From: a virus
Direction: 5' to 3' (one strand)
Length of the DNA: 64,000 nucleotides
IMG/VR virus record: IMGVR_UViG_3300024348_000005
Span: 64,001-128,000 of that record
Position 1 is the first letter of the stretch. The number at the start of each line of letters is the position of its first letter. The notes below the pieces were generated by a model. The model worked only from the letters and a program-made list of their open reading frames with translations, ran no database searches and was not told where the DNA came from. Shown here in pieces: positions 1 through 64,000 of the stretch. The position numbers and the translations under genes were made by a program.

Positions 1-1
1 T

Positions 2-517
2 GAAGAAGAGTTATCCGTGGTATTCAAAATTTATTTAACCATTTACGGTAAGAACGGAATATCAAAAGTGATTATGAAAAATATGATTCCATTATTGAAT
101 CACGAATTATATCGATTACTTACTGATAGTTGTCATTTCATATTAGAGTTAAACGTCAACGATAAAAATGAGGTTGAGTTCATCATGATAGATACGGAGA
201 CTCGAGTGGTAAAACCCCTTAACGCCGGTTCAGGTTATGAAAGAACAATTTCATCATTGGCACTTCGTAGTGTATTAACTAAGATATCTTCATTACCAAA
301 ACCGAACATTGTGGTTATGGACGAGGTGTTTGGAAAAATTGCCGACGAGAACCTCGAAATGGTAGGGGAATTCTTCAAGAAAATCAAAAATTATTTTGAA
401 CATATTATAGTTATTTCTCATAACCCACTGATACGTAATTGGTCAGATAATTTGATTATGATTAAGAAGGAGGAAAATATCTCATCCATCGATTTTATTA
501 CCACAAAAATTTCTTAG
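2..517 (+). CDS. Rad50/SbcC/T4 gp46-like recombination ATPase, C-terminal part (5' truncated by window)
   Basis: Frame open from position 2; ABC signature variant GSGYE, Walker B VVMDEVFG, H-loop IVISH. Confidence 0.85.
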   Translation, partial: EEELSVVFKIYLTIYGKNGISKVIMKNMIPLLNHELYRLLTDSCHFILELNVNDKNEVEFIMIDTETRVVKPLNAGSGYERTISSLALRSVLTKISSLPKPNIVVMDEVFGKIADENLEMVGEFFKKIKNYFEHIIVISHNPLIRNWSDNLIMIKKEENISSIDFITTKIS

Positions 518-563
518 TTTCAAAATTATCAGATATATTTGTCTAACATAAATAAACTTACAT

Positions 564-1268
564 ATGACACCTAAAGATTTAAAAGATTTCGAATCATACT
601 CAAAGAGTATGGGTATTAGTTCAATGACCTTGGATTACTATAAACAAAGACAAAACCATTTTGAAGGGGTTAAAAGTAGTTTGACTCCGTATATCTTAGA
701 AGAGAGGACTATGAATGTCACGGTTATGGACGTTTTCTCAAGATTAATGATGGAGAGAATCCTTTGGGTTGCGGGAGAGGTCAATGACAATATGTCTACG
801 ATTGTTCAGGCACAATTAAAGTTTTTAGAAAGTATCGATAATAATGTAATCACTATGCATATCGATAGTCCTGGTGGGTCAGTTAAATCAGGACTTTCAA
901 TGGTAAATGTTATGAAAGTGGTTAAACCTAAGATTAAGACCGTTAATACGGGAATGGCCGCGTCAATGGGTTCTGTCCTATTGGGTGCCGGTTCAAAGGG
1001 TATGAGAGCCGCGTTAGAGGACTCTGAAACCATGTTACACCAATCTTCTGGTGGAGCAGTTGGTAACATCCAAGATGCTGAAATTACCATGAAACAATGG
1101 AGAAAAGTAAATGAAAGACTATTCTTCCTATTGGGTAAATTCTGTAATAAACCTTCAGAACAAGTCATGGCAGATGCATCAAGGGACTTGTGGTTATCTG
1201 CGGATGAGGCCAAGGATTATGGTATTATTGATGAGGTCATTTATATGGACCTATCAGAATACGAATAG
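564..1268 (+). CDS. clpP: ClpP protease proteolytic subunit, Bacteroidetes type
   Basis: SPGGSV, catalytic Ser in GMAASMG, His in MLHQ, Asp in RDLWL; N-terminal TPYILEERxMNVxxMDVFSRLMM resembles Bacteroidetes ClpP. Confidence 0.93.
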   Translation: MTPKDLKDFESYSKSMGISSMTLDYYKQRQNHFEGVKSSLTPYILEERTMNVTVMDVFSRLMMERILWVAGEVNDNMSTIVQAQLKFLESIDNNVITMHIDSPGGSVKSGLSMVNVMKVVKPKIKTVNTGMAASMGSVLLGAGSKGMRAALEDSETMLHQSSGGAVGNIQDAEITMKQWRKVNERLFFLLGKFCNKPSEQVMADASRDLWLSADEAKDYGIIDEVIYMDLSEYE

Positions 1269-1310
1269 TCTAAAATAGGTTTTCTTCATATTTATAATAA
1301 AACATATAAT

Positions 1311-1646
1311 ATGAAGATTGATAAAACAAATATCCTATTAGTTTTGATTGTTTGTTTAGCTGCTTATTCCATATTTCAAAATCAAGGTATAAAAACCGAA
1401 GTTAAGGAATATAATGCTAAAATTGAATCCCTACAAAAGGAGATAGATTCGGTTTATACTGCAAATAAAGAAATAGACAATCAAATCGAAAAAGTTGATA
1501 ATCACATTGTTAATGTTGATAGAGATATCGACAACGTAACAAAAAACATAACTATTATTAAAAACAACACAGATGAAAAAGTTAATTCTATTACCACTAT
1601 TGGTAATGTTGAGCTTGAGCAGTTATTCGCAAACAGATACAACTAA
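1311..1646 (+). CDS. Membrane-anchored coiled-coil protein (possible i-spanin-like)
   Basis: One N-terminal TM (ILLVLIVCLAAYSIF) then a heptad-rich region; overlaps the next gene by 74 nt. Confidence 0.5.
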   Translation: MKIDKTNILLVLIVCLAAYSIFQNQGIKTEVKEYNAKIESLQKEIDSVYTANKEIDNQIEKVDNHIVNVDRDIDNVTKNITIIKNNTDEKVNSITTIGNVELEQLFANRYN

Positions 1647-1998
1647 AGTTATAGTATTGGATACTACTAAAGTTATCCTACCAACAAAAGTTGCTAGATT
1701 GGCTTTTCAAGATTTACTTCGTTATGACGGAGCAAAATTGGAAATTGTTGAATTAAATAATGTTATCGTTTTAAAGGATCAACAAATTAATTTATTTAAA
1801 CAAAAAGACACACTAAAGGATTTAAAAATTTCTAATTTAGAGGTGATTATCAATAAGAAAGATGAACAATTTGGATTAGAAAGACAAAAATCCGAAAGTC
1901 TATTAAAAGAATTAAGAGGACAAAGAAGAAAAACTTTTTTATATAAGATTGGTTCTTTTGCGGGAATAATTGTGACATCCTTATATCTTCTTAAGTAA
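1573..1998 (+). CDS. Exported coiled-coil protein with C-terminal hydrophobic tail
   Basis: Signal peptide MKKLILLPLLVMLSLSSYS|Q; coiled coil; hydrophobic end IGSFAGIIVTSLYLLK. Confidence 0.5.
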   Translation: MKKLILLPLLVMLSLSSYSQTDTTKVIVLDTTKVILPTKVARLAFQDLLRYDGAKLEIVELNNVIVLKDQQINLFKQKDTLKDLKISNLEVIINKKDEQFGLERQKSESLLKELRGQRRKTFLYKIGSFAGIIVTSLYLLK

Positions 1999-2634
1999 AT
2001 GAAAAAACATTTAAATGTAAAGAACTTAACGATTGTTACTTTAATAATTTTATTGTTATTATCTTTTTTAAATCCGGGAGGACATTTACCTAATAGGACA
2101 ACCATAAAGGTTGATTCAATACCATATGCAGTTCATGATACCATTTCAATTGATAGTTTAGTAGAGGTGGAGGTAGAGATTGAAGTTCCTGTAGAGGTTG
2201 AAAAAAGGGTTGAGATTCAAGTATTAACTCCTGTCGACACTAGTGAAATATTGAAAGTCTATTTCGCTAAAATCCAATACAAAGAAGTTTTAACCTTACC
2301 AGATAATTTGGGCACCGTTACCATTATGGATACCATCTCAAAAAATAGTATCGTTAATAGAAAATTCATTAGTGATATAAAACAAATGATTGTTAAAGAT
2401 ACCATATATACCAAAGAACCTAAAAAGGGACAATTATTTTTTGGTCTTAACGGAGGATTCAATAAAATTAATGTAGTATCACATATTGGAACTGGTTTAA
2501 TGTATAAAACTAAAGAGGATAAAATATTTCATGTCGGGTTAGGTGTTGCTAATAGAGTGTTTGATGGAACAAATGGTGAATTTACACCATATGTTGATGG
2601 TGGAGTTTATTGGAAAATTAGATTAAAGAAATAA
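1999..2634 (+). CDS. Membrane-anchored envelope protein with C-terminal beta strands
   Basis: N-terminal TM, DT/DS and VEVE repeats, amphipathic beta strands ending YVDGGVYWKIRLKK. Confidence 0.5.
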   Translation: MKKHLNVKNLTIVTLIILLLLSFLNPGGHLPNRTTIKVDSIPYAVHDTISIDSLVEVEVEIEVPVEVEKRVEIQVLTPVDTSEILKVYFAKIQYKEVLTLPDNLGTVTIMDTISKNSIVNRKFISDIKQMIVKDTIYTKEPKKGQLFFGLNGGFNKINVVSHIGTGLMYKTKEDKIFHVGLGVANRVFDGTNGEFTPYVDGGVYWKIRLKK

Positions 2635-2641
2635 TTAATAC

Positions 2642-3082
2642 GTGATGAAAACGTTTATCTTATTTATTTTTGGGGTCTTTGAAGACCAAGAAGATATTGA
2701 ATATTTTTGCTTGGATATATTTGGTTCATCAGACAAAATATCAAAAGTTAGATACGTAATTGAAAAGTCACAAAATATAATCATTATATTTGATTCAGAC
2801 TCCGATTATAAATCACTATCAGAAGAGGTATATAATTTATCGTTTAATGACAGTGTCAAGTTCTATTTTTTAGTAGAAAGAGACTCATTGGTAAGTGCTC
2901 ACGTCCCACAAGCGGTTAAGGATTTTATTTTCAAACCACAAACTACCGATATGTTCATGAAAATTGAATATGAGAAATCCAGTCCCTCTATGGATTTGGA
3001 TGAGTTATTAGAAAAAATTGAGAAAATGGGTGTGGATAGTTTAACCCCCGAAGAAAAAAACTTTCTTGATAATTTTGAATAG
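2642..3082 (+). CDS. Hypothetical protein with C-terminal DUF6576-like helical motif
   Basis: C-terminal LDELLEKIEKMGVDSLTPEEKNFL resembles the tail of Bacteroidetes rhomboid proteins. Confidence 0.55.
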   Translation: MMKTFILFIFGVFEDQEDIEYFCLDIFGSSDKISKVRYVIEKSQNIIIIFDSDSDYKSLSEEVYNLSFNDSVKFYFLVERDSLVSAHVPQAVKDFIFKPQTTDMFMKIEYEKSSPSMDLDELLEKIEKMGVDSLTPEEKNFLDNFE

Positions 3083-3135
3083 TAATTTTTTTTCTTTATC
3101 TTATATATAAACTCAATACACTTAAACCCGACCCT

Positions 3136-3945
3136 ATGAAAAAATCCATTATCACCAACACCGAGGAAATCCAACAGTACATCAAAGACATTCGTAAGAT
3201 ACCCGTCGTTTCACATGAAAGACAGGAAGAAATTTTTATATTATTAAATAACAAGAATATTGATAAGAAATTAAAAAAAGAACTGTTTGATGAGTTGGTG
3301 GTTGGTAATTTACGATTTGTAATATCGGTTGCAAAAATGTATCAAGGTCAGGGATTAGATATAATGGATTTAATATCGGAAGGTAATATTGGTTTAATGA
3401 AAGCGGCGGAAAGATTTGACCCAACAAGTGGGTTAAAGTTTATTTCATATGCTGTTTGGTGGGTAAAACAATCCATGATGGCATCAATGAATGAAAATGC
3501 AAGAACCATTCGTATTCCATCTAATTTAGTACAAGAGTCACAAAAACAAAAAAAGAGGGAAGTACACGACGAAGACAACTATTATATTAATAATTCGGAC
3601 GAACCTACAAGTTCTAATTTACCATATTGTGTTGGTTTATACAAAGAAATAAACGAAGAGGGTGATCAATTAATCGATTTAATACCAAACAAAGAGGCAC
3701 AAAGTCCGGATGAAATTTTAAATACTCCCGAGGAAATAAAGAAAAAGGTAAACATGATGTTAAGTGTTTTAGATGAAAGGGAGAAAGTTATCATTGAAAA
3801 ATACTACGGTTTAACGGGTATTGAATGTAATTTAGATGATTTAGGTGAAGAGTTTGGATGTACAAAAGAACGTATTAGACAGTTACGTGATAAGGCCATT
3901 AAGAAGCTTAGAAATGAGAGTTTTGGTCTATTAAACTATTTATAA
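3136..3945 (+). CDS. Sigma-70 family RNA polymerase sigma factor (RpoD-like, no region 1.1)
   Basis: NLRFVISVAKMYQGQGL, DLISEGNIGLMKAAERFD, KFISYAVWW (region 2); region 4 HTH TKERIRQLRDKAIKKLR. Confidence 0.93.
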   Translation: MKKSIITNTEEIQQYIKDIRKIPVVSHERQEEIFILLNNKNIDKKLKKELFDELVVGNLRFVISVAKMYQGQGLDIMDLISEGNIGLMKAAERFDPTSGLKFISYAVWWVKQSMMASMNENARTIRIPSNLVQESQKQKKREVHDEDNYYINNSDEPTSSNLPYCVGLYKEINEEGDQLIDLIPNKEAQSPDEILNTPEEIKKKVNMMLSVLDEREKVIIEKYYGLTGIECNLDDLGEEFGCTKERIRQLRDKAIKKLRNESFGLLNYL

Positions 3946-3957
3946 AAATATAACATT

Positions 3958-4251
3958 ATGAAAAAGTTAATTGAATTAATAAAAACATATAAACTACAGA
4001 TACTGATTTTTTTAACAATCATATTCTTTTTTCGCTCTTGTAGTAATTCAAGTAAAGTGAGTAAATTAGAAAAAATTCAAAAACAAAATGTATCTATGAT
4101 TGATAGTCTTAAAATCACACATAAAAACGAAAAAATAGCAATTCACGGTTTTTATGATAATTGGATTACACAAAAAGATAGAGGACCACAGTTAATGGAA
4201 CTACATTTTATTGTTAAAGAAAACTTAAAAAAAGAACAAGAATCTAAATGA
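3958..4251 (+). CDS. Small putative lipoprotein
   Basis: Hydrophobic stretch followed by lipobox-like FFRSC. Confidence 0.45.
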   Translation: MKKLIELIKTYKLQILIFLTIIFFFRSCSNSSKVSKLEKIQKQNVSMIDSLKITHKNEKIAIHGFYDNWITQKDRGPQLMELHFIVKENLKKEQESK

Positions 4252-5621
4252 AACATTGGTTAAATCAAAATTTTAAAGCATTAATCATTGCGGCATTTTT
4301 GATTCCAATCATTACTGTTGCTATTGTTTCTATTTCACACGTAACAAAATGGTATGGCATATCAAATCCAGTAAGTTGGGCAGTTTATTTATCAATTGGA
4401 ATTGAAATTGCCGCATTATCAGCGTTGGCTGCCATTTCGGCAAACATGGGTAAAAAAGTTTATTTTCCATTTGCCGTTGTAACGTTAATACAGTTTATAG
4501 GTAATATATTTTTTGCATACACATATATTGATATCAACGGACAGTCTTTTAGAGATTGGGTTGATTTAGTGGCACCATTAACAGAATTAATGGGAGTAGA
4601 CCCAACTGACTTAGTGGGTAATAAAAGATTCTTAGCATTTTTTGCTGGTGGTATGTTACCAATCATTTCATTATCCTTTCTTCATATGTTAGTAAAATTT
4701 ACAGAAGAAGATAGACTAAAAGAAAACCAAACACCAATTAAAGAATTAGAATCTAATCCCGAAGATTTAAAAGATTTTGTTGATGAAACCACAAGAATAC
4801 GTTTAAGTGAATCAGATTTAAAAATATTAGAGGAGGCTCTATTAAACCCACCAGAACCAAATGAGAATTTAGTAATAGCTGCGGAAAAATATAAGGAAGA
4901 TTCTGAACTTAAAGAAAAAAATGACAAAAGATTACAGGAAATACTTGAGGAATTAGAGGAAAAGGAAAGAATTGAAAAAGAAAAACAAGACATTTTAGAT
5001 AATACCATAGATTTATTTAATACTGAAAATGAAAAAGTAATAACCGATTTCGTTGATAACGTAATTAATAATAATAGTGAACTTAAGAATGGTAAGTGGA
5101 TTGATGAAGAATATAAAAGACGAGGAGAGTTATTAGCTGAGATTATTAAGAACGACGAAGAGTTGGGTTTATATAACGAACCATTTGATAATCCAATGAT
5201 TAAAGAAGATTTGGATGATGAAGTATCTGATTGGGATGTAACATTGATGGACGGTTTAGAAGATGAAGAACCTTTCTTTACTGAAGAAGAAACTGAGAAT
5301 ATTTTCCAAGAAGAACCAACAGAAGAAGAAATTAAGGAAAATTTTTCCACTATAGAACCTGAAACTGAGAATATTTTCCAAGATAACAACGAGATACCTT
5401 TTAGTAATGAATTTTTAACAGAGGCAATACAAGAGTTTAATCAAGAATCAATTCAAGAAGAAATTAACGAATCGATTCCTGAAACTATAACATTACCATT
5501 CGAACCCATTCCATTACCGATTGAACTAATTGTTGAGGAGATAATACCCGACACGGAAAATATAATTGAGCAACCAACATTAGGTCAAACAGAAGATTTG
5601 ACGGACGAAAAAAAAAACTAG
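4248..5621 (+). CDS. Multi-pass membrane protein with long acidic C-terminal tail
   Basis: About four TM helices in the first 150 aa, then a Glu/Asp-rich low-complexity region. Confidence 0.7.
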   Translation: MKHWLNQNFKALIIAAFLIPIITVAIVSISHVTKWYGISNPVSWAVYLSIGIEIAALSALAAISANMGKKVYFPFAVVTLIQFIGNIFFAYTYIDINGQSFRDWVDLVAPLTELMGVDPTDLVGNKRFLAFFAGGMLPIISLSFLHMLVKFTEEDRLKENQTPIKELESNPEDLKDFVDETTRIRLSESDLKILEEALLNPPEPNENLVIAAEKYKEDSELKEKNDKRLQEILEELEEKERIEKEKQDILDNTIDLFNTENEKVITDFVDNVINNNSELKNGKWIDEEYKRRGELLAEIIKNDEELGLYNEPFDNPMIKEDLDDEVSDWDVTLMDGLEDEEPFFTEEETENIFQEEPTEEEIKENFSTIEPETENIFQDNNEIPFSNEFLTEAIQEFNQESIQEEINESIPETITLPFEPIPLPIELIVEEIIPDTENIIEQPTLGQTEDLTDEKKN

Positions 5622-5887
5622 TAGAAGATTTAGAACTCCCTCAGGACACATCAAACTTACAAGACTATAAAGAACCACAAATAATTAAGATTAATTTTGG
5701 TGAAAATGTTGACTTATATTGGGAAAGCGATGATAGTAACCCAAATCAAATTATCTATGATTTAGAAAATAATAAAACAATAATTCCTCAATCTGAGGAA
5801 GACGTGGTAATGGACCAAACTCCAATCCCTAATGGTCCAAAAATAATATCAAGAAATGTTAGTTCACGACGTAGAAATATTAGATAA
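5612..5887 (+). other. Candidate -1 programmed frameshift site and 89-codon extension of the 4248 gene
   Basis: Heptamer A AAA AAC at 5612-5618 just before TAG; the -1 frame is open 5618-5884 (LVEDLELPQDTSNLQ...SSRRRNIR) and fills the gap. Confidence 0.6.
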
Positions 5888-6470
5888 TCTAAACATTGTA
5901 AAACGAAAATCTAAAAAAACACAAATTATTCTTTACGACACGCAAAGAAGGATTGACGATTTTATTAATAAGATAAGGTATCGTAAAAATGGTGGATATG
6001 AAGATGTCCCCCATTTTGTTGTTTCTAAATTAGGGGTGGTCTATAGGTTATTCGACTCAAACCATAGTTCTAAAACATTTTACAACCCACAAATAGACAA
6101 GAAACAGATTAAAATTGCAATTGAGAACTTAGGGTGGTTAAACAAAAATACCATCACTGGTGTCCTTAATAATTGGATTGGCGACCCATACAGGTCCGAG
6201 CCACACATTCGTAATTGGAGAAACCATTACTTTTGGGACAAATACGAAGATTCCCAAATGGAAACGTTATCTCAGTTATGTGAAGATTTATGTGAAAAAC
6301 ATGGAATTTTTAAACAAGTGGTCCCATCTCAGGGATATTTGGAGAATGTATCTAATTTTAAAGGAATTGTATGTAAATCCAACTTCTCTAATATTTATAC
6401 AGATATAAACCCTTCGTTTAATTTTAGAATATTTTTCAACAATGCAAAACAAACAGATGTCAGGATATGA
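5856..6470 (+). CDS. N-acetylmuramoyl-L-alanine amidase (Amidase_2/PGRP fold), probably catalytically degenerate
   Basis: HFVVSKLG, IAIENLG, YEDSQMETLSQLC, DINPSF; expected Zn-ligand His positions read IILYDT and VCKSN. Confidence 0.7.
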   Translation: MLVHDVEILDNLNIVKRKSKKTQIILYDTQRRIDDFINKIRYRKNGGYEDVPHFVVSKLGVVYRLFDSNHSSKTFYNPQIDKKQIKIAIENLGWLNKNTITGVLNNWIGDPYRSEPHIRNWRNHYFWDKYEDSQMETLSQLCEDLCEKHGIFKQVVPSQGYLENVSNFKGIVCKSNFSNIYTDINPSFNFRIFFNNAKQTDVRI

Positions 6471-6960
6471 CGATACTAAAAAAATGTTAAATACATTAAG
6501 GAAACTTAATGAAAATAGAGCATTTTCAAACAATATCCTTAGAGAAGAAATAGAAACTCAACAACCACAAAATCAAGAACCACAAGAAAAGGATTTTACC
6601 GTTATTAATGACGTTGAAGTTAAATTACTTTCTAGTGATCCTGCCGATATGAATTTATTGGATGATCAAAAAACAGCAATTTCAACTTTAATTGATAATT
6701 TCAGACAACAAGTTGACCAAATTGCTGAGTTTAAACCGGGTATGTCAATTAATTCAGACCAAGTTAGATTGGATGGTACTTTAACAAATGAAGATATTAG
6801 TTTTGTTTTCATTGCAGGTAAAGAATCTGGGGTTTATATTAATGCCGACATGTTAAAATTAGAACAAAACACCGCAACTGCATTGGAAAAATTGGTAAAA
6901 TTCCAAAGCACCTTCGAAACAAGTATGGAACCATTACTAACACAAAGAGATAATAACTAA
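6442..6960 (+). CDS. Hypothetical protein (start may be 6457)
   Basis: 172-aa ORF in a tightly packed operon. Confidence 0.65.
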   Translation: MQNKQMSGYDDTKKMLNTLRKLNENRAFSNNILREEIETQQPQNQEPQEKDFTVINDVEVKLLSSDPADMNLLDDQKTAISTLIDNFRQQVDQIAEFKPGMSINSDQVRLDGTLTNEDISFVFIAGKESGVYINADMLKLEQNTATALEKLVKFQSTFETSMEPLLTQRDNN

Positions 6961-6962
6961 TA

Positions 6963-7202
6963 ATGGCACTTACATCACAAGATAAAAAAGAAATTGAGAA
7001 TATAACCAAGAAGGAGATTAGGGACTTCATGAATTCAAGTAATGCAACTAAAATTGTTGTTAAAATGATTCAAGATGAGTTAGGTACTAAAAAGATTGAC
7101 GATAAGATAGTTGATTTATCAACCAAGGTGGTTGTTGAATTATTCAAAACATTATGGCAGAGAAAATCATTTTGGGAAACAGCTTTAAAATCTGTTAAAT
7201 AA
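6963..7202 (+). CDS. Small hypothetical protein
   Basis: 79-aa ORF, translationally coupled to the next gene. Confidence 0.65.
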   Translation: MALTSQDKKEIENITKKEIRDFMNSSNATKIVVKMIQDELGTKKIDDKIVDLSTKVVVELFKTLWQRKSFWETALKSVK

Positions 7203-8104
7203 TGGAAAAACGTAATAGACCAGATTTAGAAAATGAGATGGATGAACTACAAAGAGTGGTTCAGGACTTAAGTCGTGATGAGGATATAAATGTATCTGTC
7301 GATGATTTAGTTAACTCATTTAAAAAATCTAAAGAGGTTACGTTAACAGATGAGATATGGGGTAATTTAGAAAATACCGAGTCAAACGAGATAGAAAAGG
7401 GTGATATGGATTCGGTTATGAATATTGCTAAGACGTATAAGAAAACTAACCCTAAAAAATTAAGTCAATCAATTAAATCGGGTGATTATAAAAGACCCTT
7501 AATTTTAAAGTTTGGAGATAGATACCATTTAGTTGCTGGAAATACAAGATTATGTACTGCAGCTGCAATGGGGGTGAATCCAAAAGTGTTTATTGGGTCG
7601 ATTGATGGTATTAATAAAACCGAAACTAAAGAATCTACGGACGCAGGATCTTCAGGTTCGTTTTCAGGACCCGCATTTGGTGAAAATATTACCAAGAGAG
7701 AAATTTATAAAATACATAACGCTAAATTACACGAAGAAGTTGAAATGGGTGAAGCAACTGACGCATCATCTTCAGGTAGTTACGATGTCCCCTTATTTGG
7801 TAAAACACCTAAAGGAAATAGAAATCCATTAAAGATTGATGGTCCAAATAGTATATACAAGGGACGAGCGGTTAAAGATAAGAAGTTTCCAAAATACGGT
7901 GGTCCAAACGGAATCTACGTTAAGGTTAAGGAAAAATGTAAAAAGTTCCCATATTGTAACCAAGGTAACACCGGAGCACTTGAATTCATTAAAGAAGATA
8001 ATGAAATTAACGAAGCAATAAACGAAATATCAAAAAAATACGGAATACCACGTAACGAAGTGGAAAAAATTGTATTAAATGATATAAACCAGATATTTAT
8101 TTAA
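7202..8104 (+). CDS. ParB/Srx-like domain protein with repeated ExTDAxSSG motif
   Basis: RPLILKFGDRYHLVAGNTRL resembles ParB/Srx; ESTDAGSSGSF and EATDASSSGSY repeats. Confidence 0.55.
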   Translation: MEKRNRPDLENEMDELQRVVQDLSRDEDINVSVDDLVNSFKKSKEVTLTDEIWGNLENTESNEIEKGDMDSVMNIAKTYKKTNPKKLSQSIKSGDYKRPLILKFGDRYHLVAGNTRLCTAAAMGVNPKVFIGSIDGINKTETKESTDAGSSGSFSGPAFGENITKREIYKIHNAKLHEEVEMGEATDASSSGSYDVPLFGKTPKGNRNPLKIDGPNSIYKGRAVKDKKFPKYGGPNGIYVKVKEKCKKFPYCNQGNTGALEFIKEDNEINEAINEISKKYGIPRNEVEKIVLNDINQIFI

Positions 8105-8105
8105 C

Positions 8106-9488
8106 ATGAAAGTATCAGAACTAAAAAATTTAATAGAAAGTATAATCTCAAAAGAGGTTAGAAATAAGATAATCAACGAATCTAAGGAAGTATATCACAT
8201 TAAATGTGAGGGAGTACCTTTAGGTACCTTTGATACCGAAGAAGAGGCTAACGAGGCTTTACCTTCATATAAAGAGAAACACGATGGTGAACTTATAGTT
8301 GAGAAGGGTCAATACGATTCTCATGAATCAATGATTGATAAATTAGATGAGATGAACGACGAATTAGAAGAAACAGACAATATGGAAAATCAAAAACCAA
8401 TCGACAAAAAATTAGGTGGAGATTCTGAAATGAAAGAAAACATTCAAGGTCAACCAGGAATGTACGATAATTACGATGAAACTATGGATGAAGTAAAAAA
8501 TAAAGTACATAAATGGAGGATCAACGGTAAAATTAGTGAAGAAGAACATTATGAAATGATGTTTAGAATTGACAGTGAAGATTTAGACTGGCCAAATAGT
8601 ATAGGGGTAGATGAAACTACACAAATCCTTATAGGATTAGCAAAAGAATGTGCACCTCATTTACTTAAAAAGAAGAAAAAACAAGATATGGAAAATCAAG
8701 AACCAATCGACGAGAAATTAGTTGGTAAACAAAAAAATATTGATAAAAACGATAATGGTAAAATTGATGCCGAAGACTTCAAAATCTTAAATAAAGAAGA
8801 AGAGTGTGAAGAATGTGGAGATTCTGAAATGAAAGAAGGTACATGTGAGAAATGTGGTAAAGAATTATGTGAATGTGGTTCTAAGATGTACGAATCTAAA
8901 AAGAAAACAATTCGTTTAAAAGAATCTGAATTAATTAAATTAATTAATAAAATGGTTACTGAATCAATTCCTGGTTTAGATTCTGTTAAAAGTGCACACA
9001 ATGGAGATAAAGAAACTAAACAACATTTATCTGATGTTGAAAATAAAATGAAAGATTTGGCTGAATTTGATGGTAATGATAACCCTGAATTTCCAAAGTC
9101 TATTGGTAAGGGTGAAAAGGTTGCAAGAAAAAATAGTGAAGAAGAAAATGAATTTGTTGAAGATACAAGAGGTGGAACACCTTTAAACTTAGATTACGAT
9201 AGTGAACCATCAAAACAATTTAAAGACAGACTTAAAAAGGCTTTAGAGGGTGACGCAACTACCGGCAATTCACAAGAATATGCTAATGTTATTAAAAGTG
9301 ATTTAGGTAAAAATTTAGCGAAACAAGCTGAAAGAAAAGAGAAAAAAGAAGACAAACAACCAATGTATAATAAAGACGCTCAACCAACAAAGAGTGTTAA
9401 TGAGTCTACGTTTAAAATGTCAGAAGTTCTTGAAGAGGAAATTAAGAAAATGAAAGATATAGTTAATTACAATAAAAAAACTCAGTAA
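8106..9488 (+). CDS. Acidic protein, putative internal head protein
   Basis: EF-hand-like DKNDNGKIDAEDF, CxxC clusters, amphipathic IRLKESELIKLINKMVTE motif, internal duplication. Confidence 0.5.
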   Translation: MKVSELKNLIESIISKEVRNKIINESKEVYHIKCEGVPLGTFDTEEEANEALPSYKEKHDGELIVEKGQYDSHESMIDKLDEMNDELEETDNMENQKPIDKKLGGDSEMKENIQGQPGMYDNYDETMDEVKNKVHKWRINGKISEEEHYEMMFRIDSEDLDWPNSIGVDETTQILIGLAKECAPHLLKKKKKQDMENQEPIDEKLVGKQKNIDKNDNGKIDAEDFKILNKEEECEECGDSEMKEGTCEKCGKELCECGSKMYESKKKTIRLKESELIKLINKMVTESIPGLDSVKSAHNGDKETKQHLSDVENKMKDLAEFDGNDNPEFPKSIGKGEKVARKNSEEENEFVEDTRGGTPLNLDYDSEPSKQFKDRLKKALEGDATTGNSQEYANVIKSDLGKNLAKQAERKEKKEDKQPMYNKDAQPTKSVNESTFKMSEVLEEEIKKMKDIVNYNKKTQ

Positions 9489-9535
9489 TTCTTCTTTTTC
9501 AATTCTTTTATCCTTATATTATAAACAGAAGGATT

Positions 9536-9991
9536 ATGGAAAAAAGAGAAAGTTATTTACAACTTATACATTCTGATAGTTATAAACACCAAATAGATAT
9601 TTGGTACAAAGCACACAATATAAGTCGTGAGAAGACAGAACTCTTCTACGACTTTCTCATTTCACTACATGAGTTAATTGAAAAAACATTTTTGGGTGAA
9701 GATGTTATAAAAACCGAACAAATACAGAGAAGTCATTTCACTTGGTGCTGGGACAAAACAATTAAAAATTTTAACAAAGAAAAAATCTTTTTCAAAGAAA
9801 GGGGGAACCATTACGAATACTTTTGGAACTTCTTCTTGGAGGCATATTATTACATGCAATTAGATGGTAATCAAGTTAAAATATATGAATATTTTTATAA
9901 GTTATTCGATTTTGAACACAAGAAATCAAGATCTGAATTAGATATAGTAACCGAAATATATAAATTATTAGATCTAAACTTTAAAAAGTAG
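9536..9991 (+). CDS. Hypothetical protein
   Basis: 151-aa ORF with upstream CTTATATT motif. Confidence 0.65.
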   Translation: MEKRESYLQLIHSDSYKHQIDIWYKAHNISREKTELFYDFLISLHELIEKTFLGEDVIKTEQIQRSHFTWCWDKTIKNFNKEKIFFKERGNHYEYFWNFFLEAYYYMQLDGNQVKIYEYFYKLFDFEHKKSRSELDIVTEIYKLLDLNFKK

Positions 9992-10029
9992 ATTTTTTTC
10001 CGTATATTCATATTAAAAACCGAAATAAT

Positions 10030-10218
10030 ATGGAAACCTTAAAAAGAATCAAGGACCTTGTTGAAAAGATGTCGGTGGATACCCAAAAAGTATTTGATAA
10101 GGGTAATCGAAGCGCATCAATTAGAGCAAGGAAGTACGCGCAAGAAATAAAACTTCTTATCGGTGTTTACAGAAAAGAGGTATTAGACGAAATGAAAAAA
10201 CATGATGCAGGAAATTAA
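10030..10218 (+). CDS. Histone H1-like (Hc1-family) small basic protein
   Basis: DTQKVFDKGNRSASIRARK resembles the KGNKAAGTRARK motif of short Bacteroidetes Hc1-like proteins. Confidence 0.75.
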   Translation: METLKRIKDLVEKMSVDTQKVFDKGNRSASIRARKYAQEIKLLIGVYRKEVLDEMKKHDAGN

Positions 10219-10381
10219 ATTATTTTTATTTGTATTGAGTGTTGTTTATTCAATACGAATTATTGTTGAGTTTATTTTAAAACTAACACAGGAAAATCCT
10301 GAACCAATGAAATTGTCTAAAGTCGAACAAGCGATACAGGTGTTTGCTTTATCGTACATAATAACTTATATATTAATTTAA
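10202..10381 (+). CDS. 59-aa two-TM membrane protein (absent from ORF track)
   Basis: Manual translation MMQEIKLFLFVLSVVYSIRIIVEFILKL...AIQVFALSYIITYILI; fills the gap between neighbours. Confidence 0.65.
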   Translation: MMQEIKLFLFVLSVVYSIRIIVEFILKLTQENPEPMKLSKVEQAIQVFALSYIITYILI

Positions 10382-10386
10382 AAAAC

Positions 10387-10842
10387 GTGTTCGAAAGTAT
10401 AAAATCAATAAGACCCCATTTCCATTCTTTAAGAGAAATTGAAGGTAACGTAAGTTTAGATATTAAACTACCATTAACGTGGAGATATGAAGATATCATA
10501 AAACCTTACCGTTCATTGAAAATGAAGGTCCAAGATAAAAATGAGAAATTTACTTTATTATCTTTAATAGCAAATGGAACACAAGAAGGGTACGATGTTG
10601 TATTTGCATGTGCATTAGAGATATTAACCTTTAATAAAGAAGAGGAAGAAAAACAAAATTTATTCCAACAAAAGGTAAGAGAACTCCAAGAACTATTTAA
10701 AAAAGAATCGTTAGATACATTAAAAGATATTAATCTACTTAGCAATTATGGACAAGAAGTTACAACAGGGGATGGAGTGGTTGAACAAGGAGATGGAGAA
10801 GGACAAGACGGAGACGTTGAGCCACAAGAATCGGATGATTGA
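10387..10842 (+). CDS. Hypothetical protein
   Basis: GTG start; acidic tail overlaps the next gene by 95 nt. Confidence 0.65.
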   Translation: MFESIKSIRPHFHSLREIEGNVSLDIKLPLTWRYEDIIKPYRSLKMKVQDKNEKFTLLSLIANGTQEGYDVVFACALEILTFNKEEEEKQNLFQQKVRELQELFKKESLDTLKDINLLSNYGQEVTTGDGVVEQGDGEGQDGDVEPQESDD

Positions 10843-10951
10843 GGAAATAAAAAATTTGGATAAAACAGAATTGTTTAAACCAAAACCAAAAAAGAAAATA
10901 TCTATAATTGATAAGATATTAAAGATATTAGGATATGGAAAAAAAAGGTGA
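10748..10951 (+). CDS. Small basic hypothetical protein
   Basis: 67-aa ORF overlapping both neighbours. Confidence 0.55.
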   Translation: MDKKLQQGMEWLNKEMEKDKTETLSHKNRMIEEIKNLDKTELFKPKPKKKISIIDKILKILGYGKKR

Positions 10952-11168
10952 GTTATTAAATCAATTAGCTATTATTTCCGATTTATTGGAAAAAATAAAT
11001 ACTGAAACAATTTCAAGGACGGTTGTCTTGGAATTGAATAAAGAAGAATTTCAAAAATCTTTCGAGTTAATACAAAAAAAATATGGAAGAAGAATGGACA
11101 AACCAGAAGGTTCATTTTCCATTTCAATAGGTGGAGTTGATATTATTTTTAATATGAATAATGTCTAA
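10935..11168 (+). CDS. Small hypothetical protein
   Basis: 77-aa ORF ending the + strand run. Confidence 0.6.
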   Translation: MEKKGELLNQLAIISDLLEKINTETISRTVVLELNKEEFQKSFELIQKKYGRRMDKPEGSFSISIGGVDIIFNMNNV

Positions 11169-11787
11169 ATAATTCCCTTCGATTAAATCCCTTACTTTCA
11201 AGTAAATCATATAACATTGTCCTTTGATGAGTTGTTATATCCTTAACGAATAAAAAATTCGTTTTTTTCTTTTTTAACAAATCGTTTTTTAGAATATCAA
11301 AAAGTCTTTGAGAGTCATTAAGATTTTTATTACCAAACATTTTCACATCGTTTTCAATTTGAACAAATAAGTTTTTATTTAATGTGAATATCTGTGCCAA
11401 TTCGGAAATTGGTGTAATTTGATTTACTATTTCATGATAACGTATTCTTTTCTTAGTTTGAAAATCATAAATTAATTCCTCTTCCCAATACGGAACTATT
11501 TCTTTTATACGAAATTTACCCTCCTCAATAAGTGCCGGTTCATTCCTACCTAAACTGTCTTTAACCCAAGTTGTGGTGGCCCAACGATTGTTTGGAAATA
11601 CCAACGCCAATTCAAAAGTAAGTTCTTTATTTCTTTTACCACCCTGCATTTTAACAAACGGTGGAGTACGTTCGGTTTTAAATTCCCTCCAATAATCGTA
11701 TACGGTGGTTCTTTTCATACACCTGTACAATATTCTAACCCTTTTCTTATTACAGAAAAGAACTATAAAATATTTTCCATTTTTCAT
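11149..11787 (-). CDS. Hypothetical basic protein
   Basis: 212-aa ORF, convergent with the 10935 gene. Confidence 0.7.
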   Translation of the reverse strand: MKNGKYFIVLFCNKKRVRILYRCMKRTTVYDYWREFKTERTPPFVKMQGGKRNKELTFELALVFPNNRWATTTWVKDSLGRNEPALIEEGKFRIKEIVPYWEEELIYDFQTKKRIRYHEIVNQITPISELAQIFTLNKNLFVQIENDVKMFGNKNLNDSQRLFDILKNDLLKKKKTNFLFVKDITTHQRTMLYDLLESKGFNRRELFRHYSY

Positions 11788-11936
11788 ATTAGTTTAATTA
11801 TTAAGGTGTATAACCCATAAACCGCTAATACTGACCATCCAACAACAAACAAAATTGTCCCCTTACTTATAAAGTCCGCAGATTTCATTAGTTCATCTTT
11901 AGTCTTATTCTTGTTTTTACATTGTGAACATCCCAT
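11784..11936 (-). CDS. 50-aa CxxC plus single-TM protein (absent from ORF track)
   Basis: MGCSQCKNKNK...TILFVVGWSVLAVYGLYTLIIKLI; ATGA overlap with the 11787 start. Confidence 0.65.
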   Translation of the reverse strand: MGCSQCKNKNKTKDELMKSADFISKGTILFVVGWSVLAVYGLYTLIIKLI

Positions 11937-12008
11937 AATCAAATATATACTATTTATTTCTTTTTTTGAATTTTTTTATCTATATTTTTTAAAGATAAAA
12001 CATAGATA

Positions 12009-12899
12009 ATGATTTCATATATTGGAGGTAAGGCAAGAATTGGTAAGTGGATAGTACCACAAATCCCTAACGACATTGAAACGTACGTGGAGGGATTTTC
12101 AGGTATGTTCTGGGTCTTTTTTAATATGGACCTTAGTAAGTTCCCCAATTTAAAAACAGTGGTCTATAATGACTTTAATAGGCTAAACGCCAATCTTATG
12201 AAGTGGTCAAAACAATACGATGTATTGTGGGAAGAATTAGCAAAATACCCATGTCAACAGTTAGGTGTGGTGGATACACCACCAGAGTATGGTGAAATGT
12301 TTAGAACGTATCAAAAAGAAGTGTTTAATTCTGAATTGGTTATTACTGACGAAAACAGTTTGGACATTGCCGGTAAATATGTTTATGTTTTGTGTCAAGT
12401 GTTCTCCGGTTCTAAACCAGAAACGGCAAGTTATACGGATTATAAAGGTGTGTACCGTTGTAAGGTTCTTATCTTTATGGATAAACTAAAAAATCCAAAG
12501 TACCGTGAACATTTTGATAAAATAACATTTGTAGAGAATATGGATTTTGAGGATGTTGTTAAAAAATATGATTCACCAACGACATATTTTTATATGGACC
12601 CACCGTATTGGAAAACCGAAAATTATTATTCAAATCACGACTTTGACGTGAATGACCACATAAGATTAGCGAAATGTATTAAAAATATTCAAGGTAAATT
12701 TGGATTATCGTATTATGATTTTCCTAAATTATCTGAATGGTTTCCAAAAAATGAAATAGGTGTAGGTAAAAATAACCAATTAACTATGTTTCAAGAAACA
12801 AGTTACAAATGGAATCAAAAAGATTTCGCTAAGGCGGCAGCAGCTAAGAAAGATGGAACTCAAAATATGGGAACTGAACTTCTAATTATAAATTATTAG
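12009..12899 (+). CDS. DNA adenine (N6) methyltransferase, Dam/D12 class
   Basis: YIGGK, motif I EGFSG, VYNDFN, catalytic YMDPPY. Confidence 0.88.
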   Translation: MISYIGGKARIGKWIVPQIPNDIETYVEGFSGMFWVFFNMDLSKFPNLKTVVYNDFNRLNANLMKWSKQYDVLWEELAKYPCQQLGVVDTPPEYGEMFRTYQKEVFNSELVITDENSLDIAGKYVYVLCQVFSGSKPETASYTDYKGVYRCKVLIFMDKLKNPKYREHFDKITFVENMDFEDVVKKYDSPTTYFYMDPPYWKTENYYSNHDFDVNDHIRLAKCIKNIQGKFGLSYYDFPKLSEWFPKNEIGVGKNNQLTMFQETSYKWNQKDFAKAAAAKKDGTQNMGTELLIINY

Positions 12900-12922
12900 A
12901 ATTATATTTATAAAAAAAGAAT

Positions 12923-13447
12923 ATGGAAACAACTTGGTACGTGGTAAAAGTATTACCCGGTAAAGAAAGATCATTAAGTGAGGATTTTAACAAACAAATT
13001 ACATTAGGTAAGATTAATAATATTAAAAGATTCGTTTGCCCAACTGAAAAAGAATTTGTTGTAACAAAGAAGAAAAAAGTATTAAGAGAAAAGGTAATTT
13101 ATAGTGGTTACTTGTATTTTGAAACACCAAAAAAATTAGAAGAGGACGATTTAAAAATTATTTCGTTATTTCCAAATATTATGGGTATGATGGGGGATAG
13201 GATGCCAACCATGTTAAGAGAAAATGACATAAAAAGAATTATAAAAGATGAGGTTTTAGAAAATCATATTGAATCTAAAAGATTAAAATTTATAAACGGA
13301 GAAAGAATTGTTGTATCAGAAGGACCTTTTTCATCTTTCGAGGGAATCATATCAGAGATAAAAGGAGAAAAAGTTGATATAGAGGTAAAGATATTTGGTA
13401 GGAATACCACAGTTTCATTAACTTTGGAACAAATTGAGAAATTATAA
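12923..13447 (+). CDS. nusG: Transcription elongation/antitermination factor NusG
   Basis: NGN domain (WYVVKVLPGKE, YSGYLY) and KOW domain (VSEGPFSSFEGII, VKIFGRNT). Confidence 0.9.
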   Translation: METTWYVVKVLPGKERSLSEDFNKQITLGKINNIKRFVCPTEKEFVVTKKKKVLREKVIYSGYLYFETPKKLEEDDLKIISLFPNIMGMMGDRMPTMLRENDIKRIIKDEVLENHIESKRLKFINGERIVVSEGPFSSFEGIISEIKGEKVDIEVKIFGRNTTVSLTLEQIEKL

Positions 13448-13758
13448 TGGATAAACTTTCCCCTGAAGTTTTAATATACATTCAGTCCGTAAAAAACTAT
13501 TTTCAAAAAAACGATGAAGCTAGAGAATACTTCATTGCAAATTCAGACGAAGAACAATTCTTCAAACATTTATCAGAAATTTCACAAAAAAATTTTGATA
13601 AGAATGGTGAGGTAATGTTAGATAAAACACAATTTGAATTATTACGAGTAACAGTACAAGCAATAGCTGTGGTAACAATACCCATAGAAAATTTACCAAG
13701 TGTAGAAGATTACATTTTTATTGACATGAGAGGGTATGCAAAAATTTGTCTTAACTAA
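13447..13758 (+). CDS. Hypothetical protein
   Basis: 103-aa ORF coupled to nusG. Confidence 0.65.
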   Translation: MDKLSPEVLIYIQSVKNYFQKNDEAREYFIANSDEEQFFKHLSEISQKNFDKNGEVMLDKTQFELLRVTVQAIAVVTIPIENLPSVEDYIFIDMRGYAKICLN

Positions 13759-13795
13759 CTTTATTATTAAAACAATTTAATTTATAATATAAAAT

Positions 13796-14866
13796 ATGTC
13801 ATCATTATTACCAAAAGATTACCCATTATACGATACCGTTTATGGAAGTGAAATACCAATAGAGCAATACTTTGTAATCTTATTTGATAAACTACCTTCC
13901 AAATTTGTCAATAATATATTTTATGATCCTAAAATTGTGGAGTATCTATTAACGAATGAGGGTTTTAAAGAAGAGGTAGATATTTTTTCATCAAACAGAA
14001 GATATGATTTATCGGCACAATCCTTATTTGTCAATTGTGATAAAAAAATAATGATTAGGGTTTATGGTAATACAAGTAAAGATAAAGATCCCTTAGTACA
14101 ATTGGACATCGCTTATGATATCACTAGTGGTAAGTTAGTTGAACAATTGGAATTAAATAATATAAAAATATTTGAGAGAATAAAGAAAAAATCGAATATC
14201 CAACTTGTTAAGAGTGAAATGGGACATATGGATACTGAAGAATTTGATTTATTTGTTTCACCTATGGAGTTAGAGTTGAATTATGGTTCTGAGTTTTTAA
14301 AGGTTCATGATGTAATTGTTAAAAAATTAAATGAAAATAATGGAAAGGGTATCATATTATTGCATGGAGACCCTGGTACAGGTAAGACATCTTATATCAA
14401 ACATTTAACCACTTTGATTAAAGATAAAGACATTTTATTTATTCCACCATCAATGGCGGAGATGTTATCTGAACCAACAATCATACCCTTCTTAATGGAC
14501 CATAAAAATTCTATTTTAATCATTGAGGATGCAGAACGTGTAATATCAGATAGAGAGGGTAATGGTTCACCCGCTGGTGTTTCTAACATTCTTAACCTAA
14601 CAGATGGTATCTTAGGTGATTGTTTAAGTATTCAAATAGTTGCAACATTTAATATGAAGAGAGAGAAAATTGACCAAGCATTACTTCGTAAGGGTCGTTT
14701 AATCGCAGAACATAAATTTAGTAAATTAAATGCTGATGATACGAATATATTATTAAAACATTTGAAAAAAGACCACCAAGTTTCTGAAGGAATGACATTA
14801 GCTGATATTTATAACATAGACGTCGAACTATTCAAAGCGACTAATAAAAGTAAAATTGGATTTTAA
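13796..14866 (+). CDS. AAA+ ATPase
   Basis: Walker A GDPGTGKT, Walker B LIIEDAE, SRH IDQALLRKGR. Confidence 0.9.
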   Translation: MSSLLPKDYPLYDTVYGSEIPIEQYFVILFDKLPSKFVNNIFYDPKIVEYLLTNEGFKEEVDIFSSNRRYDLSAQSLFVNCDKKIMIRVYGNTSKDKDPLVQLDIAYDITSGKLVEQLELNNIKIFERIKKKSNIQLVKSEMGHMDTEEFDLFVSPMELELNYGSEFLKVHDVIVKKLNENNGKGIILLHGDPGTGKTSYIKHLTTLIKDKDILFIPPSMAEMLSEPTIIPFLMDHKNSILIIEDAERVISDREGNGSPAGVSNILNLTDGILGDCLSIQIVATFNMKREKIDQALLRKGRLIAEHKFSKLNADDTNILLKHLKKDHQVSEGMTLADIYNIDVELFKATNKSKIGF

Positions 14867-14869
14867 AAT

Positions 14870-15175
14870 ATGGAAAACGTAACAGCACAACGAGTGGATG
14901 AACTTCGATCAGAAGGTAAAAAATTATTGGTGGATTATTGGGCAAAATGGTGTGGACCTTGTAAGGCACTAATCCCAAGATTGGAATTGTTAGAGGCACA
15001 ATATCCCGATGTGACCTTTGTAAAGGTCGACGTCGATGAAAATATGGACGCCTCATTAGATTTGGGTATTAGAACTGTACCAACAATTATGATTTATAAT
15101 GGTGAAGAATTAGTTAGTCGATCTTTAGGTGCTAATAATGATATTGTTTATACGAATATTTTAGATAAATTATAA
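14870..15175 (+). CDS. trxA: Thioredoxin
   Basis: WCGPC active site, cis-Pro motif TVPT. Confidence 0.92.
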   Translation: MENVTAQRVDELRSEGKKLLVDYWAKWCGPCKALIPRLELLEAQYPDVTFVKVDVDENMDASLDLGIRTVPTIMIYNGEELVSRSLGANNDIVYTNILDKL

Positions 15176-15441
15176 TGCCAAGTATTGTTATTTTTAGTTT
15201 GGATGGTTGTTTTCATTGTAAAAACCTAAAAAACAGTTTAAACAAATTAAACATTCCATTTATTGATGTTGAAATTGGTCAAAATCAAAAATTATGGGAT
15301 AAAGTGGTTGAACAAACAGGACACAATGTCCTACCTACGGTCTTTATTAAGCAAGAAAATACCGAAGATGGACCCGTTTATATTCCGGGTAGAGACTACC
15401 AAACGGAAGATGAAATAGTTGAAATACTAAAAAATTTATAA
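15175..15441 (+). CDS. Glutaredoxin-like protein
   Basis: CFHC and VLPTVFI. Confidence 0.82.
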   Translation: MPSIVIFSLDGCFHCKNLKNSLNKLNIPFIDVEIGQNQKLWDKVVEQTGHNVLPTVFIKQENTEDGPVYIPGRDYQTEDEIVEILKNL

Positions 15442-15448
15442 GTAAAAT

Positions 15449-15476
15449 AAAAAAGGGATAAAAAAATCCCTTTTTT
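15449..15476 (+). terminator. Intrinsic terminator (possibly bidirectional)
   Basis: AAAAGGGAT...ATCCCTTTTTT hairpin after glutaredoxin. Confidence 0.8.
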
Positions 15477-15526
15477 CATGCCCATAAGTAGAATAAAAGT
15501 ATTTATGTAAAAGACTTTACTTTTAC

Positions 15527-18229
15527 ATGGCTTTACAAAAGATAAATTGGACCCAGATTGATACTGAGGTCGTTCCTTCAGGTACCACAATTAATTTAGG
15601 TGCAATATCAGGACCACTTCGTGCGGTCTACGCGGAAAATCTTTACATATCAGGTCAATCAATAGGTGATTTTGTTGCTGGTGCGGGAACAAATGAATTA
15701 AATCAATTTAGTGCATCGGTTAAAGAAGCACTTGAATTCACAGGTTCTAACTTAACAGTTAAAGGAAATCTATTAGTAAAGGGTACAACAACCGCAATCA
15801 ATTCAACAACAGTTGCTATTGGTGATAATGTTATAGAATTAAATGGTACTTCAGCGGTAAACGGTGGATTACTAATTAAAGACCCAACAAACCCAAATAC
15901 AATTTCAGGGTCGTTACTTTGGGACACAACTTTAGATTATTGGAAAGCGGGTCAATTAGGTAGTGAAGAAAAAATAATATTATTAAGTGAACTTAATAGC
16001 GCGACTTCATCTTTATCCGCATCAATTAATACCCTATCGGGGTCATTATCTTCGTCAATATCAAATATATCTTCGTCATTTTCGGCATCAATTGCCAATT
16101 TACAAGACACTAATATTTGGCAACCAACAGGATCATTCTACGGAACCTCTCAAAATATTAAAATTACAGGTAGTGGTGCACTTCTTAACTCACCAGATGG
16201 TGCGGTTACTGGAAAATATGCATTACAGGTTTCACAATCAATACACGCAGCAAATATTAATGTAGGTATACCAACATCTAACGATTGGAAAACAAGTTTA
16301 GAGGGTTCATATTTTAATAATTTCGATAAAAATACAGACGTATCTGAAATATTAAGATTTGTTGCGGGATTATTATCATCTTCCGCTCCTGATGCGTCAC
16401 CAAACACAAAGGGATATAGTAGTTACACAAAAAATAACGTTAACACCACAACAGGTACGGTAACGGTTGGTAGTATTCCACAAAATTCAACGAACACAAC
16501 AATCACTTACTTACAAGGTAAAGGATTTGCAACAACAGGAACTACAATTTTTAGTGGTATATCACCGATTTATACACAAACAAATTATGGACATACATTC
16601 ACAAGTGTATCATCAGGAACAACAATTGTATCGTCTTCGGTTGATTCACAATTATTTGGATTAGGTACATTAAGTAGTGGTACACCAACCTCACTTAAAG
16701 TTTCAGGTTCATTTACTTTTAAGTTTAAAGATAATAGTTCAAAAACAGACACCTCAACATCAGGTTCACAATCTTTAATTACACAAACGGGTGCAGGAAC
16801 AACAAGCGGAGTATCGTTAGCAAGAATTAATACCGCAAATAATGCGGTAATACCTCCAGCATATCAGGATGGTAAATTTGCAACAGTATTTTCACCATCA
16901 TTATATGGTGCAAGTAGTGATGTTAGTTCAAGTGGATGGTACCACATATCAAGTTCAATTAGTATTGCAAGTGGATCAAGTCCATTTACCACACCAATTG
17001 ATAGTTTTACCGAAGTATTCTACGCACCATTAACAACAATATCAACAAATATTTCTGCACAAACACCTACATTTAGTGGTGTAAGTGTTAATGGAATAAC
17101 TGCGGTGTCTCGTTCATTGAGTGGAGCACCTTATTTAAGTTCGGCAACATACACTATATCAGGTTCAATATTAGGATTGTTTAATCCTTTATATTACGCT
17201 GGTACAGGAATTGCAACAATTACAGATTCGGATTCTTTAGTAACTGAGTCGGGTGGAATATTAACAGTATCGACCGCCGGAGGAACAATACAAACAGCAA
17301 ATGCCGTTTACGATTCAACAGGTGTGACCGTTAGAAGTACGGGAACAGTTCCATATGAAACTGACATTGTAAAAGTTTATACAACATCATCGTTTGCACC
17401 AGGTACATCTGACGAAAATATAAATCAAATAGGTTTAGGTACAACATCATTCTCATTACAAATAAACGGATTAAATAAAGCGGGAACTACAACAACAAAC
17501 ACATCAACAGTTTCATATCATACCGCAGGTAATTTTGGACAACCAAGTGATAGTGGTAGTTTAGCATATTATGGTAGAGTACAAGGAACAGATACGTCAA
17601 CATCGCTAGTTGAATCTTTTACAGGTGAAAACAATCGTTTAGTAGTTGATGATAATATTTTATCATTTACAGGTACTTCTTGGACAACATCATTTGGTTT
17701 ATATAATTTAGGTAATACGGATTTACAAGTTAAACCGGGATTTTTAGTTAAACCTGGTGGAACGTATGGATATTGGTTAACCAATCCAAGTTCTGCAAGT
17801 GATTACAAATACTACATTCGTAAAATTAGTAGTGGTGCTTCATCAAACAAAGTGTCAATGACATTAAATGTCGGACAAGCACTTGTAAATTGGACATCAT
17901 CGACTTCAAATTCAGTTGCGGTAGCACTTCTTTTTGAATCCGCTAAAAGTGGAATTTATACACCATCAAGGTTCTTTGACCCTTCGGATACATTAAGTAA
18001 TGTAATAAATTCTTCAATATCGGCAAATACGGATGGTACAAATCCATTTGGAAGTGCAATTGCTTTGTATGGAAATACTGGTGGTTCTCTATCAAGTACA
18101 ACATATACAATTCCTTTAAGACCAGCAGATGGATTTACAGTAAATGCAACATATGATGAAGTTTATGTGATTGTAAGATATAAAGGGGACCCAACACCAA
18201 TAACGACGATAACAACAACATTTAGTTAA
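15527..18229 (+). CDS. Large Ser/Thr/Gly-rich virion structural protein
   Basis: 900 aa, beta-rich composition; shares the IWxxTGS...ITGS module with downstream fibre genes. Confidence 0.65.
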   Translation: MALQKINWTQIDTEVVPSGTTINLGAISGPLRAVYAENLYISGQSIGDFVAGAGTNELNQFSASVKEALEFTGSNLTVKGNLLVKGTTTAINSTTVAIGDNVIELNGTSAVNGGLLIKDPTNPNTISGSLLWDTTLDYWKAGQLGSEEKIILLSELNSATSSLSASINTLSGSLSSSISNISSSFSASIANLQDTNIWQPTGSFYGTSQNIKITGSGALLNSPDGAVTGKYALQVSQSIHAANINVGIPTSNDWKTSLEGSYFNNFDKNTDVSEILRFVAGLLSSSAPDASPNTKGYSSYTKNNVNTTTGTVTVGSIPQNSTNTTITYLQGKGFATTGTTIFSGISPIYTQTNYGHTFTSVSSGTTIVSSSVDSQLFGLGTLSSGTPTSLKVSGSFTFKFKDNSSKTDTSTSGSQSLITQTGAGTTSGVSLARINTANNAVIPPAYQDGKFATVFSPSLYGASSDVSSSGWYHISSSISIASGSSPFTTPIDSFTEVFYAPLTTISTNISAQTPTFSGVSVNGITAVSRSLSGAPYLSSATYTISGSILGLFNPLYYAGTGIATITDSDSLVTESGGILTVSTAGGTIQTANAVYDSTGVTVRSTGTVPYETDIVKVYTTSSFAPGTSDENINQIGLGTTSFSLQINGLNKAGTTTTNTSTVSYHTAGNFGQPSDSGSLAYYGRVQGTDTSTSLVESFTGENNRLVVDDNILSFTGTSWTTSFGLYNLGNTDLQVKPGFLVKPGGTYGYWLTNPSSASDYKYYIRKISSGASSNKVSMTLNVGQALVNWTSSTSNSVAVALLFESAKSGIYTPSRFFDPSDTLSNVINSSISANTDGTNPFGSAIALYGNTGGSLSSTTYTIPLRPADGFTVNATYDEVYVIVRYKGDPTPITTITTTFS

Positions 18230-18243
18230 TAATTATATAGTAG

Positions 18244-19122
18244 ATGGCAGCAATAGATAGTACTAAAAAATCAGGTAGGTTCCTTCAAAGTAGAAGGTAT
18301 ACACACGATACATTTACCGATGCTCAAGAAGCGTTTACATCGGTATTAGACATCAATGCTAGTGAAATTTACATCGATCAAGATTTAATACCTAATAGTG
18401 GGTTACCATACAATAGTGTTGGTCAAGACGGTTCAATATATTCTAGTAATGGTCAACAAGTAATGAAATATTACTATAGACAAACAATGACTAAGTCTGA
18501 CACAAACAACGAAGTTTGGTTTTTCTTAGTACCAACAGGTTCAACATCGGGAGTTGGGGCAAGTTTAATTGTTGTAAGTCAACAAACAAATTTTATTTCA
18601 CCAAAATATTCAATATCGTCTTTAGCTAACTCAAATACCGAAGATGCAACTCCCGGTTATGGTGTTAAAGTTTTAATAAACGGGGTTCAACAATCAGTTA
18701 ATAACTACGCGTTTGATTATAAAACAGGTGTTTTGCAATTTGCATCAACAGCAGTTGCCCCAACAAGTGGACAAGTTGTAACAATATCCGCTTACCAATA
18801 TGTTGGTAGAACATTATCTTCACAAGTCGGTGGAAGCGGTTCTACGGTTTATGATATTTTTAAACCCACTGGTTCATTTTTTGCAACGACAAACGATTTA
18901 CAAGTCACGGGTTCAATGACAATAAAGGGAGATTTAAGAGTTGAGGGTACAACAACGTTAGTTCAAACTTTAGATCAAAATGCACAATCATTAATCATAT
19001 CGGGAGCGGCAAGTATTGTAAGAAATCAATTTGTTTCTGCATCACTATCAATTCAAAATTTAGGAACGTTTGCGGATAGGTCGATGAATTCAGAAATTGA
19101 TTGTGGAGATGGTTATTTTTAA
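18244..19122 (+). CDS. Virion structural/fibre adaptor protein
   Basis: FDYKTGVLQF, DIFKPTGSFFATTNDLQVTGS module, C-terminal IDCG. Confidence 0.6.
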   Translation: MAAIDSTKKSGRFLQSRRYTHDTFTDAQEAFTSVLDINASEIYIDQDLIPNSGLPYNSVGQDGSIYSSNGQQVMKYYYRQTMTKSDTNNEVWFFLVPTGSTSGVGASLIVVSQQTNFISPKYSISSLANSNTEDATPGYGVKVLINGVQQSVNNYAFDYKTGVLQFASTAVAPTSGQVVTISAYQYVGRTLSSQVGGSGSTVYDIFKPTGSFFATTNDLQVTGSMTIKGDLRVEGTTTLVQTLDQNAQSLIISGAASIVRNQFVSASLSIQNLGTFADRSMNSEIDCGDGYF

Positions 19123-19168
19123 TTCAAAAATAAAGTATTTATATAAATAAAAAGAACAACAAACGCAA

Positions 19169-20950
19169 ATGGCACAAATAATTAAACATAGAAGGGGTTC
19201 GATTGACACGTTAGTATCTGCAACAGCGAAAAAGGGTGAATTAATCATAGCAACAGGATCTGTTGGTAACATGAGTGGTCCTTGGGTATTTGTCGGTGAA
19301 ACCGAAGGTAGTGCCGGAGCATTTAGAGGATTATCAAAAATATATCAAGGTGCTGCGGTACCAAATTTAACGGTGGGTACATGGGGTTCAACACTTAACG
19401 GTACACCATATTATTCATCTAACGATAAGACATTATATATTTTAAGTAATGCTGGTAATACGGATATTGATTTAACGGGTAACATTGAGGGTAACACTAT
19501 TAGTGGATTGACAATTAATAAACTAACTGGTGATTTAAGATTGGCGGGTGATTTGTATATGACAGGTAATACCTATCAGACAGGTTCACATTACTTAACA
19601 GGAGATGTTATTTTATCGGGTAGTATTAATATTGGTGATAACGTAACCGGAGATACCATTAATTTTAATGGTGAAGTTAATTCAAACATCTTACCAACAA
19701 CAGGTGCGACATTTAATTTAGGTTCTTCAGGAAAGACGTGGAATAATATATTCGCCGAAAATGCATATTTAACTAATTTAGAAATTGACAACATAACTTT
19801 AAATAGTTTATCACTTCCAGGTAATTTAACTGTAAGTGGTACAACAACATTATCTGGTTCTGTTTATGTTGAAGATTTAATTGAAAAAAGATTAGTTGTT
19901 GCTGGTGCCGGTGGTTTATTAACAAACTACAGTGGACTAACATTTAATAATGGTAATTTAAATGTTTCAGGAGCACTTGAAGTAACAAACATTCAAGGTA
20001 CAGGTTCACTTTATTTACGACCTGACAAAGCCGACGGAAGATACTTTGAAATTTATAACACCGCAGCAAGTGATGTACACATTAAATCTAGTAATGGATT
20101 AAGTTTCTTTGGTGATGACACGAATTACTTAAAAATTGACGACTCAGCACAAACAGTAACAATTGATAGTACAAACGGAATATTTTTAGATAGTAATACA
20201 AAGGTTAATGGAACATTAATAGTTACTGGTACCACATCATTACAAAATACTTTAACTGTAACAGGTACTACAATAATTCATGGAAATGAAACAGTAAACG
20301 GTATTTTAACTGTAACGGGAAACACTCAATTAGGTGGTAACTTATATGTTTCAGGAACATTAGAAGTTTTAGGATCATCAACAGAGGTACATATACAATC
20401 AAATACGGTTGAAATTAATGACAATATTATTTTATTAAATGCATATTCACCATTTGAAAGATATGCGGGTATAGCATTATATGATTCAGGTTCAACAGGA
20501 GAATCGGGTTCATTCTTGTGGGATTCATTGAACAACTATTTCTTAATGAACAATAACAGTGTAAGTAGTAAAGTTATTGGTACAACAACAAACACATTAG
20601 GTAACGAAAATAGTTTAACCTCAACATATTTTCCAATTGCAACTGGTGACAATACAATAGGAAATAGTTTGTTAAGATATTCAGGAACAACACTTTCATT
20701 TAATACTAACAAGTTTACTGTTGATTCATCAAGTGGTAATGTTTATGTAGATGGTAATGTTAGAGTTAATGGTGCTGGTGGTTCAAATTATACAGGTTAT
20801 ACATCTGAAATTGTATTTAAAAACAGTGATGATGATTTAGGATTTGTTAGTAGTACTGACACACAAACAGTTACAACACAGTTATTGGGATATCAATCTT
20901 CTGATGGTACTTTAGTTTTCTCATCATTAATTGATGGTGGTTCATACTAA
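19169..20950 (+). CDS. Fibre protein with beta-repeat shaft
   Basis: N-terminal MAQIIKHRRG...GEL, repeated LxVTGxT units, C-terminal IDGGSY. Confidence 0.7.
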   Translation: MAQIIKHRRGSIDTLVSATAKKGELIIATGSVGNMSGPWVFVGETEGSAGAFRGLSKIYQGAAVPNLTVGTWGSTLNGTPYYSSNDKTLYILSNAGNTDIDLTGNIEGNTISGLTINKLTGDLRLAGDLYMTGNTYQTGSHYLTGDVILSGSINIGDNVTGDTINFNGEVNSNILPTTGATFNLGSSGKTWNNIFAENAYLTNLEIDNITLNSLSLPGNLTVSGTTTLSGSVYVEDLIEKRLVVAGAGGLLTNYSGLTFNNGNLNVSGALEVTNIQGTGSLYLRPDKADGRYFEIYNTAASDVHIKSSNGLSFFGDDTNYLKIDDSAQTVTIDSTNGIFLDSNTKVNGTLIVTGTTSLQNTLTVTGTTIIHGNETVNGILTVTGNTQLGGNLYVSGTLEVLGSSTEVHIQSNTVEINDNIILLNAYSPFERYAGIALYDSGSTGESGSFLWDSLNNYFLMNNNSVSSKVIGTTTNTLGNENSLTSTYFPIATGDNTIGNSLLRYSGTTLSFNTNKFTVDSSSGNVYVDGNVRVNGAGGSNYTGYTSEIVFKNSDDDLGFVSSTDTQTVTTQLLGYQSSDGTLVFSSLIDGGSY

Positions 20951-20969
20951 TTAATTAAAATTAAAATAT

Positions 20970-20997
20970 AAAGGGAACTCAAAAGGTTCCCTTTTTT
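20970..20997 (+). terminator. Intrinsic terminator
   Basis: AAAGGGAAC-TCAAAAG-GTTCCCTTTTTT. Confidence 0.8.
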
Positions 20998-21041
20998 ATT
21001 AAATTCTATTTATTTAAACTATTTTTTTGTGTATTTATAGA

Positions 21042-21080
21042 AAGACTTATATAAGTCTTATTAACCGTGGTATATACCAC
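21042..21080. promoter_or_regulatory. Two perfect palindromes in the leader of the 21104 gene
   Basis: AAGACTTATATAAGTCTT (21042-21059) and GTGGTATATACCAC (21067-21080). Confidence 0.55.
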
Positions 21081-21103
21081 AATTGAATGAGGGAACCATA
21101 CAT

Positions 21104-23080
21104 ATGGCACAAATAGTCAAACTGCGTAGGAGCGCTGTATCCGGTCAAAAACCAACAAACAGTAATTTACAGCTAGGTGAATTAGCGTTGAATACCGCCG
21201 ATGGTAAGGTATACATGGCAGTGTCAGGTTCGGGAGGACCCTCAATTCAAGAATTATTAGTAACAAACACGGTTAATACAGGTTCAATTTATCTTACAAA
21301 TAATGTAACCGCATCTTTTTTCACAGGTTCATTTATTGGTAATGGTACGGGTTTATATAACGTACCGGCAAGTGGTGTAACTGGATTAAGTCTTTACCAA
21401 ATCGTAAGTGGTTCGGTATCTGCCTCAATATCACCTGATTTAGGATTTCAAATTAATACTAATACTGCAATAACAGGTACATTATCTGTTAGTGGTAATT
21501 TATTTGCAACATCATCACACGCAATTAGTGCATCATATGCCGCGAATGCCATTATTGTTTCTGGACAAACAAAAACTTTAACGGTAAATCCGGCAGCAAC
21601 AACATGGTCATTCCAACATAATTTAGGTTACAAATATCCAGCAATTAATGTTTTTGATGTTAATGATAATGTAGTTGTACCAAAAGAAATAACTGTAGTT
21701 GACAATAATAATTTAGTTGTATATTTCGATACACCACAAATAGGTACTGTAATTGCAACGATTGGTGGTAACGGTTCTTCCGGAACAAGCGGAACATCAG
21801 GTACGAGTGGTTCTTCAGGAACTGCAGGTACGTCAGGTACGTCAGGAACAAGTGGAAGTTCAGGATCATCAGGTTCTAGTGGTAGTTCAGGTACAACCGG
21901 TTCTTCAGGAACCTCAGGTTCATCGGGAAGTAGTGGTAGTACTACCGTAGGTGCTTATAATTCTTTAACAGTATCAAGTCCAAGCACAACATGGTCATTT
22001 CAACATGATTTAGGTGCTCAATATCCTGTATTTCAAATTTATGATACAAATGGTTTTGTAATAATTCCACAACAAATACAAGCCATTGATTTATATAATT
22101 CAACAATAACATTTTCATCACCACAATCAGGTATTGTTGTTGCAACTCTTGGTGAAGGTGGTGGTGGGTCTTCAGGTACTTCAGGCACTAGTGGAACCTC
22201 AGGTTCAAGCGGTAGTAGTGGAACTTCAGGTACGTCAGGAACAAGTGGAAGTAGTGGTACAAGTGGTTCTGCCGGAACTAGTGGTACTTCAGGTAGTTCA
22301 GGGTCAAGTGGAACGTCAGGAACAAGTGGTACATCAGGTTCTAGTGGTTCTTCAGGAACATCTGGTACAAGTGGTAGTGATGGTTCATCGGGTACTAGTG
22401 GTAGTAGTGGAACCTCAGGTTCAAGTGGTAGTAGTGGAACGGCCGGTACATCAGGTTCTTCAGGTTCTAGCGGTAGTAGTGGTACTAGTGGAACATCAGG
22501 GTCTAGTGGTACTAGTGGAACATCAGGGTCTAGTGGTTCGTCAGGAACAAGTGGTAGTAGTGGAACGTCCGGCACATCGGGTTCTTCAGGAACTGCGGGT
22601 ACATCAGGTACATCAGTAACAGTTGGAGGTACGACTAATACGATTGTTAAGTTTGATTCACCAACAACAATTGCTGATTCAAATATAGATGACAACGGTA
22701 GTTTAATTACACTAAACACAAATACAACAATTTCAGGGTCATTATCTGTAACGGGAAGTGTTGGTATAACCAACGGTAGAATATATAATCAATATTCAAA
22801 TGTTGTTTCAGGTACAACAAGTGTTTTTGCAATTCAAACAGGTTCATTTACCTCCGCATTTTTCAATTATACATTATATGATCAAGCAAACGCTAGAGCG
22901 GGTATTATTGTGAGTGCTTGGAATGGTAACATTATAAACTATAATGAAACAACAACTACCGACATTGGAGACACAACGGATGCAACATTTGACATAACAT
23001 TATCAAATGAAGGTCACATCGAATTAAAGGTTATTTCAACCGCTAACTGGTCTTTTAAAACAATGACAACATTTTTATAA
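21104..23080 (+). CDS. Fibre protein with Gly-X-Y (SGT/SGS) repeats
   Basis: N-terminus KLRRSAVSGQKP...GELALNTADGKVY resembles the T4 gp37 N-terminus; two WxFxHxLG modules; ATG at 21104 preferred over TTG at 21083. Confidence 0.75.
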   Translation: MAQIVKLRRSAVSGQKPTNSNLQLGELALNTADGKVYMAVSGSGGPSIQELLVTNTVNTGSIYLTNNVTASFFTGSFIGNGTGLYNVPASGVTGLSLYQIVSGSVSASISPDLGFQINTNTAITGTLSVSGNLFATSSHAISASYAANAIIVSGQTKTLTVNPAATTWSFQHNLGYKYPAINVFDVNDNVVVPKEITVVDNNNLVVYFDTPQIGTVIATIGGNGSSGTSGTSGTSGSSGTAGTSGTSGTSGSSGSSGSSGSSGTTGSSGTSGSSGSSGSTTVGAYNSLTVSSPSTTWSFQHDLGAQYPVFQIYDTNGFVIIPQQIQAIDLYNSTITFSSPQSGIVVATLGEGGGGSSGTSGTSGTSGSSGSSGTSGTSGTSGSSGTSGSAGTSGTSGSSGSSGTSGTSGTSGSSGSSGTSGTSGSDGSSGTSGSSGTSGSSGSSGTAGTSGSSGSSGSSGTSGTSGSSGTSGTSGSSGSSGTSGSSGTSGTSGSSGTAGTSGTSVTVGGTTNTIVKFDSPTTIADSNIDDNGSLITLNTNTTISGSLSVTGSVGITNGRIYNQYSNVVSGTTSVFAIQTGSFTSAFFNYTLYDQANARAGIIVSAWNGNIINYNETTTTDIGDTTDATFDITLSNEGHIELKVISTANWSFKTMTTFL

Positions 23081-23152
23081 AAAATAAATGAAATTAAGTA
23101 AATAACAAATATTTATAAAGGACTTAGTGTAATATAAAAACAAAAGTAAAAA

Positions 23153-26100
23153 ATGGCAAATCAATTCATAGTTAAAAACGGTCTCATTGTAGACCAAGGT
23201 GGCGCGATAATAACGGGTTCATCCAATATTTCGGGCTCATTAGCAATAACAGGTTCACTCAACCTTTCAGGTAGTCAAACAATTACCGGAAATTTAGAGG
23301 TTGGAGGTAATTTGATCGCCAATCAATACATTGTTTCTTCTTCAGTTAGTTATATAACAGAATCTTTTGCCTCAGGTTCACATAAATTTGGTGACAGTTT
23401 AGACGATAATCATGATTTTACTGGTAGTCTAAACATCACAGGTTCATTAAATATTAATGGTACTTCATATACTGCTGCAACATCAGGTACTTCAGGTACT
23501 TCAGGTAGTTCAGGAACAAGTGGTACATCGGGTTCTTCAGGGTCAAGTGGAAGTAGCGGTTCATCAGGAACAGCTGGTTCTTCAGGAACAAGTGGTACCT
23601 CAGGTTCTTCAGGAACTGCCGGTACGTCAGGTACATCAGGTTCTTCAGGTACATCAGGTTCTTCAGGTACTGCAGGAACAAGTGGTTCATCAGGTTCTTC
23701 AGGAACTAGTGGTTCATCTGGTTCTTCAGGTTCAAGTGGTACATCAGGTTCAAGTGGTACTGCGGGTACTTCAGGAAGTTCAGGTACATCAGGTTCTGCA
23801 GGTACGTCAGGTACTTCTGGTTCAAGTGGTACTGCAGGAACAAGTGGTTCATCAGGTTCTAGTGGGTCAAGTGGTTCTTCAGGAACTTCAGGTTCTAGTG
23901 GATCAAGTGGAACATCAGGTTCTAGTGGTTCATCGGGAAGTTCCGGAACTTCAGGTTCAAGTGGTTCTTCGGGTAGTGATGGTTCTTCAGGAACATCAGG
24001 TACTTCAGGTACTGCGGGAACTTCAGGAACTTCAGGTTCTAGTGGTTCTTCAGGTAGTTCGGGTACATCAGGTTCTAGTGGTTCTTCAGGAACAAGTGGT
24101 TCATCGGGAACATCAGGTTCTAGTGGTTCTTCAGGTTCAAGTGGGTCTAGTGGTAGTTCTGGAACATCGGGTTCTAGCGGTTCTGCTGGTACATCAGGTT
24201 CTTCAGGTACTTCAGGTTCTAGTGGTTCTTCAGGTTCTTCAGGTTCTTCAGGAACTGCGGGAACATCAGGAACATCAGGTTCTTCAGGTTCTTCAGGTTC
24301 TTCAGGAACAGCAGGTACTGCGGGTACGTCAGGTACATCGGGTTCATCGGGAACATCAGGTTCATCAGGTTCTAGTGGAAGTAGTGGAACTGCGGGTACT
24401 TCAGGTACTTCGGGTACATCAGGTTCTTCAGGTTCATCAGGAAGTAGTGGTACTGCAGGTACTGCGGGTACATCAGGAACATCAGGTTCGTCTGGTACAT
24501 CAGAGGTTTATAAAACAACATCAACTTCAACCTTTACATTAGGTCAAGCTGGATCATTAACGGTCCTATCAGGATTAAGTTACTCAGCGGGACAATCAAT
24601 TATAATCGCTTACGACGTTAACAATTATCAAGAGTCTGACGTTGTAAGTTATAGTGGAACAACATTAACATTCACAGCACCAGATTCAAATGGTACTGTG
24701 GGTAGCGGTATATATTCAGATTGGACAATTAACTTGGATGGTGCAACAGGTGCCGATGGTAGTTCAGGAACCTCAGGTTCTTCAGGTTCTTCAGGTTCAA
24801 GCGGTTCATCAGGTTCAAGTGGTTCATCAGGTACAGCAGGAACTTCAGGAACATCAGGTTCAAGTGGTTCTTCAGGAAGTAGCGGAACGGCTGGTACATC
24901 TGGTACATCAGGAAGTTCAGGTTCAAGTGGTTCATCAGGTTCATCAGGTTCAAGTGGAACATCTGGATCAAGTGGAACATCAGGTTCTTCAGGTTCTTCA
25001 GGTTCTTCAGGAACATCAGGAACAAGTGGAAGTTCAGGTTCATCAGGTTCATCAGGAACGGCCGGTACAAGTGGTAGTTCAGGAAGTTCAGGAACTGCAG
25101 GAACATCCGGTTCTTCAGGAACATCAGGTTCAAGTGGATCATCGGGAACTGCTGGTACATCAGGTACAAGTGGAACTTCAGGAAGTAGTGGTTCAAGTGG
25201 TTCGTCAGGAACTGCGGGTACATCTGGTTCTTCAGGTAGTTCAGGTTCATCAGGTACAGGTGGTACATCAGGGTCTTCAGGAACATCAGGAACATCAGGT
25301 TCTAGCGGTTCAAGTGGTTCTTCAGGAACAGCAGGAACAAGTGGTACCTCAGGTAGTTCAGGAACTGCAGGTTCTTCAGGAACAGCAGGTACAAGTGGAA
25401 CATCGGGGTCTTCTGGTTCATCAGGTTCTTCAGGTGATAGTATATTCGCTTTAACAGGTTCAGTTTGGGAGACGAATTTTAGTGTTAAATTTAATCAACC
25501 AGTAACTTCTTCTGTATTCACAGGTTCATTTATAGGTGATGGTGCGGGTTTATATAATATTCCAGCGTCAGGTGTTACAGGATTAGAATTAAATAAAATA
25601 GTAAACGGTGCGGTAAGTGCATCTGTTTTATCTGATGGAACATTCAGAGTAAACGGAGATACCTATATTAATGGTACATTAACCGCAAAAGAAATACATA
25701 CGAGTATTGTTACATCTTCAGTACTTTACGAAAGTGGTAGTACTAAATTTGGAGACACACTTGATGATACTCATTCATTTACTGGTTCTGTTAACATTAC
25801 AGGTTCAATTTCATTAAATGGTCAAGCAATTGGTACAGGTAAATTAGATGAAACAGCATTCAATACGTATGTTTCAGGTTCAAGTTCACAATTTGCCGGT
25901 ACATCGTCATTTGCTGTTTCTTCATCATATGCTGTTTACGCTGAAAATGCGGTTATTGTTTCAGGTCAAACTAAAACATTAACAGTAGGTTCTAATACAA
26001 CAACATGGTCATTTAATCATAGTTTAGGATACAAATATCCTGCAATTAACGTTTTTGACACTAACGACAAAGTTATTGTTCCAACAGAGATTGAGGTTAT

Positions 26101-28924
26101 TGATAGTAATAATTTAAAAGTATATTTTAACGTACCACAAAGTGGTACAGTAATTGCAACTGTTGGTGGTAACGGTTCTTCAGGAACATCAGGAACCGCA
26201 GGTACAAGTGGTAGTTCAGGAACAGCAGGAACAAGTGGAACATCAGGTTCTTCAGGTAGTTCAGGTTCTTCAGGTTCTTCAGGTAGTTCAGGAACATCAG
26301 GTTCAGCAGGTACTTCAGGTTCTAGTGGTTCTTCAGGAACCGCCGGTACATCAGGTAGTGACGGTTCTTCAGGAACATCGGGTAGTTCAGGTTCTAGTGG
26401 TTCTTCGGGAACTGCGGGTTCATCAGGAACTTCAGGTAGTTCAGGTTCATCAGGTAGTTCAGGAACAAGTGGAACGTCAGGTTCTAGTGGTTCAAGTGGT
26501 TCATCAGGAACAAGTGGAACTTCAGGAACTTCGGGTTCATCAGGAAGTTCAGGTACAAGTGGAACATCAGGTTCGTCAGGAACAAGTGGAAGTTCGGGTT
26601 CATCAGGTTCTAGTGGTTCTTCAGGAACTGCAGGTACGTCAGGTACTTCAGGAACAAGTGGAAGCTCAGGTTCTTCAGGTTCTAGTGGAACATCAGGTTC
26701 ATCAGGTTCTTCGGGAAGTTCAGGAAGTTCGGGTTCATCAGGAACATCAGGAACATCAGGTTCATCAGGAAGTTCAGGGTCAAGTGGAACTGCTGGTACT
26801 TCGGGTACTTCAGGTTCATCGGGGTCATCAGGAAGTAGCGGAACTGCTGGTACATCGGGTACATCAGGTACTTCAGAGGTTTATAAAACAACATCAACTT
26901 CAACCTTTACATTAGGTAATTCAGGTTCGTTAACAGTACCAAGTGGATTAAGTTATTCAGTTGGACAGTCAATTATAGTTGCGTACGATATAAATAATTA
27001 TCAAGAGTCGGTTGTCGTTAGTTATAGCGGGACAACATTAACATTTAGTGCACCTAACATTAATGGTACTTTTGGTAGTGGTATATATTCAGATTGGAAT
27101 ATTAACTTAGATGGTACAACAGGTGCTGACGGTTCTTCAGGTACTTCAGGTACTTCAGGTACTTCAGGTTCTAGTGGTTCATCAGGTTCGTCAGGAACAG
27201 CGGGTACTTCAGGTTCAAGTGGTTCAAGTGGTTCATCAGGAACATCGGGTTCAGCGGGTACTTCAGGTAGTTCAGGGTCAAGTGGAACATCTGGTTCAAG
27301 TGGTTCTTCAGGTACTTCAGGTAGTTCGGGTTCTTCAGGAACAGCCGGTACAAGTGGAACATCAGGTTCTAGTGGTTCAAGTGGAAGTTCTGGTACATCA
27401 GGCACTTCAGGAACATCAGGTTCAGCGGGTACTTCAGGTAGTTCAGGGTCAAGTGGAACATCAGGTTCTTCAGGAACATCGGGTTCTTCAGGTTCAAGTG
27501 GTTCTTCAGGCACCGCAGGCACTTCGGGTACCTCGGGAAGTTCAGGTTCATCAGGAAGTTCAGGTAGTAATGGATCATCAGGAACAAGTGGAACATCGGG
27601 TTCTTCAGGAACATCGGGAAGTAGTGGTAGTACTACGGTAGGTGCATACAATTCATTAACCGTATCAACACCAAGTACAACATGGTCATTCCAACACGAT
27701 TTGGGAGCACAATATCCTGTTGTTCAAATTTACGATTCAAACGGATTTGCAATTATACCTACAACAATTAGAGCAATTGACTTATATAATATTGAAGTAA
27801 CATTCTCAACACCACAAGCCGGTTTAATTGCGGTGACACTTGGTGAAGGTGGTGGTGGTTCATCAGGAACAAGTGGTAGCTCAGGTTCTTCAGGTTCTTC
27901 AGGAACCGCAGGTACAAGTGGTAGTTCAGGAACTGCAGGTTCATCTGGTTCTTCAGGAACTGCAGGTTCAAGTGGTACATCAGGAACAAGTGGAACATCT
28001 GGTTCTAGTGGTTCAAGTGGAACATCGGGTACATCAGGTAGCTCAGGTTCTTCAGGAACAAGTGGAAGTTCAGGTACATCAGGTTCATCAGGAAGTTCAG
28101 GTACTTCAGGTTCGGCTGGAACATCAGGAACAAGTGGTACAAGTGGTTCTAGTGGGTCAAGTGGTTCATCGGGAACAAGCGGTAGTTCAGGTTCTTCAGG
28201 AACTTCAGGTTCAAGTGGGTCATCTGGTTCTTCAGGAACATCAGGTACTTCAGGAAGTTCAGGTAGTTCAGGTTCATCAGGAACCGCGGGAACAAGTGGT
28301 TCAAGTGGAACATCAGGAACTTCAGGTTCGTCAGGTTCTAGTGGGTCATCTGGTACTTCAGGTACGAGTGGAACATCAGGTTCTTCAGGAACGTCAGGTT
28401 CTAACGGTTCAAGTGGTACGAGTGGTTCAAGTGGTTCTTCAGGAACAGCAGGTACTTCAGGTTCCGCGGGTACATCAGGTACATCAGGTTTAATAACATT
28501 AGCGGGAACAACTGATAATGGTATTATAACACTCAATGGTAGTTCACCAAATGGTACCGTTGAATCTAATTTAACATTTAATGGTTCAACATTAGATTTG
28601 ACGGGTGACATCTTAATGAATTCTAAAGTTGGTTTTAAATCAGAAAGAATTACAGGTGTAACAGGAACATCAACAGTGTTTATATTAACAGGATTTGATG
28701 GTATGGTTATGGATTACTTGGCAAAAAATGGTTCTAACATGAGAGCGGGTACGGTTGTGGGTATTTGGGATGGTTCAAATTCTAATTTATCTGAAACGAC
28801 AACAACTGACTTAGGTAACACAACTGCAATCACATTTAGTGTATCAAATGCGGGAACAATAAGTGTAAACGCGTCATCAGGAACATGGACAATTACTGCA
28901 ACAGTAAGAGCGTTAAGTAGTTAA
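23153..28924 (+). CDS. 1923-aa fibre protein, about 60% Gly-X-Y (SGT/SGS/AGT) repeats
   Basis: Five long repeat tracts separated by duplicated globular modules. Confidence 0.8.
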   Translation: MANQFIVKNGLIVDQGGAIITGSSNISGSLAITGSLNLSGSQTITGNLEVGGNLIANQYIVSSSVSYITESFASGSHKFGDSLDDNHDFTGSLNITGSLNINGTSYTAATSGTSGTSGSSGTSGTSGSSGSSGSSGSSGTAGSSGTSGTSGSSGTAGTSGTSGSSGTSGSSGTAGTSGSSGSSGTSGSSGSSGSSGTSGSSGTAGTSGSSGTSGSAGTSGTSGSSGTAGTSGSSGSSGSSGSSGTSGSSGSSGTSGSSGSSGSSGTSGSSGSSGSDGSSGTSGTSGTAGTSGTSGSSGSSGSSGTSGSSGSSGTSGSSGTSGSSGSSGSSGSSGSSGTSGSSGSAGTSGSSGTSGSSGSSGSSGSSGTAGTSGTSGSSGSSGSSGTAGTAGTSGTSGSSGTSGSSGSSGSSGTAGTSGTSGTSGSSGSSGSSGTAGTAGTSGTSGSSGTSEVYKTTSTSTFTLGQAGSLTVLSGLSYSAGQSIIIAYDVNNYQESDVVSYSGTTLTFTAPDSNGTVGSGIYSDWTINLDGATGADGSSGTSGSSGSSGSSGSSGSSGSSGTAGTSGTSGSSGSSGSSGTAGTSGTSGSSGSSGSSGSSGSSGTSGSSGTSGSSGSSGSSGTSGTSGSSGSSGSSGTAGTSGSSGSSGTAGTSGSSGTSGSSGSSGTAGTSGTSGTSGSSGSSGSSGTAGTSGSSGSSGSSGTGGTSGSSGTSGTSGSSGSSGSSGTAGTSGTSGSSGTAGSSGTAGTSGTSGSSGSSGSSGDSIFALTGSVWETNFSVKFNQPVTSSVFTGSFIGDGAGLYNIPASGVTGLELNKIVNGAVSASVLSDGTFRVNGDTYINGTLTAKEIHTSIVTSSVLYESGSTKFGDTLDDTHSFTGSVNITGSISLNGQAIGTGKLDETAFNTYVSGSSSQFAGTSSFAVSSSYAVYAENAVIVSGQTKTLTVGSNTTTWSFNHSLGYKYPAINVFDTNDKVIVPTEIEVIDSNNLKVYFNVPQSGTVIATVGGNGSSGTSGTAGTSGSSGTAGTSGTSGSSGSSGSSGSSGSSGTSGSAGTSGSSGSSGTAGTSGSDGSSGTSGSSGSSGSSGTAGSSGTSGSSGSSGSSGTSGTSGSSGSSGSSGTSGTSGTSGSSGSSGTSGTSGSSGTSGSSGSSGSSGSSGTAGTSGTSGTSGSSGSSGSSGTSGSSGSSGSSGSSGSSGTSGTSGSSGSSGSSGTAGTSGTSGSSGSSGSSGTAGTSGTSGTSEVYKTTSTSTFTLGNSGSLTVPSGLSYSVGQSIIVAYDINNYQESVVVSYSGTTLTFSAPNINGTFGSGIYSDWNINLDGTTGADGSSGTSGTSGTSGSSGSSGSSGTAGTSGSSGSSGSSGTSGSAGTSGSSGSSGTSGSSGSSGTSGSSGSSGTAGTSGTSGSSGSSGSSGTSGTSGTSGSAGTSGSSGSSGTSGSSGTSGSSGSSGSSGTAGTSGTSGSSGSSGSSGSNGSSGTSGTSGSSGTSGSSGSTTVGAYNSLTVSTPSTTWSFQHDLGAQYPVVQIYDSNGFAIIPTTIRAIDLYNIEVTFSTPQAGLIAVTLGEGGGGSSGTSGSSGSSGSSGTAGTSGSSGTAGSSGSSGTAGSSGTSGTSGTSGSSGSSGTSGTSGSSGSSGTSGSSGTSGSSGSSGTSGSAGTSGTSGTSGSSGSSGSSGTSGSSGSSGTSGSSGSSGSSGTSGTSGSSGSSGSSGTAGTSGSSGTSGTSGSSGSSGSSGTSGTSGTSGSSGTSGSNGSSGTSGSSGSSGTAGTSGSAGTSGTSGLITLAGTTDNGIITLNGSSPNGTVESNLTFNGSTLDLTGDILMNSKVGFKSERITGVTGTSTVFILTGFDGMVMDYLAKNGSNMRAGTVVGIWDGSNSNLSETTTTDLGNTTAITFSVSNAGTISVNASSGTWTITATVRALSS

Positions 28925-28944
28925 GATTTAAATAAAAAATAGAT

Positions 28945-28972
28945 AAAAAGGGGGAATTTATCCCCCTTTTTT
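28945..28972 (+). terminator. Intrinsic terminator
   Basis: AAAAAGGGGGA-ATTTA-TCCCCCTTTTTT. Confidence 0.85.
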
Positions 28973-29036
28973 ATTTTATAACAAACCGTTTAATATTTAT
29001 ATAGTAACACATTAGTGGAAATGAAACTAATCAATT

Positions 29037-32000
29037 ATGGCAAACGAATTTAGAGTCAAAAATGGCCTCGTTGTATCGGGGTCTGCAGAAATACAAAACG
29101 ATTTAATCGTTCAAGGTACAATAACAGCAAAAGAAATACATACAAGTTTAGTTACTTCGTCTGTTATTTTTGAATCAGGTTCGACCAAATTTGGTAACAC
29201 TAATGATGATACTCATCAATTTACGGGTAGTTTAAATATATCAGGTTCATTAATTCTTAATGATACCAATTTTTCAGCATTTACTTCAGGAACAAGTGGA
29301 ACTTCAGGAACGTCAGGTAGTAGTGGAACCGCGGGAACTTCAGGTTCTTCAGGTTCAAGTGGTTCTTCAGGTTCTAGTGGTAGTTCAGGAACATCCGGTA
29401 CGTCCGGAACCTCAGGTTCTTCAGGAAGTTCAGGTACTTCAGGTTCAAGTGGTTCCTCAGGTTTAGCGGGAAGTAGTGGAACATCGGGAACATCAGGTTC
29501 TAATGGTTCTTCAGGAACGGCTGGTACTTCAGGTACTTCGGGTTCTTCAGGAACTGGCGGAACGTCAGGTTCTTCAGGTTCTAGTGGTTCATCAGGAACT
29601 TCGGGTTCATCAGGAAGTTCAGGTAGTTCAGGTACGAGCGGAACATCGGGGTCTAGTGGGTCTTCAGGAACATCAGGTTCTTCAGGTTCAAGTGGTTCTT
29701 CAGGTTTAAGTGGATCTTCAGGTTCAAGTGGTTCTTCAGGAACAGCAGGAACTTCAGGTTCATCAGGAACAAGTGGAACCGCAGGCACTTCGGGTACCTC
29801 GGGAAGTTCAGGTAGTAGTGGTAGTAGTGGTAGTAACGGCACATCGGGTAGTTCGGGAAGTTCAGGTTCAAGTGGAACATCAGGTTCCTCAGGTAGTTCA
29901 GGTTCTTCAGGAACTGCGGGTACAAGTGGGTCTTCAGGTACATCAGGTTCTTCGGGTTCAAGCGGAACATCTGGTTCTAGTGGTTCTTCAGGAACTGCAG
30001 GAACATCAGGTTCAAGTGGTAGTTCAGGTGTATCAGGTACAAGTGGAAGTTCGGGTAGTACCGGCACGTCAGGTACATCAGGTACTTCAGGTTCAAGCGG
30101 TTCTTCGGGTTCTTCAGGAAGTTCAGGTATTAGTGGTACTAATGGAACGTCAGGAACAAGTGGTAGTAGTGGTTCAAGTGGAACATCAGGTTCTAGTGGT
30201 TCAAGTGGAAGTTCTGGCACATCAGGTACAAGTGGAAGTTCTGGTACATCGGGGTCTTCAGGTTCAAGCGGTACATCTGGTAGTTCAGGTTCTTCAGGTA
30301 CCGCAGGAACAAGTGGTTCAAACGGAACGTCAGGAACGTCCGGTTCGAGTGGAAGTTCTGGTGTGTCGGGTAGTTCAGGTGTATCAGGTTCATCAGGAAC
30401 ATCAGGTACTAGTGGTTCATCAGGTTCAAGTGGTTCATCAGGAAGTTCGGGTACATCAGGTTCTTCTGGTAGTAGTGGAACAAATGGACTTACGGGTACA
30501 TCAGGAACATCAGGTTCATCTGGTTCAACAACAGTTGGGGCATATGAATCTATGACTGTTACATCGGGAAGTACCACATGGAACTTTCAACACAATTTAG
30601 GAGCAAAATATCCTGTTTTTCAAGTATTTGACCAAAATGATAAAGTCATAATACCGACTGAAATACGTGTTATAGATTTATACAATGCTGAAATTTTATT
30701 TTCACAACCTCAAACAGGAACAGTTAGTGTTACGTTAGGTAAAAGTGGAGGAGGATCATCGGGTACTTCAGGTAGTTCAGGTAGTTCAGGAACAAGTGGT
30801 ACTTCGGGTTTAAGTGGTTCAAGCGGAAGTTCTGGATTATCAGGTACTAACGGTTCATCAGGTTCTAGTGGTACTGCAGGTTCTTCAGGAACAAGTGGAG
30901 CGTCGGGTTCATCTGGTTCAGGTGGTACTTCAGGTTCATCAGGAACAAGTGGTAGAGATGGTATTGGAGGTACAACACAAACATTTGCATCATCCACAAC
31001 ATGGTCTGTAGCTCATAATTTAGGTACTGATTTTCCGGTGGTAACTGTTTGGGATGATAATAAAAATGTTGTCATTCCAAATCAAATAAAATCAATTAAT
31101 TCAAACAATCTTGATGTTTATTTTGGTAATCCAATTTCAGGTAGTATTAATGTAGTTTATGGTGGACACGTTGTTAGTGGTGCTATTGATACATCGGCAG
31201 TTGGACACATTGTACCATCACTTGATAATACATATGATTTAGGATCACCATCAAAACAATTTAGAGACTTATACTTATCAAGTGCTTCGTTATATATTGA
31301 TGGACAAAAAGTTTTAAGTTCAACAAATCAAGAATTACAGATTACAACCGATACGGGTCAATCAATTAAGATTTTAGAAGATGGTAGTGATAATATAATT
31401 TTACAAACTGTTGATGGTGATGTTGAATTAAAATCTTCGGGTGGAGGTGATATATTATTAGACCCTACCGCAGGTTTAATTTCGGTTAAAGGAACATTAC
31501 AAGTACAAGATGGTAGTAAAATTACAAGTTCAGGAGCAACTAAAGTTGTTTTTGGAAATGATATTGAGGTAACAGGTTCAATTAGAACAAATGGTACATT
31601 GATTATAAATGGTGTTTCATTCTCAGCAATGACATCAGGAACCTCAGGAACAAGTGGTACTAGTGGTTCATCAGGTACTAGTGGGTCTTCAGGTTCTAAT
31701 GGATCAAGTGGTTCATCAGGAACAGCTGGTAGTTCGGGGTCTAGTGGAACATCAGGTTCTGGTGGTTCATCAGGAACTGCCGGTACAAGTGGAACGTCAG
31801 GTTCAAGTGGAACATCAGGTAGTTCGGGGTCTAATGGTTCAAGTGGTTCATCGGGAGATTCAATATTTGCACAAACAGGGTCTATATGGTCAGCAACTAA
31901 AGATGTTGAAATTACCGGCTCATTAAAAGTTAAAGGTGCAATTACAGCCGACGAACTTTATATGACATATGTCACATCATCCGTTATGTATTCATCAGGG

Positions 32001-32780
32001 TCAACTAAATTTGGTGATACATTAGATGATACACATCAAGTTACGGGTAGTTTAAGTATAACAGGTTCATTATCGATAAATGGAACATCATATACCGCGG
32101 CAACATCAGGAACTAGTGGTTCATCAGGAACATCAGGAACTGCTGGTTCTTCAGGAACGTCAGGTTCTAGCGGTAGTAATGGTTCTTCAGGAACGTCAGG
32201 TTCTAGCGGAACTTCAGGTTCAAGCGGTTCTTCAGGAACATCAGGTTCTTCAGGAACATCAGGTTCATCAGGTTCATCAGGTAGTTCAGGTTCATCAGGT
32301 ACATCGGGAAGTAGTGGTTCTTCAGGTTCTAGCGGAACTTCAGGTTCTTCAGGTTCTTCAGGTACATCGGGAAGTAGTGGTTCTTCAGGTTCTAGCGGAA
32401 CTTCAGGAAGTTCAGGTTCTAACGGTTCTTCAGGTTCTAGTGGTACAACAACAATCACAAATGCGGTTGATAATAGAGTAATGACGAGTGTTGGTGGTGT
32501 TACATTAAATGCTGAAGCCAATTTAACATTTGACGGATCAACATTAACGGTAGCGGGTAACGTTTTACCTGAAGCAACCGGAACAAGAGATTTGGGTTCT
32601 TCATCATATCGTTGGAGTACAGTTTATACATCGGATTTATCCTTAAACAACGGAATAGGTGATTGGACAATAGTAGAAGGTGAAGATGATTTATTCTTAT
32701 ACAATAATAAGAAGGGTAAAGTTTACAAATTTGCATTAACCGAAGTTGACCCTAATGTTGCAACTCCTAAAAAATCTTAA
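29037..32780 (+). CDS. 1247-aa fibre protein with Gly-X-Y repeats
   Basis: MANEFRVKNGL start, four repeat tracts, YDLGSPSKQFRDLY, C-terminal GDWTIVEGEDDLFLYNNKKGKVYKFALTEV resembling fibre proteins of T4-like aquatic phages. Confidence 0.8.
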   Translation: MANEFRVKNGLVVSGSAEIQNDLIVQGTITAKEIHTSLVTSSVIFESGSTKFGNTNDDTHQFTGSLNISGSLILNDTNFSAFTSGTSGTSGTSGSSGTAGTSGSSGSSGSSGSSGSSGTSGTSGTSGSSGSSGTSGSSGSSGLAGSSGTSGTSGSNGSSGTAGTSGTSGSSGTGGTSGSSGSSGSSGTSGSSGSSGSSGTSGTSGSSGSSGTSGSSGSSGSSGLSGSSGSSGSSGTAGTSGSSGTSGTAGTSGTSGSSGSSGSSGSNGTSGSSGSSGSSGTSGSSGSSGSSGTAGTSGSSGTSGSSGSSGTSGSSGSSGTAGTSGSSGSSGVSGTSGSSGSTGTSGTSGTSGSSGSSGSSGSSGISGTNGTSGTSGSSGSSGTSGSSGSSGSSGTSGTSGSSGTSGSSGSSGTSGSSGSSGTAGTSGSNGTSGTSGSSGSSGVSGSSGVSGSSGTSGTSGSSGSSGSSGSSGTSGSSGSSGTNGLTGTSGTSGSSGSTTVGAYESMTVTSGSTTWNFQHNLGAKYPVFQVFDQNDKVIIPTEIRVIDLYNAEILFSQPQTGTVSVTLGKSGGGSSGTSGSSGSSGTSGTSGLSGSSGSSGLSGTNGSSGSSGTAGSSGTSGASGSSGSGGTSGSSGTSGRDGIGGTTQTFASSTTWSVAHNLGTDFPVVTVWDDNKNVVIPNQIKSINSNNLDVYFGNPISGSINVVYGGHVVSGAIDTSAVGHIVPSLDNTYDLGSPSKQFRDLYLSSASLYIDGQKVLSSTNQELQITTDTGQSIKILEDGSDNIILQTVDGDVELKSSGGGDILLDPTAGLISVKGTLQVQDGSKITSSGATKVVFGNDIEVTGSIRTNGTLIINGVSFSAMTSGTSGTSGTSGSSGTSGSSGSNGSSGSSGTAGSSGSSGTSGSGGSSGTAGTSGTSGSSGTSGSSGSNGSSGSSGDSIFAQTGSIWSATKDVEITGSLKVKGAITADELYMTYVTSSVMYSSGSTKFGDTLDDTHQVTGSLSITGSLSINGTSYTAATSGTSGSSGTSGTAGSSGTSGSSGSNGSSGTSGSSGTSGSSGSSGTSGSSGTSGSSGSSGSSGSSGTSGSSGSSGSSGTSGSSGSSGTSGSSGSSGSSGTSGSSGSNGSSGSSGTTTITNAVDNRVMTSVGGVTLNAEANLTFDGSTLTVAGNVLPEATGTRDLGSSSYRWSTVYTSDLSLNNGIGDWTIVEGEDDLFLYNNKKGKVYKFALTEVDPNVATPKKS

Positions 32781-32783
32781 AAT

Positions 32784-33032
32784 ATGGAAAACAGAAAATA
32801 TATAATTTTTAATGTCAGTGAATTAGATAAAATTGACTTTAATCAAGTTCAAGAAACATCAGTAGATACAATTAGAAAATCTGTTGATGAAACATTAACG
32901 TTTGTAAAATATGATGGAGATGAAATGCCGTCAAGTGTATCATCTTTAACAACAAAACAAGGACCATACACACAAACGGAAATACTTGAAATAATAAACA
33001 CACCTGAATGGTCTGTAGAGATAACACCTTAA
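32784..33032 (+). CDS. Small fibre-associated protein
   Basis: IDFNQVQETSVDTIRKS...FVKY...EILEIINTPEW; lies between the fibre and LamG genes. Confidence 0.55.
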   Translation: MENRKYIIFNVSELDKIDFNQVQETSVDTIRKSVDETLTFVKYDGDEMPSSVSSLTTKQGPYTQTEILEIINTPEWSVEITP

Positions 33033-33035
33033 TAG

Positions 33036-33743
33036 ATGCCAATTAATATAAACGGAAATATTGTTAATAGTCAAATTGCCAGTACTTTAAATTACAAAAG
33101 TATCGTTACTAGAGGATTGAGTATTCATTTTGACGCATCAGCAAAAGATTCATATCCCGAAACAGGAACCAGTTGGTTTGATTTAGTTACATCTACAACC
33201 GGTACTTTACAAAACGGACCAACTTATTCAAGTGATGGTAATGGGAGTATTTCTTTTGATGGAACAAACGATTATATAAGTACTTCAAATATTTCAACGT
33301 CTTTTGCTGGAGGAGCAACATTAGAAATGTGGGTAAATTTAATAAGTAAAGATAGAAATCAAGGATTTATAGATTACGGTGGTGGTGGAAAGTATATAAA
33401 CTTTTATATGCCATCTTCCAATTATATGAGATGGGAAGTAATTGGAACAACCGCAAATCCATATAATACTATTACTACAACTACTGCTTTTCAAACTGGA
33501 ATTTGGTATCACGTAGTTGGAACTTTTAATGGTGCTAATATGTATCTATATTTAAATGGATCACAACAATCAACTGGAGCGTTGACTAATGTACCCACAG
33601 ATATGAATGTATCTTTTACGATAGGTAGTTATGCTGGATATGGAAACGCTAAAATAGCGGTAGGAAGATTTTATAATAGACCATTAACTGCTGCCGAAGT
33701 TTTACAAAACTATAACGCACAAAAAAATAGATTTGGATTATAA
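33036..33743 (+). CDS. LamG/ConA-like lectin domain protein
   Basis: GLSIHFDA..SYP, FDGTNDY, WYHVVGT, LYLNG, QNYNAQKNRFGL. Confidence 0.85.
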   Translation: MPININGNIVNSQIASTLNYKSIVTRGLSIHFDASAKDSYPETGTSWFDLVTSTTGTLQNGPTYSSDGNGSISFDGTNDYISTSNISTSFAGGATLEMWVNLISKDRNQGFIDYGGGGKYINFYMPSSNYMRWEVIGTTANPYNTITTTTAFQTGIWYHVVGTFNGANMYLYLNGSQQSTGALTNVPTDMNVSFTIGSYAGYGNAKIAVGRFYNRPLTAAEVLQNYNAQKNRFGL

Positions 33744-33753
33744 AAAATAAATT

Positions 33754-34482
33754 ATGCCATTTAATATAGGAGGACACATATATAACGGAACACATGCGGA
33801 TGTTGAAGATTATAAAAATGTAATTACTAGAGGATTGGTGTTACATTTAGATGCATCAGCACTAGAATCTTATCCAGGTTCAGGAACAAGTTGGAGTGAT
33901 TTATCAGGAAATAATAATAATGGTACTTTAACAAATGGACCAACATTTAGTAGTGGTAATCAAGGGTATATTAATTTTGATGGTACTAATGATTATGTAA
34001 CTATTCCTGATTCTTCAAATTGGGATTTTGGTACTGGAGAGTTCTCGATAGAAATGTGGATTTATTTAGATGGAGCTCAACCACAAAATTATTCAGGATA
34101 TATAGGTACTTTTCAATCAAAATGGCCAGCATCAGGATGGGTTATAATGAATTCACCCGGTACTACTATGAGAAATTATTCAAATGACGGAACTTACGAA
34201 ACAACTATATCAACTAATACTGACTTAAATCAATGGAAACACGTTGTATTAACTAGAGTTGGTAATACTGGATATATGTATATAAATAATTCATCTGTTG
34301 GTACTCAAAGTTGGACTAATGCCGCGTTTAATAATACGGGAAACCCTCTTTTAATAGGGGCAGGTAGTGGAGATCATTCTAAAATACGAGTTGCATCTGT
34401 TAAAATATATAAAGGAGTTGGTTTTACAAGTACAATGGTTACACAAAACTACAACATACAAAAATCAAGGTTTGGTTTATAG
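33754..34482 (+). CDS. LamG/ConA-like lectin domain protein (paralog)
   Basis: GLVLHLDA..SYPGSG..W.DLSGNNNNGTL, FDGTNDY, WKHVVLTR. Confidence 0.85.
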   Translation: MPFNIGGHIYNGTHADVEDYKNVITRGLVLHLDASALESYPGSGTSWSDLSGNNNNGTLTNGPTFSSGNQGYINFDGTNDYVTIPDSSNWDFGTGEFSIEMWIYLDGAQPQNYSGYIGTFQSKWPASGWVIMNSPGTTMRNYSNDGTYETTISTNTDLNQWKHVVLTRVGNTGYMYINNSSVGTQSWTNAAFNNTGNPLLIGAGSGDHSKIRVASVKIYKGVGFTSTMVTQNYNIQKSRFGL

Positions 34483-34506
34483 AAATATTTTTCTTATATT
34501 ATAGAT

Positions 34507-35238
34507 ATGAATAATATTGGTATAGGAATAATGTGTTTCGGAGACGATTACTATTTTAGAGGTACTAAAGAAAAAGTTAAGGAATTTAATTCTTTAAATT
34601 ATCCTGTCTATATTATCACAGACAAACCAAATGAATTCCCAACTAACAATCTAATAAATGTTATATATTATGATAGACAAATAAAGTCATATCATGATAA
34701 AATGTTATTACCAAAATACATTTTAGAGAACCACGAAATTTGTATCATATTAGATGCCGATTTACACATCAAAGATTATTCATTTTTAAAAAAATTAAAG
34801 GATTACCAATTCTTAGTAGGTATTTCATATATAGACACACTTCTAAATCATCCGGCAAAAATAGTATTCAATAACAATTTCAATTTTAATGAATTGGAGT
34901 GGGTACCTTATAAAAAATACATAGATTATGTTTACGAACCGATATTAGGGTATGAAACAATTTGGGAATATATGTTAATAGTTAATAAATTTGGATTTAA
35001 CCAAGAGAAGTTCTACAACGAATATGAAAAATTACAAATTGTTAAAGAATATTCGGATTTGTCAGTAAAAAAAGATATATTAGGTAATGGGGAAGGTATT
35101 TCCATAAGAGTAAGTTCAATTTTATCCGATACATTAATACAAAGAGATTTTGAATTGTATGAAATGATAAAAGATAAGGTTGAAAGTATAAGTAAAAAAT
35201 TCACAAGACCTGAGTTATGGCCGATATGGATGAAATGA
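34507..35238 (+). CDS. Putative GT-A fold glycosyltransferase
   Basis: YIITD strand and DxD motif IILDADLH; first gene of the glycan cluster. Confidence 0.45.
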   Translation: MNNIGIGIMCFGDDYYFRGTKEKVKEFNSLNYPVYIITDKPNEFPTNNLINVIYYDRQIKSYHDKMLLPKYILENHEICIILDADLHIKDYSFLKKLKDYQFLVGISYIDTLLNHPAKIVFNNNFNFNELEWVPYKKYIDYVYEPILGYETIWEYMLIVNKFGFNQEKFYNEYEKLQIVKEYSDLSVKKDILGNGEGISIRVSSILSDTLIQRDFELYEMIKDKVESISKKFTRPELWPIWMK

Positions 35239-35966
35239 TTAGTAATCAAGAGTTTATAAAGAAAAACATTACCACGAATGATGGTGAACCGGTTCCATAT
35301 AGATGGACACATGGGGCAACCGATGAACATTTAGGTGATGGTATCCTCGTATACTCTTTAATTCAACACATGAGGTCCAAAAACTGTGTTTGTATAGGTT
35401 CGGGTGGTGGATACATACCAAGGATAATAACACAGGCTAGAATTGATTTATATAAACAAGGAATATTTGAAGGAAATGGAGACTATAATTGGGGTAACAT
35501 TGGTGCTACTTATGTTGTTGACGCTTGTAATGGTGTTGGTGGTCCTAACGATTTGGATAATGAAGACTCATTCTACAGGAAGAAGTTTTATCCGAGGTTT
35601 ATTAAATCAACTTCTGTCGACGCGTATCATGATTTTTTTGTTAGACAAGATATTAAAATAGATTTCTTGTTTATCGATGGAGACCACTCATATGAAGGGG
35701 TTAAATTAGATTTCGAATTATATTCAAACTTATTATCTGATAATGGTATAATTGTTATACACGACACAGATGAACAATATGAAGAATCGATGATTATTTC
35801 AGAAGATTCCAAAAAAGACCACCATCGATTTGATGGTCCGGCAAAATTTATTAAAGAATTACAAAAAAATCCTACCTATAATTTGATTAATTTATTTAAT
35901 TTTCGTATATTATCTACTAAACCTACATCAAGTGGTTTAACGATAATAAACAAAAAACATGATTAG
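35235..35966 (+). CDS. Class I SAM-dependent methyltransferase (Methyltransf_24-like)
   Basis: IGSGGG, IDFLFIDGDHSYEGVKLDF, GIIVIHD; ATG at 35235 overlaps the previous stop. Confidence 0.85.
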   Translation: MISNQEFIKKNITTNDGEPVPYRWTHGATDEHLGDGILVYSLIQHMRSKNCVCIGSGGGYIPRIITQARIDLYKQGIFEGNGDYNWGNIGATYVVDACNGVGGPNDLDNEDSFYRKKFYPRFIKSTSVDAYHDFFVRQDIKIDFLFIDGDHSYEGVKLDFELYSNLLSDNGIIVIHDTDEQYEESMIISEDSKKDHHRFDGPAKFIKELQKNPTYNLINLFNFRILSTKPTSSGLTIINKKHD

Positions 35967-36807
35967 ATTAGTAACAGTTATTGGTCACGGCTCGAACTTA
36001 ATCCCACATTTTATTAATCATTACGAAACCAAAGTTGATGAAATCAACATGGTCGTTTATGTTTCTGACGTTAATCCAAATTTAGAAGAGGAGGTTTATT
36101 CAAAGGTTAATAATCACCCAAAAGTAAAGATAGTCTCAATTGTAAAAGATAGGGTTTTTGACTGGAACAGGGTAACTGAGTTATATAATCAAACAAAAAA
36201 TTTATATCCGAATGACTGGTGGGTTGTTGCCGACATTGATGAGTTTCATCTTTATTCAGATTCATTATTACAAATTATACACACTTGTAATAAAAACGGA
36301 TATGAATTGGTTCGAGGAGGTTTTATAGACAGAATTGGTCGTGAGGGTGAATTTCCCGAATTAAAAAATGATACATCAATATGGGAACAATTTCCAAACG
36401 CAGGTTTTTTTAGATATCCAATGAGTGATGCTTGTCCTAACAAAGTTTGTATAATGAAAGGACATATTGAAATAACATCCGGACAACATTATGCTAAAAT
36501 AAATGGACAAACAACTTGGAAATGGCAAGGATGGAATCATCCATTAATTAATCCACACGATTCGGTACAGGTTCATCATTTTAAATGGGACTCTACATCA
36601 ATTGAAAGAATAAAATCTGTGGCATCAATAAAACAAGTCTATGCATTTTCAGATGAATACAATAAAATGTACAAATCTTTAAATCAAACAAATTTTAAAA
36701 TTGATTTAATAAATCCTGAATACATGTTTGAACTTGATTTAAAATATCCTAAATTTGAACAATACACAAAATGGAATAAACTATATAACAAAATAATATC
36801 AATATGA
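35959..36807 (+). CDS. GT2-like glycosyltransferase
   Basis: LIPHFINHY, WWVVADIDEF (DxD), HHFKW. Confidence 0.75.
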   Translation: MIRLVTVIGHGSNLIPHFINHYETKVDEINMVVYVSDVNPNLEEEVYSKVNNHPKVKIVSIVKDRVFDWNRVTELYNQTKNLYPNDWWVVADIDEFHLYSDSLLQIIHTCNKNGYELVRGGFIDRIGREGEFPELKNDTSIWEQFPNAGFFRYPMSDACPNKVCIMKGHIEITSGQHYAKINGQTTWKWQGWNHPLINPHDSVQVHHFKWDSTSIERIKSVASIKQVYAFSDEYNKMYKSLNQTNFKIDLINPEYMFELDLKYPKFEQYTKWNKLYNKIISI

Positions 36808-37010
36808 GTACTAAAGTAGAAAAAGAAATCGACGTTTTAGCGTTAGAAACAAGAAAAGTAAAGGCGTTAGAAAAAATTGCCAATTCATTAGATGCCCTAA
36901 CCGTATGGTTTGAGGAAATCGATAAAGAAGAGTGGAGCCAAAGAACTCAATACTATTTGGCAGAATTTCACACGGCAGTAAAACCAAAAGACCCAACAAT
37001 AAATGGATAA
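36804..37010 (+). CDS. Small hypothetical protein
   Basis: 68-aa ORF overlapping both neighbours. Confidence 0.55.
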   Translation: MSTKVEKEIDVLALETRKVKALEKIANSLDALTVWFEEIDKEEWSQRTQYYLAEFHTAVKPKDPTING

Positions 37011-38430
37011 AAAATTAGGGATAATTGTTCCCTATAGAGCAAGAGAAATTCATTTAGAGACATTTAAAAAGAAAATGACTCAATATCTCAATGCAAGAAA
37101 AATGAACTATGAAATAATTGTTGTCCACCAGGACGACGCTAAATTATTTAATAGGGGAATGTTATTGAATATTGGTTTTAAAATTGCTGAAAGTTATGAG
37201 TGTGATTATGTGGTGTTTCACGATGTCGACATGATTCCATTAATTGTCGATTATTCATATAGTGATATTCCATTACATTTAGCAACCGATTTTAAAGGTT
37301 CGGAAGGAGAACCTAAAAGAGAACTATTTGAAGAATATTTTGGAGGAGTAACATTATTCCCAATGGAGGATTTCCGTAAAATTGATGGGTACTCAAACAA
37401 ATATTGGGGTTGGGGATTTGAAGATACCGATTTGTTACATAGATGTCGAAAAAACGATATTAAATTAGATACATGGAAAATTAAAAACACCGGTTCTAAT
37501 GGACTCGCGTTAAAATTTAATGGACACAATGCATATGTTAAAGGAATTAATAAATTTAATTTAAATAATAATTTAACAATATTTGTTTCCTTTTATCCTG
37601 ATGATTTTATATGTAATCACGAAAAAGATTCTGACGATTTTTCTATTTTTTCAATACCAGGATATGATACCTCAATATCATTTAATTCATTCTCAAGATA
37701 TAATTTCTGTACATTTAGTGAAGAAGAAAAAAATGTTTTTTATGCCAACTCAAATATTAAACCAAATTATAAAACAAATATTTGTGTAAGGTTTAATGTT
37801 ACTGAAAAAATCATTAGTGTGTTTCAAGATGGTGAATTAATTGAAGATATAAATCATTTTGAAAAATTAATAAAATACAATAAAGAGTCATTCTTTTATT
37901 TAGGTGTTGGAGACCCAAATAGAGAACACGATTTAAAATATTTTAAAGGACATATGGATTCGTTTGCTGTTTTTAATGACATATTGGAAGATGAAGAGAT
38001 TAAGGAAATATCAAAAAATCGTTACTTCGGATTAACCCAAAATTTCGGTAATTACATATCCTCACACACATTACAAACCTACTACGATGCTAAACATATA
38101 AAAGATTATAAATTAATGGATTTATCGGGTAACGGTAACCATGGTGAAATTGTAAATTGTGAAATAACTGAATTAGAATTTGAACCATATAAAGAAGTAA
38201 AAATACCATTTAGAAGAGAATCTAAATTTGGTTCACTTTTTCATGAAGAAAATGGTTTCTTCGATAATAAATGGAAACAACAATCAACCAGATGGAATCA
38301 ATTAAGATTTCAAAATGAAGTTCTATTGGATGATAATTTAATCAAAAACGATGGACTGTCAACGTTAGAATTCATTGAACACGGCAGAACACATGAAAAT
38401 AAAATAACACATATTAATATTGGTATATGA
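37003..38430 (+). CDS. GT7 (beta-1,4-galactosyltransferase-like) glycosyltransferase with inserted LamG-like domain
   Basis: IIVPYR, FNRGMLLNIG, FHDVD, YFGGV, GYSNKYWGWGFEDTD; insert about 37500-38160; GT7 C-terminus resumes and ends with DGLSTL. Confidence 0.88.
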   Translation: MDKKLGIIVPYRAREIHLETFKKKMTQYLNARKMNYEIIVVHQDDAKLFNRGMLLNIGFKIAESYECDYVVFHDVDMIPLIVDYSYSDIPLHLATDFKGSEGEPKRELFEEYFGGVTLFPMEDFRKIDGYSNKYWGWGFEDTDLLHRCRKNDIKLDTWKIKNTGSNGLALKFNGHNAYVKGINKFNLNNNLTIFVSFYPDDFICNHEKDSDDFSIFSIPGYDTSISFNSFSRYNFCTFSEEEKNVFYANSNIKPNYKTNICVRFNVTEKIISVFQDGELIEDINHFEKLIKYNKESFFYLGVGDPNREHDLKYFKGHMDSFAVFNDILEDEEIKEISKNRYFGLTQNFGNYISSHTLQTYYDAKHIKDYKLMDLSGNGNHGEIVNCEITELEFEPYKEVKIPFRRESKFGSLFHEENGFFDNKWKQQSTRWNQLRFQNEVLLDDNLIKNDGLSTLEFIEHGRTHENKITHINIGI

Positions 38431-39860
38431 GTCATAAATTAGGTATATGTATACCATATAGAAATCGGAAGGAACATGTGGAACAATTAATTCCACATTT
38501 AACAAAATACCTTAATGAAAGGGGTGTTGAACATAAATTTTATATAGGACATCAAGTAGACGATAAATTGTTTAATAGAGGTGCAATGAAAAACATTGCA
38601 GCACATTATGCATTTGAAGATGGATGTGATTATATTGCTTGGCATGATGTTGACATGTTAGCGTTAGAAAAAGACGAATTAATTTGTGATTATTCTTATC
38701 CCGAAGAAACACCAATTCATATAGCAACTAAATTATCAAAGTATCAATATGGTTTAGGATATGATCAGTATTTTGGTGGGGTTGTATTGTTTAATAAAGA
38801 ACAGGCATATAAAACAAACGGATACTCAAACGACTATTGGGATTGGGGACAAGAGGACGATGATTTATTTTGGAGATGTTATTTTGAAGATTATACAACA
38901 GGAAAAATTTTAAAAAATTATGGAGATAGAAAAGTGTTGTATTTTAATGGTGAGAACTCAGTTTTAAAATTACCAACAAATAGAGAAATTAGTGCATCAT
39001 TACATAATGAATTCACAATTTCGATGTTGTTCAGTGCAGAACAACAACCAGAAAAAGTACCCATTTGGTTGGTTGGTGATAAAGAAAAGAAATTCATAGA
39101 ATATCCGTTACTTAGGAAAGAAGGTTCTTGGACGTGGGGTTTATCTTTTAATAATTCACGTGCATTAACGATGGTCATGTTTGATAAAAATAATAATCAT
39201 CATTATAATTGGGGAAAAAGATTTGAGAATTTATGGACATGGGTAACATTATCATATTCAAAAGAAAATAGAGGTGCTTACCTTTACATCAACAATGAAT
39301 TGATATGTCAAATGAACGGAATAAAAGAAGATAAACCTTTCCCAATAACTGAGGATTTGAAATCACACGATTCAATAAGACCGTTTCTAATTGGATTTTG
39401 TGAACATATGAATACACACTTTAAAGGTAAGGTTGCTGAGATAAAAATGTTTAATAAATTCATTGATAATATTAATGAAGCAATTGATGAAGAAAATAAC
39501 TTAACTTTACATTATAACTTTAACGATAGTTTAACGGATTTGGTTAATGACGGTGAATGTGAAAAAGAGAACGTTGAATTAATAACTGATAAAGTAGAGT
39601 TGGTTGAGAATGTTTTACCATTTAGAAGGGAGGGTAATTTCTATTGTATGTCACACGAAGATGAGGGGTTTGTTGATGGAACATGGAAAAAAGGTGAGAC
39701 AACCGCAAAAAATGAAAGAAGATTTGTTACAGAAATGCAACAAAAGAAAATAAATTATAAAGAAGACGGATTAAAAAATATTTTAAGTGTTTTGGATGTG
39801 GACAATATAGACCAAGAAACATACCCGAACACAATGTTTATAAATGTAAAAATGAAATGA
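38427..39860 (+). CDS. GT7 glycosyltransferase paralog with inserted LamG-like domain
   Basis: ICIPYRNR, FNRG, WHDVD, YFGGV, GYSNDYWDWGQEDDD; insert about 38935-39560. Confidence 0.88.
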   Translation: MSHKLGICIPYRNRKEHVEQLIPHLTKYLNERGVEHKFYIGHQVDDKLFNRGAMKNIAAHYAFEDGCDYIAWHDVDMLALEKDELICDYSYPEETPIHIATKLSKYQYGLGYDQYFGGVVLFNKEQAYKTNGYSNDYWDWGQEDDDLFWRCYFEDYTTGKILKNYGDRKVLYFNGENSVLKLPTNREISASLHNEFTISMLFSAEQQPEKVPIWLVGDKEKKFIEYPLLRKEGSWTWGLSFNNSRALTMVMFDKNNNHHYNWGKRFENLWTWVTLSYSKENRGAYLYINNELICQMNGIKEDKPFPITEDLKSHDSIRPFLIGFCEHMNTHFKGKVAEIKMFNKFIDNINEAIDEENNLTLHYNFNDSLTDLVNDGECEKENVELITDKVELVENVLPFRREGNFYCMSHEDEGFVDGTWKKGETTAKNERRFVTEMQQKKINYKEDGLKNILSVLDVDNIDQETYPNTMFINVKMK

Positions 39861-41950
39861 GAATAGAGTATCAAAAACCTTGGTTTTTAAAATCAAAATC
39901 ATCCGAGACAAACATCTTGGTTAACAGAAACTTTTCTTTGAGTGTTTCATTCAAAGTGGAAAAGAATTTTAAAAAAGATGATAAAATTGGTTTTTTAGGA
40001 ATTCCTGGTAAGAATTTTGGAATTAGTTATGACTATGAAGTCGATGCGTTTGTGTTCGAGTTTTGGACAAAAAAACCTGAAGGTGAACCGGAGTTTCATT
40101 GCTTTGTTTATGACCACATTAATGAAACAATACTTGCTAAAGGTGTAACAATCACAATTACATTCGATGGTAACAATTTTATTCTTTACAAAGATTTTAG
40201 AGTTTTTGATACCATTCAGGTATCAAATCCATTGATTGAAGATTATAACAATGAACCATTATATCTTGGTTGTCACAACTTAGATAGTTTAGTTAAGAGA
40301 CACGCTTGTTATACTGAAATGGAAATTACTCACTTAAGTATTTTTGATGGGGTAATACCAATGTCATTGTTAAAAAGTTATGTGTTAGGTGAAATACCTT
40401 TAATTACTGGTAATCATATTAACCAAGTTCTTTGTTATTTCACATTTGAGGATAACACCAGCGAAGATTTATTAATATATGATGGAGTTAAAGATTTATA
40501 TTTCTTAAAGAAAAGAAATAAGATGTCAATGGTTGGTTTTAAACTTGCCAAAGATAAATTAGATTCCGTTGGGTGTGGATTCTGTTTGGCTAAGTGGACA
40601 CAAGTAACAATGCACTTACACAATGGTACAACACACAGTTGTCATCACCCAATCCCACATAAAGTTGGGTTGGAGGAGGTTTCAAGAAATCCAACCGCAT
40701 TACATAATAGTAAAATAAAAAAACAAGCAAGAAAAGAAATGCTTGAGGGTAAAAGACCAAGTGAATGTGGATATTGTTGGAACGTGGAAGACAACACAAA
40801 TTCATATTCCGATAGGGTATTCAAATCCTCTGAACCATGGTCAGAACCGCATTTTGATGATATTGCCAAATCGGATTGGAGAGATGATTTTAATCCAAAA
40901 TACGTTGAGGTTAGTTTTTCAAACACATGTAATTTTAAATGTGCATATTGTGGTCCTGAATATTCTTCTAAATGGATGGAAGAGGTTACAGAACACGGAG
41001 CTTATATGTTATCTCACGAATATAATGGTATAAGAAGATTAGAAGAGAATAAAACAAAACCATACAAACACACAGAACACAATCCTTATGTTGAGGCATT
41101 TTGGGAGTGGTGGCCTGACATGTATAATAGTTTAGATACCTTTAGAATCACGGGTGGAGAACCTTTATTATCTAAAGATACATGGAAGGTACTTGATTAC
41201 ATTATCGAGTCAGAGAATCCAAATAAAGAACTAAAACTATCTATTAATTCTAACTTAGGAGTACCAGACGAATTGGTAGATAAATTAATTTTAAAGTTAG
41301 ATCAAATTATCAAGGAAGAAAGAGTTAAAGAGGTTATTATTTTTACATCATGTGATGCATACGGTGCTCAAGCTGAGTATAGTAGATACGGGATGGACTT
41401 CGATAAAGTATTCAATAACATTGATAAAATATTAACTAAATTAGAGAAAGTTACAGTTGTTATTATGTCAACATTTAACATCTTTAGCGTTTATTCATAT
41501 GAAAAATTAATTAAAAAGGTTTATTCATATAAAGTAAAACACTTTAACACTATAAGATATTGGAATTCACCACTAATATTGGATACGTCTTTCTTAATTA
41601 ATCCAGATTTCTTAAGTTTTAGAATATTAAAAGATTATTTGGATGTTGAATATTTCGAAAGATGGGAAAAATATATGAAGTTTAATTCAACATTTAGAAG
41701 TTTAAATTTCCATAAAACACAAGACATAAATGATGTTGGATTTTCAACAAAAGAAATTGAGAAGATTACTCGTATTAAAGAAATGTTTGTAACGGATGCC
41801 ACATCACCGGAAAGAACATTTGAAAGATGTAAACTTGATTTCTTAAATTTCATTAAAGAATATGAAAAAAGAAGAGGCATGAAATGTGAGGAATATTTTC
41901 CTGAATTAACTAAATTTATTAAAGATATTGAATATGAAAATAAAATATAA
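39857..41950 (+). CDS. Twitch-domain radical SAM enzyme with N-terminal ConA/LamG-like domain
   Basis: FCLAKW...SCHH...ECGYCW (N-terminal twitch), TCNFKCAYC, ITGGEP; the first ~225 aa are paralogous to the 41934 gene. Confidence 0.88.
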   Translation: MRIEYQKPWFLKSKSSETNILVNRNFSLSVSFKVEKNFKKDDKIGFLGIPGKNFGISYDYEVDAFVFEFWTKKPEGEPEFHCFVYDHINETILAKGVTITITFDGNNFILYKDFRVFDTIQVSNPLIEDYNNEPLYLGCHNLDSLVKRHACYTEMEITHLSIFDGVIPMSLLKSYVLGEIPLITGNHINQVLCYFTFEDNTSEDLLIYDGVKDLYFLKKRNKMSMVGFKLAKDKLDSVGCGFCLAKWTQVTMHLHNGTTHSCHHPIPHKVGLEEVSRNPTALHNSKIKKQARKEMLEGKRPSECGYCWNVEDNTNSYSDRVFKSSEPWSEPHFDDIAKSDWRDDFNPKYVEVSFSNTCNFKCAYCGPEYSSKWMEEVTEHGAYMLSHEYNGIRRLEENKTKPYKHTEHNPYVEAFWEWWPDMYNSLDTFRITGGEPLLSKDTWKVLDYIIESENPNKELKLSINSNLGVPDELVDKLILKLDQIIKEERVKEVIIFTSCDAYGAQAEYSRYGMDFDKVFNNIDKILTKLEKVTVVIMSTFNIFSVYSYEKLIKKVYSYKVKHFNTIRYWNSPLILDTSFLINPDFLSFRILKDYLDVEYFERWEKYMKFNSTFRSLNFHKTQDINDVGFSTKEIEKITRIKEMFVTDATSPERTFERCKLDFLNFIKEYEKRRGMKCEEYFPELTKFIKDIEYENKI

Positions 41951-42671
41951 AGAACCATATTGGTTAAAATATAAGTGGGACATAACCAATCATCACGATA
42001 ATCAATACGTAACCAAACACGATAAAGAAGAGAATTACGTTTTCAATGAATTTCTTCATAAAGATGAGTATATTATTACGTGTAATTTTAAAATAAAAAG
42101 CCATTATAAGACAGATACAATCTGTATGGTATATGGTAAACCCGGTAAGAATTTTGGTTTATCTTATAATACCGAATCAAAAACATTAGCATTAGAATTT
42201 TGGTCTTTAAATGAACCAAACGATAAAGTTCATTTTGTGCCGTTCAAAACAGTGACCGAAAAAGATGTGAGTAGAGGTATTACCGTTTCTATTATAAGAA
42301 GAAACAATACATTTATTTTATATAGGGAATTTGAAGAAGATAACGTGTATGAATTTGAAAATAATTTGGTAGAAGACTACAAATACGATGGATTATATGT
42401 TGGATGTTCAAGTCCCGATTGTGAAACGGAAAGACAAAGATATCACGGGGAAATGGATGTCAATCACTTATCCATACTAACCTCAACATCTAACATTAAC
42501 GACGCGGTAGATGTATATGGTAACGAACCAGAAACACTATTAAATCGAAGATACTACGATAATTTAATTTGTCTTTTTGATTTCAAAAATGTAAACAATT
42601 TAGGTATTGTATATGATGAATCAAAATATACTAATTTTTTAGAGAAAGTACCTAAAGAATATATAAAATAA
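41934..42671 (+). CDS. Stand-alone ConA/LamG-like domain protein, paralog of the 39857 N-domain
   Basis: Shared GxPGKNFGxSY, xEFW, LY(L/V)GC, EM(E/D)xxHLSI motifs. Confidence 0.65.
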   Translation: MKIKYKEPYWLKYKWDITNHHDNQYVTKHDKEENYVFNEFLHKDEYIITCNFKIKSHYKTDTICMVYGKPGKNFGLSYNTESKTLALEFWSLNEPNDKVHFVPFKTVTEKDVSRGITVSIIRRNNTFILYREFEEDNVYEFENNLVEDYKYDGLYVGCSSPDCETERQRYHGEMDVNHLSILTSTSNINDAVDVYGNEPETLLNRRYYDNLICLFDFKNVNNLGIVYDESKYTNFLEKVPKEYIK

Positions 42672-42706
42672 CAATAAAATTAAGTATATTATAAAAAAAG
42701 ATTAAT

Positions 42707-44164
42707 ATGTCAGAACAATTAAGGGAGTGGAGAGATAAAAACCTGAATTCAATAAGTTGTAGCTTCTGTGCAGCTAAGTGGTACAACGCAAGTTTACACT
42801 TAGGTCATGGTTTTACAAACTCGTGTCACTTACCATTACCACACCCAATTGATTTAGAAGAAATTAAAACAAATCCTTCCGCACTTCACAATACAAAACA
42901 TAAAAAAGAAATGCGTCGTATGATGTTGACGGGAGTGAAACCTGCTGAATGTTCATACTGTTGGAAGATTGAAGATATTGGTCGTGGTAATATTTCCGAC
43001 CGAGTTTATAAAAGTCAAATCTACAAAGAGGAAGATATTGAAGCACTTAAACACATTCCTTGGGACCAAGACATTCCCTTGAAAACTGTTGAGGTTAGTT
43101 TTGACCGTATCTGTAACTTCGCATGTACATATTGTAACTCAGGTTATAGTACAACTTGGGGTAAAGATATTAAAAACAATGGACCTTATCAGAAATTTAA
43201 AACGACCAGTGCTGGTGCATATTATGCGGATGGTTCTTGGTCTGAAACTTATGGTAAGTACGCTGGTGATAATCCATATGTTAACGCATTTTTAGAATGG
43301 TGGCCCGAATTATCACAAACATTGGAAGAGATAAGAATTACGGGTGGAGAACCATCTCAGAGTCATAATTTTTGGGCTTTCATGGAAACAATGAAACAAT
43401 ACCCATCACCTAATTTGAGACTCGCAATCAACTCTAATTTAGGTTTAAATCAAGCAACGTTAGATAGGTTAGTTAATATAACACACGAAGTTAAGGTTAA
43501 AGAATTTGACATTTACACAAGTTGTGAGGCGTACGGCGAACAAGCGGAGTATATTCGTGACGGTTTGAAGTACGATTTATGGAGAGAAAATTTAATAAAG
43601 ATTATTGAGAACGCGAACATTAGACAAGTTGTTATCATGATGACAATTAATAGTTTATGTTTGTTTAGTATTACAGAATTTTTAGATGATATGTTAAAAC
43701 TTAAAAAACAATACGGTACACATAAACCAATTGTTGATTTTAATATTTTAAGATGGCCTTCATTTATGTCACCATTAACTTTACCAAATGATATCAAGTA
43801 CGAATTACACGGTAAATTATCAATGTGGTGGAGAAAACACAAAAAGAATCCATTAATTAATATGCACGAAGGTGCACAAATCGAAAGATTGATTGATTAC
43901 ATTGAGGTAGTTAACAGAGGACATAATACTACTGAAATGGATATGGAACTACAATTCCACGATTTCAAAAGTTTCTACACACAGTACGATGTTCGTAGAA
44001 ATAAAAGTTTTGTTGACACATTTCCAGAATTAGCTGATTGGTATAATGGTCTTAAAATTGACAACACAATACCTGACGTTAAAATAACGGATGGTAAAAT
44101 AACACATTTTGAGTCTGGAATTTATGAATCAGATGTTCAAAATTATAACAAATCAATAGAATAA
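42707..44164 (+). CDS. Twitch-domain radical SAM enzyme
   Basis: FCAAKW...SCHL...ECSYCW, ICNFACTYC, ITGGEP. Confidence 0.9.
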   Translation: MSEQLREWRDKNLNSISCSFCAAKWYNASLHLGHGFTNSCHLPLPHPIDLEEIKTNPSALHNTKHKKEMRRMMLTGVKPAECSYCWKIEDIGRGNISDRVYKSQIYKEEDIEALKHIPWDQDIPLKTVEVSFDRICNFACTYCNSGYSTTWGKDIKNNGPYQKFKTTSAGAYYADGSWSETYGKYAGDNPYVNAFLEWWPELSQTLEEIRITGGEPSQSHNFWAFMETMKQYPSPNLRLAINSNLGLNQATLDRLVNITHEVKVKEFDIYTSCEAYGEQAEYIRDGLKYDLWRENLIKIIENANIRQVVIMMTINSLCLFSITEFLDDMLKLKKQYGTHKPIVDFNILRWPSFMSPLTLPNDIKYELHGKLSMWWRKHKKNPLINMHEGAQIERLIDYIEVVNRGHNTTEMDMELQFHDFKSFYTQYDVRRNKSFVDTFPELADWYNGLKIDNTIPDVKITDGKITHFESGIYESDVQNYNKSIE

Positions 44165-45447
44165 TGTATTTCGCTTTCGAAGATAAATTTAATTTACAGA
44201 ATTTTATTAATTGTAAGGACATTAATAAATCCACAATACCAAGATTTAGTACATCCCCTCTACTAACATCATCACAAATATATTTCCAACAAAGTGACCC
44301 AAATGAAATGGTTTATTTTAATTCAACGGATAATATTGACGGTGATTATATTATAAGTGCAAGTGTTAATCATAGTCCAGATGATTGGACTGGACACGAC
44401 CCAAGAGTTGAAACATTTTTTAGTCATTTAAATGAAAAATATTTAAAAGATTTAAGAGACAACAAGGCTTACTTGATGTTAGATCAAAGTTTAGAAGGAT
44501 ATCAAACGCCATGGTTGTGGGATTATTTTCATCAACAATGTGCCGAATGGAAAGTGTCACCAATACGTATGATTTACGTTACTGGTAATATGATTGCAGA
44601 TGATGTGTACGAAAAATGGGCTAATGACAATAACGTTATTGAACGAATGAAAGTTATTCCGTACGCACATTTTGAATTAGATATGGGAATGACAGCACAC
44701 GGTAGATCAAAAGGTGAAAAGTCTAACCCATTACCAAGTTTCCAAGAACATATTGATTATAAAACAAAAAATGAAGAAAAAATAAAATCATTTGCGTGTT
44801 TAAACAAAAGAATAAGACCACATCGTGTATGGTTTTATAATTACCTATATCATTCGGGTTTATTAAATAAAGGTTTAGTAAGTATGAATGAATTTCCTAA
44901 ACATTTGTATAATTGGGAAGGTAAAATGATATATGATAATGAGTTAGATGAAATAACAAAAAATTTACCATTACAGGTTTATAACAAACCTAACGATGAA
45001 TTAGATGATAGCTTTTATATCAATAGATTTAATGATGAAATTTGTTTAGACACATTCGTAACCGTTATTAGTGAAGCACATTGTGGAGATGGAGACCAAA
45101 CCATGTTTTTAAGTGAGAAAACCTTTAAACTTATTGCCTGCCGACATCCTTTTATGTTTTTAGGTAATAAAGATAGTTTAAAAATGATGAGGAAGATTGG
45201 TTATAAAACATTTGATGGATTTATTGACGAGGGTTACGACTCATTACCAACACACGAAAGATTAGAATATTTAATTGAATCAATTAGAAAAGTTGATAAT
45301 ATTGAAAATAAAATTGAATGGTTTAAATCAATGGAGGATATTATTGAACACAACTATAACACACTTATTAGTAAACTTTTTGCACCTCCTGAGGCGTATA
45401 ATGAACTTAAAAGATACTGTATCAAAACAACAAAAAAATTATTGTAA
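44164..45447 (+). CDS. Putative GT-B (GT10/GT47-like) glycosyltransferase, paralog 1
   Basis: FACLNKRIRPHR, VTVISE...FLSEKTFK, GYKTFDGFIDEGYD. Confidence 0.55.
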   Translation: MYFAFEDKFNLQNFINCKDINKSTIPRFSTSPLLTSSQIYFQQSDPNEMVYFNSTDNIDGDYIISASVNHSPDDWTGHDPRVETFFSHLNEKYLKDLRDNKAYLMLDQSLEGYQTPWLWDYFHQQCAEWKVSPIRMIYVTGNMIADDVYEKWANDNNVIERMKVIPYAHFELDMGMTAHGRSKGEKSNPLPSFQEHIDYKTKNEEKIKSFACLNKRIRPHRVWFYNYLYHSGLLNKGLVSMNEFPKHLYNWEGKMIYDNELDEITKNLPLQVYNKPNDELDDSFYINRFNDEICLDTFVTVISEAHCGDGDQTMFLSEKTFKLIACRHPFMFLGNKDSLKMMRKIGYKTFDGFIDEGYDSLPTHERLEYLIESIRKVDNIENKIEWFKSMEDIIEHNYNTLISKLFAPPEAYNELKRYCIKTTKKLL

Positions 45448-46382
45448 TGTTAGATTGGTATAAAGATGAGTTGATAGAACGTAAAAAAAATAAATCCAAA
45501 ATATTGATTGGTTTAGGTGATAGTTTCACTCAGGGTCAGGGTGCTTGCTCAATAGAATTATGGGAAAAATACAATTGGGATTTAGGCACATCGTCTGAAA
45601 TTGATAATCATGATTTGTTAAAATCATCTTACGAAAATTCTTGGGTAAACAAGATTTGTGAAAATTATCTAACCGAGTACACACCAATTAATTTAGGAAT
45701 GACAGGTAGAGGTAATCGAGCCGCAGTTAAAGAATTATATTTACATCCAGATTTACAATTGGAAAAATCTAACGAAATAATCGTTGTTTTCATGTTAACC
45801 GGAATGGAGAGGTTTGATTTTATTGATAAAGAATTTTTTGAACATGTTCATTATACGACTATGTGGCCAAATAATAATACTAAATTATCATCCGGTTATT
45901 TTGAAGAAATATGGAGTGATAAGTTTGGTGTGATTGAATCACTATTATCAATTGCCGAAGTTAAAATGTGGTGTAAATTAAATAATGCTAAATTATTATT
46001 AATCAGTGCCTTTTCTCCCAATTTTAATAGAGATTACTTTTTTAATACTTTAATTGGTGATGGTAAAGAAAATAAAAACTATCTATATAAAAACAAAGAC
46101 TACACAAATCTATTACTTAATAGTAATATTGATTGGGATAATTTTATTAGACCAAATAATTTTAATTGTGTAACGGATTTTTTATGTCATTTAGAAAATA
46201 GAGAAGATTTAATAAATTCATCGTCACCACACCATTACTATGAATATGCTTATAGTTTGGATAAAATGAGTCCAAATGGATATATCACAAAATGTGCTCA
46301 CCCATCGAATAAGGGTCACGAAAAAATTGCGGAATTAATACACAATGAAATAATAAAAAATAAAAAAGACAAGTTAATTTAA
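45447..46382 (+). CDS. SGNH/GDSL-like hydrolase or acyltransferase
   Basis: GDSFTQG, NLG..GRGN, AHPSNKGH. Confidence 0.7.
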   Translation: MLDWYKDELIERKKNKSKILIGLGDSFTQGQGACSIELWEKYNWDLGTSSEIDNHDLLKSSYENSWVNKICENYLTEYTPINLGMTGRGNRAAVKELYLHPDLQLEKSNEIIVVFMLTGMERFDFIDKEFFEHVHYTTMWPNNNTKLSSGYFEEIWSDKFGVIESLLSIAEVKMWCKLNNAKLLLISAFSPNFNRDYFFNTLIGDGKENKNYLYKNKDYTNLLLNSNIDWDNFIRPNNFNCVTDFLCHLENREDLINSSSPHHYYEYAYSLDKMSPNGYITKCAHPSNKGHEKIAELIHNEIIKNKKDKLI

Positions 46383-46801
46383 TGGAAAAAAGAAGATTCT
46401 TACCAACATTATCAGAATTGATAGACAGATTATCAATAGTACAATTAAAAGAGGTATTCATACCAGAACATAAAGAAGCGTACGCTCAAGAAATTGCGGA
46501 TATCACACACGACATACAACTTATTTTAAGTGAAAAAGATGTTGTTATAACTGGTGAGATGTTGAGAGCGGTTATTGTATGTGCTCAGATGAACTTACAT
46601 ATTTGGCATAACGAATCTAACGTTAGAAGTGGTAAAGAAGGTCCAAGTATGTTAGCATTAACACACGGAATTAATGGAATAAGAAATACCGCCAAAAACA
46701 AAATACAAGAAGTTGTTGGAGGTAGAAAAGATTATAAAATTGATTGTATCGCTGCCGATTTTAAAGATTGGAAAGTTAGTTGGCCTAACCAAGAAGGTTA
46801 G
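46382..46801 (+). CDS. Helical hypothetical protein (DUF4254/DUF6165-like)
   Basis: TLSELIDRLSIVQLK, NLHIWHNE, NGIRN. Confidence 0.5.
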   Translation: MEKRRFLPTLSELIDRLSIVQLKEVFIPEHKEAYAQEIADITHDIQLILSEKDVVITGEMLRAVIVCAQMNLHIWHNESNVRSGKEGPSMLALTHGINGIRNTAKNKIQEVVGGRKDYKIDCIAADFKDWKVSWPNQEG

Positions 46802-47346
46802 TTAATATAATACAATTCAGGATATTCAACAATTACGTGTATACCACCTTCGGTATATGCGTTTTTGTATATTGTTTCAATATTATTCCATTCCTTTAAA
46901 TCCCAAAATTTAATATTAGGACACATTGATTTAAACTCATCAAAATAATTTCCTCTATGTTGATGCCCCGGGTCTAATGGTTTATCTGACCCCTTACCCA
47001 AACGAATAATCATATTAGGTTTCCATTCGTCCTTACTCATCAATCCAATCTTATCAACATGGTTTACTAATTGATTTGTTGCACAGATTATGAAATCCCA
47101 ACGAGGGTAGAAAGTTATTACAAATTTACCGGCCATAGCTATACCTAAACTCATACCCATTTGAGACTCTTCCATTACAGGTAATTCAATTAATTTATTC
47201 TTAGGTACATCACCAATTGTTGTACTCATAGGATTACCGTGCCAAAGGACCTGTTGACCTATAAAAACGGTGTTCTCTTGTTGACCAAGGAAAGTCATTG
47301 AATTAGTTAGTGCGTCTTTGTATGGGGTGTATTCTGGTTGACTCAT
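46798..47346 (-). CDS. TPP-dependent E1-beta/transketolase pyrimidine-binding domain (short)
   Basis: VFIGQ, ELPVMEESQMGMSLG, NQLVNH, GHQH. Confidence 0.85.
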   Translation of the reverse strand: MSQPEYTPYKDALTNSMTFLGQQENTVFIGQQVLWHGNPMSTTIGDVPKNKLIELPVMEESQMGMSLGIAMAGKFVITFYPRWDFIICATNQLVNHVDKIGLMSKDEWKPNMIIRLGKGSDKPLDPGHQHRGNYFDEFKSMCPNIKFWDLKEWNNIETIYKNAYTEGGIHVIVEYPELYYIN

Positions 47347-48170
47347 TTTAAATCTTTTTGTATGTTATTTATTATATTTTCTGCAATTACTTGGTGACAC
47401 AATTTAGATGGGTGGTGATCTGACGGTGGGGTCCCTACAAAGTTATCAAAATCTGATTCAATAACCATGTTTTTATGTTCCCTTTGTAGACCTTCAATTG
47501 TTTTATATTCTTTATTTTTATATTTTAATTTAATAAATCTTTCACTTAGGTATGGGTCTTTTAATATTGGGGATACCAATTCATTTTGCCAAGATAAAAT
47601 TTTAACTTTAATACCTTTTTCTTCATAGAACATTACTTCATTTTTAAGTCGTAAAAATTGTTGTTCCACCATTGATTCATTACAATCATCAAAGGTCTGA
47701 TTACTATCATAAAACCATTCTAAAAAATCTGGATATCGTTTTTCAATTTCAGAAAGATTTTGAAGGGGAATGTTTATAAATTTATTTGTGTCGTTTTTAT
47801 CATAATAAAATTTATTTCTCCACATATGAGATAATTGTATTATCATATAATCAAAATCGTGGTGATTAAATTTTTCATATGATATGTGTTCTGCCGTTTT
47901 ACTCTTTTCCTCAAAAACAAATTTAAAGAATTGAAAAGTTTCATCTTCTGACCCACCATTTACATTTTTAAATGCTTCAAATGTGTTGAAATGATTTGCA
48001 ACCAATCTTGGGTAATATAGAGTTTCTCTAAATTTAATATGTGACAATTTTAAATCTTCACCATTAAATACATAATGACTTTTAGGATATTTTAAATCTA
48101 CCAGATCAGAATAAAAATATAAACCCTGCCCCCAAGTAAATGAACATCCGCCAAATATTATTCCTTTCAT
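47343..48170 (-). CDS. SGNH-like protein (GCSF type)
   Basis: FGGCSFTWGQG, NGGSE, DHHPSKLCH. Confidence 0.65.
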   Translation of the reverse strand: MKGIIFGGCSFTWGQGLYFYSDLVDLKYPKSHYVFNGEDLKLSHIKFRETLYYPRLVANHFNTFEAFKNVNGGSEDETFQFFKFVFEEKSKTAEHISYEKFNHHDFDYMIIQLSHMWRNKFYYDKNDTNKFINIPLQNLSEIEKRYPDFLEWFYDSNQTFDDCNESMVEQQFLRLKNEVMFYEEKGIKVKILSWQNELVSPILKDPYLSERFIKLKYKNKEYKTIEGLQREHKNMVIESDFDNFVGTPPSDHHPSKLCHQVIAENIINNIQKDLK

Positions 48171-49003
48171 ATTAAATCCTTTTCTATGTTTTTTATTATA
48201 TTTTCAGCAATAACTTGATGACATAATTTTGATGGATGATGATCTAATGGTGGATTATTCCCAAAACTATCAAAATCTGTTTTAATTACCATGTTTTTAT
48301 TATTTTCTTGTAAATCCTTTATTGAAGAATAGGATACCCCATTATAATTTAAATCTATAAATCTTATACTCAAAAAATCATCATTTTTTAAATAATTAAC
48401 AATATCATTTTCCCAAGATAATATTTTTGTTTTAATACCCTTTTCTTCATAGAACATTAGTTCTTTTTTTAATCTAATGTACTGGTTTTCAATTTGTATT
48501 TTCTCCCATTCATTAAACGTATAATCGTTAGAATCAAACCACTCAAAGAACTTAACATTTTTTTCGTTTCTATTTTCTAATATAGGAGCAACATTCGTTT
48601 TATAATTAATACCCCCCAATTGAAAATGAAAATCATTTCTAAATATGTGAGATATTTGAACTATCATATAATCAAAATCCACATAATCGTATTTTTTTAA
48701 CATCAAATATTGATGTATATCTCGACCACCCAATAAATTAGGAACTAACGAGTTTAGAAAAAAATCAAACGTTTTATCTTCCGACCCACCATTATCTTTT
48801 TTGGTCACCTCAAATGTATTGAAATGATTTGCAACCAATCTTGGATAGTATAATGTGTTTTTAAATTTTATTTGAGCGTCTGTTATTTCTTTTTGATTAA
48901 ATACATATTCACTTTCAGGATATTTTAAATCCACCAAATCAGAATAAAAATATAACCCTTGTCCCCATGTAAAAGAACATCCACCAAATATTATTCCTTT
49001 CAT
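48167..49003 (-). CDS. SGNH-like protein (GCSF type), tandem paralog
   Basis: First 29 aa identical to the 47343 product; DHHPSKLCH. Confidence 0.65.
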   Translation of the reverse strand: MKGIIFGGCSFTWGQGLYFYSDLVDLKYPESEYVFNQKEITDAQIKFKNTLYYPRLVANHFNTFEVTKKDNGGSEDKTFDFFLNSLVPNLLGGRDIHQYLMLKKYDYVDFDYMIVQISHIFRNDFHFQLGGINYKTNVAPILENRNEKNVKFFEWFDSNDYTFNEWEKIQIENQYIRLKKELMFYEEKGIKTKILSWENDIVNYLKNDDFLSIRFIDLNYNGVSYSSIKDLQENNKNMVIKTDFDSFGNNPPLDHHPSKLCHQVIAENIIKNIEKDLI

Positions 49004-49851
49004 ATTAAACTATTACTTGTTAAATTATTAATTATTGATTTAGCAATTATTTGATGGCACTCTTTAGACGGGTGAACATCGAAAACATTACGATTTTTAT
49101 TTTTTCTAAAATCACCCTCAATGGTCATATCGTCATCTGATTTCATTAAACTCATTATTGTCCCGAACTCCTTATTATTATTTTTTATTTTTATTACCTT
49201 ATCTTTAAAAAATGTGTCATCTTTTAAACAATAAAGTACATCACCAAACCAAGAAATTATCTTAACATCAATTCCTTTTTTATTATAAAAAATAACCTTT
49301 TCCTTTAATCTTTTATTTTGTTTAATTAAATGCTGTTCCTGAATATCATCAACGGTATAATTATGTAAATTACAATATTCATCAAACTCTTTACCACCGA
49401 CAATATCGTCATCGATTCCGTTATATAGATGTGCATTTAATATTTTTGTTTTATATGACACACCATTTAATTCAAATTCAAAATAACTTCTATATGGATT
49501 TGTTAATTGGATAATCATATGACTAAAGTCTTGATATGAAAATTTACGTTCAACGTTAAATATATGATTGAAAAAATCAAATGTTTCATCTTCAGAACCA
49601 CCATTACCTAATAATTGACCAACATCATCTTTACACACCTCGAATGTATTTAAACCGTTAGCGACTAATCTTGGGAACCTTAATGAGTTTTTATGTCTAA
49701 TCATCGCTTCAGTTATTACTCTTGAATTAAAAGAATGATTTTCCGATGTTGCTGGTAAATTTGAAAGGTTAGAGTAATGATACAACCCTTGCCCCCAAGT
49801 AAACGAACACCCACCAAATAATATACCTTTAATAGTTTGTCTCATCCTCAC
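49000..49851 (-). CDS. SGNH-like protein (GCSF type), tandem paralog
   Basis: FGGCSFTWGQG, NGGSEDE, DVHPSKECH. Confidence 0.65.
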   Translation of the reverse strand: MRMRQTIKGILFGGCSFTWGQGLYHYSNLSNLPATSENHSFNSRVITEAMIRHKNSLRFPRLVANGLNTFEVCKDDVGQLLGNGGSEDETFDFFNHIFNVERKFSYQDFSHMIIQLTNPYRSYFEFELNGVSYKTKILNAHLYNGIDDDIVGGKEFDEYCNLHNYTVDDIQEQHLIKQNKRLKEKVIFYNKKGIDVKIISWFGDVLYCLKDDTFFKDKVIKIKNNNKEFGTIMSLMKSDDDMTIEGDFRKNKNRNVFDVHPSKECHQIIAKSIINNLTSNSLI

Positions 49852-50461
49852 TAATTATTTGTATCAATGACGTTCTTAATAAATTATTATCAGTTATTTC
49901 CATAACTTCATGTTGTAAATTTGCCTCTTTAAAATTCAGTATTGCAACATTCCCAAATTTAGGTTCCACTTCAATCCTATTACCATCTAAATCGGTGATA
50001 TATAACTCACCACCCATTCCCTTCTCCCAATTTTTAGTAAGGTAACAAATTAACGCACAAACTCTTGGAATATGTAAACCATCATTGTGATCCTTAATAA
50101 AACACCCTTTATTATAAAGTGCCAATTCAAAACCATTCTTTACGAGTTTATATCTACCCCAAGTCTTTTCCAATGTTGGAAACGCATAATTAATTATTGT
50201 TTTTTCACCAAAAGAATAATCATATAACCATATCTGTACTAAATCTTTCTCTTCTCTTATTAATCTTTCTTTTTCTAAGTTTGCCATTTCATAAGACATC
50301 ATTTCAGTCCTATTTACGTTTTTCACTTCACCTATTGAATAAAATACACAATAATTTTTACCAACATAATTGACATTACTTACCCTTTCTAAAATATTTT
50401 CATAATCAGGACCAAAAAATTCGTTTCCTGTCCCAACTATGTATCCTTTACCTATTTTCAT
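49829..50461 (-). CDS. 2OG-Fe(II) oxygenase (prolyl-hydroxylase-like fold)
   Basis: HND...YLT..W....GGEL...HEV...R. Confidence 0.85.
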   Translation of the reverse strand: MKIGKGYIVGTGNEFFGPDYENILERVSNVNYVGKNYCVFYSIGEVKNVNRTEMMSYEMANLEKERLIREEKDLVQIWLYDYSFGEKTIINYAFPTLEKTWGRYKLVKNGFELALYNKGCFIKDHNDGLHIPRVCALICYLTKNWEKGMGGELYITDLDGNRIEVEPKFGNVAILNFKEANLQHEVMEITDNNLLRTSLIQIISEDETNY

Positions 50462-51438
50462 TAGTTATTAAATTCGTTTTTATGTTCCATATACCACACA
50501 TACGCATTTTTTAACCCAACTTCTAATGGGGTTTTAGATTCCCAACCTAAGTTCTCTTTGATTTTATTTGAATCTATTCTACGTGTTGGAATCATAGATG
50601 GTTTACCCTGAATATATTCTGTAGGAGCATTATAGTCCACAATATGTTTCATTAAACCTAAAACATCATTTACAGAGTGTACTTCATTTGACCCTACGTT
50701 ATATACTTGAAACATTTCCGTTTCTTTTTCCATAACAACCTGTAGAGCCTCTACGAAATCTTCAACGTAAAGTAAATCACGCAGTTCGCTACCATCTCCC
50801 CATACAGGAATTGGATTCATTTTATCAGCAACTTTACGAATTGTTGCTGGTGTTACGTGACATTTATTAAAATCGTACTTATCGTGTGGGCCAAACAAAT
50901 TTGCTGGTCTGATAACCGTACATTTCATTGTTCGTGGTAAGTATTTTGCATAAAGCTCACATTGAACCTCAGCATAACGTTTCATCCAACCTACTGGAAA
51001 ATAAACGGGGTAAGGTTCATCAAATAAGAAATCAGTTTCGACAACGGGTTCATCACCCTTTGGTGGATACACTGTGTTTGATGATATAAATATGTAATGT
51101 TCCACACCATTTCTCCATGACGCGTCAATTAAAAAATTATTCATTGCCACGTTAGGTGTTACATGTGCTAAAGGGTCCACAACCGTATCTACAGCATTTG
51201 ATGTTGAGGCAGCAGCGTGAAACACAACACTTACTCCTTCAGTTGCCTCTCGACAACCTTGATATGTTTGTAAATCATGTTGAGTGTATTCTACACCTTC
51301 ATGTTTTGTTCTAACACCTCTTTTATGTAGGTTTACTCTGATTTCAGTATAACCTTCTTTTATTAATCTTGCGGTTAAATTTTGACCAACTAATCCCGAA
51401 CCACCGGTGATTAATATTTTTGAATTTTTATTTATCAT
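50461..51438 (-). CDS. Extended SDR, GDP-fucose-synthase-like, atypical active site
   Basis: TGGSGLVG, RPANLFGPHD, HVTPATIRK, VWGDGSELRD; YxxxK reads VGWMK. Confidence 0.85.
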   Translation of the reverse strand: MINKNSKILITGGSGLVGQNLTARLIKEGYTEIRVNLHKRGVRTKHEGVEYTQHDLQTYQGCREATEGVSVVFHAAASTSNAVDTVVDPLAHVTPNVAMNNFLIDASWRNGVEHYIFISSNTVYPPKGDEPVVETDFLFDEPYPVYFPVGWMKRYAEVQCELYAKYLPRTMKCTVIRPANLFGPHDKYDFNKCHVTPATIRKVADKMNPIPVWGDGSELRDLLYVEDFVEALQVVMEKETEMFQVYNVGSNEVHSVNDVLGLMKHIVDYNAPTEYIQGKPSMIPTRRIDSNKIKENLGWESKTPLEVGLKNAYVWYMEHKNEFNN

Positions 51439-53090
51439 ATTATTTGTTTTTTTTTCAATTCTTTTTTATCAAATATAAAATCAATGAAAGTTAATCTTCT
51501 AAAACCATTTTTAACAGGATTAACAGCATGATTGGGGTTGTTATGTGTGAAGTCTAACATTGAGAAATTACCTTTTATTGGAGTTAATGATTTTACATCT
51601 TTCCCTTCCATAATAACTAATTCACCACCATTAATATAGTCTTTTTCATCTGAAAGGTAAATTAAAACGACACATTTTCTTCCTTTATTTTCACCATCGT
51701 TATGTGGTGTGATGTGATCACCATCTTCATATATGGTGAACGCCGATTGATGTTCAATATTGTCTTTTAATTCAGGATAAATTTTAACCACATATTTCTC
51801 TACAATTTCTTTAAAGTAATCTTTAGATTTAGATAGGTCTCCGGTAAATTGTACACTTTCCCACCATTTTTGAACAACTTCTAAATTGTTATCTATAATA
51901 AATTGGTTACGTTCTTCTATTTCTTCTTTGGTTATAGATGGTTTATAATCACCCCCAAATTGGGAAAAGTTCCTATACTCATATCTATACAAATAATTCT
52001 CTTTTGTTTCTGCAGATTGATAAACAGGAGTAATATGTTGATTAAATTCATCCATATCAACACCTAACTCTTCAATCTTACCAAAATAATAACCAGATTT
52101 GATATAATCTTTTACTTTAAAATTTAGATTTGAATTATCAAATTGAGAAATGTAATAATTATACGTGTTTCTTAATCCATCCTCAAAAGATTTTTTTGGT
52201 AATAAATCATAACTTTTTTGTTTGGTAACATCCATTTGTCTTTTTAAATCTCCATTTGGTTTCGATGGGTCCCAATTGATAGACAAATCTTTACCTGATA
52301 TTTTTACCAAAGATTCAATCATAGATTTGATTGTTATTTCCACACCCGCACCAAAATTTACAATATCATTTATCTCATCCTCAAATAACTTTATACATGC
52401 GTCAGCAACATCACCACCGTAAACAAAATCACGAATCGGACTACCATCTCCCCAACATTCAATACTACCTTCAGATTCCCATATTTTTTTAACGGTAGAT
52501 GAAATCACGGTACCATTACCACTAAAATCGTCATAGTCACCATATATGTTAGCCGGTCTAATTATTGACCACTTTTTATAATCATATTGAACTTTATATG
52601 CCTCTAATAATATTTCTCCCATTCTTTTAGACCAAGAAGGAAACCAGTCGTGTTCAGATGGCAATGTTTTCCAAACATCAGATTCAACAAACGTTTCTGC
52701 GGGAGAATAAACACCAACTGAGCTCATGAAAACCAACCATATATTTCTTTTTGAACATTGATTAATTATCTCTGTGTTAATTTTGAATGATGGATATAAA
52801 AAGTCAACTGGTTGTGTTTTAGCTCTAATAGGTGAACCTTTTATACCAAACGCGTTAATTACTACGTCCGGATTATGTTTATCAAATAACCCAATTAAAT
52901 CAAGTTCATTTGTTAAATCAACCTTTTCATATGTAAATCTATTTTTATATAAATCACTTAAGTTTATGTTAGATTCTTTAATATCAGCACCAATCACAAG
53001 GTACATCTTATCACTCTGATGTCTTAAAAGTTTTTCAATTAAGAATTTTCCAACTAATCCGTTACAACCGGTTACTAATATTTTTTTCAT
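51435..53090 (-). CDS. Fusion of extended SDR and C-terminal 2OG-Fe(II) oxygenase
   Basis: TGCNGLVG, RPANIYG, WGDGSPIRDF; then HND...YLS...GGEL...HAV...RR. Confidence 0.85.
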   Translation of the reverse strand: MKKILVTGCNGLVGKFLIEKLLRHQSDKMYLVIGADIKESNINLSDLYKNRFTYEKVDLTNELDLIGLFDKHNPDVVINAFGIKGSPIRAKTQPVDFLYPSFKINTEIINQCSKRNIWLVFMSSVGVYSPAETFVESDVWKTLPSEHDWFPSWSKRMGEILLEAYKVQYDYKKWSIIRPANIYGDYDDFSGNGTVISSTVKKIWESEGSIECWGDGSPIRDFVYGGDVADACIKLFEDEINDIVNFGAGVEITIKSMIESLVKISGKDLSINWDPSKPNGDLKRQMDVTKQKSYDLLPKKSFEDGLRNTYNYYISQFDNSNLNFKVKDYIKSGYYFGKIEELGVDMDEFNQHITPVYQSAETKENYLYRYEYRNFSQFGGDYKPSITKEEIEERNQFIIDNNLEVVQKWWESVQFTGDLSKSKDYFKEIVEKYVVKIYPELKDNIEHQSAFTIYEDGDHITPHNDGENKGRKCVVLIYLSDEKDYINGGELVIMEGKDVKSLTPIKGNFSMLDFTHNNPNHAVNPVKNGFRRLTFIDFIFDKKELKKKQII

Positions 53091-53722
53091 TTTTTACTTA
53101 TAAAATTTATGTATGTTAATCTTTTAAAATCGTTTTTCACTGAAGTAACTTCATGAGTTACGTTGTTTTGTGTAAAATCTAATATAGTAAAATTTTCGTT
53201 AATTGGGTACACTTCTTCAATGATACCATTATTCTTTATAATCAATTTTCCACCCCCATCATTATATGTTTGTGAATCCGATAGGTAGATTAAAAAAACA
53301 CAAATTCTACCTTCATTAAAACCATCTTTATGTTCATTTATAAAGTCACCATTTTCAAATAGAGTTACATCATCCATATGAACTAAATCACCAAGGTCCC
53401 CATAATTTTCATTTATAAAATTGGTAATACTCTTTCTAAAATAATTTTTTAGGGGTATTAATTTATCACCACTATACTGCCACCATCTTTGAAATGTACT
53501 TAAATTATTATCTCTAACGAATTGTTCCCTCGTACTAATTTCATTTAAACTAATTAACATTTCATATGGTATTGGGTCTTCATAATCAAAACGATACCTA
53601 AATTCATTCTTATCGTTAACTAATTCATTTGTTTTTAAACAATAATCTTTGAATATCGACAGTTCAGAAAATAACTCCACATTTTTACCAACATAATACC
53701 CGTCTTTAAATAAATTATTCAT
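53087..53722 (-). CDS. 2OG-Fe(II) oxygenase, paralog of the fused domain
   Basis: HKD...IYLS...GGKL...HEV...KR. Confidence 0.85.
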   Translation of the reverse strand: MNNLFKDGYYVGKNVELFSELSIFKDYCLKTNELVNDKNEFRYRFDYEDPIPYEMLISLNEISTREQFVRDNNLSTFQRWWQYSGDKLIPLKNYFRKSITNFINENYGDLGDLVHMDDVTLFENGDFINEHKDGFNEGRICVFLIYLSDSQTYNDGGGKLIIKNNGIIEEVYPINENFTILDFTQNNVTHEVTSVKNDFKRLTYINFISKK

Positions 53723-55424
53723 TTTTATGGATTAAACTTTTAAAATAGATTTCATCTCTTTTTGAATTATCAATATCTACTATTTTATTTTTATTGTCGA
53801 TGAATCTTTGCTCGTTATTTTTATAAAATTCAATAACTTGATTTTTGTTTTTTAACAATCTCAAAATTTCATTAAAAACAAGTATAAACCTTTTTTTATC
53901 GTCTGGTTCATTATCATAATCGTGATTTACGATGTCATCAAATAAATCAAATCCAAACCTATCTTTAAGTGTTTTTACGTGGTTATAAGACGAAACAAAA
54001 ATAGGTAGTTGGTAAAAATAGAACGGTTTCATTGATTTTTCTGTGATGTGAATTTCTGGCCTGTCATAACAGGATTCGGTTACTATATTAACATAAGAAC
54101 CCTCAAAGGTTCTATTCTCATATATATTTTTCCAATCAACCTGTGCATGATCACTCGTGTCATCAAACCACCCCTTTTCATTTTCAAAATTACTTTTCTT
54201 TATATCAATATCATTAAGTGTGTCTATTTCTGATTTTAACATATCACACTCTTCTTTTGTGAATATCGGAGAATAGAACGGATAGTCGGGGTTAAACTTA
54301 AGTTGTTTCTTCCTATACCAACCATAGACTAAAGACCAATCCACCTCATTTAAAATATTATTCTTCATCATTAATGCAAGTAACCCATATCTATGAGGTT
54401 TAGGACTTCTATTGTGACACATAAAAAAATTACCGGTTTTATCTGGTATAAATCTCGGTTCACCAAATTGGACCATGTGGTCACAAATAAATTTGACTAA
54501 AAAATCTAAAGAATAAACGTTTAAATCTGTGTTAAGTTCTTCTTTATATTGGTTTAATTTTGAATTATTATTCCATATGTAGATTCTTTTAGAATCCAAA
54601 TTTTCGTTTTTACAAATCGTATCTACTTGTGAAATGAAATTTTTTGTTTCATACTCGTGCTCGTTTAAAAGTACAATATTAAAATTTGGGTACTGTAAAA
54701 AACATTCTCTAACTTTAACAGGTAATGGTAATGTTTGTTCATCTGAAATATGGTGACTGATATTATCACTATTAATAAAATAATAGTAATTTTCGTTTGG
54801 ATTATCAAAAACCTCATCTAATGTGCAATTTTTGATGTTACTGAACATTTTGTAAAATCTAAAAAAACCTATAACTATACGATATCTTCTTTTATTTGGT
54901 TCCTCATGTAAATTTGGGAAATACGTGCCAATATCTTCGCTCCATTTATCATAGACAACATTAAGAGTCTTTTGTTTTTTTATATTAATTAGATTATTGA
55001 AAAATGAATTATTTATCTCCTTTTCATCTAAAACATAAAATCTTTCAGTTGGTAAATTAATTTTTGTTATTACTTTAGTCACATCCTTAAAAATTTTTGG
55101 ATCACCAATAAAGATAATTCTAAGATTATCGTGGTTCCAATACATGTTTCTTAATTTTGTTTCTAACGGCAAATCATCGTGCCCAATGTCTTGAGTTACA
55201 ATGTTGAATGTTTCAAACCCATTTAATATATAAAAATAATCTTCATTTGGATTTTCAGAAATAGAATCTAAAGTACATTTTCTTATATTATTAATACCGA
55301 TATTTGATAACACCAATTTTATACCTTCAAATTTCTCATCTTCATTTTTTTTGATACCATTATAATAGTGTAATTCATTTACTCTATCATAATCACCATA
55401 TATCACATTAAAAAAATACCCCAT
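53715..55424 (-). CDS. Putative GT-B glycosyltransferase, paralog 2, with duplicated N-domain
   Basis: FMCHNRSPKPHR, YVNIVTES..HITEKSMKP; two copies of N(V/I)xY...CTLD...NPNExY. Confidence 0.55.
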   Translation of the reverse strand: MGYFFNVIYGDYDRVNELHYYNGIKKNEDEKFEGIKLVLSNIGINNIRKCTLDSISENPNEDYFYILNGFETFNIVTQDIGHDDLPLETKLRNMYWNHDNLRIIFIGDPKIFKDVTKVITKINLPTERFYVLDEKEINNSFFNNLINIKKQKTLNVVYDKWSEDIGTYFPNLHEEPNKRRYRIVIGFFRFYKMFSNIKNCTLDEVFDNPNENYYYFINSDNISHHISDEQTLPLPVKVRECFLQYPNFNIVLLNEHEYETKNFISQVDTICKNENLDSKRIYIWNNNSKLNQYKEELNTDLNVYSLDFLVKFICDHMVQFGEPRFIPDKTGNFFMCHNRSPKPHRYGLLALMMKNNILNEVDWSLVYGWYRKKQLKFNPDYPFYSPIFTKEECDMLKSEIDTLNDIDIKKSNFENEKGWFDDTSDHAQVDWKNIYENRTFEGSYVNIVTESCYDRPEIHITEKSMKPFYFYQLPIFVSSYNHVKTLKDRFGFDLFDDIVNHDYDNEPDDKKRFILVFNEILRLLKNKNQVIEFYKNNEQRFIDNKNKIVDIDNSKRDEIYFKSLIHKNE

Positions 55425-55435
55425 ATTAATTTCAT

Positions 55436-56599
55436 TTATATTAAAGATTCAAAATAATTGTAATCAGTTCTATCGTTTATTATGTTTGAAACGATTTCAT
55501 TATTTTTTAAAAACCTTTCTTTATTATTTATGATGAATTTTTTAATTTCATCTCTATTATTATAAATTCTATTTATTTCATCACAAACAAGTGAGAATCT
55601 CTTTTTAAAGTTAGTTTCATTATCATAATCGTGATTAACCACATCCTCAAATAAATCAAACCCATATATTTCTTTTAGATTCTTAACATGAAATGCGGAA
55701 GATAAAAATATAGGTATTTGATAAAAAAAGAACGGTTTAAAGGATTTCTCAGTTATATGTACATCTTCAGTAATGAAATTTGTTTCCGTTGTAATATTAA
55801 GATATGCATTACGAAACGTATCCTCACAAATGAAATCACCAAGATCACCAAATTTAAAGACATGGTCAATTTCATATTTACTTTTCACGTTACCATTTTT
55901 TAAAATAATTTCAATTTCTTCTTTTAATGTTGGAGATAAATTATAATCCACATTTGATTCCGAATCGAACATAAATGACCAGTCGACATCATTGATAATG
56001 TTTGTTTTTTTAAGAAACGCCAATACCGCAAGTCTGTGTGATTTCATTCTTTTATTATGACACATAAATAAAAATTCACGATTTGTAGAAAATTCTATTT
56101 TATGTTTATTTAATAGTTTTGAATAAAAGATTGGTAAATATTTTGTGGACAACACGTTAATGTTACTATTGTATTTTGATTTATAAAAATTTAAAAGAGA
56201 ATTATTATTGATTAAATGTATTTTTGTCCCATCAATATTATGTCTATCTATAAAATCATTTAATTTTATGAAATTTTCTTCGTCAATAGACTCGTGCTCA
56301 CTTAATAAAACAACATTTACATTATTTAATGTTTTTAATGAGACCATTAATAACTCCGTAAATGGAATTGTATTTTCAAAAAAACTAAATGTAGATAATT
56401 TTGAAATAAAATAATAATATTTTTCATTAGGATTATTAAATGCATCAATTAACTTAGATTCATTTATTTCTTTGAAATTAAAATATTTAAAATGTTTTTT
56501 TAAATACAACATTCTTTCCTCATCACTACCTTTAACAAAGTAATAACTCAAATCTATATCATCTAAATTATCCTTAATAATATTTAAAAAATTACCCAT
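55436..56599 (-). CDS. Putative GT-B glycosyltransferase, paralog 3
   Basis: FMCHNKRMKSHR, YLNITTET..HITEKSFKP; ATG at 56599 (MGNFLNII) matches the paralog start. Confidence 0.55.
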   Translation of the reverse strand: MGNFLNIIKDNLDDIDLSYYFVKGSDEERMLYLKKHFKYFNFKEINESKLIDAFNNPNEKYYYFISKLSTFSFFENTIPFTELLMVSLKTLNNVNVVLLSEHESIDEENFIKLNDFIDRHNIDGTKIHLINNNSLLNFYKSKYNSNINVLSTKYLPIFYSKLLNKHKIEFSTNREFLFMCHNKRMKSHRLAVLAFLKKTNIINDVDWSFMFDSESNVDYNLSPTLKEEIEIILKNGNVKSKYEIDHVFKFGDLGDFICEDTFRNAYLNITTETNFITEDVHITEKSFKPFFFYQIPIFLSSAFHVKNLKEIYGFDLFEDVVNHDYDNETNFKKRFSLVCDEINRIYNNRDEIKKFIINNKERFLKNNEIVSNIINDRTDYNYFESLI

Positions 56600-57216
56600 T
56601 TCCCCGTTCCGTAGTGCGGCCACTCTTTTTTATAATCATACCAAATAACATCTGAAGGAACCTCACTTTTAACTTTCCATGTTTCCACTGTTGGAGTGTT
56701 GGTCGATACACCATTATCCTCAACAACAAATTTTATTGGTAAATCAAAATTTTTGGCATACTTGTAGTTTTCCATAAATCCACCAGTTTCAAATGCCATG
56801 TCACCAACAAAACACCAAACAGTTTCATTATTATCCTCTATTTTATTTGCCATAGCAACACCAACAGCAATCGGTATTATAGCACCAACAATTGCAGATG
56901 CATAGAATTTCTCATCTTTATTTACTAATGTAATTGACCTACCGTCTAATATTTCTTGTTCAATCCATTCAGATGGTACACCTTTAAGTAACGCATGGTA
57001 ATGAGATCTCCAAGTTGAAAAAACCCAATCGGGTTTCTTAATGTATTTGAATATTTCAATTAACTCATCTTCATTACCACCACTTAAGTGAATCGGTCCC
57101 CTAACTCTTCCGGATTCCCAATGATCCGCCATTTTTCTTTCAAACTGAATAAGTCCCGCTTTATCCCATAATGGTTTGTTTACCATCGGTAATGAATCTA
57201 TTAAATTTTTTATCAT
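56584..57216 (-). CDS. TPP-dependent E1-alpha-like subunit (short)
   Basis: GPIHLSGGNE, STWRSHYHAL, TPP motif GDMAFETG...VVEDN. Confidence 0.88.
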   Translation of the reverse strand: MIKNLIDSLPMVNKPLWDKAGLIQFERKMADHWESGRVRGPIHLSGGNEDELIEIFKYIKKPDWVFSTWRSHYHALLKGVPSEWIEQEILDGRSITLVNKDEKFYASAIVGAIIPIAVGVAMANKIEDNNETVWCFVGDMAFETGGFMENYKYAKNFDLPIKFVVEDNGVSTNTPTVETWKVKSEVPSDVIWYDYKKEWPHYGTGKWVIF

Positions 57217-57749
57217 CTGTCTCTTTTTTGTAATATTGGATTATTTGTTGGCCATTCCATTTGATATTCGGGGTCATTCCATTTAACAACACCTTGTTCA
57301 TTTGCATCAACATAACCATCTTTATAAAATAGGTTATAATGAAACATACAATCGGTTAATGCGTAATGACCATTGGCAAATCCTGGAGGAACCAATACTT
57401 GATTTCTATCTTTCTCGGTAATCATAAAGGATTCCCACTCACCAAAGGTATCTGATTTCGGTCTCATATCTAATACTATTAAATATATATCACCAACTGC
57501 GGCTTGTACTAATTTCCAAGTCTTATTGTCCCAATGTAACCCTCTCAATACACCTTTGTACGATTTTGAAAACCTACCATGTACTTCGTTTCCTTCACCT
57601 ATTTTTTGCATAACAGGATGTTCACCTGAATGAAAAGTTGTGAATATCTCACCCCTATATTCTCTATAAATTGATGGTGTATATGTTGGTACTTCGTAAC
57701 CAAATTTTTTTGATGGAGTAATTTGAAACTCATTCCATTTATTATTCAT
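57213..57749 (-). CDS. rmlC: dTDP-4-dehydrorhamnose 3,5-epimerase family (cupin)
   Basis: GVLRGLH, KLV, DMRPKSDTFGEW, VPPGFANG, WNDP. Confidence 0.85.
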   Translation of the reverse strand: MNNKWNEFQITPSKKFGYEVPTYTPSIYREYRGEIFTTFHSGEHPVMQKIGEGNEVHGRFSKSYKGVLRGLHWDNKTWKLVQAAVGDIYLIVLDMRPKSDTFGEWESFMITEKDRNQVLVPPGFANGHYALTDCMFHYNLFYKDGYVDANEQGVVKWNDPEYQMEWPTNNPILQKRDR

Positions 57750-57750
57750 A

Positions 57751-58722
57751 TTACATGTTGTTTGCGTATCCTAAAGGAAAACCATTTCTAAATTCCGCAC
57801 CCATTTTTGGTACAATCATTTGATAAGCCATTATTAATTCTTCAATACCCATATCAATATCCCACTTAGGAGACCAACCAGTCGATTCAATCTTTGCATT
57901 TGATACAATATAATCCCTTTTGTCGGGATCTTCGTAATAGTCGTTATATGAGACAGCAAAGTTTTTAACGTGTGATTGAATCTTCTCAAGTAATTCTTGT
58001 TTACTTAAATTAGCAGTACTTAAACCCACGTTAAAAATCTCACCTTTATGTTGTTCATAATTTTCTAACATAAACAAGAATACATTTGCAACGTCTTGAA
58101 TGTGAATGAAGTTTCTTTTAAAATTCTTTTCAAATACCACAATGTATTTGTCAGTAATAGCTTTATAGGTAAAATCATTTACCAATAAGTCCGTTCTCAT
58201 TCTTGGTGAAACACCAAACACAGTTGCCAATCTAAAAATGATGGCATTGGTATTTGATTTTAAGAAATTTTCTGCTGAACATTTTGTTGTGCCGTATATT
58301 GAAATTGGATTTAATGGTGATTCTTCGGTACATTCAGTTTGACCCACACCAATACCATATCCACTATTTGTATTAGGATATAATATTTTTATATTTTTAT
58401 CTTTGGTGAATTTAACTATGTTGAAAATCTGGTTAAAGTTAATTTCCTTAGCTAATTCTGGTTCTGCATCACACGCAGGAAACCCAACAATTGCGGCTAA
58501 TGGAATTATAACGTCAACCTCATTACAAAGTTTTTCCAATAACGATTCGTTTCTAACATCTCCGTGAATAAATTTAAAATTAGGATTTGATGTATAAACT
58601 AATAAAGATGTTTGATTGAATATCAATTTATCCAAAACAACTACTTTGTGTCCGGCATTTAACATTTTTCCGGTAATTACGGAACCAAGATATCCAGCTC
58701 CACCTGTGATTAGTATTTTCAT
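57751..58722 (-). CDS. NAD-dependent sugar epimerase/dehydratase/reductase (extended SDR)
   Basis: TGGAGYLG, intact YGTTK, RLATVFG..PRMR; ATG at 58722. Confidence 0.88.
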   Translation of the reverse strand: MKILITGGAGYLGSVITGKMLNAGHKVVVLDKLIFNQTSLLVYTSNPNFKFIHGDVRNESLLEKLCNEVDVIIPLAAIVGFPACDAEPELAKEINFNQIFNIVKFTKDKNIKILYPNTNSGYGIGVGQTECTEESPLNPISIYGTTKCSAENFLKSNTNAIIFRLATVFGVSPRMRTDLLVNDFTYKAITDKYIVVFEKNFKRNFIHIQDVANVFLFMLENYEQHKGEIFNVGLSTANLSKQELLEKIQSHVKNFAVSYNDYYEDPDKRDYIVSNAKIESTGWSPKWDIDMGIEELIMAYQMIVPKMGAEFRNGFPLGYANNM

Positions 58723-58799
58723 ATTTAAAATATACAAAAAATAATCTTAATTACAAATTGTTATTACGGATTTTTTTATTTATATTTTATCATAATATT

Positions 58800-60071
58800 A
58801 TGGATAAAATCATTTGCAGTTTAGAGGAATGGGATACTATTTTTGATTATTATAGACCTAACGGATCATCGAAAACGTGGTATATTAAAGAATTGAAAAA
58901 ACTAAGTCAACCACTAATGTGGGGGAAATGGAATCTATATAGTGAAGGTGGTGAGATGTTCGACAAGGGGATGATGATGGGTCAAATTACACCTAAACAT
59001 TCAGACAGGTTAGAATATGTACCATTTGACCAAATACAAGAAGGGAGTCATTTATATATCATAAATGTCTACTCGTATAGTTTTTTTGTTGATAATTTAG
59101 ACATTGGATTTGGTTGTATATCAGAAAAGTACCTAAAAGATATCAAGGAAGGTAGGTCTAAAATTGTGATGTTGTTTCTTTATGAGGGATATTCCGGTTC
59201 TAAAGGTAACTATGATTTAGAGATAATTGAAAAATGGAGGGTTGATGCAGATTTACCTATAAACTCAATTTATTACGTTTCAGGTAATTTATTGTGTCAG
59301 CAAATTGTAGAGGAAAAAAAATTAGGGTATCAGGGACGACCAATACAGTACTTTGAACCTTGGAACAAATATAATGAAAATACAATTATAGATTTTAAAC
59401 CGATTAATGAAAAAAATTTATACTTAACCTATAATAGAAATCCAAGACAACATAGAGTACAGTTAATTTTAAATTTATTAAAACACAACATATTTGATAG
59501 GGGGTTAATTAGTTTAAGTGAATTACTTTATAAAACACCGGCAGATGCGAACGTTGAACACGTTGAATTTTTAAAGAACAACACCCCATTTGTTATCAGT
59601 GAAGGATGTGACTTGTTTTTTAACATGTGTTGTAATATTACTAAAGAAGATTATGAAAAAACCTTTATCTCAATGGTTACCGAAACTTTGGTTGATGAGG
59701 GTACATTGTTTATTTCGGAAAAAATATGGAAACCAATTATGGTCGGTCATCCATTTATTGTTTTTGGTAATTTATGGACTTTAAAATTTCTTAAGTCTAT
59801 GGGTTACAAGACTTTTGATAAATGGATTAATGAGGAATACGATAACGAGCCCGATAGTGGTAAAAGATGTAATATGATTACTGACGAACTGATAAAACTA
59901 TCAACAAAAACTGTGGAGGAATTAAAGTTAATTAGAGATGAGATGAACGAAGTGTGTGACCATAATCAAAAATGGTATAAAAAACTTTATGATGAAAAAT
60001 ATGGTGGAATTGACATAAACGGAGATTTAACTAAGATATTTGAAGAGGTTTGGAATGAATTAAAAAAATGA
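58800..60071 (+). CDS. Putative GT-B glycosyltransferase, paralog 4
   Basis: YLTYNRNPRQHR, ISMVTET..FISEKIWKP, GYKTFD; ATG at 58800. Confidence 0.55.
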   Translation: MDKIICSLEEWDTIFDYYRPNGSSKTWYIKELKKLSQPLMWGKWNLYSEGGEMFDKGMMMGQITPKHSDRLEYVPFDQIQEGSHLYIINVYSYSFFVDNLDIGFGCISEKYLKDIKEGRSKIVMLFLYEGYSGSKGNYDLEIIEKWRVDADLPINSIYYVSGNLLCQQIVEEKKLGYQGRPIQYFEPWNKYNENTIIDFKPINEKNLYLTYNRNPRQHRVQLILNLLKHNIFDRGLISLSELLYKTPADANVEHVEFLKNNTPFVISEGCDLFFNMCCNITKEDYEKTFISMVTETLVDEGTLFISEKIWKPIMVGHPFIVFGNLWTLKFLKSMGYKTFDKWINEEYDNEPDSGKRCNMITDELIKLSTKTVEELKLIRDEMNEVCDHNQKWYKKLYDEKYGGIDINGDLTKIFEEVWNELKK

Positions 60072-61366
60072 TAATGACAAAGAATTTTAATATAGTTTAT
60101 GAAAATTGGAAAGGAGATGAACCCATATCTAATTGGGTGGATATTTTTCCAAAAAGAAATTTAAAAGATCCATATTATTTAATACAACATTATATAAACG
60201 ACACCGAATTTGAAAATAAATTTAATTTGAGGAGGTGTGATTTCGATGATGTGATGAATGCCCCAAATGAGAATTTTTATTATTTCGTAAACTACGGAGT
60301 GGGAGATTTATGTGAGTTATTTGAAAATAACGAATTTGGTAAACCGGTACAACCATTAAATCCGATAAGTGATAAATTAAAAAGTTTTATTAAGGATAAC
60401 CAAAACTTTAATATGGTTTTTTTAACCGAGCATGAACCTGATAATGAAGAGGGGTTTAGAATTTTAAACGATTACATAAAAAATAATGATTTAAACGCAA
60501 AACAATTCTTTGTAATTAACAATAATTCCAAAATTAAGGACTATAATCAAAAATATAACAGTGAGATTAATACATACACTTTAAATTTCATACCTCACTC
60601 ATCAACTAAAGTTTTAGTTAGAATTGGTGGTTGTGAATTTAACACAGAAAGAAAGGGTAAGTTTTTTATGTGTTTTAATAAATCACCCAAATCACATCGT
60701 TACGCATTGTTATGTCTTCTTAAAAAGAATAATATTTTAGAAAATACAAATTGGTCCTTAGTACCGTCGTGGAATTGTAATTTTGACGAGTCTTACCTTC
60801 GTTCTACCTTTTCTAAGAACGAATTGAAAATGATTAAAACCGAGATTGATTATTTTGGTAAAATTGATATCAAAAGAAGCGATTTTGAGGATGACAAGGG
60901 ATGGTTTAATAGGTTCAGTAACATCAACAGGGACTCGTTACCAATATGGCAACAAATACCGGAGCATTTAGAAACCTTTCTTAGTTCATATGTAAACATC
61001 GTAACAGAGTCAATGTTTAAAGATGTAAACAACAACATTCACATATCCGAAAAATCATTTAGACCATTCTATTATTATCAAATCCCTGTTATATTATCAA
61101 CACATGGACATATTAAAACACTAAAGGAAAAGTATGGATTTGATTTTTACGACGATATTGTCAATCATAGTTATGATGATGAACCAGACCAAAAAACAAG
61201 ATTAATAAAATTGGTTGCTGAGGTTGCAAGATTGAATAATAATAAAGAAAAAATAGTAGAATTTTTTAAAAACAATAAAGAAAGATTCGAAAGTAATAAA
61301 CAGAAAGTAATTGAAGTTTTGAATGTTGTAAATCAAGATTACCTTTATTTTGAAAGTCTAATATAA
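60068..61366 (+). CDS. Putative GT-B glycosyltransferase, paralog 5
   Basis: FMCFNKSPKSHR, YVNIVTES..HISEKSFRP. Confidence 0.55.
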   Translation: MIMTKNFNIVYENWKGDEPISNWVDIFPKRNLKDPYYLIQHYINDTEFENKFNLRRCDFDDVMNAPNENFYYFVNYGVGDLCELFENNEFGKPVQPLNPISDKLKSFIKDNQNFNMVFLTEHEPDNEEGFRILNDYIKNNDLNAKQFFVINNNSKIKDYNQKYNSEINTYTLNFIPHSSTKVLVRIGGCEFNTERKGKFFMCFNKSPKSHRYALLCLLKKNNILENTNWSLVPSWNCNFDESYLRSTFSKNELKMIKTEIDYFGKIDIKRSDFEDDKGWFNRFSNINRDSLPIWQQIPEHLETFLSSYVNIVTESMFKDVNNNIHISEKSFRPFYYYQIPVILSTHGHIKTLKEKYGFDFYDDIVNHSYDDEPDQKTRLIKLVAEVARLNNNKEKIVEFFKNNKERFESNKQKVIEVLNVVNQDYLYFESLI

Positions 61367-61932
61367 TGAAAAGGAACATATTAATTTGTGGAGATAGTTT
61401 TGCTGCTGATTGGACAAAAAAATACAACGGAGTCGGTTGGGTTAATATGTTATGTGATAATTTTAATGTTACAAATGTTGCTGAGGCTGGAGTATCGGAG
61501 TATAAGATATACCAACAATTGAGTAAACAAAAAATCACGGATTTTGACAAGGTAATCATTTCACATACAAGTGCATATAGAATACCGGTAGAAGTTCATC
61601 CGATTCACTCTAAAGACATATTACATTATAATTGTGACTTTATTTATTCTGATATCAAGGAACACAAAAACAATCCTGAGGTTAAATGTATTGTCGATTT
61701 ATATGAAAATTATTTTCATGTTGAATATGCAATATTTGTACATGACTTAATATTAAAAGAAATTAAAGGATTATGTCCTAACGCAATAAACATGACATTC
61801 TTTAATTCCTTTAATAAGGATTCAATTCAATTGGAAGATGTATTTTTAGAGAATAGGGGGGATATAAATCACCTAAATGAAGTCGGCAATAAAATAGTAT
61901 ATAATAAAATTTTAAAATTATTAAATGAATAA
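61366..61932 (+). CDS. SGNH-like protein
   Basis: CGDSFA, NVAEAGVS, DINHLNEVGN. Confidence 0.6.
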   Translation: MKRNILICGDSFAADWTKKYNGVGWVNMLCDNFNVTNVAEAGVSEYKIYQQLSKQKITDFDKVIISHTSAYRIPVEVHPIHSKDILHYNCDFIYSDIKEHKNNPEVKCIVDLYENYFHVEYAIFVHDLILKEIKGLCPNAINMTFFNSFNKDSIQLEDVFLENRGDINHLNEVGNKIVYNKILKLLNE

Positions 61933-62641
61933 ACTTTGGACGTTTGGGTGTAGTTTTACCTCAGAGTATAATTTTACCCCTTTTAGGGGTGCGGTAAATC
62001 AAATGATAAACTATAAGGAATGGAGAAACGGTAGTGAACCTAAACTATGGGCAACAATACTTGCGGATAAATTAAATTTAGAAGAAAAAAATTTAGGGTA
62101 TCCGGGTTCCTCGGTTTATAAAATTTTTGACGCATTTTGTAATAATTGTCACTTGATTGAAAGGGGAGATGTGGTTATTGTTGAATGGACAAGATTACAA
62201 AGATTTAGGGTTTGTTTACACGGAAACTTCCCAACAGTGCTACCCGTTCATAATAAAGATACAAATACAATATTAAGTTATAAAACCACGGCTCAAATAC
62301 AGGTGAATAGAGATGAAAGACCTTTTATTGAAGAGGTTTACTCGTTTCAAAATTTTATAGAGGAATTTTGTAACTCATTAGGTTGTGAAATATATTTTTG
62401 GTCGGCCGATGATGAAATTATTAACAAGGAAAGTAATGAATTTAAAAGTAAAAGAAAATATCTATTTCCCGAGGCAAATATTGATATGACACAATATTTG
62501 AGAAGAAAATATGGTGCAGAGACAATACATGAAGAGACGAGTGGTGAGGTCTTAGATCAACAACATTATGGTGAAAAGGGGCATATTGTTATGGGTGAAA
62601 TATTTTATAATGAAATAATTAGATACAGAAATTTACAATAA
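61925..62641 (+). CDS. SGNH-like protein (GCSF type)
   Basis: WTFGCSFT, NLGYPGSS, DQQHYGEKGH. Confidence 0.62.
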   Translation: MNKLWTFGCSFTSEYNFTPFRGAVNQMINYKEWRNGSEPKLWATILADKLNLEEKNLGYPGSSVYKIFDAFCNNCHLIERGDVVIVEWTRLQRFRVCLHGNFPTVLPVHNKDTNTILSYKTTAQIQVNRDERPFIEEVYSFQNFIEEFCNSLGCEIYFWSADDEIINKESNEFKSKRKYLFPEANIDMTQYLRRKYGAETIHEETSGEVLDQQHYGEKGHIVMGEIFYNEIIRYRNLQ

Positions 62642-63327
62642 TGAATACACTTTGGATATTTGGAGATAGTTTTAGTTCAGATTTTGACTATAAAAATCTA
62701 CATGAAAATCATAAAACCTATATGGATATTTTTAATATTGAATACATACCGGTTTGGGCAAGTGTATTAGGAGAAAAATTAGGATATGATGTTAAAAATT
62801 TAGCAAAAGGAGGAAATTCTAATTATCAAATATTTCAAGATTATTGTGATTCTTGTAATTTAATACAACCAAACGATATTGTTATTGTTGGTTGGGGACT
62901 GATTGATAAGTTTAGAATATCTCAAAATAATAAAGTCGTAAACATACATCCTAATAACACCAGAGATTATGAGAACATGTCTAAATCTACGTTAGATGAG
63001 ATGATAAAAAATAGAAGAGAAATTTATAATGGTATCGATATTTGGGCGGGTGAAATTTACGGATGGGAAAGGGCGATTGATACGTTAAGTAAAAACAAAG
63101 GGTACCAAATATATTTTTGGTCAACTGAAGAAGATAGATTAATGAAACAAGAAGATAAAAAAAATTATTTGTGTTCAGAAAGTAAAATATCTTTAATACA
63201 TTATTTGAGGGATTTAGGGTGTTTAAGTATGTCACAAGAAACTAATAATGTTGTTGGAGATTCCCATTTTGGACTACAGGGTCATAATAAACAAGCAGAA
63301 ATTTTTTATAATGAAATTAAAAAATAA
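62641..63327 (+). CDS. SGNH-like protein
   Basis: WIFGDSFS, NLAKGGNSN, DSHFGLQGH. Confidence 0.65.
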   Translation: MNTLWIFGDSFSSDFDYKNLHENHKTYMDIFNIEYIPVWASVLGEKLGYDVKNLAKGGNSNYQIFQDYCDSCNLIQPNDIVIVGWGLIDKFRISQNNKVVNIHPNNTRDYENMSKSTLDEMIKNRREIYNGIDIWAGEIYGWERAIDTLSKNKGYQIYFWSTEEDRLMKQEDKKNYLCSESKISLIHYLRDLGCLSMSQETNNVVGDSHFGLQGHNKQAEIFYNEIKK

Positions 63328-64000
63328 ACTTTGGACATTTGGATGTAGCTTCACCGCAGAGTATGACCCGATAGGTGGAATACACCCACCGTTTGAAAAT
63401 AATTTTGACAGGTATTATAAATTTAGAGGTAATAATTTTCAAGACACATGGACAACCGTACTTGCTAATAAAATAGGATATAATCCCATGAATTGTGCTT
63501 TTGGTGGATCATCAAATTATGGTATACTTAATCAATTCATTGAGGTTTGTGATTTAATTAAAAAAGACGATATTGTTATTTTTGGATGGACACATTTAGG
63601 TAGATTTGTTGCGGTTAATAACGTGAACGATATCTTTAATCAAGTTCTACCCTTTGGTGCAGAATACAATGATTTAGGGTTATCTAAAAAAACAGTTGAA
63701 GAGATACAGGTAAATAGAACAAACCCTTTATGGGGTAAGGAAGTGTATAGTTGGATTTACTTCATTAATAGATATATTAAAAATATTGGAGCGGAATCAT
63801 ATCATTGGACAAGTGATGAAAGAATTTTTAACTATCACACCAAAAATAGAAAGGAAGATGGATTAATCGTGGTTGATGATGAAGAAATTTTAAACAATCC
63901 CCATATTGTGGATAAACACAATTTATTATGGTATCTAACTCATCCGTTACAATATAATGGAAAACAAATGGGTAAGGTTATTGATGAGACCGACGGTCTA
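63311..64000 (+). CDS. SGNH-like protein (GCSF type), 3' truncated by window; absent from ORF track
   Basis: MKLKNKLWTFGCSFT...NCAFGGSSN; frame open to the window end. Confidence 0.65.
   Translation, partial: MKLKNKLWTFGCSFTAEYDPIGGIHPPFENNFDRYYKFRGNNFQDTWTTVLANKIGYNPMNCAFGGSSNYGILNQFIEVCDLIKKDDIVIFGWTHLGRFVAVNNVNDIFNQVLPFGAEYNDLGLSKKTVEEIQVNRTNPLWGKEVYSWIYFINRYIKNIGAESYHWTSDERIFNYHTKNRKEDGLIVVDDEEILNNPHIVDKHNLLWYLTHPLQYNGKQMGKVIDETDGL

Follow-up and report, generated by a model that had tools for sequence, protein, structure and literature searches.

The window analyzed here, a 64,000-nucleotide stretch of DNA, is derived from an uncultured giant T4-like jumbo myophage from a lake, the host of which is probably a member of the Flavobacteriales. 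Sequence comparison with IMG/VR contigs identified T4-like jumbo phages as its relatives, which bears out the original prediction that the element is phage DNA. The window covers the tail-fibre and "host-recognition" region of the phage genome, and was compared with five near-complete relatives (completeness 93-100%) and with 23 loci that were informative for gene order. The fibre module (15527-32780, + strand) begins with a gene encoding a 900-aa protein (15527..18229; 30% Ser+Thr), which has no Pfam or PHROG matches; many jumbo-phage contigs in IMG/VR carry it, with 55-88% conservation. It is followed by genes whose translations are 292 and 593 aa long (18244..20950, +); both are syntenic in the relative G015, and the larger protein has an N-terminus of the tail-fibre type (RRG...GEL).

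The remainder of the module consists of three collagen-like fibre genes on the + strand. Fibre 1 (21083..23080, with a likely true start at the ATG at 21104) contains 71 Gly-X-Y triplets in two tracts (Pfam Collagen PF01391, E 1.6e-26), fibre 2 (23153..28924; 1923 aa) contains 400 triplets in five tracts that are separated by small beta-rich domains (E 5.8e-155), and fibre 3 (29037..32780; 1247 aa) contains 226 triplets in four tracts (E 7e-86). Together, the three fibres contain 697 strict in-register triplets (2091 residues), in which X is Ser or Thr and Y is Ser (~86%) or Ala. These tracts include 1285 Ser/Thr, no Pro, and near-zero charged residues, and Ser/Thr account for 37-49% of fibre residues; Pro at X in bacterial collagen-like proteins is ~19-31% (PMC8968730). 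The predicted ~2000 repeat residues with more than 1000 Ser/Thr hydroxyls in three fibre genes were thus recovered. The repeat described earlier as (S/A)-G-(S/T) differs from these triplets only in the register chosen, but its reading as Ser-Gly glycosaminoglycan attachment sites did not hold, because the strong Pfam Collagen match identifies the tracts as collagen-like.

Fibre 3 is the first gene of a tightly packed + strand block that reaches 46801, and the next 17 ORFs belong to the same unit. Gaps from fibre 3 to 46801 do not exceed 36 bp, since small ORFs occupy the apparent gaps 3' of fibre 3 (82 aa; 32784..33032, +) and 5' of the first GT7 gene (68 aa; 36804..37010, +). Terminator-like hairpins were located only outside this block (29037-46801), namely a GC hairpin with a T run in the gap between fibres 2 and 3 (28945..28971, +) and a hairpin at the end of the block (46835..46862, +). 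An RTATTTATR motif was found 19-65 nt upstream of nine window ORFs, five of which are fibre-module genes; it occurs 28 nt upstream of 15527, 34 nt upstream of 19169, and at 28993, which is 44 nt upstream of fibre 3. The motif is kept before fibre genes in the relatives G015 and G008, and in G008 it is also present in the gaps preceding the methyltransferase and GT7 genes. Both relatives preserved the gene order 900-aa protein, fibres, methyltransferase, GT-A, GT7, GT7, and radical SAM. In 18 of the 23 informative loci, the island was preceded within 6 kb by large fibre-like ORFs with the same orientation. The enzymes follow the fibres directly, as was claimed: ~30-32 genes for soluble proteins lie 3' of the fibres, and those of the + block up to 46801 are packed with fibre 3. 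The island is physically tied to the fibre genes and, judging from these sequence signals, probably also transcriptionally.

The island contains a core of six genes on the + strand (35217 to 44164). The first encodes a class I SAM methyltransferase (35217..35966; Methyltransf_24, E 2.1e-12) that was found in ~35 loci, and the second a GT-A-like protein (35959..36807) with a borderline match to Glyco_tranf_2_4 (27.0 bits, cut-off 27.5) and a DxD motif at residue 92, which is conserved across ~36 loci. The third (37003..38430) has GT7N and GT7C domains of the beta-1,4-galactosyltransferase type, as indicated by Pfam, PDB profile, and Foldseek searches. Its profile matched B4GalT7/B4GalT1 at E 1e-45 (33-35% identity over ~157 residues), its AF2 model has a pLDDT of 90.8, and it carries the motifs DVD and WGWGFEDTD; a LamG/pentraxin-like jelly roll (approximately residues 165-400) splits the catalytic domain. 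The fourth (38427..39860) is its paralogue (~30% identity), with the same Pfam domains and insert. The fifth (39857..41950) is an N-twitch radical SAM protein (NF033640, 317 bits; cut-off 170 bits) with CX3CX2C at residue 358 and an additional N-terminal domain of ~240 aa, of which a stand-alone copy follows (41928..42671, +; 29% identity, E 3e-30). The sixth (42707..44164; 485 aa) is another N-twitch radical SAM protein (NF033640, 304 bits) with CX3CX2C at residue 136 and more than 7900 environmental homologues. Both predicted GT7 enzymes are thus true GT7 proteins with an inserted LamG domain, and the methyltransferase and two radical SAM proteins were confirmed. The full GT7+LamG architecture was found in phage contigs only, and bacteria hold just the short catalytic part; matching "MAG" contigs carry T4-type capsid genes.

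The genes around the core encode further transferases as well as sugar-nucleotide and tailoring enzymes. Two LamG/ConA-like paralogues of 235 and 242 aa (33036 and 33754, within 33036..34482, +; Laminin_G_3, E 1.6e-25 and 2e-17) share 39% identity. They precede a 243-aa protein (34507..35238, +) from virus-only clusters that is present in L001-L003 and G015; it lacks Pfam or NCBIfam matches, and its nearest named ESM Atlas clusters are a lead that it may be GT-A-like (GT8/TOD1). Of the two predicted GT-A enzymes, one is accordingly the borderline core protein and the other only this ESM Atlas lead. Five mutually paralogous GT-B-like proteins lie at 44164..45447 (+), at 53715- and 55436- (53715..56623, -), and at 58758 and 60068 (58800..61366, +), the first of which probably starts later than its listed TTG at 58758. 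One of them was modelled and adopted a GT-B fold (VIA Z 10-12.4 over ~300 residues), in keeping with the predicted five. The eight SGNH proteins of the original prediction are weakly supported by conserved motif blocks (the GDS/GCS of block I, the Gly of block II, and the His of block V), one weak Pfam match, and a PDB profile match at E ~1. They comprise a single protein (45447..46382, +; Lipase_GDSL, E 0.005), three tandem paralogues (47343..49851, -), and four paralogues of which the last exits the window end (61366..64000, +). The + block ends with a 139-aa protein (46382..46801) that is kept in L001-3, L007, and L023.

The pathway genes on the - strand begin with a Transket_pyr gene (46798..47346), identified by Pfam, which encodes the E1-beta-like half of a split TPP enzyme. 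A group of four genes (49829..53722) encodes a 2OG-Fe(II) oxygenase (49829-), an SDR resembling GDP-fucose synthase (50461-), an SDR fused to a C-terminal 2OG domain (51435-), and a further 2OG oxygenase (53087-); these were assigned by Pfam/NCBIfam, and the three 2OG domains contain the HxD motif. A group of three (56584..58722) encodes the E1-alpha-like TPP half (E1_dh, Pfam; 56584-), an RmlC-like 3,5-epimerase that scored over the Pfam cut-off and under the NCBIfam equivalog cut-off (57213-), and a GalE/RmlB-like SDR (57751-, Pfam/NCBIfam). The expected RmlC, SDRs, TPP pair, and three 2OG domains were therefore found as an RmlC-like protein, three SDRs, a split E1-type pair, and three 2OG domains.

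The earlier view that the enzymes are linked specifically to the repeats was contradicted by the relatives. The six-gene core was detected in 5/5 near-complete relatives, whereas collagen repeats were detected in just 2/5, and the repeats are therefore not the defining acceptor. The complete relatives G008 (288 kb, with terminal repeats) and G010 harbored the core together with a large part of the sugar pathway, yet the collagen repeat was found nowhere in their genomes. On the other hand, the core is kept across phages that are only ~35-55% identical within it, and the periphery is variable; this combination fits a conserved phage-borne acceptor.

The phage origin, the soluble enzymes, and the tie between island and fibres make fibre self-glycosylation a reasonable leading hypothesis, and we assign a probability of roughly 0.45 to glycosylation of the fibres or virion by the phage's own enzymes. 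The fibre shafts of three trimeric proteins would consist of collagen-like Gly-(S/T)-(S/A) tracts that lack proline and charge. The core would act as a lineage-conserved glycosylation set whose GT7 pair bears the lectin-like LamG insert, and the periphery (RmlC-like protein, SDRs, split E1 TPP enzyme, and 2OG oxygenases) may produce a modified 6-deoxyhexose nucleotide, possibly two-carbon-branched. Late in infection, the soluble enzymes would build and tailor O-linked glycans on Ser/Thr of the phage's own fibres in the cytoplasm, with the five GT-B paralogues lengthening the glycan and the SGNH-like proteins editing acyl groups. Collagen-like tracts would be one acceptor where they occur, among others. 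A Pro-free triple helix would otherwise be weak; the glycans could stabilize and hydrate it and, in addition, shield the fibres or modulate their binding. Most collagen-like tracts of the relatives are Pro-free and have Ser/Thr at 72-94% of the X and Y positions, and BclA and a mimivirus collagen are glycosylated collagen-like proteins (PMC8968730), which supports this reading. However, the island-adjacent tracts in L027 are Ala/Gln-rich (35% Ser/Thr), five of the 23 loci (L008-L011 and L034) contain the core without an upstream fibre gene, protein O-glycosylation has been demonstrated for none of the enzyme families found in the island, and the GT-B model does not discriminate between enzymes that act on DNA, teichoic acid, LPS, and protein.

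The main rival is that the island sugars are placed on lipid-linked LPS, capsule, or S-layer glycans of the host, which would supply the initiating, flipping, and ligating enzymes. The altered surface would serve superinfection exclusion or prevent progeny from re-adsorbing to debris. On this view, the fibres would carry no modification, and the adjacency would reflect only a shared hypervariable "host-recognition" island. Modification of host O-chains is the published view of similar islands with fibres, glycosyltransferases, and radical SAM genes in T4-like pelagimyophages and cyanomyophages (PMC7029224, PMC12801897), and the relatives of the window's phage are T4-like. The O-antigen-type sugar-nucleotide genes (RmlC-like, SDRs, and TPP branch enzyme) and the independence of the core from collagen repeats also favor it, as do the N-twitch radical SAM arrays on Bacteroidia chromosomes, whose neighbours in glycan-like clusters include a UbiA-type membrane protein and AsnB as well as a carbamoyltransferase, a methyltransferase, and a GDSL protein. 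The predicted lack of TM segments was confirmed by a scan of the island proteins, apart from single hydrophobic stretches in two known soluble folds; glycosyltransferases for undecaprenyl-linked glycans are soluble too, so this is compatible with a host-envelope target. However, the island contains no membrane component, and neither Bac_transf nor WecA-type initiating transferases were found in the five near-complete genomes. The core architecture is phage-specific and kept in distant phages, and looks neither host-like nor recent; the island is packed with fibre 3 without an intervening terminator; and experimental support for host remodelling exists in none of these phages. A host-surface target is considered less probable than glycosylation of the fibres or virion.

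It is improbable that the target is another virion part (capsid, decoration, or baseplate) or a free or secreted glycoconjugate, with the fibres not being the acceptor. Mycobacteriophage acceptors are capsid and tail-tube subunits, according to the account cited in PMC12619734, the core lacks an adjoining fibre gene in L008-L011 and L034, and LamG modules could target any glycoprotein; nevertheless, fibre adjacency prevails (18/23 loci), and no other substrate in view approaches the fibres in Ser/Thr content. Glycosylation of hydroxymethylated bases in the phage genome is very improbable: phage glycosyltransferases commonly modify DNA according to reviews, the top VIA match of the GT-B model is T4 beta-glucosyltransferase (Z 12.4, tied with many), and 4/5 relatives have a ThyA-family gene, but this gene lies 45-70 kb off the island and is missing from G010, which retains the core, and a glycan polymer is a better match than base modification for the lectin-like inserts, the 6-deoxyhexose/branched-sugar pathway, the eight SGNH-like proteins, and the location inside the fibre module.

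Several known systems resemble fibre self-glycosylation in part. BclA forms Thr-rich Gly-X-Y exosporium filaments that receive O-glycans in the cytoplasm or mother cell through the products of nearby genes (the rhamnose operon in Bacillus, its glycosyltransferase in C. difficile) with 6-deoxyhexose chemistry, and its glycans are thought to aid hydration and stability. However, its triplets are of the GPT type (Pro at X, Thr at Y), whereas those of the window are Pro-free with Ser/Thr at X and Ser at Y, and other enzyme families are involved. Giant viruses use their own host-independent cytoplasmic machinery to place rare bacterial-type sugars on surface fibres (Mimivirus fibrils) or the capsid (chloroviruses), but their hosts are eukaryotic, glycosylation is on hydroxylysine (L230) or the capsid, and the gene families are unrelated save for generic SDR and RmlC-type enzymes. 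The phage GT7 proteins are true homologues of B4GalT7/B4GalT1 of the animal proteoglycan linker pathway (XylT, B4GALT7, B3GALT6, and GlcAT-I). The proposal of proteoglycan-like fibres was nevertheless not supported, and the system would not be of the glycosaminoglycan type: the GT7 proteins are equally close to both enzymes, carry a LamG insert, and lack a membrane anchor, the linker families GT14 (XylT), GT31, and GT43 were absent by Pfam among the island ORFs, and the tracts are collagen-like and without the acidic context of glycosaminoglycan sites.

In mycobacteriophages, soluble glycosyltransferases that the phage encodes beside its structural genes modify Ser/Thr-rich regions of its virion proteins, as is proposed here (Freeman et al., 2023, Cell Host Microbe, via PMC12619734). 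As described in that account, the system was shown experimentally, whereas that of the window is a prediction from genes; the mycobacteriophage system comprises one to few glycosyltransferases that act on the C-terminal tails of capsid and tail-tube subunits, without a sugar-nucleotide pathway, radical SAM proteins, or collagen repeats. The host recognition cluster (HRC) of pelagimyophages and cyanomyophages (PMC7029224; S-SCSM2R/P-SSM2, PMC12801897) is likewise a large variable island in the structural region of T4-like phages. Its fibre genes, some of which encode collagen repeats and ConA-like domains, accompany many glycosyltransferases, sugar-nucleotide enzymes, and radical SAM cassettes. 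It has been interpreted as modifying host O-chains; the phage of the window differs in its genome size (~250-320 kb), in the conservation of a six-gene core that includes GT7+LamG and N-twitch radical SAM proteins, and in fibres that carry ~2000 residues of Ser/Thr-only triplets.

The fibre module of the window comprised six plus-strand genes (15527 to 32780), and the last three of these, namely fibres 1, 2, and 3 (21083-23080, 23153-28924, and 29037-32780), contained 71, 400, and 226 strict Gly-X-Y triplets, respectively, for a total of 697. The longest uninterrupted in-register tract spanned 138 triplets. Serine or threonine occupied X, whereas serine (~86%) or alanine occupied Y, giving 1285 Ser/Thr hydroxyls across the tracts, no proline, and at most ~1% charged residues. 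The Pfam Collagen family (PF01391, gathering cut-off of 27.2 bits) matched the fibres at 92, 504, and 282 bits. The original prediction had described Ser-Gly repeats and compared the fibres to proteoglycans. The repeat itself is real, but it is collagen-like Gly-X-Y in nature (PF01391 up to E 5.8e-155), and the proteoglycan analogy is not sustained, as the tracts are collagen-like and essentially charge-free and no xylosyltransferase, GT31, or GT43 was found by Pfam in any island ORF. The tracts are collagen-like repeats with a predicted trimeric triple helix. The usual stabilisers of collagen (Pro/Hyp or many charges at X and Y) were missing. In bacterial collagen-like proteins, Pro makes up 19-31% of X and Thr is found chiefly at Y (PMC8968730), and compared with these proteins the composition of the fibre tracts appears extreme. 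Most collagen tracts in the relatives were also Pro-free, with 72-94% Ser/Thr; the exceptions were an Ala/Gln-rich tract with 35% Ser/Thr (locus L027) and tracts of a Pro/Gln/Thr type (loci L056-L061).

The plus-strand block that follows the fibres (33036-46801) opened with a small ORF and two LamG proteins, followed by a virus-only 243-aa protein. Then came a Methyltransf_24 protein (MTase, 35217) and a borderline GT-A enzyme (35959), a small ORF with two GT7 enzymes (37003 and 38427), an N-twitch radical SAM enzyme (rSAM) with an extra N-domain (39857), a free copy of this N-domain (41928), and a second N-twitch rSAM (42707-44164). A GT-B paralogue (44164), an SGNH-like protein, and an unknown protein ended the block. 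The minus-strand block (58722-46798) contained an SDR, an RmlC-like epimerase, and the E1-alpha-like half of a TPP enzyme; two GT-B paralogues (53715 and 55436); a 2OG oxygenase, an SDR-2OG fusion, an SDR resembling GDP-fucose synthase, and a second 2OG oxygenase; and three SGNH-like proteins followed by the E1-beta-like half. Two further GT-B paralogues (58758, with the start probably at 58800, and 60068) and four SGNH-like proteins were located in a plus-strand block from 58800. As had been claimed, no island protein contained a transmembrane segment. By analogy with known pathways, such as yersiniose-type branching, the RmlC-like epimerase, the GalE/RmlB-like and fucose-synthase-like SDRs, the split E1 TPP enzyme, and the 2OG oxygenases would point to a modified 6-deoxyhexose, perhaps one with a two-carbon branch. 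The island yielded neither a nucleotidyltransferase nor an unambiguous 4,6-dehydratase.

The GT7 assignment is solid. Both enzymes scored above the Pfam cut-offs for Glyco_transf_7N/7C (73.5/63.3 and 55.6/63.0 bits), and their DVD and WGxEDxD motifs were invariant (residues H73-D74-x-D76 and W135/W137/G138/E140/D141/D143). A profile of 20 homologues retrieved B4GalT7 and B4GalT1 from the PDB at E ~1e-45, and Foldseek with the AF2 model (pLDDT 90.8) retrieved both again (E 9e-13, rmsd ~2 A). The two predicted GT7 enzymes are therefore upheld, but the specific parallel with B4GALT7 is not, since the phage enzymes are equally close to B4GalT1 and B4GalT7. The contiguous catalytic domain and the type II membrane anchor of the family were both absent; a LamG/pentraxin-like jelly roll of ~240 residues (residues ~165-400) splits the catalytic domain, and this GT7+LamG architecture was found only in phages. 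A LamG module common to the GT7 enzymes, the rSAM, and the free proteins was rejected, as the only clear homology was between the rSAM N-domain and the 41928 protein, and the GT7 insert matched the latter or the LamG proteins at a non-significant E of ~0.16-0.17.

The five predicted GT-B-like proteins also held up at the level of fold. The paralogue model (AF2 pLDDT 72, pTM 0.79) contained two Rossmann-like domains and matched solved enzymes at a Foldseek E of ~1e-4 and a VIA Z of 10-12.4 over 270-305 residues, although no sequence-family match was detected in Pfam or with a paralogue profile against the PDB. The model resembled T4 beta-glucosyltransferase, GtfC/Gtf3, TarM, alpha-1,3-fucosyltransferases, and others equally, and the fold is therefore uninformative on the acceptor. 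The eight putative SGNH paralogues conserved blocks I (Ser), II (Gly), and V (His), motifs on which the whole call is based, whereas the Asn of block III could not be clearly recognised; one Pfam match fell under the cut-off (E 0.005), and the best PDB profile match was a rhamnogalacturonan acetylesterase at E 1.1. Two GT-A enzymes had been predicted, of which one has a borderline Pfam score and the other, the 243-aa protein, is possibly GT-A-like, its single lead coming from the ESM Atlas. PDB sequence searches with the GT-A enzyme, the methyltransferase, and the 697-aa rSAM returned nothing usable.

Both N-twitch rSAMs matched NCBIfam NF033640 at 317 and 304 bits (curated cut-off of 170), with the CX3CX2C motifs CNFKCAYC and CNFACTYC and five Cys upstream. 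The 697 triplets and the Pfam, NCBIfam, and model matches of the GT7, rSAM, and GT-B proteins thus confirm that both the fibre repeats and the cluster of glycan enzymes are real. To our knowledge, no chemistry has been described for the N-twitch family. For the rSAM at 42707-44164, environmental homologues at E<=1e-10 numbered at least 7993, with an identity of 78% or more for each of the top 120, indicating a very high abundance in public metagenomes for the gene, if not for the phage lineage as a whole. N-twitch rSAMs over the cut-off occurred in 15 of 301 sampled Bacteroidia genomes, often in arrays, such as those of about six paralogues on the chromosomes G159 (L153/L154, G159:C1:1528000-1562000) and G093 (L155/L156, G093:C1:346000-385800). 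In the G159 array, the one scanned with Pfam, the neighbours included a carbamoyltransferase, a PhyH dioxygenase, a methyltransferase, AsnB (asparagine synthase), a DXD glycosyltransferase, a GDSL protein, and a UbiA-type membrane protein. These neighbours suggest glycan tailoring as the role of N-twitch rSAMs, though in a context linked to membranes, and arrays of the G159 type appear to be an uncharacterised type of glycan-tailoring cluster. Ralstonia phage RsoM2USA, a cultured 344-kb jumbo phage, encoded an N-twitch rSAM homologue with 39.5% identity over 474 aa and would be a possible laboratory model of the family. In this phage, an SDR epimerase/dehydratase gene adjoins the tail sheath gene, downstream of a 2540-aa protein, and each of these genes is annotated as hypothetical (L144, MG752970.1 202336-233715; loci 14968-16389 and 7627-8604 within L144).

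All window ORFs were compared with 39 GT7 loci by tblastn, which revealed a conserved six-gene core (MTase, GT-A, GT7, GT7, rSAM, and rSAM) and a variable periphery. In whole-record searches, the GT7 core was present in 23 of 28 records and in all five with at least 90% completeness, whereas collagen repeats were present in 14 of 28 and in two of these five. Two 100% complete genomes, G008 (288,673 bp, with terminal repeats) and G010, harbored the core without any collagen repeat, and G008 also contained SDR, RmlC, E1, and GT-B genes. A repeat-specific co-occurrence of collagen tracts and island was therefore rejected, an outcome that the original prediction had itself named as a refutation, and the island belongs to the lineage irrespective of the repeats. 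The close relative G015 (L040/L081/L082) had the same gene order as the window and a 900-aa protein 88% identical to that at 15527-18229, but its fibres were collagen-free, although rich in Ser/Thr (25-35% S+T). Six rSAM paralogues in tandem (composite positions 42984-50637), located after the GT7 pair, occupied the place of the sugar pathway in G015, which points to a probable rapid diversification of the rSAM family within the island.

The window, with ~30% G+C, is phage DNA, and genes for a prohead protease of the ClpP type (564-1268), a phage sigma factor (3136-3945), and a DNA methyltransferase (12009-12899) were identified in it. Also upstream of the fibre module were a thioredoxin-like 101-aa protein with a WCGP motif (14870-15175) and a 457-aa protein whose N-terminus contained four TM-like segments (4248-5621). 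Among GenBank phages, there was no nucleotide match to window 1-15000, no protein match to GT7, and only a trivial match for the 900-aa protein, so that a close relative appears to be absent from this collection. Related contigs in IMG/VR, 170-325 kb in length, numbered in the dozens. The T4-type Gp23 capsid gene was present in all five relatives that were 93-100% complete, which assigns the lineage to the T4-like jumbo myophages. All 'moraphage' genomes carry heat-shock DnaK/DnaJ genes (PMC12619734); no HSP70 (PF00012) was detected in the same five relatives, and membership in that group was therefore ruled out. Unusually long ThyA-family ORFs (377-411 aa, with whole-profile matches of ~300 bits), which may encode either thymidylate synthases or dNMP hydroxymethylases, were located at G001:C1:210613-211776, G008:C1:62463-63575, and G016:C1:212242-213264. 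Full-length GT7 homologues in nominally bacterial assemblies came from contigs in MAGs assigned to Flavobacteriaceae, Flavobacteriales, and Pelagibacterales, and the phage GT7 core was carried by VHCC01000006.1, CBFHJJ010000001.1, NZWA01000006.1, and NZWA01000002.1 (L085-L088). Gp23 was also found in two of three such bins, the two Flavobacteria-type ones, and these bins therefore contain phage DNA that was binned with bacteria, which hints weakly at a Flavobacteriales host. A phage genome of 248 kb makes up one of the GT7-core contigs, and at least five Gp23 copies were present in a single MAG.

Several features linked the island to the fibres, among them the phage-only GT7+LamG architecture and the absence of WbaP- or WecA-type initiating transferases from the five near-complete relatives. 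In 18 of the 23 loci whose upstream sequence was long enough, a large fibre-like ORF with the orientation of the core lay no more than 6 kb from it, although near-duplicates inflate this count. Many of these ORFs ended in a coiled-coil-like C-terminal motif (...LIEAIKEL...), a putative tailspike-type chaperone tail. In the window, gaps from fibre 3 through 46801 did not exceed 36 bp once two small ORFs in the seemingly empty stretches were taken into account, and terminator-like hairpins occurred at only two sites, namely 28945 (before fibre 3) and 46835 (just after 46801). The motif RTATTTATR was not enriched in number (10 found vs. 11 expected), and only its placement is of note: nine of the ten occurrences were on the plus strand (1288, 6391, 12904, 14805, 15499, 19135, 21031, 23109, and 28993), each preceding an ORF start by 19-65 nt, and five of these nine ORFs belong to the fibre module. 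Fibre genes in G015 and G008 were likewise preceded by the motif, which in G008 also occurred in the intervals ahead of the MTase and GT7 genes; it may represent a late or middle promoter element of the lineage. A sigma-70 promoter scan of the window gave a count at chance level.

The best explanation, with a probability of approximately 0.45, is that the phage glycosylates its fibres in the cytoplasm with enzymes that it encodes itself. The glycosyltransferases are encoded beside structural genes, as in virion glycosylation of the mycobacteriophage type, which is itself a precedent (cited in PMC12619734); BclA and mimivirus collagen (PMC8968730) are others. More tentatively, a self-contained machine conserved across this widespread lineage would densely O-glycosylate the tail fibres in the cytoplasm by means of lectin-armed GT7 enzymes, N-twitch rSAM glycan editors, and a pathway for a rare branched 6-deoxy sugar, and, in phages with fibres like those of the window, the sugars would replace hydroxyproline in stabilising a Pro-free Ser/Thr "glyco-collagen" triple helix.

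Remodelling of the host surface, with the island acting on envelope glycans, is the main alternative and less likely than fibre glycosylation. Equivalent islands of pelagimyophages and cyanomyophages have been interpreted, on no experimental basis, as modifying host O-chains or cell walls, or as glucosylating DNA (PMC7029224; PMC12801897). Soluble transferases are able to use lipid-linked intermediates, which makes an envelope target possible, and the UbiA-type protein of the G159 array places the N-twitch rSAMs in a membrane-linked glycan setting. No WbaP- or WecA-type initiating transferase was detected in the five near-complete relatives. Glycosylation of DNA by the island transferases is unlikely, and a link to DNA modification through ThyA is unsupported, because the ThyA-family gene lies far from the island and is lacking in G010, which keeps the core.

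If the glycans are placed on the fibres, virion glycosylation, demonstrated so far for no more than a few capsid and tail proteins of mycobacteriophages, would extend to a much larger and chemically richer system, phage-made sugars would be among the determinants of host range, and Ser/Thr-only collagen tracts would represent a new kind of sugar-dependent triple helix. Islands of fibres, glycosyltransferases, and rSAMs are common in abundant aquatic myophages and are routinely annotated, without test, as host-LPS "auxiliary metabolic genes"; under fibre glycosylation, these would instead be virion-maturation genes. The system described here resembles the host recognition cluster of T4-like aquatic myophages, in that both consist of a variable island of fibres, glycosyltransferases, and rSAMs within a T4-like phage.
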